Assembly: GCA_020725385.1 (NCBI GenBank) | Contig: DYFC01000047.1 | Coordinates: 1-34,131, forward strand | Direction: 5' to 3' | From: Nitrospira japonica | GTDB taxonomy: Bacteria; Nitrospirota; Thermodesulfovibrionia; Thermodesulfovibrionales; SM23-35 | DNA: 34,131 nt | Shown: positions 1 through 34,131 of the stretch, piece by piece | How the letters are laid out: each line of letters opens with the position of its first letter | How positions within the stretch are numbered: the first letter of the stretch is position 1 | Notes under the pieces: generated by a model | What the model saw: the letters and a program-made list of their open reading frames with translations, nothing else | The model's database searches: none | Told to the model about the DNA's origin: nothing | Position numbers and translations under genes: made by a program

Positions 1-252
1 TCTTTCAGGATTATTTTCAACAAATACTGATTTTTTAGCGCCTCTTGATAAAGCTTCAAAGCCAACAGTTCCTGTTCCTGCATATAAATCAAGGAATATT
101 GCACCATTTATTTTATCTCTTATAATATTAAACAGTGCTTCTCTGACTTTTGAGGTAGTTGGTCTGAGTCTGTATTCTTTATCCCCTTTTTTCCTTAAAA
201 GACCTGCTGAACCTATTTTTCTACCCTTTGCGATTCCGCCTGATATTCTCAT
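1..252 (-). CDS. rsmD: 16S rRNA (guanine966-N2) methyltransferase RsmD, 5' part (runs off window)
   Basis: Manual translation from ATG 252: MRISGGIAKGRKI...LRPTTSKVREALFNI...FLDLYAGTGTVGFEALSRGA; typical RsmD N-terminus and SAM-binding motif. Confidence 0.92.
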   Translation of the reverse strand, partial: MRISGGIAKGRKIGSAGLLRKKGDKEYRLRPTTSKVREALFNIIRDKINGAIFLDLYAGTGTVGFEALSRGAKKSVFVENNPER

Positions 253-300
253 TTGACTATATCTTACTACAAGAAATCAGGTGCTGCAAGAAATATAAAA

Positions 301-735
301 TTACAATTTTAAAAGAGTTAAGCCTGATACTGGATCAAGTTCTCTTTTTGCATTGACTCCTTCTATTTCAATAATTACTATTTCAAGAACTAAAAATGTT
401 GAAGATTCACCCCTGAGACATCCGACTTTTACATTATCTTTTTTCCCGAATGCTCCGTGAAAATGTACTTTTGGTTCGTTTTCCTGCCAGAATATAGTAC
501 CTATTCCTAACATTTCGGTACTTTCATTCATTTCACGCCATACAGGTACAGGCGGCATCTCTTCTTTCTCAGGACCAACTACTATTTTGCCCTGTTTTAT
601 TCCGCCAAGCAGATAACATATTGCACTTTTTACATTTTCTTTCTTTGCAATATCAATTATTGCTCCTAAAATATCTTCCTTATCTTCAAGTCTGCCAACA
701 AGAATTCTTCCACATTTTCCTACTTGATATTTCAT
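301..735 (-). CDS. PPC domain / DUF296 putative DNA-binding protein
   Basis: GRILVGRLEDKEDIL and EMLGIGTIF...PKVHFHGAFG motifs; AGGAGG before ATG 735 favours this start over 801. Confidence 0.85.
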   Translation of the reverse strand: MKYQVGKCGRILVGRLEDKEDILGAIIDIAKKENVKSAICYLLGGIKQGKIVVGPEKEEMPPVPVWREMNESTEMLGIGTIFWQENEPKVHFHGAFGKKDNVKVGCLRGESSTFLVLEIVIIEIEGVNAKRELDPVSGLTLLKL

Positions 736-1010
736 AAAAACCTCCTGATTTTTATTAGAGTATTTTAACCCGAATAATGCTAACATTGCTAAAAAAATCA
801 TTCATCATATCCAGTTTCTGTGAAACTAATTTTTTATATTTATATTAATAACCCAATAACATACAACGAACAATGGCTATCCGGTATCGGAAAATAAATT
901 TTTTCACATTATCAGCATTATTTTAGTTGCATTTTTGGGCGTTAAGATACCAAATTTGCTTTCCGATCAAGAATATTAAAGATAAATATATATCTTTTAC
1001 AATGAACTTA

Positions 1011-1019
1011 TGATATAAT
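1011..1019 (+). promoter_or_regulatory. Extended -10 element TGATATAAT upstream of ompA-like gene
   Basis: Exact TGnTATAAT match. Confidence 0.45.
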
Positions 1020-1138
1020 TTTTCTAATCATTCAGAAAATAAAATATGCTACTTTTTTAAAATAAAAGGAGGTGATATATGATATTATTTTCAGGAATGG
1101 CAGCAAATCGATAAATTATTCTTGAAGGAGGTGCAAAA

Positions 1139-1804
1139 GTGAAATTAAATAAAAAATTCTTTATTATCTTTCCTTTATTAATTGCTTTATCATTCCTTTT
1201 CGGCTGTGCAGGACTTGAATTTGCCCCCAAAAAAGGGGTCTGGATGTATCCAAAGGAACTCGTCTCTGCTGACAGAGCCGTAACCACAGCTCAGAAAACA
1301 GGTAAAGATAAAGAATGTCCGGTTGAATTTAAAGATGCGAAAATGGCAACCGAAAAAGCTTATGATACTTATCTTAAATGTAACACAAAAGAAGCAATTG
1401 CGATGGCTAAAGATGCTGAAGCTAAAACAAAAGCTTTATGCCCTAAACATCCCAAAGTTATTGCCAAATTTACTCTCACCATAAATTTCGATTTTGATAA
1501 ATCTAAAATCAGAAAATCTGATAAAGAACAACTTCAGAAAGCTATAGAATTCATTAAAAAATATCCAAATAATAAAGTTATATTACAGGGACACACTTGC
1601 TCTATTGGCTCTAAAAAATATAATCTGAAGCTCTCTGAACGCAGAGCACTTGCAACTAAAAAATATCTTGTTAAAAATGGAGCATTAGATCCTCAAAGAA
1701 TTACAACAGAAGGTATGGGTGAAGAATCGCCTGTTGCCTCTAATAAAACTAAAGCAGGACGTGAGAAAAACAGGAGGGTTGAGATACTTATATTAGAAAA
1801 TTAA
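1139..1804 (+). CDS. OmpA-family peptidoglycan-binding lipoprotein
   Basis: Lipobox LFGC; C-terminal INFDFDKS...GHTCSIG...YNLKLSERRA...NRRVE; GGAGGTG RBS. Confidence 0.9.
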   Translation: MKLNKKFFIIFPLLIALSFLFGCAGLEFAPKKGVWMYPKELVSADRAVTTAQKTGKDKECPVEFKDAKMATEKAYDTYLKCNTKEAIAMAKDAEAKTKALCPKHPKVIAKFTLTINFDFDKSKIRKSDKEQLQKAIEFIKKYPNNKVILQGHTCSIGSKKYNLKLSERRALATKKYLVKNGALDPQRITTEGMGEESPVASNKTKAGREKNRRVEILILEN

Positions 1805-1825
1805 TTTCATCACTTTATATAACTG

Positions 1826-1862
1826 AAAAGAAGAGCAGGTTTGAACCTGCTCTTCTTTTTTT
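1826..1862 (+). terminator. Rho-independent terminator
   Basis: AAAAGAAGAGCAGGT / ACCTGCTCTTCTTTT perfect stem followed by T run. Confidence 0.88.
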
Positions 1863-1908
1863 ACCAGGAAACTTCATTTTTCGGGTTAATATTCTGGAGG
1901 ATAATTTT

Positions 1909-3702
1909 ATGCATAAAGGAATATGGGATCTTACACCACTTTTTAAAAACGACAATGACCCTGAAATTGAAAATAAACGCAAACTAACCGAAAAGCTAAG
2001 TTATGATTTCATTAATAAATGGAAACACAGAAGAGATTATTTAAAGAATCCTCAAATACTTAAAGAGGCTCTTGATGATTACGAAAAATGGAAGAGAAAA
2101 TGTGGTTCTGAAGGAGATGAAGGATATTATTTCTGGCTTAGGACAACACAGGATCAAAATAACCCTGAATTAAAAGCTAAATTTAATACAATCGAGCATA
2201 TTAGCAAAAAAATTGAGAATGATATACAGTTTTTTTATCTAAGAATTGCAAGAATCCTAAAAACTGACCAAAAAAAATTTCTTGATTTTAAAGGACTTAA
2301 AAATTATAGGCATTATCTTGAAAGACTTTTTAATGAATCAAAATATTTACTCAAAGAAAATGAAGAAAAAATCATAAACCTTAAGTCATCAACATCACAC
2401 TCTAATTGGGTGAAGATGACTTCAAGTTTTCTTTCTAAAGAAGAAAGAGTTGTTCTTTCTGAAGAAGGTAAAAAACAGAATAAAAACTTCTCTGAATTAA
2501 TGAGTCTTATGAACAGCAAAAATAAAAATGTTAGAGACTCTGCAGCAAAAGCTTTCAACGATATTCTAATAAAACATGCTGATGTTGCTGAAGCAGAAAT
2601 AAATTCAGTTCTTGCAAATAAAATGATTGATGATGAATTGCGTAAAATGCCAAGACCTGATATAGCAAGACACATCAGCGATGATATTGAAACAGAAGTT
2701 GTTGACACAATTATTGAAACAGTTTGTAGCCATTTTGATATATCTTCGGAATATTATTTCTTAAAAGCAAAGTTACTTAATGTTAAAAAATTAAAATATC
2801 ATGAAAGAAACGTTGAGTTTGGCAATATTTCAAAAAGTTACAGCTATAATGATTCTGTAAAACTAATTCAGAGTGTTCTAAAAAAACTTGATTCCCGTTT
2901 TTATAACATTTTCATGAAATTTATTAATAATAATCAAATAGATGTTTATCCAAAGAAAGGTAAAGTAAGCGGCGCATTTTGTGCGCATAATCTTATATCA
3001 CAACCTACTTATATTTTATTGAATCATACAGGTAAGCTTAACGATGTGCTAACTTTTGCCCATGAAGTTGGTCATGGAATAAATAACGAATTGATAAAAG
3101 AAAAACAGAATGCCCTTAATTTTGGAACTCCTCTATCAACAGCAGAAGTTGCAAGCACTTTTATGGAAGATTTTGTTCTTGCAGAGATACTAAAAAATGC
3201 TGATGATGAATCGAGACTTGCAATCATGATGATGAAATTAAATGACGATATTTCAACTATCTTTAGACAGGCTGCATGTTACAGATTTGAACAAGAACTT
3301 CATACTGCCTTCAGGAAAAAAGGTTATCTATCAAAAAATGAAATAGGATTAATGTTTCAGAAACATATGACCGCATATATGGGTGAAGCAGTGGAACAGT
3401 CTCCCGGTTCTGAAAACTGGTGGATATACTGGAGTCATATTAGAAGTTTTTTCTATGTTTACTCTTACGCAAGCGGTCTGCTTATATCTAAATCTCTACA
3501 GAATTCCTATAGAAAAGACCATAAATTTATTGAAAAAATAATTAGTTTCCTCTCATCAGGCTTATCAGATTCACCGAAAAATATCTTCAAAAAACTCGGA
3601 ATTGATATAACTGATTTTAAATTTTGGGAAACAGGTATTAAAGAAGTAGAATCATTGCTCGATGAAACAACTGAACTTGCAATAAAACTTGGTAAGATTT
3701 AA
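1909..3702 (+). CDS. pepF: Oligoendopeptidase F (M3B zinc peptidase)
   Basis: WDL N-terminus, GKVSGAFC, HEVGH zinc motif, AEVASTFME, FYVYSYA. Confidence 0.9.
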   Translation: MHKGIWDLTPLFKNDNDPEIENKRKLTEKLSYDFINKWKHRRDYLKNPQILKEALDDYEKWKRKCGSEGDEGYYFWLRTTQDQNNPELKAKFNTIEHISKKIENDIQFFYLRIARILKTDQKKFLDFKGLKNYRHYLERLFNESKYLLKENEEKIINLKSSTSHSNWVKMTSSFLSKEERVVLSEEGKKQNKNFSELMSLMNSKNKNVRDSAAKAFNDILIKHADVAEAEINSVLANKMIDDELRKMPRPDIARHISDDIETEVVDTIIETVCSHFDISSEYYFLKAKLLNVKKLKYHERNVEFGNISKSYSYNDSVKLIQSVLKKLDSRFYNIFMKFINNNQIDVYPKKGKVSGAFCAHNLISQPTYILLNHTGKLNDVLTFAHEVGHGINNELIKEKQNALNFGTPLSTAEVASTFMEDFVLAEILKNADDESRLAIMMMKLNDDISTIFRQAACYRFEQELHTAFRKKGYLSKNEIGLMFQKHMTAYMGEAVEQSPGSENWWIYWSHIRSFFYVYSYASGLLISKSLQNSYRKDHKFIEKIISFLSSGLSDSPKNIFKKLGIDITDFKFWETGIKEVESLLDETTELAIKLGKI

Positions 3703-3710
3703 TAAAAAAA

Positions 3711-3731
3711 TCCCCCTTGGAGAAAGGGGGA
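3711..3731. terminator. GC hairpin between convergent genes
   Basis: TCCCCCTT-GGAGA-AAGGGGGA; A runs on both sides give a U tail only on the minus strand. Confidence 0.5.
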
Positions 3732-3769
3732 AAAAAGAGGGGTTGAGAAAGAAAGCCTGATTTACAGGC

Positions 3770-5173
3770 TTATGCTGCTTCTAAAACAAAATGGGATGAT
3801 TCCTTATTTTCATATGCCATAAGGGGGAAATATATATTAAATTTAGTGCCTTTGCCTTCTTTACTAAAACAATCAATATAACCTTTATGCTGTCTTACTA
3901 TTCCATATGTTGCAGATAAACCGAGACCTTCACCTTTGCCTACATCTTTTGTGGTAAAGAAAGGATCAAATATACGATGTTTTATACTTTCTTTTATTCC
4001 TGTACCATTATCTTTAAAAGATATACATACATATTTACCCGGATTGCCGTATCCTTTTGAAGCAATATACTCGCTGTTTAATTCTTTTAGATTTGTTTCG
4101 ATTGAAATCTCTCCTCCTCCGGACATAGCATCTATAGCATTATCTAAAAGATTTATGATTAATTTCTCAATCTGATTTTTATCAGCAATTATTACTGGCT
4201 CATTTTCAGTTAGTTTCAAGTTAATAGTGATATTTTCGCTAACATAACCCTTAATTGAACGCTCAATACCTCTTAAAAATTCATTTAGATTTACCGGACA
4301 CGGATTAATAATACTCTTACAGCTATAAGTGAGCAAACTACTTGTAATATTATTAACTTTATCCGACACCTCGAGTATTTTCTCTATATATTGAAGTGCT
4401 GGCTCATTATTGTTGAGTTTCATTTTTGCGAGATTTCCATAACATACAATAGCAGCAAGCATGTTGTTAAAGTTATGAGCAATACCTCCAGCCAGAGTTC
4501 CTATTGATTCCATCTTCTTTTCATCAAAATTAAGTTCATCAATTTTTATGTTTTCAGTTACATCCCGCATTGTCTGTGCACAATACATTACATTTCCATC
4601 ATGGTCTTTAACAGGATATGAGGTTATTTCCATATAGATACATCCCCTTTCCGGATCAAAATGTCTTTTTATAAACTTAAAAGGTGCTCCGGTTTCAAAA
4701 ACTCTCATAACAGGGCATATCTCACCCGATTCATAACAGGGTGTCTCCAAGCCGTGCAAAACTTCAAAGCAATGTTTTATATTTGCATTAGAGAACCTTT
4801 GGTTCGAACAAATAAATCTTTTAAATGCTTCATTTACTTTTATAATTCTTAGATTTCTATCCAGAACAATTAAACTATCTTCAAGATTTTGAAAAACATT
4901 TTCTATCAAATTTTCTGATATTTCTCTTCTCATTAGAGCTCGCTGAAGTTTTTTCATGCTCAAACAAAGGTAATAAATTATTCCGGCAGATACAACTGCA
5001 AAAAAAACAAAAAGCAATGAATTTATATTAGTAGTAAATAAACTTCTAAATCCTGAACCATTCAGAATATTTGCTATAAAAAGAAGCATAGCAAGAAAAC
5101 TTGTAGAGATAATAATCATATTTTTTTTGTTCCTACATAAATCATATGACGTAACAATAAGGTTCATGCACAC
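3770..5173 (-). CDS. Membrane PAS-domain sensor histidine kinase (NtrB-like, no receiver)
   Basis: Two TM helices, PAS, H-box GGIAHNFNN, N-box NLLDNAIDA, DNGTG, FDPFFTTK, GEGLGLS; true start may be ATG 5167 or 5119. Confidence 0.92.
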   Translation of the reverse strand: MCMNLIVTSYDLCRNKKNMIIISTSFLAMLLFIANILNGSGFRSLFTTNINSLLFVFFAVVSAGIIYYLCLSMKKLQRALMRREISENLIENVFQNLEDSLIVLDRNLRIIKVNEAFKRFICSNQRFSNANIKHCFEVLHGLETPCYESGEICPVMRVFETGAPFKFIKRHFDPERGCIYMEITSYPVKDHDGNVMYCAQTMRDVTENIKIDELNFDEKKMESIGTLAGGIAHNFNNMLAAIVCYGNLAKMKLNNNEPALQYIEKILEVSDKVNNITSSLLTYSCKSIINPCPVNLNEFLRGIERSIKGYVSENITINLKLTENEPVIIADKNQIEKLIINLLDNAIDAMSGGGEISIETNLKELNSEYIASKGYGNPGKYVCISFKDNGTGIKESIKHRIFDPFFTTKDVGKGEGLGLSATYGIVRQHKGYIDCFSKEGKGTKFNIYFPLMAYENKESSHFVLEAA

Positions 5174-5178
5174 TATAA

Positions 5179-5194
5179 TTCAAGTAACATGCCA
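5179..5194 (-). promoter_or_regulatory. Putative sigma54 -24/-12 promoter of the kinase gene
   Basis: TGGCATGTTACTTGAA (GG-N10-GA, one deviation from GC). Confidence 0.5.
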
Positions 5195-5221
5195 GTTTAT
5201 TAAATAATTATTATTCTTTAA

Positions 5222-5234
5222 TATCAATGAGTTA
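5222..5234 (+). promoter_or_regulatory. IHF-like binding site
   Basis: TATCAATGAGTTA matches WATCAANNNNTTR, between the -24 box and the upstream repeat motif. Confidence 0.45.
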
Positions 5235-5263
5235 TATTTTTTATTTGTCATTTTTATTCGCAT

Positions 5264-5296
5264 TTCTCATTCTCATTCTCATAATGAGAATAAGAA
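5264..5296. promoter_or_regulatory. TTCTCA/TGAGAA hexamer array with inverted core; putative regulator site
   Basis: TTCTCA x3, TAA, TGAGAA, TAAGAA; same motif at 27656-27689. Confidence 0.5.
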
Positions 5297-5389
5297 AAAT
5301 GAATTTTTATTTAGATATTTCACTTGTTTATCTTTTCAAGGTAAAATATACTTTGTGAATTTTATAAAATTTTCTGGAGAGGTTTAAAC

Positions 5390-6688
5390 ATGAGAAAAAA
5401 TATTTATTTTTACTTTACTATTCTTTTACTATTGTGTTCTTTTGTTCTTTTATCCCAATATGCCCTTGCAGAAACATTGGAAGATGCATGGGAAATTGCT
5501 TTATCTGTAGATAATCGTTTAATAGCAGGTCAAAAAAATGTTGATGCTATGGAACAATCTCTTCTTGCTGCAAAATCAAGCCGTTTGCCAAATATAAGCA
5601 TAGAAAGTACATATACTATCCTGAATGAATCTCCAGCAGCAATTTTAAGCATACCCGGTATGCCTTCTAACCAGATTACAATGTCTGAAGATAAAAGTCT
5701 TTCTTATAAAACTTTTGTCACATTGCCGGTATTTACTGGTGGAAAAATAACTAATGGAATAAATGCCGCTTCCTCGAATTTTAAAGCATCGGTCAGCGAA
5801 CTTAAGAAGACCTCACTTGATATTAAGCTTAATGTTACAGAAGCATATACAAATGTTCTTCGTGCGAAACATTGGGTTGAGGTTGCTGAAAGCAACGTGA
5901 AAAGTCTCTCATCGCACGTGCATGATGTGTCCAATCTTTATGAACAGGGTATGATTACAAAAAATGAACTTCTTGCTGCAAATGTTTCACTTGCTGATGC
6001 TAATCAGCGTTTAATTCAGGCAAAAAATAATCTTGATAATGCAAAGGCAGCATATAATAGGCTACTCGGACGGAGTCTTGAAAAAGAGGTTGAAATAGAA
6101 GATATAAATGCAGAAGAAGTTCAGATAGATATAGATTCTTTAACATCTTTGGCTTTACAAAACAGACCCGAGCTATCTTCTCTTTCAGAACAGGCTGATT
6201 CAATACGGTTTCAGGCAGATACTGTCAGAGCATCACTTTATCCACAAATTGCCTTCAGCGCCGGATATAATTATCAGCAAAATAAGTATCAGGCATATGA
6301 AGGTTTATGGACAGCTATTCTTGGTTTGAAATGGGAAATATTTGATGGCGGTATAGTAAAGCACAATGCTAATGCATTGCTTATGAAAGCTGATTCTATC
6401 AGTAAACTCCGTGAAGATGCATCATCAATTATAAAATTACAGGTACGTCAGGCATGTCTTGATGTACAGGAAACTTTAAAGAGAATTGATGTCACAAAGG
6501 ATGCCTTAAAACAGTCAGAGGAAAACCTCAGGGTAACAAGGGATAGATACAGAGAGGGTGTAGGAACAAACACTGAAGTGCTTGATGCAGAGGCTTTAAG
6601 AGTAAAGAGCTATAGCAATTATTATAATGCTGTTTATGATGCTGTTATAGCACAATATAGATTGAAATACGTAACAGGAAACTTATGA
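5390..6688 (+). CDS. TolC-family outer membrane efflux protein
   Basis: Signal peptide, ETLEDAW, two OEP repeats (LPVFTGG; WEIFDGG), RYREGVGTNTEVLDA. Confidence 0.9.
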   Translation: MRKNIYFYFTILLLLCSFVLLSQYALAETLEDAWEIALSVDNRLIAGQKNVDAMEQSLLAAKSSRLPNISIESTYTILNESPAAILSIPGMPSNQITMSEDKSLSYKTFVTLPVFTGGKITNGINAASSNFKASVSELKKTSLDIKLNVTEAYTNVLRAKHWVEVAESNVKSLSSHVHDVSNLYEQGMITKNELLAANVSLADANQRLIQAKNNLDNAKAAYNRLLGRSLEKEVEIEDINAEEVQIDIDSLTSLALQNRPELSSLSEQADSIRFQADTVRASLYPQIAFSAGYNYQQNKYQAYEGLWTAILGLKWEIFDGGIVKHNANALLMKADSISKLREDASSIIKLQVRQACLDVQETLKRIDVTKDALKQSEENLRVTRDRYREGVGTNTEVLDAEALRVKSYSNYYNAVYDAVIAQYRLKYVTGNL

Positions 6689-8305
6689 ATTAGAATTTTT
6701 TTCTTTTATAATTTCCTTGAATATCTGCCGATTTATATCGCTTTCTTTTGTTGCTACAATAGTTCTCATCGAAAATACACGTAGAGCATCTGAAACAGAA
6801 AGGGTTCCCTCTCCTGAATCTTTTCTTCCTGCAAAAGGAAAAATGTCAGGACCTCTCTGGCACATACTATTGATGTTTATCCTGCAAACCTGATTAACAA
6901 GTATATCAACTAATTTTCCAATAATTTCTGGATTGTTTCCAAAAATACTTGCTTGCTGACCATAGCTTGACTTGATTATATATTTTACAGGCTCCTCAAT
7001 ATTTTCAAATGGAACAATTGGTACAACAGGGCCGAATTGTTCTTCGTGATAGATTCTCATTCTTTCATTCACAGGATAAATCACAGCAGGATAGAATAAA
7101 GTCTTATATAAGACACCGCCTGATTTATTAATAACTTTTGCTCCTTTTACAGTTGAGTCTTTAATAAGTTCTGAAAGATATTCTGCTTTATTCGGGACAG
7201 GAAGAGGTGTAATTACTACACTTTCATCCCATGGCATTCCAATTTTTAGTTTTCCAAGACCTTCTGTAAATTGTTCAATAAATAATTTTACTATCTTCTT
7301 ATGAACGAATATTATTTTAAGCGCAGTACATCTTTGACCATTAAAAGTAAGACTTCCATTTAAGCATTCTCTTATTGCAAGTTCCATATCAGCATCCGGC
7401 AGAACAATAGCAGGATTTTTTGCTTCAAGTCCTAATATAGAACGCAATCTGAGAGGTTTTGGATGGTGCGTTTTTAATAGTTCCGCTGTTTTACTTGAAC
7501 CTATGAACGCAAGAACGTCAATGAGACCTGATGACATTAAAGGTAAAAGAATCTCCTTGCCTTCTCCATATACAGTATTGATAACTCCGGGAGGAAATAT
7601 TTCATGAAATAATTTCAATATAGGGTAATGTAGAAGTACTCCTATTTTAGGTGGTTTAAAAACAACTGTATTACCCATCAAGAGAGCAGGTATTAAAGTA
7701 CTAAAGGTCTCATTCAATGGATAATTATATGGTCCTGTACACAAAACCACACCTAAAGGTGCTCTTCTGATTTGTCCTATTATGCCTTGTTCTATGACAA
7801 ATCTTGACGAAGCCTGTTCAATATCTTTCAGAGCATAAATAGTGTTTTGTATATAATCAATAGTTCTTTCAAACTCCTTTAAAGACTCATGTAAGGATTT
7901 ACCTATCTCCCACATCATAAGAAGAATTATTTCTTTCTTTTTTTCTTTAATTAGAAAAAGGAATTTTTCGATATATTTAATTCTCTCAATAACAGATAAG
8001 CACGGCCAGAACCCTCTTCCATTGTCATATGCTTTAACTGCCGAGAACAATGCTGTCATAGCTTCTTTTTTTGTAAGAAGCGGATAATAACCTATTAATT
8101 TTTTCTTTAGACCTTTGTTATCTTTAATAAGAATTGGTGAAAATACTTTTCTTTTCCTGCCTTTCCATAAAAGCATTTCACCATTTATTAGATATTCATC
8201 TTGTTTGATTGGTTGGGTGAGCTTAAACTCATACGGTATTCGTTCTTCTCTTGGAAAAAGCTCTTTTATTTTTTCTTCATCAAACATACTTTTCATATTT
8301 TGCAA
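6683..8305 (-). CDS. gapN: Non-phosphorylating NADP-dependent glyceraldehyde-3-phosphate dehydrogenase (ALDH family)
   Basis: GPYNYPLNE, FIGSS, LGLEAKNP, catalytic GQRCTA, EEQFGP, CQRGPDIFPF. Confidence 0.85.
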   Translation of the reverse strand: MQNMKSMFDEEKIKELFPREERIPYEFKLTQPIKQDEYLINGEMLLWKGRKRKVFSPILIKDNKGLKKKLIGYYPLLTKKEAMTALFSAVKAYDNGRGFWPCLSVIERIKYIEKFLFLIKEKKKEIILLMMWEIGKSLHESLKEFERTIDYIQNTIYALKDIEQASSRFVIEQGIIGQIRRAPLGVVLCTGPYNYPLNETFSTLIPALLMGNTVVFKPPKIGVLLHYPILKLFHEIFPPGVINTVYGEGKEILLPLMSSGLIDVLAFIGSSKTAELLKTHHPKPLRLRSILGLEAKNPAIVLPDADMELAIRECLNGSLTFNGQRCTALKIIFVHKKIVKLFIEQFTEGLGKLKIGMPWDESVVITPLPVPNKAEYLSELIKDSTVKGAKVINKSGGVLYKTLFYPAVIYPVNERMRIYHEEQFGPVVPIVPFENIEEPVKYIIKSSYGQQASIFGNNPEIIGKLVDILVNQVCRININSMCQRGPDIFPFAGRKDSGEGTLSVSDALRVFSMRTIVATKESDINRQIFKEIIKEKNSNS

Positions 8306-8428
8306 ATGTATATTATACCTCAGTTTTAGATTTATTTTTTAATTTAACCGAAAAAATACCTGTAATTCACGGTGAATAAGGTAGACGATACTTTAAAATC
8401 AAGTTAAAATAATAGTCATAAAAAAAAC

Positions 8429-9544
8429 ATGACAAATAATATTGATATAATAGAGGTAAAATCACAGAAAGAACTTAATAAATTCATTAGCTTTCCATTT
8501 AAACTTTATAAAAATGATCCCTACTATGTGTCTCCTTTGATTTCAGATTTAAAAAAACAGTTTTCAGAAAAAAATCCTTTTTTCCTACATTCAAAAGTTC
8601 GTTATTTCATTGCCAAAAAAGAAGGCAATACTGTGGGCAGGATTGTTTCAATTATAAACCATAGACATATAGAGTTTCATAATGAAAATGCAGGATTTTT
8701 TGGATTTTTTGAGTCAATAAATGACCAGAAAGTTGCAAACGCATTGCTATCAACAGTTTCCTTAGAACTAAAAGAAAACGACATGGAAATAATGCGTGGT
8801 CCAATGAATTTTTCGACTAATGAAGAGTGCGGATTTTTATTTGAAGGATATGATAGTCCACCCATGCTTATGATGCCATATAATCCTCAATATTATCACA
8901 CTCTTATGGAAAATTATGGGATGCAAAAAGCAAAAGACCTTTTTGCGTATATTCTTAATACACCGGATGAATTACCAAAAAAAATACACAGAGTTGCTGA
9001 GATAGCTTCTAAATTCGGTATTACTGTAAGACAAATTGATAAAAAAAACTTTGAACGAGATATGAGGATTTTTAAAGAAGTTTATAATTCAGCATGGGCA
9101 AAAAACTGGGGATTTATACCTATAACTGATGAAGAACTTGTTTTTCTTGGCAATAATCTTAAGCCTGTAGTCGTGCCTGATATGACGATTATCGCAGAAA
9201 AGGACACAGAACCGGTAGGATTCTTAGGGCTATTACCTGATTATAATTTTGTCTTAAAGCATATGAAAGGCAAATTAAATCCTTTGACCATAATAAAAGC
9301 GCTTTATTATTCAAAAAAAATAAAAGATTTAAGAATGCTTCTTCTCGGCACAAAACCCGACTACCGTAACAAAGGAGTTGATGCTTTGCTTTTTAGAGAA
9401 GCCTTCAAAGGTGTTAAACGCGGGGGTTACAAACGAGTCGATTTTTCATGGATACTTGAAGATAATATACCTGTTCAAAGACTTGTTGAAATGATTGGCG
9501 GTAGATTGTATAAAAAATACAGGATATATGAAAAGAAGATTTAA
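8429..9544 (+). CDS. GNAT-family N-acetyltransferase (YghO-like)
   Basis: GFFGFFE, GPMNFSTNEECG, WAKNWGF, YRNKGVD, SWILEDN motifs. Confidence 0.8.
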   Translation: MTNNIDIIEVKSQKELNKFISFPFKLYKNDPYYVSPLISDLKKQFSEKNPFFLHSKVRYFIAKKEGNTVGRIVSIINHRHIEFHNENAGFFGFFESINDQKVANALLSTVSLELKENDMEIMRGPMNFSTNEECGFLFEGYDSPPMLMMPYNPQYYHTLMENYGMQKAKDLFAYILNTPDELPKKIHRVAEIASKFGITVRQIDKKNFERDMRIFKEVYNSAWAKNWGFIPITDEELVFLGNNLKPVVVPDMTIIAEKDTEPVGFLGLLPDYNFVLKHMKGKLNPLTIIKALYYSKKIKDLRMLLLGTKPDYRNKGVDALLFREAFKGVKRGGYKRVDFSWILEDNIPVQRLVEMIGGRLYKKYRIYEKKI

Positions 9545-11163
9545 AAAGTTCTTCCATGAACCCATCCGGAATCAGGGCAGTAAGTACAGGCATAACATCT
9601 GTCAATGTAATCAACACTATAATGATGATGACAGTTCAAACATAACCACTGGTTTCCACAATGCGCACCATTTGGCGTTAAATTGAGATTAAATTCTGGA
9701 ACATATATTGAAACAGTTGTATCTGAATGATAATGGCACGATGTACAGAATTCTTGCGGGCTATCCACTGTTCTGTTGTCAACATTCCATGTAGGTGGAG
9801 AATATTTACCATTTGTTGTTACTCTTAAAAGATATGCATTTTGTGACCCGTGAGGTTCATGGCAATCTGTACAATTGAGGATAAAATTTGTATAATTGGC
9901 TGTTTTATAAGGTTCCTTCAGAGCACCCCACCATGCAGGAACTTGTACTGTATGTCCTGTTGCCTTAGATGTGCAATTACAGTAACCACATTGAATATTA
10001 TCGGGGATTCCGTCAGGAACCTGGCCATTTGAAGCATTACAATCATTATCTAAATCAGTTAAATTTGCAGCACATGAAGGATCCCTTTGATACAAATTCC
10101 CTACCGACTGTGTTTCACATTCATCTGTATAATAATCAGGGGGATGCGGATGAGATCTAAAGCTGTTTTCTTTATACACACCACATGTTCTCCATTGTCC
10201 CCCTATTTTACCATCAATATCACAGCATCTTGCTATAGAGCCATGCATATCTCCGGGCATATTGTAAATCCGATTTTGATTCGACCAGTCAATTTTAAAT
10301 AAATTTCTTCCACTACAAGTACAAGGATTATCAGAATAATGCATATGAGGTTGAGGGATAGAAGAACTATATATAGTATTAGTTGCATTATGACAATCAG
10401 AACAGAATGTTACATAATCGGGAACATTTGAGCCATCTGTCGTAGAAGACCCATCAGGTTCATATCCTCCCCCTTTTCTATATGGAGCATGATATTGTCC
10501 TCCATGAGATGATGCATAATAACTCATCCTTTCATTTGGCTCATCTCCCCATATATTATTCCTGTCAGTTGGACGAACTACCGGATAACCTCTTTGTGCA
10601 AGATGGGGATTATGACATGCATTACATGGATTTGATTCATTTTTAAAAGTTTCTGGCCATTTTGTTTTGACAAAGTTAAGTATATCCTGAAGGTTATGTG
10701 CTGAACTTTGGCAGCAATCAACAGGTGAAGGATTAAATGCATCATAAATATTGTTTGGTGTTGTTAATGTTGTATCTCCACCAAACCAGTAACTGTAATT
10801 ATAATTTATATGAGAAAATGATGTCTGAATTGAGCCTGAACCTTTATGGCAATAAAAACAGAAATTATTTGATTGATTAACAAAATTATTTGCAAAAAGT
10901 AAATATGATGATGGGCTACCGCTTACAGGATTTGGTTCAGAACCATTTATGCTTGCATGTTGTTCATGACAATGAGCACAATTGCCCCTTGAATATCCAA
11001 AATTAGATGTAGCAATACGGTTTACACCATAATTTAAATTTCCATGGGCAGAATCAATATATGCACCGCTTTCAATCATTTCAGGGAATATAATAAGACT
11101 TAAAATAATTATTCCAATAACAGGAAATAATCTATTTAATTTTATAAGATTATTAAATCTCAT
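9541..11163 (-). CDS. Exported 7-heme c-type cytochrome with Cys-rich insertion
   Basis: 7 CxxCH (CAHCH, CFYCH, CNACH, CSDCH, CTDCH, CTSCH, CLNCH); hydrophobic N-terminus; GGAGG before ATG 11163. Confidence 0.88.
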   Translation of the reverse strand: MRFNNLIKLNRLFPVIGIIILSLIIFPEMIESGAYIDSAHGNLNYGVNRIATSNFGYSRGNCAHCHEQHASINGSEPNPVSGSPSSYLLFANNFVNQSNNFCFYCHKGSGSIQTSFSHINYNYSYWFGGDTTLTTPNNIYDAFNPSPVDCCQSSAHNLQDILNFVKTKWPETFKNESNPCNACHNPHLAQRGYPVVRPTDRNNIWGDEPNERMSYYASSHGGQYHAPYRKGGGYEPDGSSTTDGSNVPDYVTFCSDCHNATNTIYSSSIPQPHMHYSDNPCTCSGRNLFKIDWSNQNRIYNMPGDMHGSIARCCDIDGKIGGQWRTCGVYKENSFRSHPHPPDYYTDECETQSVGNLYQRDPSCAANLTDLDNDCNASNGQVPDGIPDNIQCGYCNCTSKATGHTVQVPAWWGALKEPYKTANYTNFILNCTDCHEPHGSQNAYLLRVTTNGKYSPPTWNVDNRTVDSPQEFCTSCHYHSDTTVSIYVPEFNLNLTPNGAHCGNQWLCLNCHHHYSVDYIDRCYACTYCPDSGWVHGRTF

Positions 11164-11221
11164 TTTTCCTCCAAAACATTTAAAAAATTCTTTGTCTTTC
11201 GTAAGTATGTTACAAAGATTT

Positions 11222-11297
11222 CTGGATTCCCCGATCAAGTCGGTGAATGACACTTTTCATAAGCAGTTTTATTATTCCCGTGCAGGCGGGAACCCAG
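11222..11297. repeat. Pair of REP-like palindromes
   Basis: CTGGATTCCCCGA-TCAAG-TCGGTGAATGAC and TTATTCCCG-TGCAGG-CGGGAACCCAG in opposite orientation; related copy at 26119-26147. Confidence 0.7.
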
Positions 11298-11341
11298 TCA
11301 TTTATTATTTTCAACTTTTTTACGAATAAACCTAATCTATT

Positions 11342-11383
11342 CCTCTCTTTACACTCTTAGCTCTTAGCTATTCGCTCTTTGCT
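11342..11383 (-). repeat. Degenerate heptamer array, family A (AGAGCNN on mRNA)
   Basis: About 5 units starting at the TAG stop of the 11382 gene. Confidence 0.7.
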
Positions 11384-12668
11384 AATTTTTGCCCGTATGG
11401 CATACTGTACATCCGTTAAATTCACCGCTCGCTGGCCAGCCTTTATAATCCCATCTCATAATTTTTGAATATGGTGAACCATGCGCTCTATGACATGAAA
11501 GACACATAACAAGGTCAGTTCCGAGTCTCACTGTGGCATCAGGAGTAGTCCATCCATTAAGTGTGGGTCTCGCAACAGGAACTCGGGGATCATAAGTTCC
11601 AGTACCTCCGGTTGCATTATACGCACTTGCAAACTCACCGGAATTAGGAATCACAGCATCAGATGGATGTCTGATCCATGCATTTGATGTTGATTGTTCT
11701 ATATGAAAATTACCATGACATCCTGTACAATAGGCAGTCATGGTATTTCCAAGTGCAGAAAAACCACCTGCGCTTGTTTTTGTTCCAGAATAGCCTAAAT
11801 ATTCATTATGAACAGTACTACTTGCATCGTGTTGCCAGTTTACATCTATAAGTCCGGTTACGCCATGACCCGAACCACTTTGATGGCCTGAAAGAAACCT
11901 GAACCAGCCATCGGATGTGCTATTTTTTAATGGATCCGTATCATTAATATGATGATAACCTTTTGGAAAATCAGTTCCCACCATATGACATTTTGTGCAT
12001 CCTTGTCTTGCACCCGGGAACCCGAACGATGGCGGGCTTGTACTGGCGTATAAATTTTTGTGACATGCATTTACACCTCCGCATGTTCCTCCACCAACAT
12101 CTCCAGGAGCAGAAGACAGATTATCATCTCCATTTCCTAAAAAAACATTATGACCTTTTGTATCATTTTCAGAGCTTGCAACTCCTGTAGAGACCCAATA
12201 GAAATTACCGCCTGATAAAGGATTTGCAGGATAGCCTGTTGTATTAAATACAATTGGGACTTTTTGCCCCCCTGGCAAAGTTTTTATCGTCTCGCCATCT
12301 GTTGAACTGTGACAGCCAAGACAGGTAGCATTTAACAGAGTTTCATTAGGAGTATTTAGAGTTCCCGAGCCTCCCCATGGGGTATCACCACGATTCATAG
12401 CCTGTCCATTTTGACTGTTGTGCATTGTATGACAATTAACACAGGGACCGGTAACTTTTGCATAAAGCGCTGTTGTAAAAATCAAAGAAGAAATTATAAA
12501 AAACAAAAAACCTAGTTTACCTGGTTTACTTAGTTTACTCAGTTTATCGAGTTGGAATATCTGAACAATTATTTTCAACCATGTAAACAGTGTAAACTGA
12601 GTAAACTGAGTAAACTGGGTAAACAATGTTAACTGTGTAACTTTTTTTATTTGAGTTGATTTTTTCAT
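11382..12668 (-). CDS. OmcS-like multiheme cytochrome (6 CxxCH + 1 CX5CH)
   Basis: CVNCHTMHNS, GGNF, KGHNV, APG, RHPSD, CLSCHRAH and terminal CTVCH follow OmcS motif order. Confidence 0.85.
   Translation of the reverse strand: MKKSTQIKKVTQLTLFTQFTQFTQFTLFTWLKIIVQIFQLDKLSKLSKPGKLGFLFFIISSLIFTTALYAKVTGPCVNCHTMHNSQNGQAMNRGDTPWGGSGTLNTPNETLLNATCLGCHSSTDGETIKTLPGGQKVPIVFNTTGYPANPLSGGNFYWVSTGVASSENDTKGHNVFLGNGDDNLSSAPGDVGGGTCGGVNACHKNLYASTSPPSFGFPGARQGCTKCHMVGTDFPKGYHHINDTDPLKNSTSDGWFRFLSGHQSGSGHGVTGLIDVNWQHDASSTVHNEYLGYSGTKTSAGGFSALGNTMTAYCTGCHGNFHIEQSTSNAWIRHPSDAVIPNSGEFASAYNATGGTGTYDPRVPVARPTLNGWTTPDATVRLGTDLVMCLSCHRAHGSPYSKIMRWDYKGWPASGEFNGCTVCHTGKN
12511..12643. repeat. Inverted nonamer arrays, family B (GTTTACNNN / GTAAACNNN), inside signal-peptide coding region
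   Basis: Encodes TQFTQFTQF and LSKLSKPGK. Confidence 0.85.
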
Positions 12669-12669
12669 A

Positions 12670-12714
12670 CTCTATGCCCTTTGCTCTTTGCTCTTCGCTC
12701 TATGCTCTTCGCTT
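12670..12714 (-). repeat. Heptamer array, family A
   Basis: About 6 units filling the whole gap between stop 12717 and ATG 12668. Confidence 0.85.
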
Positions 12715-12716
12715 TA

Positions 12717-14006
12717 TTACCTTTTATGGCATTGAATACATAGTTGCCTTTTTCTATCAAAATAAAGCATAAACTCTGCTTTAGCTGAATGCATACTGTG
12801 ACATGTAAGGCAGGTTAAAGGTTTCCCGTCTCTTGGGTCTTTTGTGTCTTTTCCAAGTGGATGGGTTACCTTATGCTGCCCTTCATGACATCTTGCACAT
12901 GATAAAATTTCATCGGATTTTAAATATAATCTGTTCTCAGAGTGAGGAGGAATATGACACTGAAAACATTTTCTATCTTTTACCGGAGTGCACCTTATTT
13001 TTTTCAAAGCTTTTTCCATAAGAATAGTCTTCTTTTCGGTATTCTCATGACAGCTTGAACATACTTCTGTTTCTCTTGCTGTTAGATTCTTATCTTGTGA
13101 AGCGTGTTGACTGTGACACATTAGACATTCTGCCTTTTCCTTTATTAAATGTTTGTCATTTGCTTTTAAAACAAATTTATCTTTTTTATGGCAACTGAGA
13201 CATAAGTCTGTAACCTTCATTTTTACCGAGACGTTCTTATCAGTAGCAAAAGGATTGTGGCATTGTTCACACTTCATATCAAGAAATTCTTTATGTCCGT
13301 ATGGTCCAAGTAATCCTTTTTTATCAGAAGCATGACCGCTGTGGCACGAAGTGCATTTCATATTTTGAGTATATTGATTTATGGAAACGCCATTTATTGA
13401 GCACTTAACTGGATGGCATTTCACACAAATTTTAGTTGATGAATCAACAAGCTGGTTTTCTGTAGAAGATGCATGTGGCTCATGACATGACGCACATTCT
13501 CCGTTCTTAAACGGTTTGTGCACTACTACCTTTTTAAATTGTTCCTGTAAAGACTCATGGCACATCCAGCATAATTTTTCCTGCTCTTTTATAAGAAGAT
13601 GCTTAATAGCTCCACTATGTGCATAATGGCAATCCGTGCATAGACCTCTTTTTAAAACATGATGAACATATTTATTTTTTAGTGAATTCCTTATTTTTTC
13701 ATGGCATCCGAGACAAAGCTTATTTATGTCTTCTTTAATTAATCCTTTTATATCTCCTGAATGAGAATTATGACAGGAATTACATTTGCCTTCTTTAAAA
13801 GGTGAATGAACAACCGGATCAGAGAGTTTATCTCTCATTTTTATATGACATTGATAGCATAAAGCCGGCACACTGGCTTTTAAATCGCCTTGTTCAGCAA
13901 AAACAAAACCACCCCAGGTCAAAATAATTGAGGTTATGGCTAAGATTAAGATTCTAAATCCTGAACTGTGGACTTTGAACTTTGAACTTTGAACTTTTTT
14001 ATTCAT
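12717..14006 (-). CDS. 16-heme c-type cytochrome (doubled CXXCH type)
   Basis: 16 CxxCH counted; signal peptide; AGGAG before ATG 14006, overlapping upstream stop. Confidence 0.92.
   Translation of the reverse strand: MNKKVQSSKFKVHSSGFRILILAITSIILTWGGFVFAEQGDLKASVPALCYQCHIKMRDKLSDPVVHSPFKEGKCNSCHNSHSGDIKGLIKEDINKLCLGCHEKIRNSLKNKYVHHVLKRGLCTDCHYAHSGAIKHLLIKEQEKLCWMCHESLQEQFKKVVVHKPFKNGECASCHEPHASSTENQLVDSSTKICVKCHPVKCSINGVSINQYTQNMKCTSCHSGHASDKKGLLGPYGHKEFLDMKCEQCHNPFATDKNVSVKMKVTDLCLSCHKKDKFVLKANDKHLIKEKAECLMCHSQHASQDKNLTARETEVCSSCHENTEKKTILMEKALKKIRCTPVKDRKCFQCHIPPHSENRLYLKSDEILSCARCHEGQHKVTHPLGKDTKDPRDGKPLTCLTCHSMHSAKAEFMLYFDRKRQLCIQCHKR
13962..13996 (-). repeat. Heptamer array, family C (AAGTTCA), in signal-peptide n-region
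   Basis: AAGTTCA x3, AAGTCCA, CAGTTCA encoding KVQSSKFKVHSS. Confidence 0.75.
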
Positions 14007-15948
14007 GGCAACTCCTGCAATCTCCTTTTGCAAAAGGAGCATGTTTTATATTTCTTAATAACCCTGGCTTTTCTGTAACATGAGGTTCATGACATGGCAG
14101 ACATTTTGTTATTCTGCTTATAGGTTTTAAATGAACTTTTAATAGAGTATTACTATCAGCAGAGTGGCATTTTGTACATAATAACGGATCTTTTTCATTT
14201 AAAAGATGAATAATATTTGAATAATGAGGTTTATGACAACTTAGACAATCACCTGAATCAAAAGCAATATGTCCTTTTCTTAAATTTGTTTTAACAATTC
14301 TTTCATGACATGATAAACACAATTCTTTTGGCTTATTTAAAAGTAGCTTTCCTGTTTTTGTTAAATGAGGATTATGGCATGATGTACACTTCCCTTCTTC
14401 CACAGGAAGATGTTTTTCGCTTAATTGTTTAATCTCTGTTTCCATATTTTTATGACAGCTATAACATAAATCAGTCATTGTATTTTTAGTATTTGCAACA
14501 AATTCACTTGCATGGGGGTCATGACATATCAGACAGGATTTTTTCTGAAATGGTTTATGCATTGTAACTTCTTTTGAATCTGAAAACATTGCTTCATGAC
14601 ACTTAGTGCAAATTTGTTCATTTGAAACATCAAGAAGGTTTCTATATTGTGATGAATGAGGTTTATGACATGACATACACTTCTTATTGTTAACAGGTGT
14701 GTGTATATATGTTTTGAAAAATTCTTTTTCTTCTTTCTTGTGACATGTATAGCACAAATCAGTTGCTGCTACTTTTAATATCCCTTTTGTATTTGTACCA
14801 TGAGGGTCATGGCATTTCTGGCATTCTGCTTTTGAAAATGGTATATGCAGATTGCCGTCTTTTAACTCCTTTTCAGTGTTTACATGGCAACCAAAGCAAA
14901 GATTTTTCTGCTGGGATTTTAAATAGAATTGATTCTGTGATGAATGTGGATTATGACATACTGTACAACCCTTTTCTTTCACAGGTTTGTGCTGTACAGA
15001 GACTTTAAGAATATCGGTCTTTTTCTTATGGCATGTAAAACATAGAACATTGGTAGATTTTAGTATTATTTTATTATAATCTGACGCATGAGGATTATGA
15101 CATTCAAGGCATTTTCCTTCGTCAAGAGGTTTATGACGGTAAGCTTGCTTAAAAGACATTTCTTCTTTCTTATGACAGTTGTAGCAAAGTGTTACACCCT
15201 TTACTTGTAAATCAAGCGGGTTAGGATCACTTGATTTTTTATGGCAGGAAGAACATTCTCCTTTTTTCATAGGACTATGCACTGACATTTTAAGAAGTTT
15301 ATTATCAGAAGAGCTATGGGGTGTATGGCATTCTGTGCATCTTCCTTTTTCAACAGGATAACCTTTATGTGAATTTTTAAAACTTTCCTTAGAAAAATCA
15401 TGGCAGGTTTTGCATAATTCAACTTCCTTTTTTATAAGATTCTGACCGAATTCAGAACTATGAGGATCGTGACAGATAAGACATCCATCTGATAATGGTT
15501 TATGTTGCACTTTACGTATAAAAGCATCTTTCTTATGGCACTGGAAACATTGTTCATTTCCTGTTTTTCTTAAAAGATACTTATTATCAGATGCATGAGG
15601 GTGATGGCATGGTGTGCATTTACCCTGTTTTAAAGCTGAATGAACTGAAACCTTTTTAAGTACGCGTGTTTCAAAATCTTTATGACAGAGGATACATAAT
15701 TTTTTTTGCTCTCTTTCTTTAAGGCTTAATACTGCAATTTTTCCATGTCTGTTATGACACGCTTCACAGTCTTTTTTTGCCATTGGTTCATGAATATACT
15801 TTTTCTGGTATTCAGGCAAAGTTTTTGTATGGCAATCAAGACAGGGTTTTGCGACAAAGCCTTTTCTTCTTGGTTCGGTTGTAGTACAGGTATAAACAAA
15901 GCATAATAATAATATTAAAAATAACTTTGGTATATGACTTTTTTGCAT
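13999..15948 (-). CDS. 26-heme c-type cytochrome, probable lipoprotein
   Basis: 26 CxxCH counted with HxP distal ligands; signal ending VYTC. Confidence 0.93.
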   Translation of the reverse strand: MQKSHIPKLFLILLLCFVYTCTTTEPRRKGFVAKPCLDCHTKTLPEYQKKYIHEPMAKKDCEACHNRHGKIAVLSLKEREQKKLCILCHKDFETRVLKKVSVHSALKQGKCTPCHHPHASDNKYLLRKTGNEQCFQCHKKDAFIRKVQHKPLSDGCLICHDPHSSEFGQNLIKKEVELCKTCHDFSKESFKNSHKGYPVEKGRCTECHTPHSSSDNKLLKMSVHSPMKKGECSSCHKKSSDPNPLDLQVKGVTLCYNCHKKEEMSFKQAYRHKPLDEGKCLECHNPHASDYNKIILKSTNVLCFTCHKKKTDILKVSVQHKPVKEKGCTVCHNPHSSQNQFYLKSQQKNLCFGCHVNTEKELKDGNLHIPFSKAECQKCHDPHGTNTKGILKVAATDLCYTCHKKEEKEFFKTYIHTPVNNKKCMSCHKPHSSQYRNLLDVSNEQICTKCHEAMFSDSKEVTMHKPFQKKSCLICHDPHASEFVANTKNTMTDLCYSCHKNMETEIKQLSEKHLPVEEGKCTSCHNPHLTKTGKLLLNKPKELCLSCHERIVKTNLRKGHIAFDSGDCLSCHKPHYSNIIHLLNEKDPLLCTKCHSADSNTLLKVHLKPISRITKCLPCHEPHVTEKPGLLRNIKHAPFAKGDCRSCHE

Positions 15949-15991
15949 ATTCTATCCTTTTCTCCCTAACAAGTTATAGAGTTTTTTATAA

Positions 15992-16020
15992 ATTATCATT
16001 TAGCTTATGCTTAATGTCAA
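15992..16020 (-). promoter_or_regulatory. Internal sigma70-type promoter
   Basis: TTGACA-17nt-GATAAT upstream of the 26-heme gene. Confidence 0.55.
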
Positions 16021-16023
16021 GTC

Positions 16024-17649
16024 TTATTTTCCTCCTTGCTTTAAAAGCTTATCTTCAAGCAATTTAATTTTTTCATCGTATATGTTTATACTCACATCTT
16101 TCTTTAATTTCCTTACAACCTGGTTTATATTTTCCTTAAGTTTTTCATTAAAACATATTCTATAAACTTGAGCCTTTACATTATCGAATTCCTCATATTC
16201 TTCTTTTGAAACTTCCTTCAACATATAAATTGCATATTCTGATTCATCAATTTTAATAATGTCTGAGAAATCTCCGGGTTTGAGTTTTTCCATGTTTCGC
16301 CTTAGTTGTTCTGGAAGTTCTTTTTCAGTAATCCATCCAAGTTCACCTGATTTCTGAGATAATTTGTCTTTTGACTTTCTTTTAGCAAGCCATGAAAAAT
16401 CAGCTCCATTTTTAAGATTTTCCAAAATCTCATTTGCTTCTTTTTCGGTTTCAACAGTAATCATTTGCATTTTATATCTTAGAGGTTTCATAAAATCCTT
16501 TTTTTGTTTTAAATAGTAATTTTGCATTGTTTCTTCATTTATAATTATTTGAGGGAATATTATGTTCTTAATATAAATATTTTTTAATAACTGGTCTTGA
16601 TACCTTTTAATCTTATCTTTGATTTCAGGAAGATTCTGGTAATTCCTTGATAGAGCTTCATGATCTATTAATTTACGCTCTATCCAGTTGTTAACAATAG
16701 CCTCGGGAGAAAATCTCTGTCCCTGTTTTCTTAAATCTCTAAAGGCTGAAACTTTCAATTTATCTTCACCAACTTCTGCTACAATTTGTTCAGGCTCTAT
16801 ATCTTCTTTATTTAATGTTTCTTCCGAAAGCAATTCTTTATTTATAAATATTTTTGCTTTCGCTCTTAACTTTTCTATACATTCGTCACCCTTTTCTTTT
16901 TCCTTCTGTTTCCTTAATCTTGTTTTAATTGTTTCTTTTAAATTATCAAATTCACTCTCTAAGGCTTCCTCTTTGTTTAAAAATAAAACAATGTAATATT
17001 TATCAGATATTTTTACAGGTTCTGTATATTCTCCCTGGTTTATCTTTGAAATCGCTTTATATATTTCATCATTCATTGAAACTCTTGTCTGAACAATTTC
17101 TTTATCTGCTTCTTTTGATGGATGAATTGAGTATGCTTTGACTATATCTTCAAACTTAGAACCGTTCTTTAAATTCATCATTATCTTATTAGCAGTATCT
17201 TCTGAATTGACTTCTATAAATTTATATTTAAAACGTTCATAATCCTTTTTAAATGCCTCTTTTACTTCTTCATCTGTAACACTTACTTTATTCAATACCT
17301 CTTCTTCTCTCAATTTCATCACAGATTCTCTTAAGATAAAAGCATCCAAAGCTGATACTACCTCGGGCAATTTATCCATTCCGGCCAGACGGGCATCATG
17401 AATTATAATCCTGTCATCTATCATTTTATTAACATATTGAGATAAATTAAGAGTTCCTGCAGAAGAAAGATCATCACGTCTATGGGATATTGTAAGTGAA
17501 TAGATTAAATCCCCTTCTGTTACAGGTTCTCCATCAACAGTTGCAAGAACCAATTCCTTTTTATCAGAAGAGGCACAATTATTAAAAAGTAAGAATACCG
17601 CCAGAATAATGAATAGATTTAAATAAGTTATTGTCTCTTTTGTTTTCAT
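16024..17649 (-). CDS. Parvulin/SurA-type peptidyl-prolyl isomerase chaperone, lipoprotein
   Basis: VLATVDGEPVT, two rotamase-like domains (GADFSWLAKRKS...GELGW), signal ending NNC. Confidence 0.85.
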   Translation of the reverse strand: MKTKETITYLNLFIILAVFLLFNNCASSDKKELVLATVDGEPVTEGDLIYSLTISHRRDDLSSAGTLNLSQYVNKMIDDRIIIHDARLAGMDKLPEVVSALDAFILRESVMKLREEEVLNKVSVTDEEVKEAFKKDYERFKYKFIEVNSEDTANKIMMNLKNGSKFEDIVKAYSIHPSKEADKEIVQTRVSMNDEIYKAISKINQGEYTEPVKISDKYYIVLFLNKEEALESEFDNLKETIKTRLRKQKEKEKGDECIEKLRAKAKIFINKELLSEETLNKEDIEPEQIVAEVGEDKLKVSAFRDLRKQGQRFSPEAIVNNWIERKLIDHEALSRNYQNLPEIKDKIKRYQDQLLKNIYIKNIIFPQIIINEETMQNYYLKQKKDFMKPLRYKMQMITVETEKEANEILENLKNGADFSWLAKRKSKDKLSQKSGELGWITEKELPEQLRRNMEKLKPGDFSDIIKIDESEYAIYMLKEVSKEEYEEFDNVKAQVYRICFNEKLKENINQVVRKLKKDVSINIYDEKIKLLEDKLLKQGGK

Positions 17650-17679
17650 CTTTCCAACTTTCTTGAATAAATTTCACAG

Positions 17680-17790
17680 CCTACTTAGTTTGCCTTGTTT
17701 ACTAAGTTTGCTCTGTTTACATTGTTAAAATAGTTTAAGGTATTACAACTCGATAAACTATGTAAACCGAGTAAACTGTGTAACCGGGTT
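17680..17790. repeat. Inverted nonamer arrays, family B, intergenic
   Basis: GTTT(A/G)C arm and GTAAAC arm with about 20-nt spacer, starting at stop 17789. Confidence 0.8.
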
Positions 17791-18868
17791 ATTTCCATTT
17801 TGCTTTTTCCATATCTTTTACAAGTTTCTTAACAATTTTGTAAGCAGTGTTTTCAACTGACCTTATTCTTCCCCAATCAAGCATAAAAATATCATCATCG
17901 CCCTTGACATAATATGTCTCGCACCAGATCACTTTATTCTTTCTTGCATCAATTAACCTTGCAGAAATCTCTGCTTCAGGAGCAATATCTGTACCAGAAC
18001 CACTGCGATACATATCAACAGAACCAACAAGCACTCCATCAATCCCTGCTTTTGCAGCTATTTCACTAACATGATTCAAGTCCAGTTCCCCTTTTTCTCT
18101 TACCCTTAAATCAACTATTAAACGTTTCACTTCTCCATATTCAATAGGAAGATATTTTTTGCTCTTAAATAACTCTGTCAAAAACATAAATGTTGTTATA
18201 TTTCCTGAATCTTTAACTTTGCTCATATTTTGAAAAGGCATTACAGCTATCTTGTAAACATCCTCTGTCTCTTTCTTTGGGAATAATGTTGAGAAAGACT
18301 TTAAGGCTCTGTTTATTATTTTGTCTGCCAGCTTTTCAATTGAGTTTATTTTTCCGATTTCAAGAATTCCGGCAAAATCATCGCCGGTTCCAGCAGAATG
18401 TTCGGCCCACATAACTGAGCCATCTGAGGTACTTATAAGTCTCATGGTTAATCCGAATTGAGGATTATCACTTTTGTTATAAGTATTTATTGTCCCGGTA
18501 AGAATAGCCTTTACATTTAATTCTTTGCCCATTTTTATAGCTATATCCTGGCATACACAACCAGTTGTTCTGATTCTCTCTTTGATCATAAAATTATTCA
18601 TACTTTCATCATCGAGAATCTCATATCCTTTTGATATTAGTTTATCCTTTAAAATGGGTATTGTTATTTTAATTGCCTCTTTATCTTCGCTAAAATTCTC
18701 AAAAGGAAATATAGCAATTTTAAATTTCTGAGATGGAAGATCAGCACAAACTTTAGAATATAAAGCGAAGAGCAGAGAGCATATAGCAAAAAATATAAAG
18801 TATTTTGCTCTTCGCTCTTTGCTCTTCGCTCTCGGCTCTTTGCTCTCGGCTCTTTGCTCTTTGCTCAT
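17789..18868 (-). CDS. Two-domain CsgG/DUF799-like envelope protein
   Basis: Two repeats of IA(I/V)xPFxN...G...RLI...W; signal peptide built from heptamer repeats. Confidence 0.7.
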   Translation of the reverse strand: MSKEQRAESKEPRAKSKERRAKYFIFFAICSLLFALYSKVCADLPSQKFKIAIFPFENFSEDKEAIKITIPILKDKLISKGYEILDDESMNNFMIKERIRTTGCVCQDIAIKMGKELNVKAILTGTINTYNKSDNPQFGLTMRLISTSDGSVMWAEHSAGTGDDFAGILEIGKINSIEKLADKIINRALKSFSTLFPKKETEDVYKIAVMPFQNMSKVKDSGNITTFMFLTELFKSKKYLPIEYGEVKRLIVDLRVREKGELDLNHVSEIAAKAGIDGVLVGSVDMYRSGSGTDIAPEAEISARLIDARKNKVIWCETYYVKGDDDIFMLDWGRIRSVENTAYKIVKKLVKDMEKAKWK

Positions 18869-18952
18869 TGCTCTACGCTCTTCGCTCTTTGCTCATGGCT
18901 CTTTGCTCTATGCTCTTTGCTTTTCGCTCTATGCTCTTTGCTCTTCGCTCTT
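18761..18952. repeat. Inverted heptamer arrays, family A
   Basis: About 21 units of AGAGCNN (mRNA) from stop 18952 through ATG 18868, then short complementary arm 18761-18790. Confidence 0.92.
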
Positions 18953-19527
18953 TAATATTTATACAGCGTATGCACAGCATCCCTTACAACATGAAGAACT
19001 GTTTCACTCAGTGTTTCTGCTTTTGCTCCGAAGTGTTTAACCATGAAACCTGCGCCACCTCTTGTTCTTGTAGCAGACCAGATAATGCTTCCAGAACCTG
19101 TATCAGCCATCATTAAAGTTATAGTTACTTCTGGAGCAGATACATTTCCTTCTCTTACCTCTCCATATTTATTAACTGCTCCAAGAATAACTGCCTGAAC
19201 ATTCAGTGTCTTACCTATAGATTTTATTTGCTCGGCATTAAGAGACTGAATATTTTTAATTTTCATGCTATCAAGAGCAGCTACAGCATCTCCGGGAGGT
19301 GATACCTCAACAAGTCCAGTTGCAAGAAGTTCGCTTATTACAACATGCCTGACAGCGTCGGCAGCAAATCTGTCACTCGTAAGATTATCCAGTGGTAAAA
19401 CCGCCACACGTTTTATATAGCTAAAATCAATATCCTGATTAATATAAAAGTCAGGATTCGCCTTGCCTCCGCAACCACAAATAATTAATAACACGCTTAA
19501 TAAAAATAATTGTTTTAAGTATCTCAT
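18952..19527 (-). CDS. CsgG/DUF799 (GNA1162-like) lipoprotein
   Basis: Lipobox ICGC; IKRVAVLPLDNL...AVILGAV...PEVTITL...IIWS. Confidence 0.75.
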   Translation of the reverse strand: MRYLKQLFLLSVLLIICGCGGKANPDFYINQDIDFSYIKRVAVLPLDNLTSDRFAADAVRHVVISELLATGLVEVSPPGDAVAALDSMKIKNIQSLNAEQIKSIGKTLNVQAVILGAVNKYGEVREGNVSAPEVTITLMMADTGSGSIIWSATRTRGGAGFMVKHFGAKAETLSETVLHVVRDAVHTLYKY

Positions 19528-19550
19528 ATCTTTATACCTCTCATCAAAAA

Positions 19551-19650
19551 CAGTTTACTCCGTTTACCCTGTTTACTTGGTTTACTTGGTTAAAACCGTT
19601 CGAACTGTGCAAACTATGTAAACCATGTAAACTAAGTAGACCGTGTAAGC
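19551..19650. repeat. Inverted nonamer arrays, family B, intergenic
   Basis: GTTTAC x4-5 then GTAAAC-like x5, starting at stop 19650. Confidence 0.85.
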
Positions 19651-20378
19651 TAAAATATTGTTTTAATAGCATCTTTTACGACTTCTCCTGCTGTTTCGCT
19701 CAATGTTTTACCTTCAGAACCAAAGTGTCTCATCCAGAAATTTGGACCTTCAGAAGTTTTTCTTATTGACCAGAGGACATTTCCTGTTGATGTTTCTATA
19801 AGTCTTAGATTTATAGTTACTTCAGGATAATTAATATTAACACCCCTTGAAATACCATAATATTCAACAGAACCGGTCATTACAGCGTCAGAGCCTGTTG
19901 AAGTTCCTATTTCTTTAATATCGGAGAGCTTTATCATGCTGATTGATTTTATTTTCATGTCTTTAATCAATCTCGAAACCTCTCCCGGTTCGACAACCTC
20001 TATCCCTCGTGATATTATTTCTGCTATAACTATTCTCCTGATTTTTTCTCCAGCTATTTCTTCTGTAGAAAAATTCTCAAATGGTAAAACAGCTATCTTT
20101 TTAATATTTTTAATATCAGTATCAGACCTTACATAGTGCTTCTGAGTCCCGCAACCATATACGAAAACAATGAACAAGCAAAGAGCAGAGAGCAGAGAGT
20201 ATAGAGCAAATCCCCCCCCGCTCCCGGCTCTTTGTTCTTTGCTCCCGGCTCTTTGTTCTTTGCTCCCGGCTCTTTGTTCTTTGCTCCCGGCTCTTTGCTC
20301 TTTGCTCTTTGTTCTTTGCTCTTTGCTCTTTGCTCTTTGCTCTCGGCTCTTTGCTGCTTTTATTACCAGAACCTGCAT
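19650..20378 (-). CDS. CsgG/DUF799 (GNA1162-like) lipoprotein
   Basis: Lipobox VYGC; paralog of 18952-19527; N-terminus of SKEQRAG repeats. Confidence 0.75.
   Translation of the reverse strand: MQVLVIKAAKSREQRAKSKEQRTKSKEQRAGSKEQRAGSKEQRAGSKEQRAGSGGGFALYSLLSALCLFIVFVYGCGTQKHYVRSDTDIKNIKKIAVLPFENFSTEEIAGEKIRRIVIAEIISRGIEVVEPGEVSRLIKDMKIKSISMIKLSDIKEIGTSTGSDAVMTGSVEYYGISRGVNINYPEVTINLRLIETSTGNVLWSIRKTSEGPNFWMRHFGSEGKTLSETAGEVVKDAIKTIF
20176..20355. repeat. Inverted heptamer arrays, family A, including 21-bp perfect repeats
   Basis: GCTCCCGGCTCTTTGTTCTTT x3 plus 1 variant at 20220-20303; complementary arm 20176-20210; C8 run between arms. Confidence 0.92.
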
Positions 20379-22813
20379 GTAAGGTTTCCTCCGATGTTAT
20401 ATGTTTCTTTTTTTACGTCTTCTTTATCATATGTGTAAGAATAATTAAGCTGTAATTCAAGAAATTTTGTTATATACCAGATTAAATAAGTACTTATGTT
20501 ATGCAATATTCTTGATTTCTCTTCCATAAAATTATGTTGATAAGATGCATTCATTCTAACAGCGGGCAGGAAAAGCCAGTCAATCATAATTCCTTCAGAG
20601 GAATTTGTATCTCCATCTGAATCAGTAACTTTCATTGTTCCAGATATACTGAAAAATCTACCCGGACGATAGGTTAAAATAAAACCGCCGTCCATTAGAT
20701 CCGAAGATGTAGCTCCTGTTGTTCTACTATATCCATATGAAAGGTTTGTAGATATTTTTGCAGTAAGCCGTGCATCAATTGTTCCTCTGATATATCTCAC
20801 CTTGGTGGTTAAATCTTCAGTGGGAGTATATGAAGTATAAGAAGATGAAGGATTTTCAATAGCATACGTTTTTGTTTGAGTATAACCAAAATCAGTTATC
20901 ATATTAACATCTCTGTGTAATTTTGAACCAATTGTTAGAAGATAAAGGTCATTCAATGATTGCTTTTCACTGAAGGTATAGCTAATTGTCCTTATAAACG
21001 ATAGATTAGCATCAAGAGTTAATAATGGAGTATAACTGAAGTTTATGCCATATGTATCCGACATAATATCAGATTCCTTTTTATTATCAAAAGATTCATT
21101 CTTCTGATAGCGCAAGGTTGTTGTCAAAGGTCTGAACATCTGCCATGAAACATGCCCTCCATATGACCTATTTACATTTATTCTAAGCTTTTTGTCTAAT
21201 TCAATTTCTGGCTTGCTAAATAAATTCTCAAAAGCTCCACCTGTTGCTTCAAAGAAAGATTCGGGTTCCTGATCTGTACGGTTAAGGAAATAGTTCAAAG
21301 AAAGGGTTACAGTTCTAACCGGTTTTATAACTGTTCCAAGACTTACTCCATTTGATATATAAGTGATAGTATCGGTTATTTTTCCTGTTACAGGTACAAT
21401 TTCAGTGCCAGAAGCTTCTATTTCTGTAACCAGAACATCAGATATAGAAGCTGTGTTTAGAGTAACAATTTTAAAATAAAGAGCCTTCTGAGGGCTTATA
21501 AATTTTATCTTGTACATATAAATATCATTTAATTGCTCTCTTTTATAGTCAGTTTCAACAGGCTGAATCTCCACCTTTGACCATGAACCTATCATATTTG
21601 AATCACTTCTATATACTTCAATATCAGTAATTGTTCCTTGAAGATTAGTTTCTGTACGAACATCTTTATTTACATAAAGAATAATTTTATTTACAGTATC
21701 CGTATTTGAGATAAGATGCACTCCTATATTTTGATTTCTATTTCCATTGAAACCGATATTAATAGTCCCTGATGATGTAGAAATAGGAGTAATATAATTT
21801 TTATCTATAAGCCCTGCAGCAGGATTCAGTGTATCAGCAGAAGGCTGGGTATCTGTGCCTGATGCATAAAGCCCCTCCTGGGCATATCTTAATTTGTCTA
21901 TTTCTGTTCCTGCAGGAGCAAAAGTCTGATTTTTATTTTTGACATAATTTCCCTGTAGTCCTGCTGTTATGCTGAAATTATTTCTAAAAAAAGTAGGATT
22001 GAAATTGATAGAATATGAAGCATTAAAACTATCATTTATTGTTTTAGTCGTAGAAGAGGTAGGAGTTTTCATTTCATCTCTGGTATATGTAAGATTATAA
22101 GAAAACTTAGCTGCTCTATAATTATAGTCATACCATGTACTTCCGGCATATTTGGTATTTGTGCTATCAAGAACTTTTGGCGAAAGATGATCGTAATCTT
22201 TTTGATAGTCTGCCTGTAGAGATAATGAAGGAAGGTTTTTGGGCTGTAGATTAAATCTTGAATAATAATATTCTGTTGTTCTTCTTTCATCATTCGAAAG
22301 GCTTGCTGAATTCCATTGTTCAAGTCTTCTTGTCCCTAAATCAAAACGATAAAGAGGATTCTGCAAGAATATATCAAGAGCAGGTTCTATAGCTCTAAGA
22401 TAATTACTTGTCTTATTGCCTTTTTCATCTTTCGTATGGCTGTCATTTAAGGTTGACCTGAGATATAACTGGTAAGAGATTAAAGGGGTAACTGATTTAT
22501 CAAGCCTGAAATAGTAATTCTGTAAAAAACTGTTTGATGATTCTGTCCTTGAACCATCTTCATATTGTTTTGTATCAGTATAATTAAAATTAAACCACGC
22601 AGATGGCCCCTCGGCATATGCATTTGAAAAAGCAAAGAGCGAAGAGCAAAGAGCGAAGAGCAGAGAGCAGAGAGCAATAAGAAAAAAGTTAACACGGTTT
22701 ACATGGGTTACATAGTTTACTCTGTTTACATGGTTTATACGGTTTAAACCGAGTAAACAAAGTAAACTGTGTAAACTAAGTAAACTGAGTGAACTTTTTT
22801 TCTTATAACCCAT
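20363..22813 (-). CDS. Large outer-membrane beta-barrel protein with inserted soluble domain
   Basis: Signal ending AYA, alternating aromatic beta-strands, C-terminal aromatic (RFW). Confidence 0.75.
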   Translation of the reverse strand: MGYKKKSSLSLLSLHSLLCLLGLNRINHVNRVNYVTHVNRVNFFLIALCSLLFALCSSLFAFSNAYAEGPSAWFNFNYTDTKQYEDGSRTESSNSFLQNYYFRLDKSVTPLISYQLYLRSTLNDSHTKDEKGNKTSNYLRAIEPALDIFLQNPLYRFDLGTRRLEQWNSASLSNDERRTTEYYYSRFNLQPKNLPSLSLQADYQKDYDHLSPKVLDSTNTKYAGSTWYDYNYRAAKFSYNLTYTRDEMKTPTSSTTKTINDSFNASYSINFNPTFFRNNFSITAGLQGNYVKNKNQTFAPAGTEIDKLRYAQEGLYASGTDTQPSADTLNPAAGLIDKNYITPISTSSGTINIGFNGNRNQNIGVHLISNTDTVNKIILYVNKDVRTETNLQGTITDIEVYRSDSNMIGSWSKVEIQPVETDYKREQLNDIYMYKIKFISPQKALYFKIVTLNTASISDVLVTEIEASGTEIVPVTGKITDTITYISNGVSLGTVIKPVRTVTLSLNYFLNRTDQEPESFFEATGGAFENLFSKPEIELDKKLRINVNRSYGGHVSWQMFRPLTTTLRYQKNESFDNKKESDIMSDTYGINFSYTPLLTLDANLSFIRTISYTFSEKQSLNDLYLLTIGSKLHRDVNMITDFGYTQTKTYAIENPSSSYTSYTPTEDLTTKVRYIRGTIDARLTAKISTNLSYGYSRTTGATSSDLMDGGFILTYRPGRFFSISGTMKVTDSDGDTNSSEGIMIDWLFLPAVRMNASYQHNFMEEKSRILHNISTYLIWYITKFLELQLNYSYTYDKEDVKKETYNIGGNLTCRFW
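22628..22795. repeat. Nonamer inverted arrays (22688-22795) plus heptamer array (22628-22677) forming the barrel signal peptide
   Basis: Encodes SLLSLHSLL / NHVNRVNYV / ALCSLLFALCS. Confidence 0.88.
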
Positions 22814-22890
22814 ACCTTTAAGAAAACTTCCTCCTTAAATATTCAAGTCCCTCAACCCCCTTTTTTGTTTCCTTATGTCATTTCAACTTT

Positions 22891-22960
22891 GTAAACCGGG
22901 CAAACTATGTAAACTATGTAAACTAAGCAAACCGTGTAAACTATGTTAACTGTGTTGACT
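22891..22960. repeat. Nonamer array, family B, single arm
   Basis: About 8 units GTAAACYRN directly after stop 22962. Confidence 0.85.
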
Positions 22961-22961
22961 T

Positions 22962-24716
22962 TCAATAAGGAAACATTGCTATACCGTATGGATTTTTACC
23001 AACTGGTATAACCTTTTCTTCAGATATAGTTGTTTTATCAACAACAGTAACAGAGTCATCTCCTCTGTTGACTGTATATATTTTTCTGCCTTCAGGATCC
23101 ATGATAAAAGATTTTGGTGAAGTTCCAACCTGAATATTTGCAATTACTGGCGATACAGTTGTTCTTGCTGCACTGAATGCTTCTGAAAAAGGCCTGATTA
23201 CCGTGATTTCTGATGGATATTCTTTTAGCAAATAAAAGCGGTCAATATCAGGGTCTGGAATTATGCCTGTTACCTTAGTTCCAACATTTGCTATCTCGCT
23301 GACAACACCGCTTTCATATCCTTTTGCTATAAGAACTATGTCGATAACTGACAGGTTGTCATAATTATAATTTCCAACATAAACTTTTCCACGCTGATAA
23401 TCAACTGCAAGGGTAACCGGAGACCATTGAACCGGAAGTAAAAAGATTTTTTCAGGCTTTAATTTTTGAGAATCCATTTTAATTAAAGTCACATCTTTTG
23501 AATTTTTGTTTGCAACATAAACATTAAAGTATTTATCCCTATAATTTCTAAGTGAATTAAAATCCTCGAAACTCAAGAATCTTGTCTGCTGTAAAATATC
23601 CAAAGGCGGATCCGCGACAATATATACAGGATTATTTCCTGTGTTTATCTTGTCAATCTCCTGATAAGTTGCACTGTCAACAACAGAGACATTATCCGAA
23701 CCATAATTGGCAATAAAAAGAAGTTCCCTCTCAGGAGATATTTTTGCAACTGTAATGCTCTCGGGTGAATTTCCAAAACGTAACGGAATTTCGGTTTCAA
23801 CCTTATGCGTGGTTGGATTTATAACAGAAACACTTCCAGAAACTGAATTTACAACATAAACTCTTGGTTTTTCTCTGATCTGACTGACTGCAATACCTCT
23901 TGGTTTTTTGCCAACCATAATATTTGCAACTACATCATCTGTCTGCCTGTTAATAACAGAAACATTATTGGAATCTTCATTTGTAACATATATAAGAAGA
24001 CTGCTTAATTCAGGTGATTGCGTCTTTAAAGAAAATATCGGATTAAACTGGAAACCATCTCTAATAGAATTATCTGAATTCCATGTTAAAAATAAAGGAG
24101 AGCTTTGATTTCTTATGACATTTAAATCAATATCTAATGTCAACCATTCAGATGGGATTGAAAGACTCGCTGTCCTGCCCTCTTTCTTTAATATTGCATC
24201 TTTTATCTTGAATTGAAGCTTTTTGTATCTTCCTTGAGGAATATTAACCTCGCCTAAAATTATCTGTTTGTTAGATAAAGAAATTGAATTTATCTTTAAT
24301 GGCTTTGAAGACACTTCCTTTGGTTCATTGTTTTCAGAAACTATTTGTATTGATTGAATCTCAAAAGTTATGTCAGTTGATACTTTTTCAGTGCCTTTAA
24401 GATAAATAATTACCTGTCCATCAGATATTCCACCTGATGTTATATGTTCCTTAACAGAAGAACAGCCAAAAGGCAAGCAGAGAGCGAAGAGCAAAGAGCA
24501 AAAAGCTAAGAGCATAGAGCGGAGAGCTGAGAGAAAAGGACGGGGAGCAAAAAGCAAAGAGCGTAGAGCGTAGAGCGTAGAGCAAAGAGCATAGAGCATA
24601 GAGCTTAGAGCGAAGAGCAAAGAGCGAATTTCACTAAACACAACTCTATAACCATTGGAAAAAATCCAAATGTTTAGTCCTGCAATTTTTTTATAAAACC
24701 GCTTATCATTCGACAT
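22962..24716 (-). CDS. Lipoprotein with DUF4382-like N-domain and YVTN beta-propeller
   Basis: YVTNEDSNNVSVI, YVVNSVSG, FIANYGSDNVSVVD, PVGKNPYGI; lipobox PFGC; start uncertain. Confidence 0.82.
   Translation of the reverse strand: MSNDKRFYKKIAGLNIWIFSNGYRVVFSEIRSLLFALSSMLYALCSTLYALRSLLFAPRPFLSALRSMLLAFCSLLFALCLPFGCSSVKEHITSGGISDGQVIIYLKGTEKVSTDITFEIQSIQIVSENNEPKEVSSKPLKINSISLSNKQIILGEVNIPQGRYKKLQFKIKDAILKKEGRTASLSIPSEWLTLDIDLNVIRNQSSPLFLTWNSDNSIRDGFQFNPIFSLKTQSPELSSLLIYVTNEDSNNVSVINRQTDDVVANIMVGKKPRGIAVSQIREKPRVYVVNSVSGSVSVINPTTHKVETEIPLRFGNSPESITVAKISPERELLFIANYGSDNVSVVDSATYQEIDKINTGNNPVYIVADPPLDILQQTRFLSFEDFNSLRNYRDKYFNVYVANKNSKDVTLIKMDSQKLKPEKIFLLPVQWSPVTLAVDYQRGKVYVGNYNYDNLSVIDIVLIAKGYESGVVSEIANVGTKVTGIIPDPDIDRFYLLKEYPSEITVIRPFSEAFSAARTTVSPVIANIQVGTSPKSFIMDPEGRKIYTVNRGDDSVTVVDKTTISEEKVIPVGKNPYGIAMFPY
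24474..24628. repeat. Heptamer array, family A (NNGCTCT on mRNA), downstream arm
   Basis: About 20 units encoding SLLFALSSMLYALCS... Confidence 0.9.
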
Positions 24717-25027
24717 AATTCCTCAAGTTCCAACAATACCTTTTCTTTGACATTGTTTTGTATATATTTCCTTTTTTCAAAAATAATCATCATATTTGCG
24801 TTTTCAAAACATGATCTTTTAGCAATATTTAAAAATTTAATAAAATCCTTCCTTGAATTACTTCCCGATCCTTCAGCAATATTATTCGAGATTGACAGAG
24901 CAGCTCCTCTTAGCTGTTCAGCAAATCTATATAACTTTTTATCTTCGATATCATCTGAAATATCAAACAATTCTTCTGCAATATCAATTGATTTCTTCCA
25001 TATGTCTAAGTTCTCAAACCTAAACAT
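24674..25027 (-). CDS. Four-helix-bundle protein (23S rRNA IVS protein family, Avd-like fold)
   Basis: FENLDIWKKS...QLRGAALSISNNIAEGSG...FIKFLNIAKRSCFE...MISGFI signature. Confidence 0.92.
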   Translation of the reverse strand: MFRFENLDIWKKSIDIAEELFDISDDIEDKKLYRFAEQLRGAALSISNNIAEGSGSNSRKDFIKFLNIAKRSCFENANMMIIFEKRKYIQNNVKEKVLLELEELCRMISGFIKKLQD

Positions 25028-25028
25028 T

Positions 25029-25088
25029 TCTCTTTGCTCTCCGCTCTAAGCTCTATGCTCTTAGGTCTTTGCTCTTCGCTCTTTGCTC
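25029..25088. repeat. Heptamer array, family A (AGAGCNN on mRNA), upstream arm
   Basis: About 8 units filling the gap from stop 25087 to ATG 25027. Confidence 0.9.
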
Positions 25089-26070
25089 ATTCCTTTACTT
25101 CAAACACCTGTATTCTGTCATTGAAAGTATCGGCTACGAGTAATCTGCCTGATATGTCAACTGCTATATCTCTTGGATGCTGAAACCAGCCTTCTCCCCA
25201 GCCAAGACCTCCAAACTCTGTGAGGTATTTTCCTGTTTTGTCATATATTGAAATCGTATGCCTCATATAATCATCTATGTATATCAGACCTTTTTTGTCA
25301 TCAATAGCAATAGATACAGGTCTGCTTAATTTTCCTGAACCACCGCCTTTTTCACCGAATTTGAAAAGAAATTTTCTATTTTCATCATAAACATAAACAC
25401 GGCTTTCTTCTTCGCTTAAAATATAAATCTTGCCTTCATTATCAATTTTTACATCAATTGTTTTTACCTTCTGACTGTTTTCCTCTGGAGAAATCGTCTC
25501 AATATATTTCCCGTTGCTATCAGTTATTATTATTCCCGGATAACTATTGCCAGCGATATAAAGATTTCCTTTTTTATCAGAAGATATTCTATATGGCATG
25601 AACTTATCACAATCTTTAAATCCTTCAACATAAATATCTTTTTGCCATATCAGGCATGGATTATAAACAGATATCCTGCATTTTTTATGTGATTTGCTTT
25701 GTCCCTGAATAACATACACATAGCCAGCGCTATCTACTGTCAATGCCTGCGGAGCATCTATATCATTTCTTTTATCAAGAGTTATAATTGGAAATAAATC
25801 TGCTGTATATATAATTATCCTTCCCATTCCATCAATTACATATATCTCATTTTTTACAGGTTCAGAATATACAAAAGAAGGATAACGTATTCTCAAGTCC
25901 TCTTCATCTGTGCTTATATAATTCAGATAATTCACAGATGGGTTAGCATAAGCAAAATTAGCAAAAATTGATATTATGAACTGAAATATTATTGCTTTTG
26001 ATATTAATTTTATGTTTTGCTTCTTACACATAACTAAACCACCTTCGTTAAACCTCTTCATTTTTTTCAT
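25087..26070 (-). CDS. NHL-repeat beta-propeller protein, exported
   Basis: FGEKGGGSGKLSRPVSIA, FQHPRDIAVD...VADTFNDRIQVF; start may be ATG 26031. Confidence 0.88.
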   Translation of the reverse strand: MKKMKRFNEGGLVMCKKQNIKLISKAIIFQFIISIFANFAYANPSVNYLNYISTDEEDLRIRYPSFVYSEPVKNEIYVIDGMGRIIIYTADLFPIITLDKRNDIDAPQALTVDSAGYVYVIQGQSKSHKKCRISVYNPCLIWQKDIYVEGFKDCDKFMPYRISSDKKGNLYIAGNSYPGIIITDSNGKYIETISPEENSQKVKTIDVKIDNEGKIYILSEEESRVYVYDENRKFLFKFGEKGGGSGKLSRPVSIAIDDKKGLIYIDDYMRHTISIYDKTGKYLTEFGGLGWGEGWFQHPRDIAVDISGRLLVADTFNDRIQVFEVKE

Positions 26071-26118
26071 TTAGCTGTAAGACCTTCGTTATTACCCTAC
26101 CTTCTAACTAATTCATTT

Positions 26119-26147
26119 TGGATACCACGATCAAGTCGTGGTATGAC
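26119..26147. repeat. REP-like palindrome
   Basis: TGG-ATACCACGA-TCAAG-TCGTGGTAT-GAC; same loop and ends as 11222-11251. Confidence 0.7.
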
Positions 26148-26183
26148 TGAATAAGAAAGAGCCTCGTTTAGTTCATCCTTTCA

Positions 26184-26243
26184 CAAACTGTTTTAACTGA
26201 CTTAACCATGTAAACTGTGTAAACCAAGTAAACTATGTAAACT
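26184..26243. repeat. Nonamer array, family B, single arm
   Basis: GTAAACTGT GTAAACCAA GTAAACTAT GTAAACT plus degenerate units. Confidence 0.8.
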
Positions 26244-26259
26244 TTTTAGATGGTTTACA

Positions 26260-26293
26260 AAAATGGGTCAGTATAAATAAACTGACCCATTTT
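26260..26293 (-). terminator. Rho-independent terminator/attenuator after the first OmcS-like gene
   Basis: 13-bp stem AAAATGGGTCAGT / ACTGACCCATTTT with T tail. Confidence 0.82.
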
Positions 26294-26315
26294 CTGAATT
26301 TTCCTATCCCGTCCC

Positions 26316-27353
26316 TTACCTCTGCAAGTGATGACATCCAAGACAGCCTGTTGTTCCTCCTCCACCGGCAGACATTGTTGCATAATCCCATCTCAAAATA
26401 TCATTGTAAGGTGTTCCGTGAGCTCTGTGGCAGGATACACAGGTAACCCTTGCGCCTGTTGTCGTATAAGCGGTAGTTGTTGTAGCAGAAGTATATTCAG
26501 CGCCATTAAAACCAAAAGGATTATTCTCATAGTCAACAGTAACAAGTGCCATATTCCATCCTGTTGCAGCGGATAACAGGTTTTCGGTAGGATGTCTTAT
26601 CCATGTGCTTCCATTATGCACATCGGTATCACCATGAAAATCGCCATGACATAATGAACACAACGCACTGATAGAATCTCTCGCAGTATCATTTATTCCG
26701 GAAGTCGCATAATAGACGTTATGATTGGTTGATGTTGCGCCGCCAAGTTCCCAGTTGCTTGAGCCTTTTCCTTGAATTGCAGTAGATGCTGCACCATCAT
26801 AGAATTGTAAATAGCGGTATCCTTGTTTCCATCCATGATGGAATCCTCTTATTCCAGCATCACTTCCAGCCTGGGTATGATCTCCATGGCAACCGAGTGT
26901 ACCGGCACAGGTCAATTGAGCTGCTCCAGCAGGTTCTGCATATCCGCCACTTTCAGCGCCAGGTGTAGCATTCAATAATTCAACCTCTTCACGTGTCCAT
27001 GAAATATCTCTTACATTATGAACTTTGTGATAGTCACCTGCTGCTGCATCAACTACAGTAGCTTTGAATGTGCCACCTGCTGTCATATCGGTTCCTGGTG
27101 TACCAAAAATATTCGGGGCTCCAGAGCCTGCAATTAATCCAGCATGACAACCTGTACATGAAGCTCTTGTAAGGTGTCCATAAGGTGTTGTAGAGTTATT
27201 GCCAGCATCATCTTTCGCCATTGGAGCATTGTTCTGGCTATTGTGCATTGTATGGCATTTGTCGCACCTACCTGTTACCTTTGCGTAAGCAAAGCTTGAG
27301 ATAAGACCGAGTGAAAGCATTGTAATTAAACCTACTAATAAAATCTTTCTCAT
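26316..27353 (-). CDS. OmcS-like hexaheme cytochrome, likely major subunit (5 CxxCH + CX5CH)
   Basis: CDKCHTMHNS, AGGTF, HNV, CAGTLGCH, RHPTE, CVSCHRAH, CLGCH; AGGAGGTG RBS before ATG 27353. Confidence 0.87.
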   Translation of the reverse strand: MRKILLVGLITMLSLGLISSFAYAKVTGRCDKCHTMHNSQNNAPMAKDDAGNNSTTPYGHLTRASCTGCHAGLIAGSGAPNIFGTPGTDMTAGGTFKATVVDAAAGDYHKVHNVRDISWTREEVELLNATPGAESGGYAEPAGAAQLTCAGTLGCHGDHTQAGSDAGIRGFHHGWKQGYRYLQFYDGAASTAIQGKGSSNWELGGATSTNHNVYYATSGINDTARDSISALCSLCHGDFHGDTDVHNGSTWIRHPTENLLSAATGWNMALVTVDYENNPFGFNGAEYTSATTTTAYTTTGARVTCVSCHRAHGTPYNDILRWDYATMSAGGGGTTGCLGCHHLQR

Positions 27354-27466
27354 ATTTTTCACCTCCTTCCTTTTATATATAAGCTAAAAGCCTGCCAGCC
27401 TTTATCTTCTAATTTATTTATATTTTGCTAATTTACTTTTGCTTTATAATAATTTCCTTTCCATTG

Positions 27467-27506
27467 CAACCGTGTAAACTGTGTAAACTAAGTAAACTAT
27501 GTAAAT
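27467..27506. repeat. Nonamer array, family B, in 5' leader
   Basis: GTAAACTGT GTAAACTAA GTAAACTAT GTAAAT. Confidence 0.8.
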
Positions 27507-27523
27507 TGTCTAATTTATATAAA

Positions 27524-27539
27524 CGCAATAAATGTACCA
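27524..27539 (-). promoter_or_regulatory. sigma54 -24/-12 promoter of the cytochrome operon
   Basis: TGGTACATTTATTGCG, canonical GG-N10-GC. Confidence 0.65.
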
Positions 27540-27655
27540 CTCCACATTGAATTAGAATTATTACAAATTGTTAGCTTATGATTAAATATAATATTTATGG
27601 CATGGTATTTGTCAAGGTAATTTTATCTTATGCTTAATTATAAATTTTAGCTAAA

Positions 27656-27689
27656 TTCTCATTTTTGAGAATGAGAATGAGAATGAGAA
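27656..27689. promoter_or_regulatory. TTCTCA-N4-TGAGAA plus tandem TGAGAA; putative regulator site
   Basis: Inverted core with four TGAGAA in total; shared with 5264-5296. Confidence 0.5.
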
Positions 27690-27727
27690 AAAATATTGAG
27701 AACCTGAGTTATGATATAATTTAAATT

Positions 27728-28186
27728 ATGATAGAATCGAAAGAACTAAAGAAAAATTCCAATGAGATTAAACAAATAAGAAAAATTCTTTCGAGTTTAA
27801 TAAAAACTAAGGAATACCTACTTGTTGTTTATTTATTTGGTTCTTTTGCAAAGAATTCAGAAAATGAAAAGTCAGATATAGATTTAGCTTTTGTTTTTAA
27901 TGAAAAATTTTATAAAGAAGACCCTTTTAGAGCCTTACAGGAAGCTGAACTATTAGGAGCAGAGATAAATAAAAAGACAAATAAAGCGGTAGATGTAGTA
28001 GTTCTCAATGGCGCTTCTTTAAATTTTGCATATCATGTTGTAAGAGAAGGAATTCCCATTTATGAAAAGAGAGTTGTTGAGAGAATTATCTATGAAGTAA
28101 ATTTAGATAATAAGTATCAAGATTTTATACCTTTTATTAAAGAACTAAGGGAATTAAAGAAGGGAAGTCTTATTGGAAGAGATTAA
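27728..28186 (+). CDS. mntA: MNT antitoxin (minimal nucleotidyltransferase), type VII TA
   Basis: YLFGSFAKNSENEKSDIDLA (GS-X10-DXD); TGATATAAT ends 7 nt before ATG, probably leaderless. Confidence 0.88.
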   Translation: MIESKELKKNSNEIKQIRKILSSLIKTKEYLLVVYLFGSFAKNSENEKSDIDLAFVFNEKFYKEDPFRALQEAELLGAEINKKTNKAVDVVVLNGASLNFAYHVVREGIPIYEKRVVERIIYEVNLDNKYQDFIPFIKELRELKKGSLIGRD

Positions 28187-28598
28187 TGCAAAAATCGCTG
28201 TTGTTCAGGAAAGAATAAGAAGGTTATCAAACTTTTCAAGTCTTTCTTTTGAATCTTATCTTAAAGATTTAACAGTCAGAGATGCTATAGAAAGGAATAT
28301 TGAGGTTGCTATTCAAGCATGTATTGATATTGCCAGAATAATAATCAAAAGGGAAAGATTAAGGGAACCTGAAGATAATAAAGGTGTATTTGTTGTTCTT
28401 GCTGAAAATAATTATATTAGTGAAAAATCTTTGAAATTTCTTATCCCAATGGCTGGCACGCGTAATGTTCTTGTTCATGGCTATGATAAAATTGACGACT
28501 CAATTATTTTTGGTGTATTAAAAAAACATTTATCAGATTTTAACTTATTTATAAAAGATATTGAAGAAAGATATTTAATTAAAAAAACTGGTGATTAG
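28173..28598 (+). CDS. hepT: HEPN RNase toxin (DUF86), type VII TA
   Basis: AIERNIEVAIQACIDI and RNVLVHGY (RX4HXY); overlaps mntA. Confidence 0.88.
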   Translation: MEEINAKIAVVQERIRRLSNFSSLSFESYLKDLTVRDAIERNIEVAIQACIDIARIIIKRERLREPEDNKGVFVVLAENNYISEKSLKFLIPMAGTRNVLVHGYDKIDDSIIFGVLKKHLSDFNLFIKDIEERYLIKKTGD

Positions 28599-28611
28599 CC
28601 TAATTTTGATG

Positions 28612-29772
28612 TTATTTTTTTGTATGACAGAAGAGGCAGCCTTTTTTATCCTTGCTTCCTGCTCCAGCCTCTGAATAATCCCATCTAAGTATATCAGGAT
28701 ATGGGCTTGCATGGGCTCTATGGCATGAAAGACACATTATAATGCTGTCTGAATCCACTGTATTTTCGTTACCTGTTGGATTCTGATAGGCAACTGGAGA
28801 TTCAAGACTGTAATTCACATATCCCTGATATTCTGAACCCGCATAACCTCCATGAACACCGCTGAATGATATGTCAGAGGGATGCCTTCTCCAGAGAGAA
28901 TTATATGCATGACCAACTTCTTTACTTCCCCCGAGATTAGGATTCGGATGAAACTTTCCATGACATTCTCCGCATAAATAACTTATTGTGTTCATTGAAT
29001 CATGTGTCTGATCTCCCTTATAGCCGTTATGTTCCGATTCACTCGCAAGATATTCCCAATCTTTATGTTCTTTTCCAACAATTCCATAAAGAAATCTATA
29101 ACTTTTTCCAACTGTTGAACCATCAATGGTACTGTCATCTTCATGATGTGCTCCATGCATTGCCCCAAATTCATCTTCAATGGTTCTATTGCCATGGCAT
29201 CCATACATACCAGAACATGAAAGCTGTTTGTACGAAGGCCAGTTAGAAGGTCCTGTTCCGCCCGGAATATTTACACTTTCAAGAAAACCCGGCGGAGTAT
29301 TCATTGGAGGACTTTCAATTAAAGATATTCCTTTAACATTATGTCCTTTTGAATAATCAGGATTAAACGGGTCGGCTACATAATAATAATTTCCACCAGC
29401 AAGATCTCCACTCTCCATGTGATGAATAACCTGTGGAACTCTCATTTTTCCTTTTTTAATAATATTTTCTGTGCCAGATGGGCTTTGACCATGACAGCCG
29501 AGACAACCGCCTATAGTCATAGACGGAAAAGGCCCTTTTTGATAAGCATATGTAACTTCTGCTCCTTCTTTGCTATAGTGCATTGAATGACAATCCTTGC
29601 ATTTCCCTTTAACACGAGCATCAACAACAGAAACAAAACAGCAAAGAGCAAAGAGCATTGAGCATAAAACATAAAGCGTAGAGTTTAGAGCGTAGAGCTT
29701 AGAGTCTTTGCTCTTCGCTCTTTGCTCTTTGCTCTTCGCTAATTTTATTTTCCCATATGACATATCAAACAT
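28612..29772 (-). CDS. OmcS-like hexaheme cytochrome (5 CxxCH + CX5CH)
   Basis: CKDCHSMH, GGNY, KGHNV, CSGMYGCH, RHPSD, CLSCHRAH, CLFCH; start 29772 or 29763. Confidence 0.85.
   Translation of the reverse strand: MFDMSYGKIKLAKSKEQRAKSKDSKLYALNSTLYVLCSMLFALCCFVSVVDARVKGKCKDCHSMHYSKEGAEVTYAYQKGPFPSMTIGGCLGCHGQSPSGTENIIKKGKMRVPQVIHHMESGDLAGGNYYYVADPFNPDYSKGHNVKGISLIESPPMNTPPGFLESVNIPGGTGPSNWPSYKQLSCSGMYGCHGNRTIEDEFGAMHGAHHEDDSTIDGSTVGKSYRFLYGIVGKEHKDWEYLASESEHNGYKGDQTHDSMNTISYLCGECHGKFHPNPNLGGSKEVGHAYNSLWRRHPSDISFSGVHGGYAGSEYQGYVNYSLESPVAYQNPTGNENTVDSDSIIMCLSCHRAHASPYPDILRWDYSEAGAGSKDKKGCLFCHTKK
29640..29740. repeat. Inverted heptamer arrays, family A, forming the signal peptide
   Basis: Encodes AKSKEQRAKSK then LYALNSTLYVLCSMLFALC. 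Confidence 0.85.
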
Positions 29773-30749
29773 CCATTTTTTCCGTTTTCATTTGTATAAA
29801 GATTTTCATAGTTCCATCTTAAAGAAGAGTCATAAGGTCCCGCATGCGCAAGGTGACATGAAAGACACATAACCGAATCTTTTCCTGTGTTAATTTCCGA
29901 ACTTGAAGTAGTACTTAAAGTTTCACGTGCAACAGGCGCATTAACATTATATATTGTATAATCTTCGTAACCCTGTTTGAAAGGTATTGGAACACCTACA
30001 GGATGCCTGAACCATCCACTTCTATTATTTTCAATATCATGGAAAGAACCATGACATGAGATGCAAATCATATCGATAGACTTTGAATATTCATTATGTT
30101 TATTTGAATTTGCTTTTTGATTCCAGTCTTTGTCCTCAAACCCTGTTACACCTTTTGTATTGGATGTAATCTTTAAAAATCTATAACTTTTTGCGGTTGT
30201 GCTTCCATCAATTGGCTTATCAATCGCATGATGTGTACCAACTATCGCTAAAAAGGGGTCATCAATATTTCTATCACCATGACATCCATTTGAACCAGCA
30301 CACATGAGATTTTCTCTATGACTATAACCAATGCTTGATGGATCCTTTTTCCTATTGTATCCTGGCGGGTCATTTCTAAATTTCATATCACTTGAAGCAA
30401 TTCCATAAACATTATGTCCTTTCCTATCACCGAAATCCTTCCCAACATAATAGAAATTACCACCGGCAAGAGAATTTACAGGTAGCACTGTATTATGAAC
30501 TACGGGAACTCTATTGCTTCCAAGATTTTTTATTGTATCGCTAGTTATATTTGAATGACAATTAACACAAAACTCATTTTTTTGAACATACTGAAATGCT
30601 TTTTTTGTATAAGTTTTCTCCATCATTCCAGGATAAAGATTATGGCATACATCGCAATCTCCACCAACAGTTGCCCGCACCTCTTGAGAAAAAATTATTA
30701 AAATAAATAGTAACGTTAAAATTAAAATATTCCTTATTTTCATATTCAT
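29745..30749 (-). CDS. Divergent OmcS-like hexaheme cytochrome (5 CxxCH + CX5CH)
   Basis: CDVCH, GGNF, KGHNV, CAGSNGCH, RHPVG, CLSCHLAH, CLICH; start ATG 30749 or 30743. Confidence 0.85.
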   Translation of the reverse strand: MNMKIRNILILTLLFILIIFSQEVRATVGGDCDVCHNLYPGMMEKTYTKKAFQYVQKNEFCVNCHSNITSDTIKNLGSNRVPVVHNTVLPVNSLAGGNFYYVGKDFGDRKGHNVYGIASSDMKFRNDPPGYNRKKDPSSIGYSHRENLMCAGSNGCHGDRNIDDPFLAIVGTHHAIDKPIDGSTTAKSYRFLKITSNTKGVTGFEDKDWNQKANSNKHNEYSKSIDMICISCHGSFHDIENNRSGWFRHPVGVPIPFKQGYEDYTIYNVNAPVARETLSTTSSSEINTGKDSVMCLSCHLAHAGPYDSSLRWNYENLYTNENGKNGCLICHMGK

Positions 30750-30759
30750 AAATTTAAAA

Positions 30760-30775
30760 TGCAACAATAATACCA
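30760..30775 (-). promoter_or_regulatory. Putative sigma54 -24/-12 promoter
   Basis: TGGTATTATTGTTGCA, GG-N10-GC. Confidence 0.5.
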
Positions 30776-30970
30776 GATTATTGTTTGAAGAATAATAAAG
30801 CTTAAGCTTAATTTATCAATTATATATCATCAAAGTCAATTAATATCTTCTTTTGCTTAAACAAATTTTTATTACTTTTATTCAAATTTCTCTTATATTA
30901 TATTGACTTCTAAACTTATAAATAGACATAATATTTAAATATGTAATTTTAAAAAATTTAGGAGATTACG

Positions 30971-31258
30971 ATGTTAAATGTATCAGACTCTGCTGTAAAA
31001 AAATTCAAAGATTTTATAAATGAGCAAAAACTTACCGGTCATGGCATAAGAATTCTTGCAGTGCCAGGTGGTTGAAGACCTTCCCTGACTATGGACATAG
31101 TCAAAGATGCTATAGAGGGAGATGTTACTCTTGAGAGAGATGGCCTGAAAGTTTTTTTACAAAATGAAGCAATAATGTGGTTCCCGAATGTGACTATAGA
31201 TTATTCCGATGAAACAGGATTCTTCTTATCAGGAGTCGATGCCTGTTCTTGCTCTTAA
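30971..31258 (+). CDS. HesB/IscA-like selenoprotein (95 aa, Sec35); absent from ORF track
   Basis: MLNVSDSAVKKFK...GIRILAVPGG-U(TGA 31073)-RPSLTMD...DGLKVF...TIDYS...GF...CSCS; AGGAG RBS; SECIS-like hairpin. Confidence 0.85.
31086..31103 (+). promoter_or_regulatory. Bacterial SECIS-like hairpin
   Basis: TGACTAT-GGAC-ATAGTCA, 10 nt after the in-frame TGA. Confidence 0.75.
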
Positions 31259-31280
31259 AATAATAAAAAAATCTAAAATT

Positions 31281-32750
31281 ATGCAATACCTACTTATTTT
31301 TTCCCTGTTGATATTTTCTTTCAACGCATCTTCTTATGCTTTCATTACTACAACCGATGAGGGGATTTGTTCACCTGATGCAGAAAAATCAAAAGAATGT
31401 CTTGAAAATGAAAATATCATTCAACCACCTGGCTCAGAAAAAGATTTTAACAAACAAAATATACGAATTGAAAAGAAAAAGGATTCAAAAGTTTCTACAA
31501 CTCCTGAAAATATTTCTGCACAGACAAAACATAAAGTAATTATTTATTTTTTCTGGGGAGATGGATGCCCTCATTGTAAGGAAGAAAAAGCTTTCTTTTC
31601 AAGAATTAAAGAAAAATATAACCTTGAAATTAAAAATTTTGAAGTCTGGTATAACAAAGAAAATGCTGATTTCCTTAAGAAAACTGCAGAAGCCTATAAA
31701 CTAAAATCTTCTGGAGTGCCTGTTACATTTATTGGCACACATTCATTCATAGGTTTCTCAAAAGATAAAGAGTATGATATTGAGAAAGCCATTCAGGAGT
31801 GTTCTGATATAAAGTGTGTCGATCCCGGACTTATAGCTTCTGGCAAAATTTCAATCGAAAACATAGTGCAAATACAAATTACAGGAGAAACAACCAAAGA
31901 AGTAGAATGTACAGAAAGAAGCAAGAATGTTGACATTCCATGGTTAGGCAGGGTTGATGCGTCGAAATTATCTTTACCTGTAATTACAATTGTAATAGCA
32001 GGTTTGGATAGCTTTAATCCATGTGCATTTTTTGTGCTTTTTTCACTCTTAGGACTTCTTATACATGCAAGATCCCGCCAGAAAATGTTCATTATAGGCA
32101 GTATCTTTGTATTCTTCTCTGGTTTTATATACTTTCTTTTTATGGCTGCATGGTTAAATCTCTTCCTCTTAATGGGACAGGTTCAGATTATCACAATAGT
32201 TGCAGGCGTTATAGCAATTTTAATAGCAATTATTAATATCAAAGATTTTTTTATTTTCAAAAAAGGCATTTCTTTAACAATACCCGATAGTGCTAAACCC
32301 AGTCTTTTTGATAAAATGAGAAGACTTATCAAATCAAGTTCCTTTGTATCGATAATTATAGGCACTACAGCGCTTGCAATAGCTGCTAATTCGTATGAAT
32401 TATTATGCACTGCTGGATTTCCAATGGTTTTTACAAGAATATTAACCTTAAACAATTTAGGTAATCTTACATATTACGCCTATCTGTTACTTTATAACAT
32501 TATTTATGTAATACCTTTATTTTTAATTGTTATAAGCTTTACAATAACACTCGGCAAAAGACAGCTAAGTGAATGGCAGGGAAGAGTGCTTAAATTAATT
32601 TCAGGGTTAATGATGCTCGGTTTGGGTTTGGTACTTTTGTTTGATCCAACAATATTGAGCAATACTTTAATTTCTTTCTCACTGCTTGCAGGAGCTTTGG
32701 TTTTATCTTTTATCTTAGTATTTTTTATAAAAAAATTTGGATACAAATAA
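31281..32750 (+). CDS. Glutaredoxin/thioredoxin domain fused to CcdA/DsbD-like membrane domain
   Basis: Signal peptide, CPHC, GVP cis-Pro, DSFNPC and ELLCTAGFP membrane cysteines; start 31281 avoids overlap with hesB-like gene. Confidence 0.82.
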   Translation: MQYLLIFSLLIFSFNASSYAFITTTDEGICSPDAEKSKECLENENIIQPPGSEKDFNKQNIRIEKKKDSKVSTTPENISAQTKHKVIIYFFWGDGCPHCKEEKAFFSRIKEKYNLEIKNFEVWYNKENADFLKKTAEAYKLKSSGVPVTFIGTHSFIGFSKDKEYDIEKAIQECSDIKCVDPGLIASGKISIENIVQIQITGETTKEVECTERSKNVDIPWLGRVDASKLSLPVITIVIAGLDSFNPCAFFVLFSLLGLLIHARSRQKMFIIGSIFVFFSGFIYFLFMAAWLNLFLLMGQVQIITIVAGVIAILIAIINIKDFFIFKKGISLTIPDSAKPSLFDKMRRLIKSSSFVSIIIGTTALAIAANSYELLCTAGFPMVFTRILTLNNLGNLTYYAYLLLYNIIYVIPLFLIVISFTITLGKRQLSEWQGRVLKLISGLMMLGLGLVLLFDPTILSNTLISFSLLAGALVLSFILVFFIKKFGYK

Positions 32751-32771
32751 TCGCAATAACACGGTGACAAT

Positions 32772-33194
32772 GTGAAAAAAGTCATGTTCATATGTACAGC
32801 AAATTCCTGTAGAAGCCAGATAGCCGAGGGATTCGCAAAGGAATATGGCAAAGGTATTATTGAAGCTTATAGCGCTGGAATCATGACAGCAGGTATTCAC
32901 CACAGAGCTGCCACAGTTATGAAAGAAATTGGCATAGATATATCAAAACAAGAATCAAAAGAAATAGATGCGGAGTTACTCTTAAAAATGGACTATGTGA
33001 TTACTTTATGTAGTTATGCAGAAACATTCTGTCCTAAATTCATTCCCGGTATTAATAGATTACACTGGCCGATTAAAGATCCTGTTGGCACTTCAGGAAG
33101 TGAAGAGTTTATAATAAACGATTTCAGGCGTGCAAGGGATGAAATTAAAGAAAAAGTACTTGAATTCATCAACCAAATAAAAACATCCGGTTAA
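32772..33194 (+). CDS. arsC: Thioredoxin-coupled arsenate reductase (LMW-PTPase fold)
   Basis: CTANSCRSQIAEG, ITLC...CP, HWPIKDP, RDEI. Confidence 0.88.
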   Translation: MKKVMFICTANSCRSQIAEGFAKEYGKGIIEAYSAGIMTAGIHHRAATVMKEIGIDISKQESKEIDAELLLKMDYVITLCSYAETFCPKFIPGINRLHWPIKDPVGTSGSEEFIINDFRRARDEIKEKVLEFINQIKTSG

Positions 33195-33358
33195 TTCTCA
33201 CACTCAAATCTTATTTGTCTTGATATTAAGGGGATTTGCTTTAGAATTCAGGGGTAAGATAGAATCTCAAATATGGAAAAAGGGATGGGATTCAGCGATA
33301 CCTTCATGCAGTCTTATCCCTTCACTACTTAAACGACCTAACTTGAAAGGAGGTTTTT

Positions 33359-34081
33359 ATGCCACAAGAATTTAAACCAGGCTGTGCCAGACCTACCGGT
33401 GGAGTAGTCGGAGAAAAAGAAAAAAACAAAAAAGAACAAAATGAGCAGATAACAAAAAAGGAGGAAAAGAATATGATTCTTATCGGAAGGAAAGCTCCGG
33501 ATTTTACAGCTCCAGCATATCATCAAGGGAAATTTATCAATTTGCAATTATCGGAATATTTTGGAAAATGGATATTACTTTGTTTTTACCCGGGTGATTT
33601 TACTTTTGTTTGAGCAACAGAACTTTCGGCAGTTGCTGAAAAATATACTGAGTTTAAAAAACTTGGCGTTGAAATATTTTCGATTAGTATTGATAGTGTT
33701 TTTGTGCATAAAATGTGGAATGACCATGAACTTTCAAAGATGGTAAAAGGAGGTGTACCTTTTCCCATGCTCTCTGATACCGGAGGAAAAGTGGGAACGG
33801 TTTATGGTGTTTATGACGATAATTCCGGTGTTGAAACAAGGGGAAGATTTATTATTGACCCTGACGGAATAATACAGGGATACGAGGTTTTAACACCTCC
33901 TGTTGGAAGAAATGTAAGCGAGACTCTCAGACAAGTTCAAGCGTTCCAACTTGTGCGGAAAAGTAAGGGCACTGAAGCAACACCATCTGGCTGGAAGCCA
34001 GGGAAAATGACCTTAAAGCCCGGGCCTGAACTTGTTGGCAATGTCTGGAAGGTCTGGAAGACAAAAATGGCATTCGAATAA
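33359..34081 (+). CDS. prxU: Selenocysteine peroxiredoxin PrxU (240 aa); split in ORF track
   Basis: FYPGDFTFV-U(TGA 33611)-ATEL at the peroxidatic Cys position; 33359 and 33704 ORFs are in the same frame. Confidence 0.92.
33624..33641 (+). promoter_or_regulatory. Bacterial SECIS-like hairpin
   Basis: TTTCGGC-AGTT-GCTGAAA, 10 nt after the in-frame TGA. Confidence 0.65.
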
Positions 34082-34131
34082 TTTTCTAATTAACCCGAAA
34101 AATGCAGTTAGGATAACAAAGGAATAAAAAA

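Follow-up and report, generated by a model that had tools for sequence, protein, structure and literature searches.

The minus strand of contig DYFC01000047.1 (GCA_020725385.1, positions 1 to 34,131; this whole stretch of 34,131 nt is hereafter called the window) carries, in complete form, a widespread and previously described gene cluster for the production and extracellular wiring of OmcS-like multiheme cytochromes. We consider it fairly probable that the locus is an osc-type extracellular electron transfer cluster of a Nitrospirota-like bacterium working by the mechanism proposed below. The known picture is unchanged in kind by these results, which add a well-resolved and complete OmcS/osc-type example from beyond the Desulfobacterota (an uncultured Nitrospirota-like genome of low GC) and thereby support the published claim of a widespread machinery. 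The example may be useful for the question of how cytochrome filaments exit, start and stop, as the companion lipoproteins resemble PelC and not CsgG, loci from several phyla share a very large barrel among their core members, and the subunit family consists of old hexaheme, heptaheme and His-less branches.

Locus layout and heme count

A scan of the 27 open reading frames (ORFs) of at least 100 aa found 70 canonical CXXCH motifs, all of them in seven genes on the minus strand (9541 to 30767); the remaining 20 ORFs have none. The alignment places one further CX5CH motif in each of the four OmcS-like proteins (4 in total), and because these were counted beside the 70 CXXCH motifs, the 74 motifs (7+7+16+26+6+6+6) claimed in the first-pass annotation are recovered exactly, on condition that CX5CH is included. 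The gene order given there is also confirmed by Pfam and NCBIfam and reads, along the minus strand, three OmcS-like genes, an NHL propeller, a YVTN propeller, an 816-aa barrel, three small lipoproteins, a PPIC-type peptidyl-prolyl isomerase (PPIase), the 26-heme and 16-heme cytochromes, one further OmcS-like gene and a 7-heme cytochrome. The low GC claimed for the genome is matched by the window (0.338), while of the extent 9541..30775 the start is correct and the end is not, the last ORF stopping at 30767. This row is broken by three unrelated genes, a MNT/HepT pair on the plus strand and a 23S-rRNA-IVS-type gene. The cytochrome genes are as follows.

29745..30767, minus strand: OmcS-like hexaheme cytochrome (5 CXXCH + CX5CH), without His after heme motif 1
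28612..29772, minus strand: OmcS-like hexaheme cytochrome (5 CXXCH + CX5CH), motif 1 followed by S-M-H
26316..27362, minus strand: OmcS-like hexaheme cytochrome (5 CXXCH + CX5CH), candidate major subunit (model pLDDT 91.5; family profile against OmcS 6ef8 E=4.3e-19)
13999..15948, minus strand: 26-heme cytochrome of 649 aa (26 CXXCH), likely a lipoprotein (conserved Cys after the leader)
12717..14042, minus strand: 16-heme cytochrome (16 CXXCH; motif count and Pfam)
11382..12668, minus strand: heptaheme OmcS-like cytochrome (6 CXXCH + CX5CH; single sequence against OmcS 6ef8 E=2.4e-7)
9541..11253, minus strand: 7-heme companion cytochrome (7 CXXCH), likely start ATG 11163

OmcS-like and partner cytochromes

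That these are OmcS-type cytochromes, as had been proposed, is borne out at the level of sequence. With phmmer the 428-aa heptaheme protein alone retrieved OmcS 6ef8 at the E-value listed above, and a 70-sequence profile of the ~340-aa cytochromes did so at the E-value listed for the family profile. The profile alignment spans residues 7-348 of the 407-residue chain and brings heme motifs 1 to 5 into register, together with the N-terminal CH-T-M-H; motif 6 is located at the C-terminus in both OmcS and the window hexahemes. As single queries, the 348-aa protein gave no OmcS match at E<=1 and the 570-aa 7-heme protein (9541-11253) gave no OmcS match either. For the AF2 model of the candidate major subunit, which was built without hemes, OmcS was the only PDB match at E<=0.001 (E=1.6e-6, prob 1.00), with TM-scores of 0.46/0.41 and an rmsd of 9.2 A that lie below the usual same-fold mark and an identity of only ~20% in the structure match. 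The family profile reached 7tfs, which we take to be OmcE, only at E=2.4e-5 and in the C-terminal part; the window subunit is of the OmcS type instead of the type found in OmcE clusters. At site 3 (CX5CH) all 70 sequences retain both Cys and the His, and the 428-aa paralogue has a 7th motif where the others are hexaheme. As a separate observation, the third heme site has variable CXnCH spacing. The likely start of the 26316-27362 gene is ATG 27353, with GGAGG just before it.

The His after heme motif 1 lines up with the T-M-H of OmcS in the phmmer and profile alignments and is kept in 3 of the 4 window paralogues and in 99 of the 101 OmcS-like ORFs of related loci. The exception in the window is the 29745-30767 protein, with CH-N-L-Y in place of CH-T-M-H; its ortholog in locus L076 is His-less too, which makes two such proteins out of 105 family members compared. 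In OmcS, this His reportedly ligates the heme of the neighbouring subunit, and an inter-subunit His-heme bond is also part of the OmcS filament as outlined in a review. The four OmcS-family paralogues (3 hexaheme, 1 heptaheme) are old, and those that keep the His are predicted to form filaments. It may be noted that among the four OmcS relatives of G. sulfurreducens a wire is, going by the summaries of that work, known for OmcS itself only, and membership of the family is therefore no proof of polymerisation.

Among the partners, the 26-heme protein scored 1.1e-87 (above cut-off) and the 16-heme protein 4.9e-37 (under cut-off) against TIGR03508 of NCBIfam, the DmsE/MtrA-type decaheme family. 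The orthologs of the former in related loci likewise have 26 CXXCH, and those of the 7-heme companion have mostly 8 hemes, this 7/8-heme partner being present in 29 of 78 related loci.

Putative export and folding genes

The cytochrome genes are accompanied by the following genes.

25087..26070, minus strand: NHL-repeat beta-propeller with signal peptide (Pfam, NCBIfam)
22962..24716, minus strand: YVTN beta-propeller lipoprotein with an N-terminal DUF4382-like domain (TIGR02276 8.3e-45)
20363..22813, minus strand: outer-membrane beta-barrel of 816 aa, ~30 long strands and an inserted domain (model pLDDT 92.4)
19650..20378, minus strand: PelC-like lipoprotein, paralogue C, family A8 (PelC 9h80_C E=1.2e-10)
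18952..19527, minus strand: PelC-like lipoprotein, paralogue B, family A6 (5t11 E=1.3e-10; PelC 9h80_C 1.2e-5)
17789..18868, minus strand: lipoprotein with N-terminal PelC-like and extra C-terminal domain, paralogue A, family A7 (PelC entries E=6.8e-5)
16024..17649, minus strand: PPIC-type PPIase lipoprotein with two rotamase stretches (Pfam, NCBIfam)

Of the 78 related loci, 36 have the NHL propeller and 16 the YVTN propeller. The barrel protein belongs to no Pfam or NCBIfam family; its homologue was found by HMM in 32 of the 78 loci. These include every one of the 13 loci in which the sequence extends 2 kb or more upstream of the first lipoprotein gene, and among 35 loci with both the lipoproteins and the PPIase, 30 have the barrel gene alongside. 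All fold matches of the barrel model have low TM-scores (0.20-0.38), with MtrB of the Mtr complex (6r2q_B, TMq 0.34 / TMt 0.38) among the two top ones; scores in this range mean that the barrel is no close relative of MtrB.

The rank of MtrB nevertheless bears on an alternative that we hold possible but rather unlikely, namely a porin-cytochrome conduit with no long filament, in which the barrel would sheathe the 26- or 16-heme protein and the OmcS-like proteins would be monomeric or small-oligomer surface caps, like MtrC on MtrAB. The TIGR03508 scores of the two large cytochromes agree with it, as does the standing of OmcS as the one Geobacter paralogue described as polymerising, and an integral outer-membrane cytochrome complex has been proposed for the related Desulfovibrio ferrophilus clusters (PMC5815863). 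Against these points stand the low TM-scores of the barrel throughout and the retention of the His after motif 1 both in the window and in related loci. Also, Mtr/Pcc systems are not known to require three PelC-like lipoproteins and a PPIase. The conduit and nanowire readings are compatible with each other.

To classify the three lipoproteins, the profiles of all three families were searched against all PDB sequences. The entry 9h80_C is labelled PelC in the search output itself, and 5t10, 5t11 and 5t0z are presumably PelC too. The lipobox Cys is invariant in the A6 and A8 families, and the three proteins are paralogues of each other (hhalign 1.6e-64 and 1.2e-21). The first-pass annotation had taken them for a curli-like CsgG pore, and this is not upheld: although two of the three match the CsgG family of Pfam at 18.1 and 19.9 bits (E=0.0017 and 0.00048) and the LpoB, FlgO and GNA1162-like matches suggest the same broad lipoprotein domain class, it is very improbable that they form by themselves a curli-type outer-membrane pore exporting the subunits, as both scores lie under the cut-off of 20.8 bits, the third protein has no CsgG Pfam match, the PDB searches with all three profiles returned PelC, LpoB and GNA1162 and no solved-structure CsgG, domain searches of the window gave no CsgA, B, E or F-like curli partner gene, and a separate conserved barrel would be superfluous for a self-sufficient CsgG pore.

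By analogy, a PelBC-like ring-plus-barrel route would fit export better than a curli pore. In the accounts of PelBC from Pseudomonas aeruginosa, a ring of twelve PelC lies under the PelB barrel (PMC12141448; PDB 5t11, 5t10, 5t0z, 9h80). The window resembles this system in that small outer-membrane lipoproteins with significant PelC similarity adjoin a barrel gene, and differs from it in having three paralogues (one carrying an additional domain) against a single PelC, in a cargo that would be a folded heme protein and not a polysaccharide, and in a barrel that greatly exceeds a typical porin in size and has no sequence kinship to anything named.

Related loci and host

Out of 589 confirmed matches 78-80 loci were kept, and counts are given out of 78. 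The lipoprotein, PPIase and 26-heme genes occur together in 32 loci, as do the PPIase, 26-heme and 16-heme genes (32 of 78). A conserved block of the barrel, the three lipoproteins, the PPIase, the 26-heme and 16-heme cytochromes and OmcS-like genes is likewise seen in 32 of the 78. The loci with the conserved block are labelled Nitrospirota, Thermodesulfobacteriota and Aquificota; the gene order is kept across phyla, and the window holds every member of the Nitrospirota-type order. There was no Geobacter locus among the 80 kept of the 589 matches. The best matches of 11 cluster genes are MAGs labelled Nitrospirota/Thermodesulfovibrionia, the GNAT flank is common to loci L002, L020 and L036 (67-71% identity), and for the PepF (peptidase) flank all 5 organism-named matches among the best 120 are Nitrospirae/Nitrospirota. 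A non-Geobacter host, as had been suspected, is thus upheld by best matches, flanking synteny and the PepF flank, and judged from sequence the host looks like a member of the Nitrospirota.

Comparison with known systems

A likeness to the Geobacter osc region, which the first-pass annotation had pointed out, holds at the level of domains and gene order when set against published descriptions, while a link to ANME partners, also raised there, is speculative. The osc (omcS companion) operon of G. sulfurreducens (GSU2504-GSU2493) is summarised as assigning folding to OscH, secretion to OscEFG, morphology to OscD and an OmcS-like identity to OscC (Shen et al. 2025, Cell Chem Biol); an eight-gene block is described as following GSU2501, and GSU2495 as a ~70 kDa protein with 26 hemes, which compares with the 649 aa and 26 hemes of the window protein. 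As far as these descriptions go, both regions have several OmcS-family copies beside three small secretion-linked proteins, a PPIase and a 26-heme cytochrome, together with a second large cytochrome and one or more propeller proteins. They differ in the host, which is Nitrospirota-like here, in heme site 3 (CX5CH in the window against CXXCH), and in the heptaheme paralogue, the His-less paralogue and the extra 7/8-heme partner of the window.

Large barrels have been described in most OmcE and OmcS regions, with the hypothesis of a porin-like mounting (mBio 2026, PMC13712944); the passages on OmcE clusters in that source mention no PelC-like lipoproteins or PPIase, whereas the window has both. 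For D. ferrophilus IS5, the clusters DFE_448-465 are outlined as encoding extracellular multiheme cytochromes proposed for electron uptake (Deng et al. 2018, PMC5815863); homologues are described there from sulfur-respiring Proteobacteria, Thermodesulfobacteria and Aquificales. The taxon labels of the related loci in our set cover the same range, including a Desulfovibrionaceae MAG (locus L003). Compared by description, the D. ferrophilus clusters have 12- and 14-heme partners in place of the 26/16 pair of the window (PMC5815863).

Proposed mechanism

In the osc-type mechanism that we favour, Sec would export the apocytochromes, which would mature in the periplasm, where the PPIase may help to fold the loop-rich OmcS-like subunits. 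The three lipoproteins would assemble as a ring beneath the outer membrane and dock on the barrel as PelC does on PelB, and the barrel would serve as exit or mounting point for the subunits. Outside the cell, subunits with the His after motif 1 would join head to tail and so build a heme wire, the likely major subunit being the product of the 26316 gene, which would be promoted and terminated separately, and the 26-heme and 16-heme proteins would relay electrons through the periplasm, towards the wire or away from it. Whether electrons leave the cell (mineral reduction) or are taken up from minerals or partners is not readable from the window.

A more elaborate joint reading, which we put forward as quite doubtful, is that the locus encodes a differentiated multi-subunit machine and not a homopolymer, with ring-plus-barrel export and control by repeat leaders. 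The hexaheme protein may then be the major subunit, the heptaheme protein a base or adaptor near the periplasmic wires and the His-less paralogue an end cap; export may use a PelBC-like ring in which three different lipoproteins sit beneath the ~30-strand barrel; and five genes may be controlled via leaders of palindromic heptanucleotides that would give long mRNA hairpins of variable length.

Insertions, repeats and candidate regulatory signals

The genes that interrupt the row and the signals near the candidate major subunit gene are as follows.

27728..28598, plus strand: MNT (nucleotidyltransferase) / HepT toxin-antitoxin pair (PF18765 1.3e-18; PF01934 8.3e-32)
24674..25027, minus strand: 23S-rRNA-IVS-type four-helix-bundle gene (PF05635 1.9e-30)
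27588..27615, minus strand: sigma-70-like site (11/12), best in the region, upstream of the 26316 gene (consensus scan)
26260..26293, terminator-like on both strands: hairpin with a 13-bp stem and flanking A/T runs (consensus scan only)

The MNT/HepT pair, inserted between OmcS-like genes, does not belong to the system; a comparable toxin-antitoxin pair lies beside an OmcS-like gene in locus L070. The IVS-type gene, flanked by inverted heptamer arrays (inverted repeat I25), is likewise an insertion outside the system. Promoter-like sites are as frequent as in shuffles (79 observed, 78.8 in shuffles), which makes the match at 27588-27615 a weak one; the hairpin lies 23 nt past the stop of the 26316 gene. 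It was also seen that the heptamer/nonamer DNA arrays encode leader peptides, with long repeat-encoded leaders on 5 genes, and that the 28612-29772 gene has a leader peptide encoded by heptamer arrays.

Gene content and heme motifs of the cluster

The window has a G+C content of 0.338. On its minus strand a row of ORFs runs from 30767 to 9541, and seven of the encoded proteins together contain 70 canonical CXXCH (7, 6, 16, 26, 5, 5 and 5); the remaining 20 of the 27 ORFs examined in the window have no CXXCH. An extra CX5CH in all four OmcS-like proteins, one apiece, brings the total to the 74 heme motifs counted in the first-pass annotation. The cytochromes matched the paired-CXXCH domain of Pfam and NCBIfam (E=2e-138 for the 26-heme protein), and the annotated gene order was also recovered with these databases, insertions aside. 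Three small proteins of the row gave weak matches only, to LpoB, FlgO, GNA1162 and CsgG. A profile search with the 7-heme companion returned generic multiheme matches only, and no match was obtained in Rfam and tRNA scans of the window.

Other genes of the row and their Pfam/NCBIfam matches
16024-17649, minus strand: PPIC-type PPIase
20363-22813, minus strand: 816-aa protein, no family match in Pfam/NCBIfam
22962-24716, minus strand: YVTN-repeat protein with DUF4382-like N-terminus (YVTN E=8.3e-45)
25087-26070, minus strand: NHL-repeat protein

The row is broken by three unrelated genes, namely a plus-strand MNT/HepT pair and a 23S-rRNA-IVS-type four-helix-bundle gene. The toxin-antitoxin pair (27728-28598, opposite strand) lies between two OmcS-like genes, and in a related locus (L070) a pair 62% and 81% identical to it also adjoins an OmcS-like gene. 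The IVS-type gene (PF05635, E=1.9e-30) lies between inverted heptamer arrays with 69-nt arms that are 81% complementary, and gene and arrays together (24470-25100) look like a small inserted cassette; a copy 75% identical is present in another related locus (L031).

Relation of the small cytochromes to OmcS

The proposal that the small cytochromes are of OmcS type is supported at the level of single sequence and profile. OmcS (6ef8) was matched by the single 428-aa protein (11382-12668) at E=2.4e-7; neither the single 348-aa protein (26316-27362, minus strand; the 26316 protein) nor the single 570-aa protein (9541-11253) gave an OmcS match. For the 348-aa protein, 1618 database relatives were found at E<=0.001 among 5992 candidates, of which a small number carry names, all from MAGs of Thermodesulfobacteriota, Desulfobacterales and Desulfovibrionaceae. 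The profile of A2, an OmcS-like alignment of 70 relatives, matched OmcS at E=4.3e-19 over residues 7-348 of the 407-residue chain, with heme motifs 1-5 and the N-terminal C-x-x-C-H-T-M-H in register; its second-best match is 7tfs (E=2.4e-5), which we take to be OmcE. Also, A2 has eleven invariant and three almost invariant His, a sufficient number to ligate six hemes in bis-His fashion. The AlphaFold2 model of the 26316 protein (pLDDT 91.5, pTM 0.87) has OmcS as its sole PDB match at E<=0.001 (E=1.6e-6, probability 1.00), but with TM of 0.46/0.41 and rmsd of 9.2 A. In our reading the proteins are truly homologous, and the fold is divergent, rich in loops and was modelled in the absence of its hemes. 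A complex prediction for two copies of the mature protein, run without controls, scored 0.01 against a mark of 0.42 and speaks neither for nor against pairing. According to published work, OmcS itself is the only one known to form a wire; for the window's system, filament formation and physiology are inferences.

Conservation in related loci and likely host

One genome per species was scanned with a second OmcS-like alignment (A5), giving at least 646 pattern matches of which 589 were confirmed; the best 80 of these, kept as 78 loci, had their ORFs searched with the window proteins. Every locus is thus built around an OmcS-like gene; many come from short contigs or end at the 10-kb flank, and many stop before the barrel (the 816-aa protein).

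Members of the cluster found in the 78 loci (best 80 of at least 589 confirmed matches)
OmcS-like gene: 78 of 78
Lipoprotein(s): 37 of 78
NHL: 36 of 78
Lipoprotein, PPIase and 26-heme: 32 of 78
PPIase, 26-heme and 16-heme: 32 of 78
7/8-heme companion: 29 of 78
YVTN: 16 of 78

By profile HMM, a barrel homologue is present in 32 of the 78 loci (again the best 80 of at least 589), in 30 of the 35 among them with lipoproteins and PPIase, and in all 13 where 2 kb or more of sequence precede the first lipoprotein gene. Two gene orders recur in this set. The first is that of the window: OmcS-like(s), NHL, YVTN, barrel, three lipoproteins, PPIase, 26-heme, 16-heme, OmcS-like and 7/8-heme (L001, L002, L018, L020, L036, L044, L052, L060, L061 and L074), with labels of Nitrospirota, Nitrospirae, Nitrospira or Thermodesulfovibrio type except for L060 ('Bacterium'). 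Since every member of this order is present in the window, the locus may fairly be called 'complete' by comparison with its relatives. Desulfobulbia, Desulfobacterales and Thermodesulfobacteriales, among them the cultured Thermodesulfobacterium hydrogeniphilum DSM 14290 (L069), and an Aquificota MAG (L077) have the second order (barrel, lipoproteins, PPIase, 26-heme, 16-heme, NHL, OmcS-like, 8-heme, YVTN). An OmcS-like gene with 5+1 motifs (L055:388-1503) was also seen on a 5.8-kb contig binned as Candidatus Methanoperedens; misbinning or gene transfer may account for it. Divergent from the window's cluster lies a gene for a 513-aa secreted protein (31209-32750) with a weak thioredoxin/glutaredoxin-like domain; its link to cytochrome maturation is unsupported, as no homologue is among the ORF matches listed for the 78 loci (best 80 of at least 589).

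The non-Geobacter host that had been suspected agrees with three lines of evidence. The best blastp matches of the cluster genes (45-72% identity) are in L001, L002, L020, L036, L051, L052, L018 and L074; a GNAT gene after the cluster on the opposite strand is common to L002, L020 and L036 at 67-71%; and for the flanking oligoendopeptidase F, 5 of the best 120 matches carry organism names, all 5 being Nitrospirae/Nitrospirota at about 70% identity, with other database proteins up to 90% identical. Database proteins of 90-92% identity also exist. The most likely host is therefore a member of the Nitrospirota, probably of Thermodesulfovibrionia kind, and has no close representative among the 78 loci kept from the best 80 of at least 589 matches.

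Relation to the osc operon and other known systems

The 2025 abstract by Shen and colleagues reportedly presents OscH as a prolyl isomerase, OscEFG as channel-like and OscD as beta-propeller-like. According to other papers, omcS, omcT and the OmcS-like oscC (GSU2501) share an operon with genes for folding (OscH), secretion (OscE/F/G) and morphology (OscD) and for the periplasmic cytochromes OscI (GSU2495) and OscJ (GSU2494). These sources also give GSU2495 as about 70 kDa with 26 hemes, and state that a GSU2501 homologue is in every genome accompanied by the eight-gene block GSU2500-2493. Taking osc from these descriptions, the window matches it at the domain level, in line with the annotated osc-type companion set; Geobacter is not represented among the 80 matches kept of at least 589 confirmed. 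Related clusters are described, in the parts of the literature consulted, for D. ferrophilus (Deng et al. 2018, PMC5815863) and for sulfate-reducing partners of ANME; no tie between the window's genome and ANME was seen in this analysis. As far as the sources consulted go, the OmcS/osc system is already published as widespread and already noted in Thermodesulfovibrionia, for which an excerpt on HMM surveys reports OmcS-type and DFE-type genes (PMC8478452).

Export route

The first-pass annotation had cytochromes leaving through a curli-like CsgG pore, which our results do not bear out. The three lipoproteins are paralogues (hhalign E=1.6e-64 and 1.2e-21), and the CsgG Pfam scores obtained among them are below the cut-off. 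Profiles built from their orthologs (A6, 18952-19527; A8, 19650-20378; A7, 17789-18868) have PelC entries as best solved relatives (1.3e-10, 1.2e-10 and 6.8e-5, respectively), followed by LpoB and GNA1162; CsgG is not among the solved structures matched. In the Pel system, according to PMC12141448, twelve PelC lipoproteins form a ring below the PelB barrel. A search of 1.84 billion cluster representatives with the 816-aa protein gave 170 relatives at E<=0.001, and the model of this protein (pLDDT 92.4) shows about 30 long strands with an inserted domain at about residues 250-410. Its fold matches are generic large barrels at TM 0.20-0.38 (TonB-dependent receptors, MtrB, a 30-strand S-layer barrel complex and the PapC usher). 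By analogy with Pel, the best-supported export route, in place of the CsgG pore, would be a lipoprotein ring that feeds or docks on the approximately 30-strand barrel. This agrees with PMC13712944, which reports large barrels for most OmcE and OmcS regions and mentions a proposed porin-like mounting pathway.

Paralogue variation and spacing of heme motifs

A family alignment of 105 members was made from the 4 window proteins and 101 related-locus ORFs with a length of 300 aa or more. All 105 keep Cys-His where the window proteins have their CX5CH, and the upstream Cys is 5 residues off in 51, 2 in 53 and 1 in one. Almost every member has one non-canonical CXnCH (n = 3, 4, 5 or 6), and the motif architectures seen are 5+1 (hexaheme) and 6+1 (heptaheme). 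At the family's third heme site, n of CXnCH ranges from 2 to 6 by clade, and one clade has a seventh heme. No published report on CX5CH or CXXXXXCH in connection with heme was found in a limited literature search; unusual spacing as such is already known, as NCBIfam has a CX4CH/CXXCH domain from Geobacter (a weak match in the window). The four window paralogues belong to four different clades, all of which include orthologs from other loci, and are therefore old duplicates.

The His after motif 1 is replaced by Tyr in the 29745-30767 paralogue and is also missing from its L076 ortholog (2 of 105), the others having T/S-M-H. The paralogue and its neighbour in the window are kept as a tandem pair in L076 (ortholog at L076:285-1343). 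In OmcS a distal His of one subunit bonds a heme of the next, according to a review, so a His-less member could, speculatively, be placed only at one filament end. The paralogue is possibly a filament end subunit or a non-polymerising form.

Expression signals and repeat-encoded leaders

The 26316 gene has the best -35/-10 match of the region (11/12), a GGAGG ribosome-binding site before ATG 27353 and a 13-bp hairpin 23 nt past its stop, which weakly suggests that it may be a separately expressed major subunit. Promoter-like sites in the region are at shuffle level (79 vs 78.8), and terminator-like sites number 18 where 9.6 (sd 3.1) were expected, roughly double.

Most cluster genes have, at their 5′ end or shortly before it, arrays of 7-nt units (GCTCT and two variable bases, repeated up to 21 times) and 9-nt units (GTAAAC and three variable bases).

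Heptamer/nonamer arrays in the window
12582-12717, 17682-17720, 18804-18953, 19611-19653, 20220-20360, 22627-22795
22885-22955, 24476-24628, 25030-25088, 26185-26248, 27468-27513, 29675-29740

In five genes the heptamer arrays encode, in frame, the charged start of the leader peptide (K-S-K-E-Q-R-A repeats) and, in inverse orientation, its hydrophobic core (L-L-F-A-L-C-S repeats). The barrel and two lipoproteins lack any usable alternative ATG, GTG or TTG start between arrays and cleavage site. Among the 78 loci (best 80 of at least 589) arrays of this type occur in L001 alone (4 arrays), and orthologs in L001, L020 and L036 have the same repeat peptides. Phase variation by the heptamer arrays was judged unlikely, as two positions of the repeat unit are degenerate and the period of the cleanest array is 21 nt, which keeps the frame. 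Paired arrays would form long mRNA hairpins (z = -4.05 and -4.99), with 0 of 200 shuffles as stable in each case.

Follow-up and report, generated by a model that had tools for sequence, protein, structure and literature searches.

The heptamer arrays described here probably belong to a lineage-wide set of stop-free repeats that are tolerated and have been co-opted in signal peptides, as judged from sequence comparison. They lie in a stretch of DNA of 34,131 nucleotides (the window) from the genome of an uncultured Nitrospirota (G000), a 71-contig draft in which genes were called crudely as longest ORFs. They would form part of a set of short tandem repeats found throughout the lineage; most of these are heptamers, with some nonamers and octamers, and they fill intergenic gaps and 5′ leaders in a Nitrospirota order (Thermodesulfovibrionales-type genomes). 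In a putative extracellular-electron-transfer-type operon, arrays located between positionally conserved starts and mature domains would be translated into Sec or lipoprotein signal peptides of unusual length, with the purine arm lengthening the basic n-region and the pyrimidine arm supplying part or all of the h-region. The repeats may sometimes replace the ancestral signal outright. Almost any basic-then-hydrophobic sequence is accepted as a signal peptide, and for this reason signal peptides would be the one coding place where such repeats are harmless.

The original prediction had offered two readings, namely a repeat tolerated because it mimics export signals and a dedicated mechanism that generates and tunes signal peptides. 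The first fits best: most arrays of the family are intergenic, relatives have copies in cytoplasmic proteins, and same-genus orthologues have array-free signals. No machinery of the second kind was found, and a dedicated device is disfavoured because the AGAGC arrays elsewhere in G000 are non-N-terminal and those of relatives occur inside cytoplasmic proteins.

Degenerate heptamer arrays in the window

Degenerate (AGAGCNN)n arrays and their complements are present in the window where they had been predicted, and the coordinates of the period-7 arrays, determined using Tandem Repeats Finder, are listed in Table 1. The 14-mer AGAGCAAAGAGCAA occurs 32 times with at most one mismatch, compared to 0.05 expected, and none of 100 shuffles reaches 32. 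The head-to-tail units exceed chance and number up to 21, as is characteristic of long simple sequence repeats. Unit fidelity is 74-89% matches (74-80% for the long arrays), i.e. the arrays are degenerate, and the longest perfect run is four units (20316-20343).

The computed translation confirms that (AGAGCAA)n and (TTGCTCT)n give the cycles RAKSKEQ and LLFALCS, respectively, in all frames. Since 3 and 7 share no factor, any heptamer gives one 7-residue cycle common to all three frames, and we rejected this property as a special feature of AGAGCNN. AGAGCNN and NNGCTCT are free of stop codons in all six frames and can therefore enter reading frames; by computation, about 30% of heptamers at G000 composition are stop-free on both strands. 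The purine strand encodes K/R/S/E/Q/A, and the pyrimidine strand L/F/A/C/S. Frame openness is no evidence in itself, since repeats of this make-up are necessarily open in every frame.

Table 1. Repeat arrays and associated genes of the window. TRF, Tandem Repeats Finder.
Feature	Position	Strand	TRF	Remarks
Array	11354-11383		period 7	
Inverted nonamer pair	12510-12640	-		in 70-residue N-terminal extension of cytochrome 11382-12668 (cyt11382)
Purine arm	12670-12717	-	period 7	TRF 12670-12713; ends 13 bases upstream of ATG 12668, multihaem cytochrome gene; untranslated
Different heptamer, AAGTTCA, 5 units	13962-13997	-		encodes KKVQSSKFKVHSS, n-region of cytochrome 12717-14042
lipoA gene	17789-18868	-		predicted double LpoB/FlgO-like exported protein
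Loop and short pyrimidine arm (18764-18790)	18761-18803	-		encode lipoA h-region YFIFFAICSLLFALYS
Purine arm (AGAGCNN), ~21 units	18804-18953	-	period 7, 21.4 copies, 78% matches	starts directly after stop of upstream lipoprotein gene
Paralogous lipoprotein gene	18952-19527	-		GAGGT Shine-Dalgarno
Inverted nonamer pair, GTTTACNNN then NNNGTAAAC	19553-19653	.		gap upstream of 19527, untranslated
lipoB gene	19650-20378	-		predicted GNA1162/LpoB-like lipoprotein
Pyrimidine arm	20177-20210	-	period 7	encodes FALYSLLSALC, first half of h-region before lipobox VYGC
Run of eight G (mRNA strand)	20212-20219	-		between lipoB arms; encodes GGG
Super-repeat in lipoB purine arm	20220-20343		period 21, 5.9 copies, 94% matches	
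Purine arm, ~19 units	20227-20360	-	period 7, 19.0 copies, 75% matches	(KSKEQRA)-type repeats, lipoB n-region
816-residue gene, no family match	20363-22813	-		protein ends ...CRFW; ATG 22813 only canonical in-frame start
Pyrimidine arm	22627-22677	-	period 7	encodes h-region FFLIALCSLLFALCSSLFAF before AYA/EGPS cleavage site of 816-residue protein
Inverted nonamer pair	22688-22795	-		within long N-terminal extension of gene 20363-22813
YVTN gene	22962-24716	-		DUF4382 and YVTN beta-propeller lipoprotein (profile families)
Pyrimidine arm, ~21 units	24476-24628	-	period 7	TRF 24476-24625; long YVTN hydrophobic N-terminus and lipobox region (..LFALCLPFGC)
PF05635/TIGR02436 four-helix-bundle gene	24674-25027	-		'23S rRNA intervening sequence protein'; in loop between heptamer arms
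Purine arm, ~8 units	25030-25088	-	period 7	5′ stem arm, between NHL gene stop and four-helix-bundle gene
cyt28612 gene	28612-29772	-		multihaem cytochrome c; ATG overlaps end of upstream cytochrome gene
Purine arm (29705-29740) then pyrimidine arm (29636-29704)	29636-29740	-	period 7: 29636-29657, 29675-29704, 29705-29740	cyt28612 signal peptide

Probable array-encoded signal peptides

For the genes starting at 18868, 20378 and 29772, arrays had been predicted to form the N-termini; for the genes at 22813 and 24716, they had been predicted to form the h-regions. Both the frames and the orthologues support this. In the alignments, the starts are kept in position and the arrays are found between start and mature domain. 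The arrays of these five exported-protein genes are most likely translated, with true starts upstream of or within the arrays, because the starts are conserved and four of the five genes lack a usable later start; most of this evidence comes from one operon and its orthologues and is not independent. We infer that the array-encoded N-termini are translated, exported and cleaved.

Signal peptides were scored using a simple charge/hydropathy script and a Kyte-Doolittle window. The array-bearing genes have hydrophobic runs of 17-22 residues and very long n-regions (21-55 residues), a point against co-option; the net charge of these n-regions at the script's cut is +3 to +5 for lipoA, the 816-residue protein, the YVTN protein and cyt28612. 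For lipoB the script cut no n-region, and by hand count there are 19 K/R vs. 7 E before the h-region. The sequences AYA/EGPS, VCA/DLP, VDA/RVK, VYG/C and PFG/C occur at alignment positions matching the orthologues, and the lipoboxes are non-canonical at position -2 or -3. Same-genus orthologues have short, ordinary signal peptides without heptamer arrays (MNSRNFLLLLFIIGLVIANAVYA, MERAVRNIVVGLIVLCLINTSAFA and MSDMPFRKIRITLFIFFLFLVGLDCIPENVEA).

Alternatively, the arrays might be untranslated intercistronic RNA elements, i.e. mRNA-stabilising or processing hairpins or sites for translational regulators, in which case the listed ORF starts would be artefacts of stop-free repeats and the real starts would be non-canonical codons downstream. 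We consider this improbable. The products must be exported, as their lipobox Cys, their CXXCH haem sites or their AYA/E cleavage site shows, and yet no later canonical in-frame start with a charged n-region and an h-region was found in lipoA, lipoB, the 816-residue gene or cyt28612. Furthermore, the pyrimidine arms encode the only available h-regions, and in 5/5 cases the upstream start is both conserved and in frame. The scenario of true starts downstream of the arrays, which would have counted against the prediction, is unlikely for four of the five genes. The YVTN gene has possible in-frame starts at 24716, 24641, 24620, 24599, 24557 and 24515, several of them inside the array.

In lipoA, no canonical start other than ATG 18868 lies in frame ahead of the conserved IAIFPFENF motif. 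This ATG sits inside the purine arm, which has in-frame stops upstream of the ATG and encodes MSKEQRAESKEPRAKSKERRAK downstream of it; a recognisable Shine-Dalgarno is absent. KVCA, following the h-region, is a likely signal peptidase I site. The paralogous gene at 18952-19527, whose 19-residue signal peptide (MRYLKQLFLLSVLLIICGC) is ordinary and which has no heptamer array, provides an internal control. The same build is found in another genus, where the lipoA N-terminus of relative G022 is VLRAKSKELSVKNSIFFVLCVLLLTLCSVLYAISSVYA.

In lipoB, GGAGG lies 9 bases ahead of the ATG, and the ATG overlaps the stop codon of the 816-residue gene. The youngest layer of the lipoB purine arm is the 21-base, frame-preserving super-repeat. 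ATG or GTG occupies the start position in 5 of 16 lipoB orthologues, in all five of which it is in frame with the mature domain, the frame being kept across inserts of differing length; the two of the 16 with CTG at this position are in a different frame and use a later ATG. The build of lipoB likewise recurs in another genus (relative G023, MQTLVTEERRAKSKLKRALCFLLLALCLLLIFLDGC) and in P0004, a public-database orthologue with 57% identity, which reads MQILV followed by about six (AKSxEQR) units and LYALRSTLYALCFLLFFIQGC. A protein database search with lipoB residues 1-76 gave 13 matches, including the query and one true orthologue (P0004); the others look like unrelated low-complexity proteins, as judged from six of the 13. 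The search for loci related to the lipoB mature domain found none. P0010, also from the database, has the look of an ORF that was extended too far, through an array of this kind, which counts against translation of the arrays.

This architecture thus recurs in other genera, in genomes that are independent of G000, and in a protein that was deposited separately, and its frames are continuous through arrays of differing length. Mis-assembly or collapse of the arrays in a metagenome bin, with unreliable frames as the result, is therefore very improbable. What favours such an artefact is the draft state of G000, in which one array is at a contig end (C41:137-353). Part of the window is present in 16 public sequencing runs from 11 studies, all as contigs; no RNA runs are listed among the 16.

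The 816-residue protein is taken from its sequence to be an outer-membrane barrel, and its gene, like lipoA, has no recognisable Shine-Dalgarno, which counts against translation of the arrays. In relative G019 the arrays of this gene lie upstream of a normal start, which is a point for arrays as untranslated RNA. Two hydrophobic stretches would be present in this protein, and likewise in cyt11382, an awkward topology that counts against co-option. In cyt28612, the arm pair follows the conserved n-region MFDMSYGKIK and precedes the end of the signal peptide. The overlap of the cyt28612 ATG with the upstream gene is also seen in a 77%-identical same-genus orthologue that is itself without arrays.

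The arrays could also be phase-variable contingency loci, in which slipped-strand gain or loss of units, along with the run of eight G, would switch surface and electron-transfer proteins. Our analysis makes this rather unlikely as well as compatible with the co-option of tolerated repeats. It would account for 7-base units in the 5′ coding region of exported or surface proteins, for the G8 tract between the lipoB arms, and for array length and unit make-up that vary among genomes. It also finds support in the G023 orthologue of cyt28612, where a signal-like frame (MTTQLLFSLCALLCALCLFF...) is out of frame with the mature domain in hand-read DNA. The CTCTT repeats of the Opa leader peptide, as described in the available part of the report, provide a precedent (PMC3960869). 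As in opa, the unit is not a multiple of three and occurs in the 5′ coding region; the perfect or near-perfect slippable tract of opa has no counterpart here. Slippage should be rare because the arrays are degenerate, with perfect runs of at most four units. In addition, the newest lipoB expansion is in 21-base, frame-keeping steps, and alike repeats are common in untranslated gaps.

Inverted pairing and folding

The paired arrays had been noted to run in purine-then-pyrimidine order, and the complementarity of their arms establishes them as real inverted pairs: 88% for 20177-20210/20322-20355, 83% for 18755-18790/18902-18937 and 88% for 24566-24624/25030-25088. Because an inverted repeat reads alike on both strands, the purine-first order is independent of transcription direction. 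The z-score of folding is -2.8 for 20160-20400 and -3.7 for 18740-18965. The proposed burial of the 5′ end in a hairpin fails for the gene at 20378, since GGAGG and the ATG are outside both arms; it may hold for the gene at 18868.

The ability of the arms to pair, and the presence of arrays or hairpins in most gaps of the window operon, again agree with untranslated RNA elements; against these, the arrays are not terminator-like, and Rfam covariance models at gathering thresholds gave 0 matches in the window. Intrinsic termination was considered for the hairpins and dropped, because promoter-like sites (30 vs. 28.4 expected) and terminator-like sites (6 vs. 3.9 expected) are no commoner in the window than chance.

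Distribution in G000 and its relatives

Outside the contig, G000 has 19 other AGAGC arrays, all of them located in intergenic gaps, at 3′ ends or across short ORFs that are taken as spurious; by hand reading, about 14 are purine-sense and 4 pyrimidine-sense. None of the 19 is in the N-terminal part of a gene, which favours arrays as untranslated RNA. Furthermore, 56 of the 105 period-7 arrays of G000 are intergenic in a genome that is ~91% ORF by the crude calls. Among the 44 intergenic arrays with a downstream gene, 21 end within 40 bases of the start and 13 within 15 bases; this placement also favours untranslated RNA and resembles that of the TAACTGA repeats of Beggiatoaceae, as described in the available part of that paper (PMC4679880).

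Within ORFs of at least 150 residues in G000, period-7 arrays occur in the first 80 codons of 7 genes, all exported, namely a TonB-type receptor, FlgI and five genes of the window operon; lipoA is an eighth such exported-protein gene, found by other means. The statement that mature domains are free of arrays is correct for the window and G000 and fails in relatives, where 5 of 9 sampled array loci are inside cytoplasmic proteins, in frame. In topoisomerase I, LarC-like and RecJ-like proteins, arrays replace existing coding patches at near-equal length; in lipoA and the YVTN protein, the entire signal peptide has been replaced.

We also sampled 13 gene families across up to 14 genomes, which gave 139 orthologous gene starts. 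A period-7 array is present within 150 bases before the mature domain at 26 of the 139 starts, vs. 0 of 278 (139 + 139) mature-domain control windows; 19 of the 26 are wholly in open frame. In other genera, h-regions are encoded by other pyrimidine-rich heptamers, and the units ACTGATG, TAATGAC and TGACCAA fill equivalent gaps in relatives. AGAGCNN x4 was found in 9/41 relatives and 20/301 genomes of the phylum, with the reversed control pattern almost always at 0; its distribution is patchy and lineage-restricted.

Four-helix-bundle genes between inverted arrays

The PF05635 gene at 24674-25027 is absent at the matching site in 12/12 relatives compared. The pyrimidine arm at 24476-24628 doubles as the 3′ stem arm around it. 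As a separate observation, PF05635 genes are found between inverted repeat arrays at 13/30 loci, vs. 0/52 controls, each copy being flanked by inverted arrays of a different unit. On a speculative and rather unlikely reading, this would point to an intervening-sequence-like cassette directed at hairpin loops, or to a protein with affinity for its own repeat.

In Leptospira, 23S rRNA intervening sequences carry a PF05635 ORF. The window resembles these in having a four-helix-bundle ORF in the loop of a long inverted-repeat stem, and differs in that its stems consist of short tandem repeats and such stems occur in mRNA operons, intergenic gaps and CRISPR regions, not in rRNA. Because PF05635 is an Avd-like family, a diversity-generating retroelement or other retroelement was considered as the source of the arrays. 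This was rejected: the sole RVT_1 gene of G000 adjoins Cas1/Cas2-like genes (named from sequence reading) near a CRISPR array, away from the window and the arrays.

Comparison with known repeats and signal peptides

The cyanobacterial STRR are families of tandem heptamers in intergenic regions, as here. The TGACCAA unit of the relatives is presumably the complement of the STRR2 unit, and we know of no signal-peptide coding role for STRR heptamers. The extended signal peptides of autotransporters, like those described here, have a long N-terminal extension before a normal n-h-c signal; unlike here, their extension is a conserved motif and not repeat-encoded.

Three published systems are compared below on the basis of the available parts of the reports. 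In the leader-peptide region of Neisseria opa genes, CTCTT coding repeats give hydrophobic residues in every frame (PMC3960869). The window arrays are similar in this respect, and in having a pyrimidine-rich unit, of a length not divisible by three, where the gene codes for a signal peptide's hydrophobic core. They differ in being degenerate heptamers, whereas the opa pentamers are perfect, with measured slippage rates and an on/off role, and in being paired, in an environmental bacterium, with an inverted purine arm that encodes the n-region. TAACTGA heptamers form intergenic direct repeats in Beggiatoaceae, cyanobacteria and Bacteroidetes (MacGregor 2015, PMC4679880); long simple sequence repeats rich in heptamers have also been described (Mrazek 2007, cited in PMC4679880). 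Both the TAACTGA repeats and the arrays are patchy by lineage, mostly intergenic and often a few bases upstream of starts, with the stop-free orientation tolerated only at ORF edges. The TAACTGA repeats are almost all direct, with no link to export signals in the part of the paper available, whereas the window arrays are inverted, supply signal peptides and comprise many unit families. Finally, Haemophilus influenzae hmw has 5′ UTR heptamer repeats, RNase III processing and phase variation (PMC12721329). The window shares with hmw a heptamer array in the structured 5′ leader of a surface-protein gene, but the hmw repeats are untranslated, perfect and proven drivers of phase variation.

The literature searched, which consisted of main texts with few subscription journals among them, gave no report of repeat-encoded signal peptides of this kind, of heptamer repeats in Thermodesulfovibrio-type bacteria, or of repeat arrays flanking PF05635 genes.

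Implications

A more speculative and rather unlikely extension is that the repeat hairpins are an active, structure-defined module instead of passive slippage debris, with which the lineage would overwrite local sequence, creating and diversifying export signals between genera.

If co-option is correct, functional protein sequence, in the form of whole signal peptides, would have been built naturally from non-coding repeat DNA, and the inverted form of the repeat would supply the basic-then-hydrophobic order for free. This bears on the origin of signal peptides and on the tolerance of the Sec and lipoprotein pathways for long repetitive leaders. For Nitrospirota bins, gene callers may trim or over-extend array-bearing genes. 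The association of PF05635 with hairpins is a lead on a widespread family without known function. Finally, if the arrays slip, an environmental operon of the extracellular-electron-transfer type would be under contingency-locus control, which to our knowledge has so far been known mainly from pathogens.

Repeat arrays at the gene boundaries of the operon

The window, contig C45 of a draft genome (G000; 2.46 Mb, 71 contigs, 34.7% G+C), carries a minus-strand operon, the features of which are listed in the table below. Tandem Repeats Finder and a pattern search recovered the heptamer arrays that underlie the original prediction, together with seven more sites in the operon. Near-exact double units occur 32 times in the window against 0.05 expected (pattern search), and the unit is degenerate, consisting of AGAGC and two variable bases with matches of 74-89%. 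Most of the remaining operon gaps are taken up by nonamer arrays of GTTTACNNN and its complement (Tandem Repeats Finder). The arms of the inverted pairs are 34-70 bases long and 72-88% complementary, and two array stretches fold better than shuffled sequences (z of -2.8 and -3.7). The idea that such hairpins bury the 5′ end of the message did not hold for lipoB, which encodes an LpoB/GNA1162-type exported protein: its ribosome-binding site lies outside both arms.

The N-terminal extensions encoded by the genes at 12668 and 22813 read through the nonamer family, which is found at the same gene boundaries in four relatives (G001, G014, G015 and G019). Separately, two plus-strand ORFs inserted between the cytochrome genes look, from their sequence, like a putative nucleotidyltransferase and HEPN-type (DUF86-like) toxin-antitoxin pair.

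Features of the operon, the repeat arrays and the PF05635 loci
Feature	Position or locus	Strand	Remarks
Operon	9.5-30.8 kb of window	-	
Multihaem cytochromes (Paired_CXXCH)	operon	-	
LpoB/GNA1162-like lipoprotein genes	operon	-	n = 3
816-residue protein	operon	-	C-terminus ...CRFW; without family match
YVTN propeller lipoprotein	operon	-	
NHL protein	operon	-	
PPIase	operon	-	
Nonamer inverted pairs	window 12510-12640, 17682-17783, 19553-19653, 22688-22960, 26185-26248, 27468-27513		GTTTACNNN then complement
Two ORFs	window 27728-28598	+	overlap of ~14 bases
PF05635 four-helix-bundle gene ("23S rRNA intervening sequence protein")	window 24674-25027		between purine arm 25030-25088 and pyrimidine arm 24476-24628
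PF05635 loci, G000	C29:54707-55183, C27:46731-47075, C4:10221-10589, C29:42519-42875, C31:122557-123000, C56:24648-24806; window 24476-25088		
PF05635 genes within or beside CRISPR repeat arrays, G000	C29:42100-45900, C4:10200-10750		two genes
Exported genes with N-terminal period-7 arrays, G000			TonB-type receptor, FlgI, five genes of the operon
Cytoplasmic proteins with in-frame arrays (two CobJ-type fusions, topoisomerase I, LarC-like, RecJ-like)	L001, L002, L005, L007, L010		relatives G036, G024, G014, G017; ~four AGAGC-family units (AGAGCAC; complement-strand variants in L005)

Probable translation of the arrays

On the mRNA, (AGAGCAA)n of the purine arm and its complement in the pyrimidine arm translate to the cycles RAKSKEQ and LLFALCS, as had been claimed. 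Every heptamer repeat encodes one seven-residue cycle whatever the frame, which leaves freedom from stop codons and residue composition as the only informative features; about 30% of heptamers are stop-free on both strands at this genome's composition. Furthermore, an inverted repeat that begins with the purine arm has the same arm order on either strand, so that the succession of basic n-region and hydrophobic h-region would hold whichever strand the gene is on.

N-terminal boundaries were compared with the orthologous operons of 13-16 relatives. A GGAGG motif lies 9 bases before the lipoB ATG (20378), and this ATG overlaps the stop codon of the gene for the 816-residue outer-membrane protein (ATGCAGGTTCTGGTAA). 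This position is ATG or GTG in 5/16 orthologues. All five read from it in frame into the mature domain, across a stretch that varies in length and kind; two orthologues with CTG there have a different frame and use a later ATG. In G000, use of the sole later in-frame start would leave MFIVFVYGC, too short for a signal, and the youngest layer of the purine arm is a frame-keeping 21-base repeat. The ATG of the multihaem cytochrome gene at 28612-29772 overlaps the 3′ end of the preceding cytochrome gene, as it does in a same-genus orthologue (77% identical) whose signal peptide is MSDMPFRKIRITLFIFFLFLVGLDCIPENVEA; in G000, a purine-pyrimidine pair is inserted after MFDMSYGKIK. lipoA (17789-18868) and the outer-membrane protein gene each have one canonical in-frame start, within or upstream of the arrays, while the YVTN gene has several possible starts within its pyrimidine arm, which encodes the h-region whichever is used.

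Repeat-free orthologues, a comparison that the original prediction had proposed, are available for lipoA and the outer-membrane protein: the same-genus signals are ordinary, 23-24 residues long and free of arrays, and thus the G000 signals are recent replacements or expansions. In other genera, the corresponding sites carry a shorter form of this architecture, for example in lipoB of G023 (MQTLVTEERRAKSKLKRALCFLLLALCLLLIFLDGC) and lipoA of G022, and a separately deposited orthologue (57% identical) reads MQILV, about six AKSxEQR units and LYALRSTLYALCFLLFFIQGC. Taken together, these comparisons of starts and orthologues indicate that the arrays are most likely translated. The kept in-frame starts, the lack of alternatives in four of the five genes and the same build across genera all argue for the prediction that arrays build these N-termini.

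Upstream of the G023 orthologue of the 28612-29772 cytochrome (L037), a frame that resembles a signal peptide (MTTQLLFSLCALLCALCLFF...) does not match that of the mature domain; a frameshift, an error in sequencing or an "off" state could explain this.

Distribution of the arrays

The starts of genes from 13 families were scanned in up to 14 genomes (n = 139). A period-7 signal was present at 26 of them within the 150 bases that precede the mature domain, against 0/139 and 0/139 in mature-domain control windows. The open frame covers 19 of these arrays completely and 5 in part, and 2 fall outside it. The h-region heptamers of other genera are pyrimidine-rich (CTTACTT, ATTTTAC, CTCTTTA, TTTACTG, CTTCTCA); those with stops (TAATGAC, TGACCAA, ACTGATG) remain upstream.

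A search of G000 for at least 3 units found AGAGC arrays at 29 sites, of which ten belong to the window contig. Of the other 19, none falls at the N-terminal end of a gene; each is intergenic, touches a 3′ end or overlaps a short ORF (285 or 330 bases) taken as spurious. About 14 are purine-sense and 4 pyrimidine-sense by our reading. Several stop a few bases short of an ATG whose protein looks, from its N-terminal sequence, cytoplasmic or inner-membrane. The longest (C41:137-353; ~31 units, 14-base sub-period) is at a contig end, ~230 bases upstream of a gene, and such arrays are a probable cause of assembly breaks. Considering all period-7 arrays in G000, 56/105 are intergenic, and 13/44 of the intergenic ones with a downstream gene reach to 15 bases or less from the start of that gene. 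Untranslated intercistronic elements would account for most arrays genome-wide, but not for the five genes in the window. Eleven ORFs of at least 150 residues have period 7-11 arrays in their first 80 codons; in seven the period is 7, and all seven encode exported proteins. lipoA is an eighth, missed by the scan because its array is mostly upstream of the ATG.

Among nine array loci sampled in relatives, five are in frame within cytoplasmic proteins, two are in signal peptides and two are intergenic. When topoisomerase I, LarC-like and RecJ-like proteins were aligned to G000, the array took the place of a loop of nearly equal length (3/3). The repeats are thus a general ORF-compatible sequence. 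Four AGAGCNN units in tandem occur in 9/41 close relatives and 20/301 genomes sampled across the phylum, with a reversed control near zero. The proposed link to signal peptides is partly supported, by the gene-start counts and the seven exported proteins, but is not exclusive, given the cytoplasmic loci; a dedicated signal-peptide mechanism is not supported, given these loci and the mostly intergenic arrays outside the window.

PF05635 genes between inverted arrays

The PF05635 gene of the window is absent from the same site in 12/12 relatives compared. G000 has eight PF05635 matches, seven of them within a called gene. Two of these seven take the top two places among 2,171 genes ranked for flanking inverted 9-mers; by eye, at least 6/8 matches are flanked by inverted arrays of differing units. 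In a survey of 30 loci (L044-L073; 28 from 17 relatives, 2 from G000), a flanking inverted repeat of at least 24 bits was found at 13, compared to 0/52 shifted control positions. These repeats are heptamer or octamer arrays, each copy having a different 7-8 base unit. The arrangement resembles the intervening-sequence stem-loop, except that it is outside rRNA, and our literature search found no report of PF05635 genes with flanking repeat arrays. One of the two CRISPR-associated PF05635 genes is ~1-2 kb from genes read as Cas2, Cas1 and a free-standing reverse transcriptase.

Relation to known systems and a possible origin

The closest described systems are the TAACTGA heptamers that lie between genes close to start codons (PMC4679880), long simple sequence repeats rich in heptamers (cited within PMC4679880) and the phase-variable leader-peptide repeats of Opa (PMC3960869). 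Phase variation of the Opa kind is an attractive candidate reading, but the tracts here are degenerate. Our literature search turned up no account of signal peptides supplied by inverted repeat arrays. In the same operon gaps of relatives (L033, L035, L038, L042), stop-bearing heptamers (ACTGATG/TAACTGA-like, TAATGAC, TGACCAA) are directly upstream of start codons and match the repeat kind described from Beggiatoaceae and cyanobacteria.

We propose that heptamer arrays arise and turn over in the gene-boundary DNA of this lineage, where stop-free arrays may be read through. Signal-peptide DNA of a low-G+C genome is already purine-rich at the K/R n-region and pyrimidine-rich at the L/F/A h-region, so that purine and pyrimidine arms fit there and may even nucleate there. 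Signal peptides are the most tolerant home of these repeats, not their purpose.

Follow-up and report, generated by a model that had tools for sequence, protein, structure and literature searches.

The window analysed here is a stretch of 34,131 nucleotides from Nitrospira japonica, in which genes for an NHL-repeat beta-propeller, a small four-helix-bundle protein and a YVTN/lactonase-type beta-propeller lipoprotein follow one another, all on the minus strand (Table 1). Read on the mRNA, i.e. along the minus strand, the four-helix-bundle gene is enclosed by two arrays of tandem heptamers: an earlier note on this DNA had described about 8 AGAGCNN units before it and about 20 NNGCTCT units after it, and the counts of 8.4 and 21.4 returned by Tandem Repeats Finder agree with that description. 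The 5' arm occupies the span from the TGA stop codon of the NHL gene (25087-25089) to a point 2 nt short of the ATG of the four-helix-bundle gene. The best arm-to-arm match (24572-24624 versus 25082-25030) covers 53 nt at 90.6% (E = 8e-16), and the variable positions of the unit appear in the same order in both arms, which are thus a mutually inverted pair rather than merely two arrays of one unit. Within the window, AGAGCNNAGAGCNNAGAGC with at most one mismatch occurs 69 times, as against 0.01 occurrences expected from 100 shuffles.

Table 1. Genes, arms and repeat arrays in the window (units are read on the mRNA unless the + strand is named; Tandem Repeats Finder calls refer to the + strand)
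Feature	Position	Strand	Remarks
NHL-repeat beta-propeller gene	25087..26070	-	upstream of the four-helix-bundle gene
5' arm	25030..25088	-	~8 AGAGCNN units; Tandem Repeats Finder: CTCTTTG x8.4 on + strand, 76% matches
Four-helix-bundle ('23S rRNA intervening sequence protein') gene	24674..25027	-	117 aa; PF05635, TIGR02436
3' arm	24476..24625	-	~21 NNGCTCT units; Tandem Repeats Finder: AGCAAAG x21.4 on + strand, 74% matches
YVTN/lactonase-type beta-propeller lipoprotein ORF	22962..24716	-	longest open frame
Gene-less hairpin	18761..18953	-	(AGAGCNN)~21 then short (NNGCTCT) arm; within 5' end of ORF 17789..18868
Gene-less hairpin	20177..20360	-	(AGAGCNN)~19 then (NNGCTCT)~5; within 5' end of GNA1162-like lipoprotein ORF 19650..20378
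Gene-less hairpin	29636..29740	-	within 5' end of cytochrome ORF 28612..29772
Single array	22627..22677	-	(NNGCTCT)~7; encodes hydrophobic part of ORF 20363..22813 leader
Single array	12670..12717	-	(AGAGCNN)~6; just upstream of ATG of cytochrome ORF 11382..12668
Shorter array	11354-11383		shorter than the array at 12670..12717

The longest open frame of the YVTN gene opens at an ATG, a putative start codon, 43 nt within the 3' end of the four-helix-bundle gene and reads through the 3' arm, yielding hydrophobic LLFALCS-like repeats that end in the lipobox cysteine. A promoter consensus scan returned 24 promoter-like sites (15.1 ± 4.8 expected), none of them within the 5' arm, and none of the four terminator-like sites found lies in 24400-25100. 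PADLOC gave no match among the three proteins searched.

The 117-residue protein scores above the curated cut-offs of both PF05635 (E = 1.9e-30; 105.7 bits, cut-off 33.8), which it covers over its full length (profile positions 1-106 of 106), and TIGR02436 (E = 9e-31; 106.3 bits, cut-off 24), and it matches by sequence two solved pentameric four-helix-bundle structures (PDB 2GSC, E = 4.7e-12; 2RLD, E = 1.2e-4). The conserved motif of the family is GxxRxxxSxxxNxxE (PMC3936711), of which the Ser, Asn and Glu are present; where the motif has its Arg, the protein carries Gly, directly preceded by an Arg, while its ortholog in the related genome G010 and five aligned paralogs have Arg or Lys there. 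The paralogs in the window's genome (G000) share 22-31% identity with it, and Q38, N49 and E52 are invariant in their alignment. As the alignment of six such diverged paralogs offered no conserved stretch for a locus search, a tighter alignment took its place as the basis of the cross-phylum profile search.

The arms are common in the family and not confined to this locus. Ranked by the complementarity of their flanks, the 2088 ORFs of G000 are headed by the window's gene (score 83; median 19; 99th percentile 30), with its paralogs at ranks 3, 12, 13, 15 and 2004 and two further ones at contig ends outside the ranking; the arms of the paralogs at ranks 3, 12, 13 and 15 consist of tandem 6-8-mers, each of another sequence. 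A second complete genome (G018) has family genes at ranks 1, 3, 11 and 1120 of 2226, and all three of its inverted array pairs with a loop of at least 250 nt enclose a family gene; in G000 the window's cassette is the sole pair of this kind. In two genomes the commonest array families match the arms of the four-helix-bundle cassettes of the same genome. Among relatives, 16 of 28 loci reach a flank score of at least 27. A wider sample consists of the best 80 among the 597 matches confirmed for a single subfamily profile, a selection that is not random but spans many phyla: arms flank 50 of the 77 testable family genes, as opposed to 0/292 displaced segments and 5/123 neighbouring ORFs used as controls. 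The array period in the 49 periodic cassettes is 7 in 40, 8 in eight and 6 in one. About a third of the family genes (27/77) have no detectable arms, and one conserved subfamily (loci L007, L020, L021 and L035) likewise has none. The test proposed in the earlier note, that of an association of the family with inverted heptamer arrays, is strongly positive in G000, in G018, among relatives and across phyla, and the arms are not a matter of local chance.

The repeat unit tracks the protein clade: it is common to eight of the nine closest protein pairs (at least 62% identity) as against 21 of 808 pairs overall, which supports the proposal that gene and arrays are one system. Close proteins share their unit across phyla and in unrelated gene contexts, and none of 11 compared pairs has a flanking protein in common. 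Different cassettes within G000, and within G018, have different arm units. Long near-copies also occur, with two cassettes in G001 matching at 86% along 420 nt, which start at the ATG and take in the 3' arm, and two in G018 at 97% along 499 nt. Neighbouring genes are mostly co-oriented with the cassette gene, both upstream (70/79 loci; median gap 80 nt) and downstream (65/77; median gap 51 nt). In the unit of the sense 5' arm, G outnumbers C in 38 of the 49 cassettes and C outnumbers G in seven.

At the NHL-YVTN junction itself the cassette is present in G000 and G010. The earlier note had suggested that relatives be searched for an empty version of this junction, and five have one (G001, G002, G004, G009 and G020); there the NHL stop directly overlaps the YVTN start, and all five lack an inverted AGAGC pair. 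Filled and empty junctions have diverged too far in sequence for a comparison of target-site duplications. Between G000 and G010 the cassette proteins are 71.8% identical and the products of the flanking genes 60.4% and 53.7%. In assembly contigs from four runs, related strains differ by whole units: the 5' arm has gained 7 nt, and the 3' arm, which is translated, 21 nt. These contigs break at the arrays, so that none spans the whole stretch, and no inversion or strand-switch joint was seen in them. A contig (X3) that joins 24617 to 25065, skipping 447 nt, is not counted as an excised form: the shorter side of its joint has 24 letters, 20 other letters lie between the two sides, and it may derive from another AGAGC hairpin.

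In the predicted fold of the 636-nt cassette RNA the arms close the ORF, at -196.9 kcal/mol versus -153.7 ± 6.6 for 20 shuffles (z = -6.6). Across the sampled loci, minimum-free-energy folds with at least 20 closing pairs are predicted for 60 of 78 cassettes and for 34 of 152 controls. Closing stems are predicted as frequently on the antisense strand (57/78), and a wobble test over 62 cassettes found no excess of G:U pairs on the sense strand (57 sense versus 76 antisense transition mismatches, p = 0.12). These symmetric mismatches and the equally frequent antisense stems do not set selection on an RNA stem apart from homology of the arm DNA.

AGAGC-type units recur elsewhere in the window (Table 1). 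The three further arm pairs that the earlier note took for gene-less counterparts of the cassette are real, and each is predicted to fold into a hairpin (z = -3.7 at 18740-18965, -3.0 at 20165-20370 and -6.9 at 29625-29750), but they are not free-standing intergenic elements, as all three lie inside the 5' ends of secreted-protein ORFs. With respect to the cassette, they may be satellites, relics or targets. In two of them the 3' arm has only ~4-5 units, and the ~19-unit arm of the hairpin in the GNA1162-like lipoprotein ORF shows a higher-order period of 21 nt (94%). In each of the three ORFs the AGAGCAA arm encodes an n-region that is charged and SKEQRAK-like, and the TTGCTCT arm an h-region that is hydrophobic and LLFALCS-like; orthologs of the array-led ORFs carry ordinary signal peptides there. 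In the GNA1162-like, the cytochrome (28612..29772) and the YVTN ORFs, the repeat follows the predicted start codon and precedes the mature protein. The array at 20220-20343 grew by frame-keeping steps of 21 nt; the 21-nt gain in the translated 3' arm, which is the only length variant seen in such an arm, also keeps the frame, and no out-of-frame allele was seen. On contigs other than C45, G000 has 16 AGAGC array loci, none of which falls inside the signal-peptide leader of an ORF: 14 are clear of any long open frame, one stops at the upstream edge of such a frame and one lies in an upstream extension before the likely start. Matches to the AGAGC pattern number 102 in G000, 25 in G005, seven in G007, six in G010, three in G008 and 0-2 in the other genomes. 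No AGAGC-type gene was found in G005, and a rule that such arrays occur only alongside a gene of this type thus holds only in part.

In the opa genes of Neisseria, which encode phase-variable surface proteins, CTCTT pentamers in the signal-peptide coding region specify the hydrophobic core. The translated arrays of the window are comparable in that a pyrimidine-rich repeat, with a unit that is not a multiple of three, encodes such a core; unlike the opa repeats, they are imperfect (74-78% matches) and have an inverted partner, and no switching was seen. Integron gene cassettes are likewise small, promoterless and co-directional, with a hairpin-forming attC site of defined structure at one end, and they need an integrase; the cassettes described here have arms on both sides.

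The family link to rRNA intervening sequences (IVS) and to Avd, stated in the earlier note, is in print, as the excerpted texts show (PMC4990558, PMC10053308). In the Coxiella 23S IVS, tandem GACAGAT heptamers precede the ATG of the S23p gene in strain-variable number, and RNase III makes the 5' cut at the first heptamer repeat; horizontal transfer of IVS has also been proposed (PMC4990558, in excerpt). The window's cassette shares with the S23p IVS of Coxiella burnetii and Leptospira the protein family and a layout in which a stem of inverted repeats can loop out the ORF, itself in sense to the predicted host transcript, and with the Coxiella element, as far as the excerpt describes it, also strain-variable heptamers just before the ATG. 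It differs in that its host is a predicted operon mRNA between protein genes and not helix 9, 25 or 45 of 23S rRNA, and that its arms are much longer (8 and 21 units), the 3' arm also coding for the next gene. A true rRNA IVS was rejected: no match in the window attains the gathering score of its Rfam family, and the flanks are protein genes. The G000 assembly lacks a 23S rRNA gene, and no rRNA was found within 1.5 kb of 96 other loci; none of the 80 cross-phylum loci is beside rRNA.

PF05635 proteins resemble Avd, the accessory protein of diversity-generating retroelements, in their four-helix-bundle fold (structures 4DWL and 2GSC; PMC10053308, in excerpt), and the two folds are homologous. 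Unlike at Avd loci, no reverse transcriptase, template or variable repeat adjoins the window's gene, and we rejected such a retroelement: the only RVT_1 match of the genome (C29:45006-45620) is on another contig, beside a CRISPR array. Correia repeat-enclosed elements and comparable miniature inverted-repeat elements, according to the excerpted account, are intergenic, co-transcribed inverted repeats that RNase III can bind and cleave, altering expression of neighbours (PMC2649163). They resemble the cassettes as inverted-repeat elements inserted between genes; they differ in being gene-free, with one consensus terminal repeat per genome and no tandem heptamers, whereas each cassette has its own unit and an ORF. 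Nor do the cassettes match a transposon or miniature inverted-repeat element whose copies in one genome have a common terminal repeat, as arm units differ within G000 and within G018.

Dispersed tandem heptamers without an assigned function have been described as TAACTGA in Beggiatoaceae, cyanobacteria and Bacteroidetes, GGGAATC in Xanthomonas and STRR in cyanobacteria (PMC4692102, PMC4679880). In the excerpts of these papers, GGGAATC forms 70-75 convergent inverted pairs (PMC4692102) and TAACTGA sets, all in forward orientation, come shortly before start codons (PMC4679880). Like the arms, these are tandem 7-mers, mostly intergenic and of strain-variable length, and the excerpts of both papers contain no mention of S23, 'intervening' or 'four helix'. 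Among CC-licensed PMC articles and bioRxiv, we found no report linking non-rRNA members of the family to flanking inverted heptamer arrays.

The reading we favour, with a probability of roughly 55% for the statement as a whole, is that of an IVS-type cassette, including a step of RNA processing. That gene and arms are one inserted cassette design found family-wide is very probable in its own right. The PF05635 gene and its own inverted tandem-heptamer arms would form one heritable, horizontally moving unit, here inserted in sense between the NHL and YVTN cistrons of what would be an operon for secreted redox proteins. With no evident promoter of its own, the cassette would probably be transcribed by read-through, and in the transcript the arms could then pair over ~55-60 bp and leave the ORF looped out. 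This stem-loop layout is the design of the Coxiella 23S IVS, in which the stem that RNase III cuts includes the heptamers. Endonucleolytic release of the cassette RNA, occlusion of the ribosome-binding site, or both, are likely outcomes. After insertion, the 3' arm would have been taken over as the leader of the downstream lipoprotein, supplying its hydrophobic signal-peptide core. G000 has an RNase III gene; a cut by this enzyme in the stem would sever the array-encoded YVTN leader, and cleavage at this cassette would thus be partial, regulated or absent. Pairing of the arms in vivo, cleavage by RNase III, binding of the protein to its own array and the mode of cassette movement are the parts of this picture that we infer.

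The arms might instead act as DNA, either as mobile-element ends recognised in the form of cruciforms or single-strand hairpins at insertion or replication, or as repeats kept matched by gene conversion, with the RNA stem as a by-product. Symmetric arm mismatches (57 versus 76) are what DNA homology predicts, the common order of variable positions resembles an inverted duplication, and presence or absence at one junction, occurrence at unrelated sites and the near-copies in G001 and G018 would all suit a mobile element. We nonetheless consider this rather unlikely: the unit has no transposase or recombinase, its arms, in contrast to classical terminal inverted repeats, vary among copies within a genome, the contigs of the four runs showed neither an inversion nor a strand-switch joint, and co-orientation together with the G-rich sense 5' arm (38 versus 7) points to a strand-specific constraint at the level of the transcript.

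Still less likely is that the arrays belong to the host genes, as coding or 5'-leader signal-peptide repeats and possibly frame-shifting contingency repeats, into whose hairpin loop the four-helix-bundle gene merely landed. The n- and h-regions encoded by the three gene-less pairs, at sites where orthologs have ordinary signal peptides, the frame-keeping 21-nt growth steps of the array at 20220-20343, the 21-nt gain in the translated 3' arm of a related strain and the arrays of G005, where no AGAGC-type gene was found, speak for this explanation; it leaves unaccounted for the arms at 50 of 77 loci across phyla, the tracking of the protein clade by the unit and the lack of the inverted pair at all five empty junctions, and the 16 AGAGC loci outside C45 are not in signal-peptide leaders. 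A purely translational switch, in which purine-rich, Shine-Dalgarno-like repeats pair with their pyrimidine-rich complement and control the cassette or the downstream gene without cleavage, seems to us very improbable. It fits the inclusion of the ribosome-binding region within the stem, with the 5' arm reaching almost to the ATG, the short arm-to-start gap at many loci and the purine-rich sense 5' arms of 37 of 49 cassettes; the 5' arms of the other 12 are pyrimidine-rich, stems of 20-70 bp far exceed what occlusion needs, and the sole experimental precedent for the architecture, in the excerpted text, is RNase III cleavage (PMC4990558).

These findings point to a rule by which most genes of the family, across many phyla and away from rRNA, are placed co-directionally in operons between inverted heptamer arrays specific to each cassette. 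To our knowledge, IVS elements and their ORF have been without an explanation since the early 1990s. If the rule holds, this puzzle and that of the tandem heptamers of cyanobacteria, Xanthomonas and Beggiatoaceae would be one. We offer a broader form of it tentatively, as an idea with the odds against it: PF05635 proteins may be the missing partners of bacterial tandem heptamers such as STRR, TAACTGA and GGGAATC, each clade with its own 7-8-nt unit, the array-bracketed gene being the master copy, gene-less arrays its satellites or landing sites, and rRNA IVSs the small subset that landed in rRNA. Small insertions of this class, which the cassettes would mark, interrupt operons, cas loci and CRISPR arrays and also break assemblies. 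Since translation of a purine-rich arm gives a charged stretch, and that of its complement a hydrophobic one after it, inserted hairpins could be recruited as signal peptides, and the locus would show a simple route from the one to the other.

The window forms the entire contig C45 of a draft genome (G000; 2.46 Mb in 71 contigs, 35% G+C), and genes encoding secreted redox and beta-propeller proteins follow one another in a long run on its minus strand; a family scan covered 14 of its 34 ORFs of at least 90 aa. Within this run a gene for a four-helix-bundle protein, whose sequence matches those of 2GSC and 2RLD, pentameric four-helix-bundle proteins of solved structure, lies between two complementary heptamer arrays, as the earlier note had described. 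The NHL stop codon sits in the first unit of the 5' arm and the ATG 2 nt beyond its last unit. The arms match at 90.6% across 53 nt, with the order of the variable positions common to both, and close around the ORF in the predicted RNA fold (z -6.6). The heptamer pattern is far beyond chance in the window, with 69 occurrences against 0.01 expected. Residue 41, within a conserved motif of the PF05635 family, is Gly in the window's protein and Arg or Lys in the ortholog from G010, a genome of another genus, and in five aligned paralogs; the Gly may reflect relaxed constraint.

Features of the cassette, its neighbours and the repeats of the window
Feature	Position	Strand	Remarks
Four-helix-bundle gene, 117 aa	24674..25027	minus	full-length PF05635 and TIGR02436 member
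5' arm, 8.4 AGAGCNN units	25088 down to 25030	minus	ahead of the ORF on the mRNA
3' arm, 21.4 NNGCTCT units	24625 down to 24476	minus	after the ORF and a 48-nt spacer
NHL gene	25087..26070	minus	upstream neighbour of cassette gene
YVTN/lactonase-type propeller gene	22962..24716	minus	downstream neighbour of cassette gene
Multihaem cytochromes		minus	MtrC/MtrF-like and paired-CXXCH domains
PPIase, lipoproteins, NHL protein, YVTN/lactonase-type propeller		minus	remaining members of the gene run
GNA1162-like lipoprotein, cytochrome, LpoB/FlgO-like protein		minus	host ORFs of the gene-less arm pairs
Signal-peptide hairpin ORFs	17789-18868, 19650-20378, 28612-29772	minus	5' arm n-region, 3' arm h-region
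Tandem 9-mers	12510-12640, 17754-17783, 19553-19653, 22688-22795, 22885-22960, 26185-26248, 27468-27513

The genome-wide association of this family with inverted arrays, which the earlier note had proposed as a check, is seen when the 200 nt left of each crude ORF are aligned to the reverse complement of the right 200 nt. Among 2088 testable ORFs of G000 (median score 19, 99th percentile 30) the window's gene ranks first with a score of 83. Two of the eight PF05635 matches in this genome lie at contig ends; the five other testable paralogs rank 3, 12, 13, 15 and 2004. The arms of these paralogs are tandem 6-8-mers of differing sequence (ATTCAAN, CGGAAGTN, GTGAAA-like, CAGACNA), and these paralogs share just 22-31% identity with the window's protein. 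The family is present in 16 of 20 relatives (17 of 21 genomes including G000), and 16 of the 28 relatives' loci examined score at least 27, with 7- or 8-mer units specific to each locus. In the complete genome G018, family genes rank 1, 3, 11 and 1120 of 2226; ten other top scorers include, by eye from their translations, CRISPR-like-repeat pseudo-ORFs, a transposase-like ORF and repeat-derived frames. Each of the three inverted array pairs of G018 with a loop of at least 250 nt encloses a PF05635-family gene; the window's cassette is the only such pair in G000.

Individual loci show further variation. A subfamily with the N-terminus FVFET..EIFEE (L007, L020, L021, L035; G000:C37:40714-41091 and orthologs), with conserved members in several genomes from the genus and family, is devoid of tandem-repeat arms and may be a domesticated member. 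Two AGGATTCR-type loci of G001 (L009, L025) have 5' arms built of ~53-nt higher-order modules, i.e. three octamers plus spacer, several times repeated, and are 86% identical over 420 nt, starting at the ATG and taking in the 3' arm. Two loci of G018, L008 (C1:1518820-1522134) and L024 (C1:1735297-1738611), are 97% identical over a 499-nt stretch that takes in both AGGCTNN arms; an in-frame TAA leaves each with a 76-aa truncated ORF, and each is preceded by ~37-nt repeats at ~70-nt spacing. A 158-aa ORF (G000:C31:21216-21692; score 34, rank 8 of 2088) that by eye resembles a DUF559-type endonuclease, with tandem NPLTPLTKGERH repeats at its end and complementary flanks, may represent another type of small gene flanked by array arms.

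Beyond these relatives, a profile from five canonical members recovered 597 confirmed loci in species-representative genomes, of which the best 80 were analyzed, and hence do not constitute a random sample. They span Acidobacteriota, Bacteroidota, Planctomycetota, Verrucomicrobiota, Patescibacteria, Clostridia, Desulfobacterota, Gammaproteobacteria, Elusimicrobiota and others. Within this best-80 set, 50 of 77 testable genes score at least 27 (median 36). Among controls, this score is reached by 5 of 123 neighbouring ORFs and by 0 of 292 segments displaced within the same loci (median 17). At least 20 pairs join the 5' and 3' flanks in minimum-free-energy folds of 60 of 78 cassettes, compared with 34 of 152 controls. 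Clearly periodic arms are seen in 49 cassettes, drawn from the best-80 and relatives' loci, with a unit of 7 in 40 cases, 8 in eight and 6 in one; on the sense strand the 5'-arm unit has G > C in 38 and G < C in 7. Neighbours are mostly co-oriented with the cassette gene (upstream at 70 of 79 loci, downstream at 65 of 77), and the median gaps to them, 80 nt and 51 nt respectively, are mostly occupied by arms. No rRNA gene was found within 1.5 kb at the 80 loci, the 16 scanned relatives' loci or the window.

Gene and arms appear to travel together. A unit is common to only 21 of 808 comparable cassette pairs (rotation distance <=1), eight of which fall among the nine pairs with protein identity of at least 62%; such close unit-sharing pairs cross phyla (Gemmataceae, Chthoniobacterales and Pyrinomonadaceae genomes), and none of 11 close pairs compared has a flanking protein in common. 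The NHL-YVTN junction, for which the earlier note had suggested looking for an empty state in relatives, is indeed empty in G001, G002 and G004, of the same genus as G000, and in G009 and G020: in all five the YVTN start is overlapped by the NHL stop, and none of the five has an inverted AGAGC pair. It is filled in G000 and G010, the latter cassette having a 71.8% identical protein, AGAGCNN-type arms and likewise an overlap of 43 nt with the ORF downstream. In their flanking proteins, G000 and G001/G002 are more alike (70-71% and 61-64%) than G000 and G010 (60% and 54%); therefore the cassette was either gained twice or transferred, or cleanly lost several times. Whichever history applies, these comparisons indicate that it is gained and lost as one block. 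Related strains' contigs from three further studies have it at the same site with whole-unit length changes (5' arm +7 nt, 3' arm +21 nt). The core proposal, that gene and arrays form one IVS-like unit within an mRNA, is supported.

The gene-less arm pairs, earlier considered possible non-autonomous copies or target sites, call for a modified reading: the arm pairs stand, and all three fall inside the 5' ends of ORFs, where a SKEQRAK-like signal-peptide n-region rich in lysine and arginine is read from the AGAGCAA arm and the hydrophobic core from the complementary arm. Paired arms yield a charged n-region and a hydrophobic h-region because of codon complementarity, a middle A giving a middle T. 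Orthologs of the GNA1162-like lipoprotein all have a leader and lipobox, array-built in G000 and G010 only, and the array 20220-20343 grew by 21-nt steps. The cassette's 3' arm behaves comparably: the open frame of the propeller extends from an ATG within the final 43 nt of the four-helix-bundle gene across the spacer and all of the arm. Here the arm reads as LLFALCS-like repeats terminating in LPFGC then SSVKEH; in propeller orthologs this place is taken by an ordinary lipoprotein signal peptide that ends in IGC then ASVREH. This frame is intact in G000 (21 units), G010 (12 units) and the +21-nt strain variant. Translation of the leader arrays is suggested by their open frames, by the requirement for a leader and by the orthologs.

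Arrays are also dispersed. G000 has 73 period-7 array loci, and four of its five largest families (AGAGC, ~31 loci; GTAAA; ATTCA/TCAAA; ACAGA) match arm units of its cassettes. G018 has 264 arrays, with matches to cassette arms in the AGGCT-type (~45), GGTGAAG octamer (31), GATTT (8) and ATGGA/AAGAT (12) families, ACAGA (24) being the largest family without one. Most arrays are single and unpaired, and G005 holds AGAGC arrays with no AGAGC-type gene found in it. Hence, dispersed arrays are genuinely linked to the cassettes, perhaps as their satellites, as relics or as favoured landing sites. A second repeat class in the window, tandem 9-mers of GTTTACATG and TAAACTGTG types, often in adjacent inverted pairs, shares intergenic and 5' regions with the heptamers. 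With a length divisible by 3, they translate into tripeptide repeats, e.g. TQF and NRVNHV-like repeats at the N-terminal ends of ORFs 11382..12668 and 20363..22813. G001 and G004 have 9-mers at positions where G000 has heptamers.

The best-supported interpretation of the cassette is that of an IVS-type element. Read-through transcription would yield its RNA in sense within a longer transcript, no promoter-like or terminator-like sites having been detected in the arms in a scan of the window; the arms would then pair into a long stem closing the cassette, and this stem could be a substrate for RNase III, which G000 encodes, and/or occlude the ribosome-binding site, predicted to lie in the final 5'-arm units and hence within the stem. 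Co-orientation with neighbours and the G-rich sense 5' arm argue for a transcript-level constraint. Against selection purely at the RNA level speak the lack of a sense-strand G:U excess among transition mismatches between arms (57 versus 76 in 62 cassettes) and stems predicted equally on the antisense strand; arm similarity may thus be maintained at the DNA level. No recombinase belongs to the gene-plus-arms unit. An RNase III cut in the stem would sever the propeller leader, so that processing and downstream expression would compete here.

Published passages trace the PF05635 family's name to ORFs in 23S rRNA intervening sequences, describe the Coxiella IVS as inverted repeats forming a stem with the ORF in its loop, and quote older proposals of the IVS as a transposition remnant or a mobile element whose ORF serves mobility (all PMC4990558). 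Others liken Avd of diversity-generating retroelements to PF05635 (PMC10053308), and place members in 16S and 23S rRNA gene insertions of CPR bacteria (bioRxiv 10.1101/2024.02.27.582315) and inside cas operons, e.g. between cmr3 and cmr2 (PMC3936711). The ATTCAAN-arm paralog L002 (G000:C29:53348-56662) lies between co-oriented ORFs (1..1098 and 1937..2941) whose translations by eye resemble RAMP-type cas proteins, which would fit the passage on cas operons. Paralog L005 (G000:C29:42369-43354; 42519-42875) lies between CRISPR-array-like 37-nt direct repeats at ~75-80-nt spacing and adjoins a row of minus-strand ORFs including the genome's only reverse-transcriptase match (44889-45821). Tandem heptamers described as of unknown function occur in Beggiatoaceae, cyanobacteria and Bacteroidetes (PMC4679880) and in Xanthomonas, with 70-75 inverted pairs, and Nostoc (PMC4692102); the relevant passages of these two papers do not mention the family. 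Our literature searches, limited in reach, returned no paper stating a general arm-gene rule, and as far as they reach the architecture appears to be undescribed. The window locus is one example of an apparently general architecture of a large protein family.
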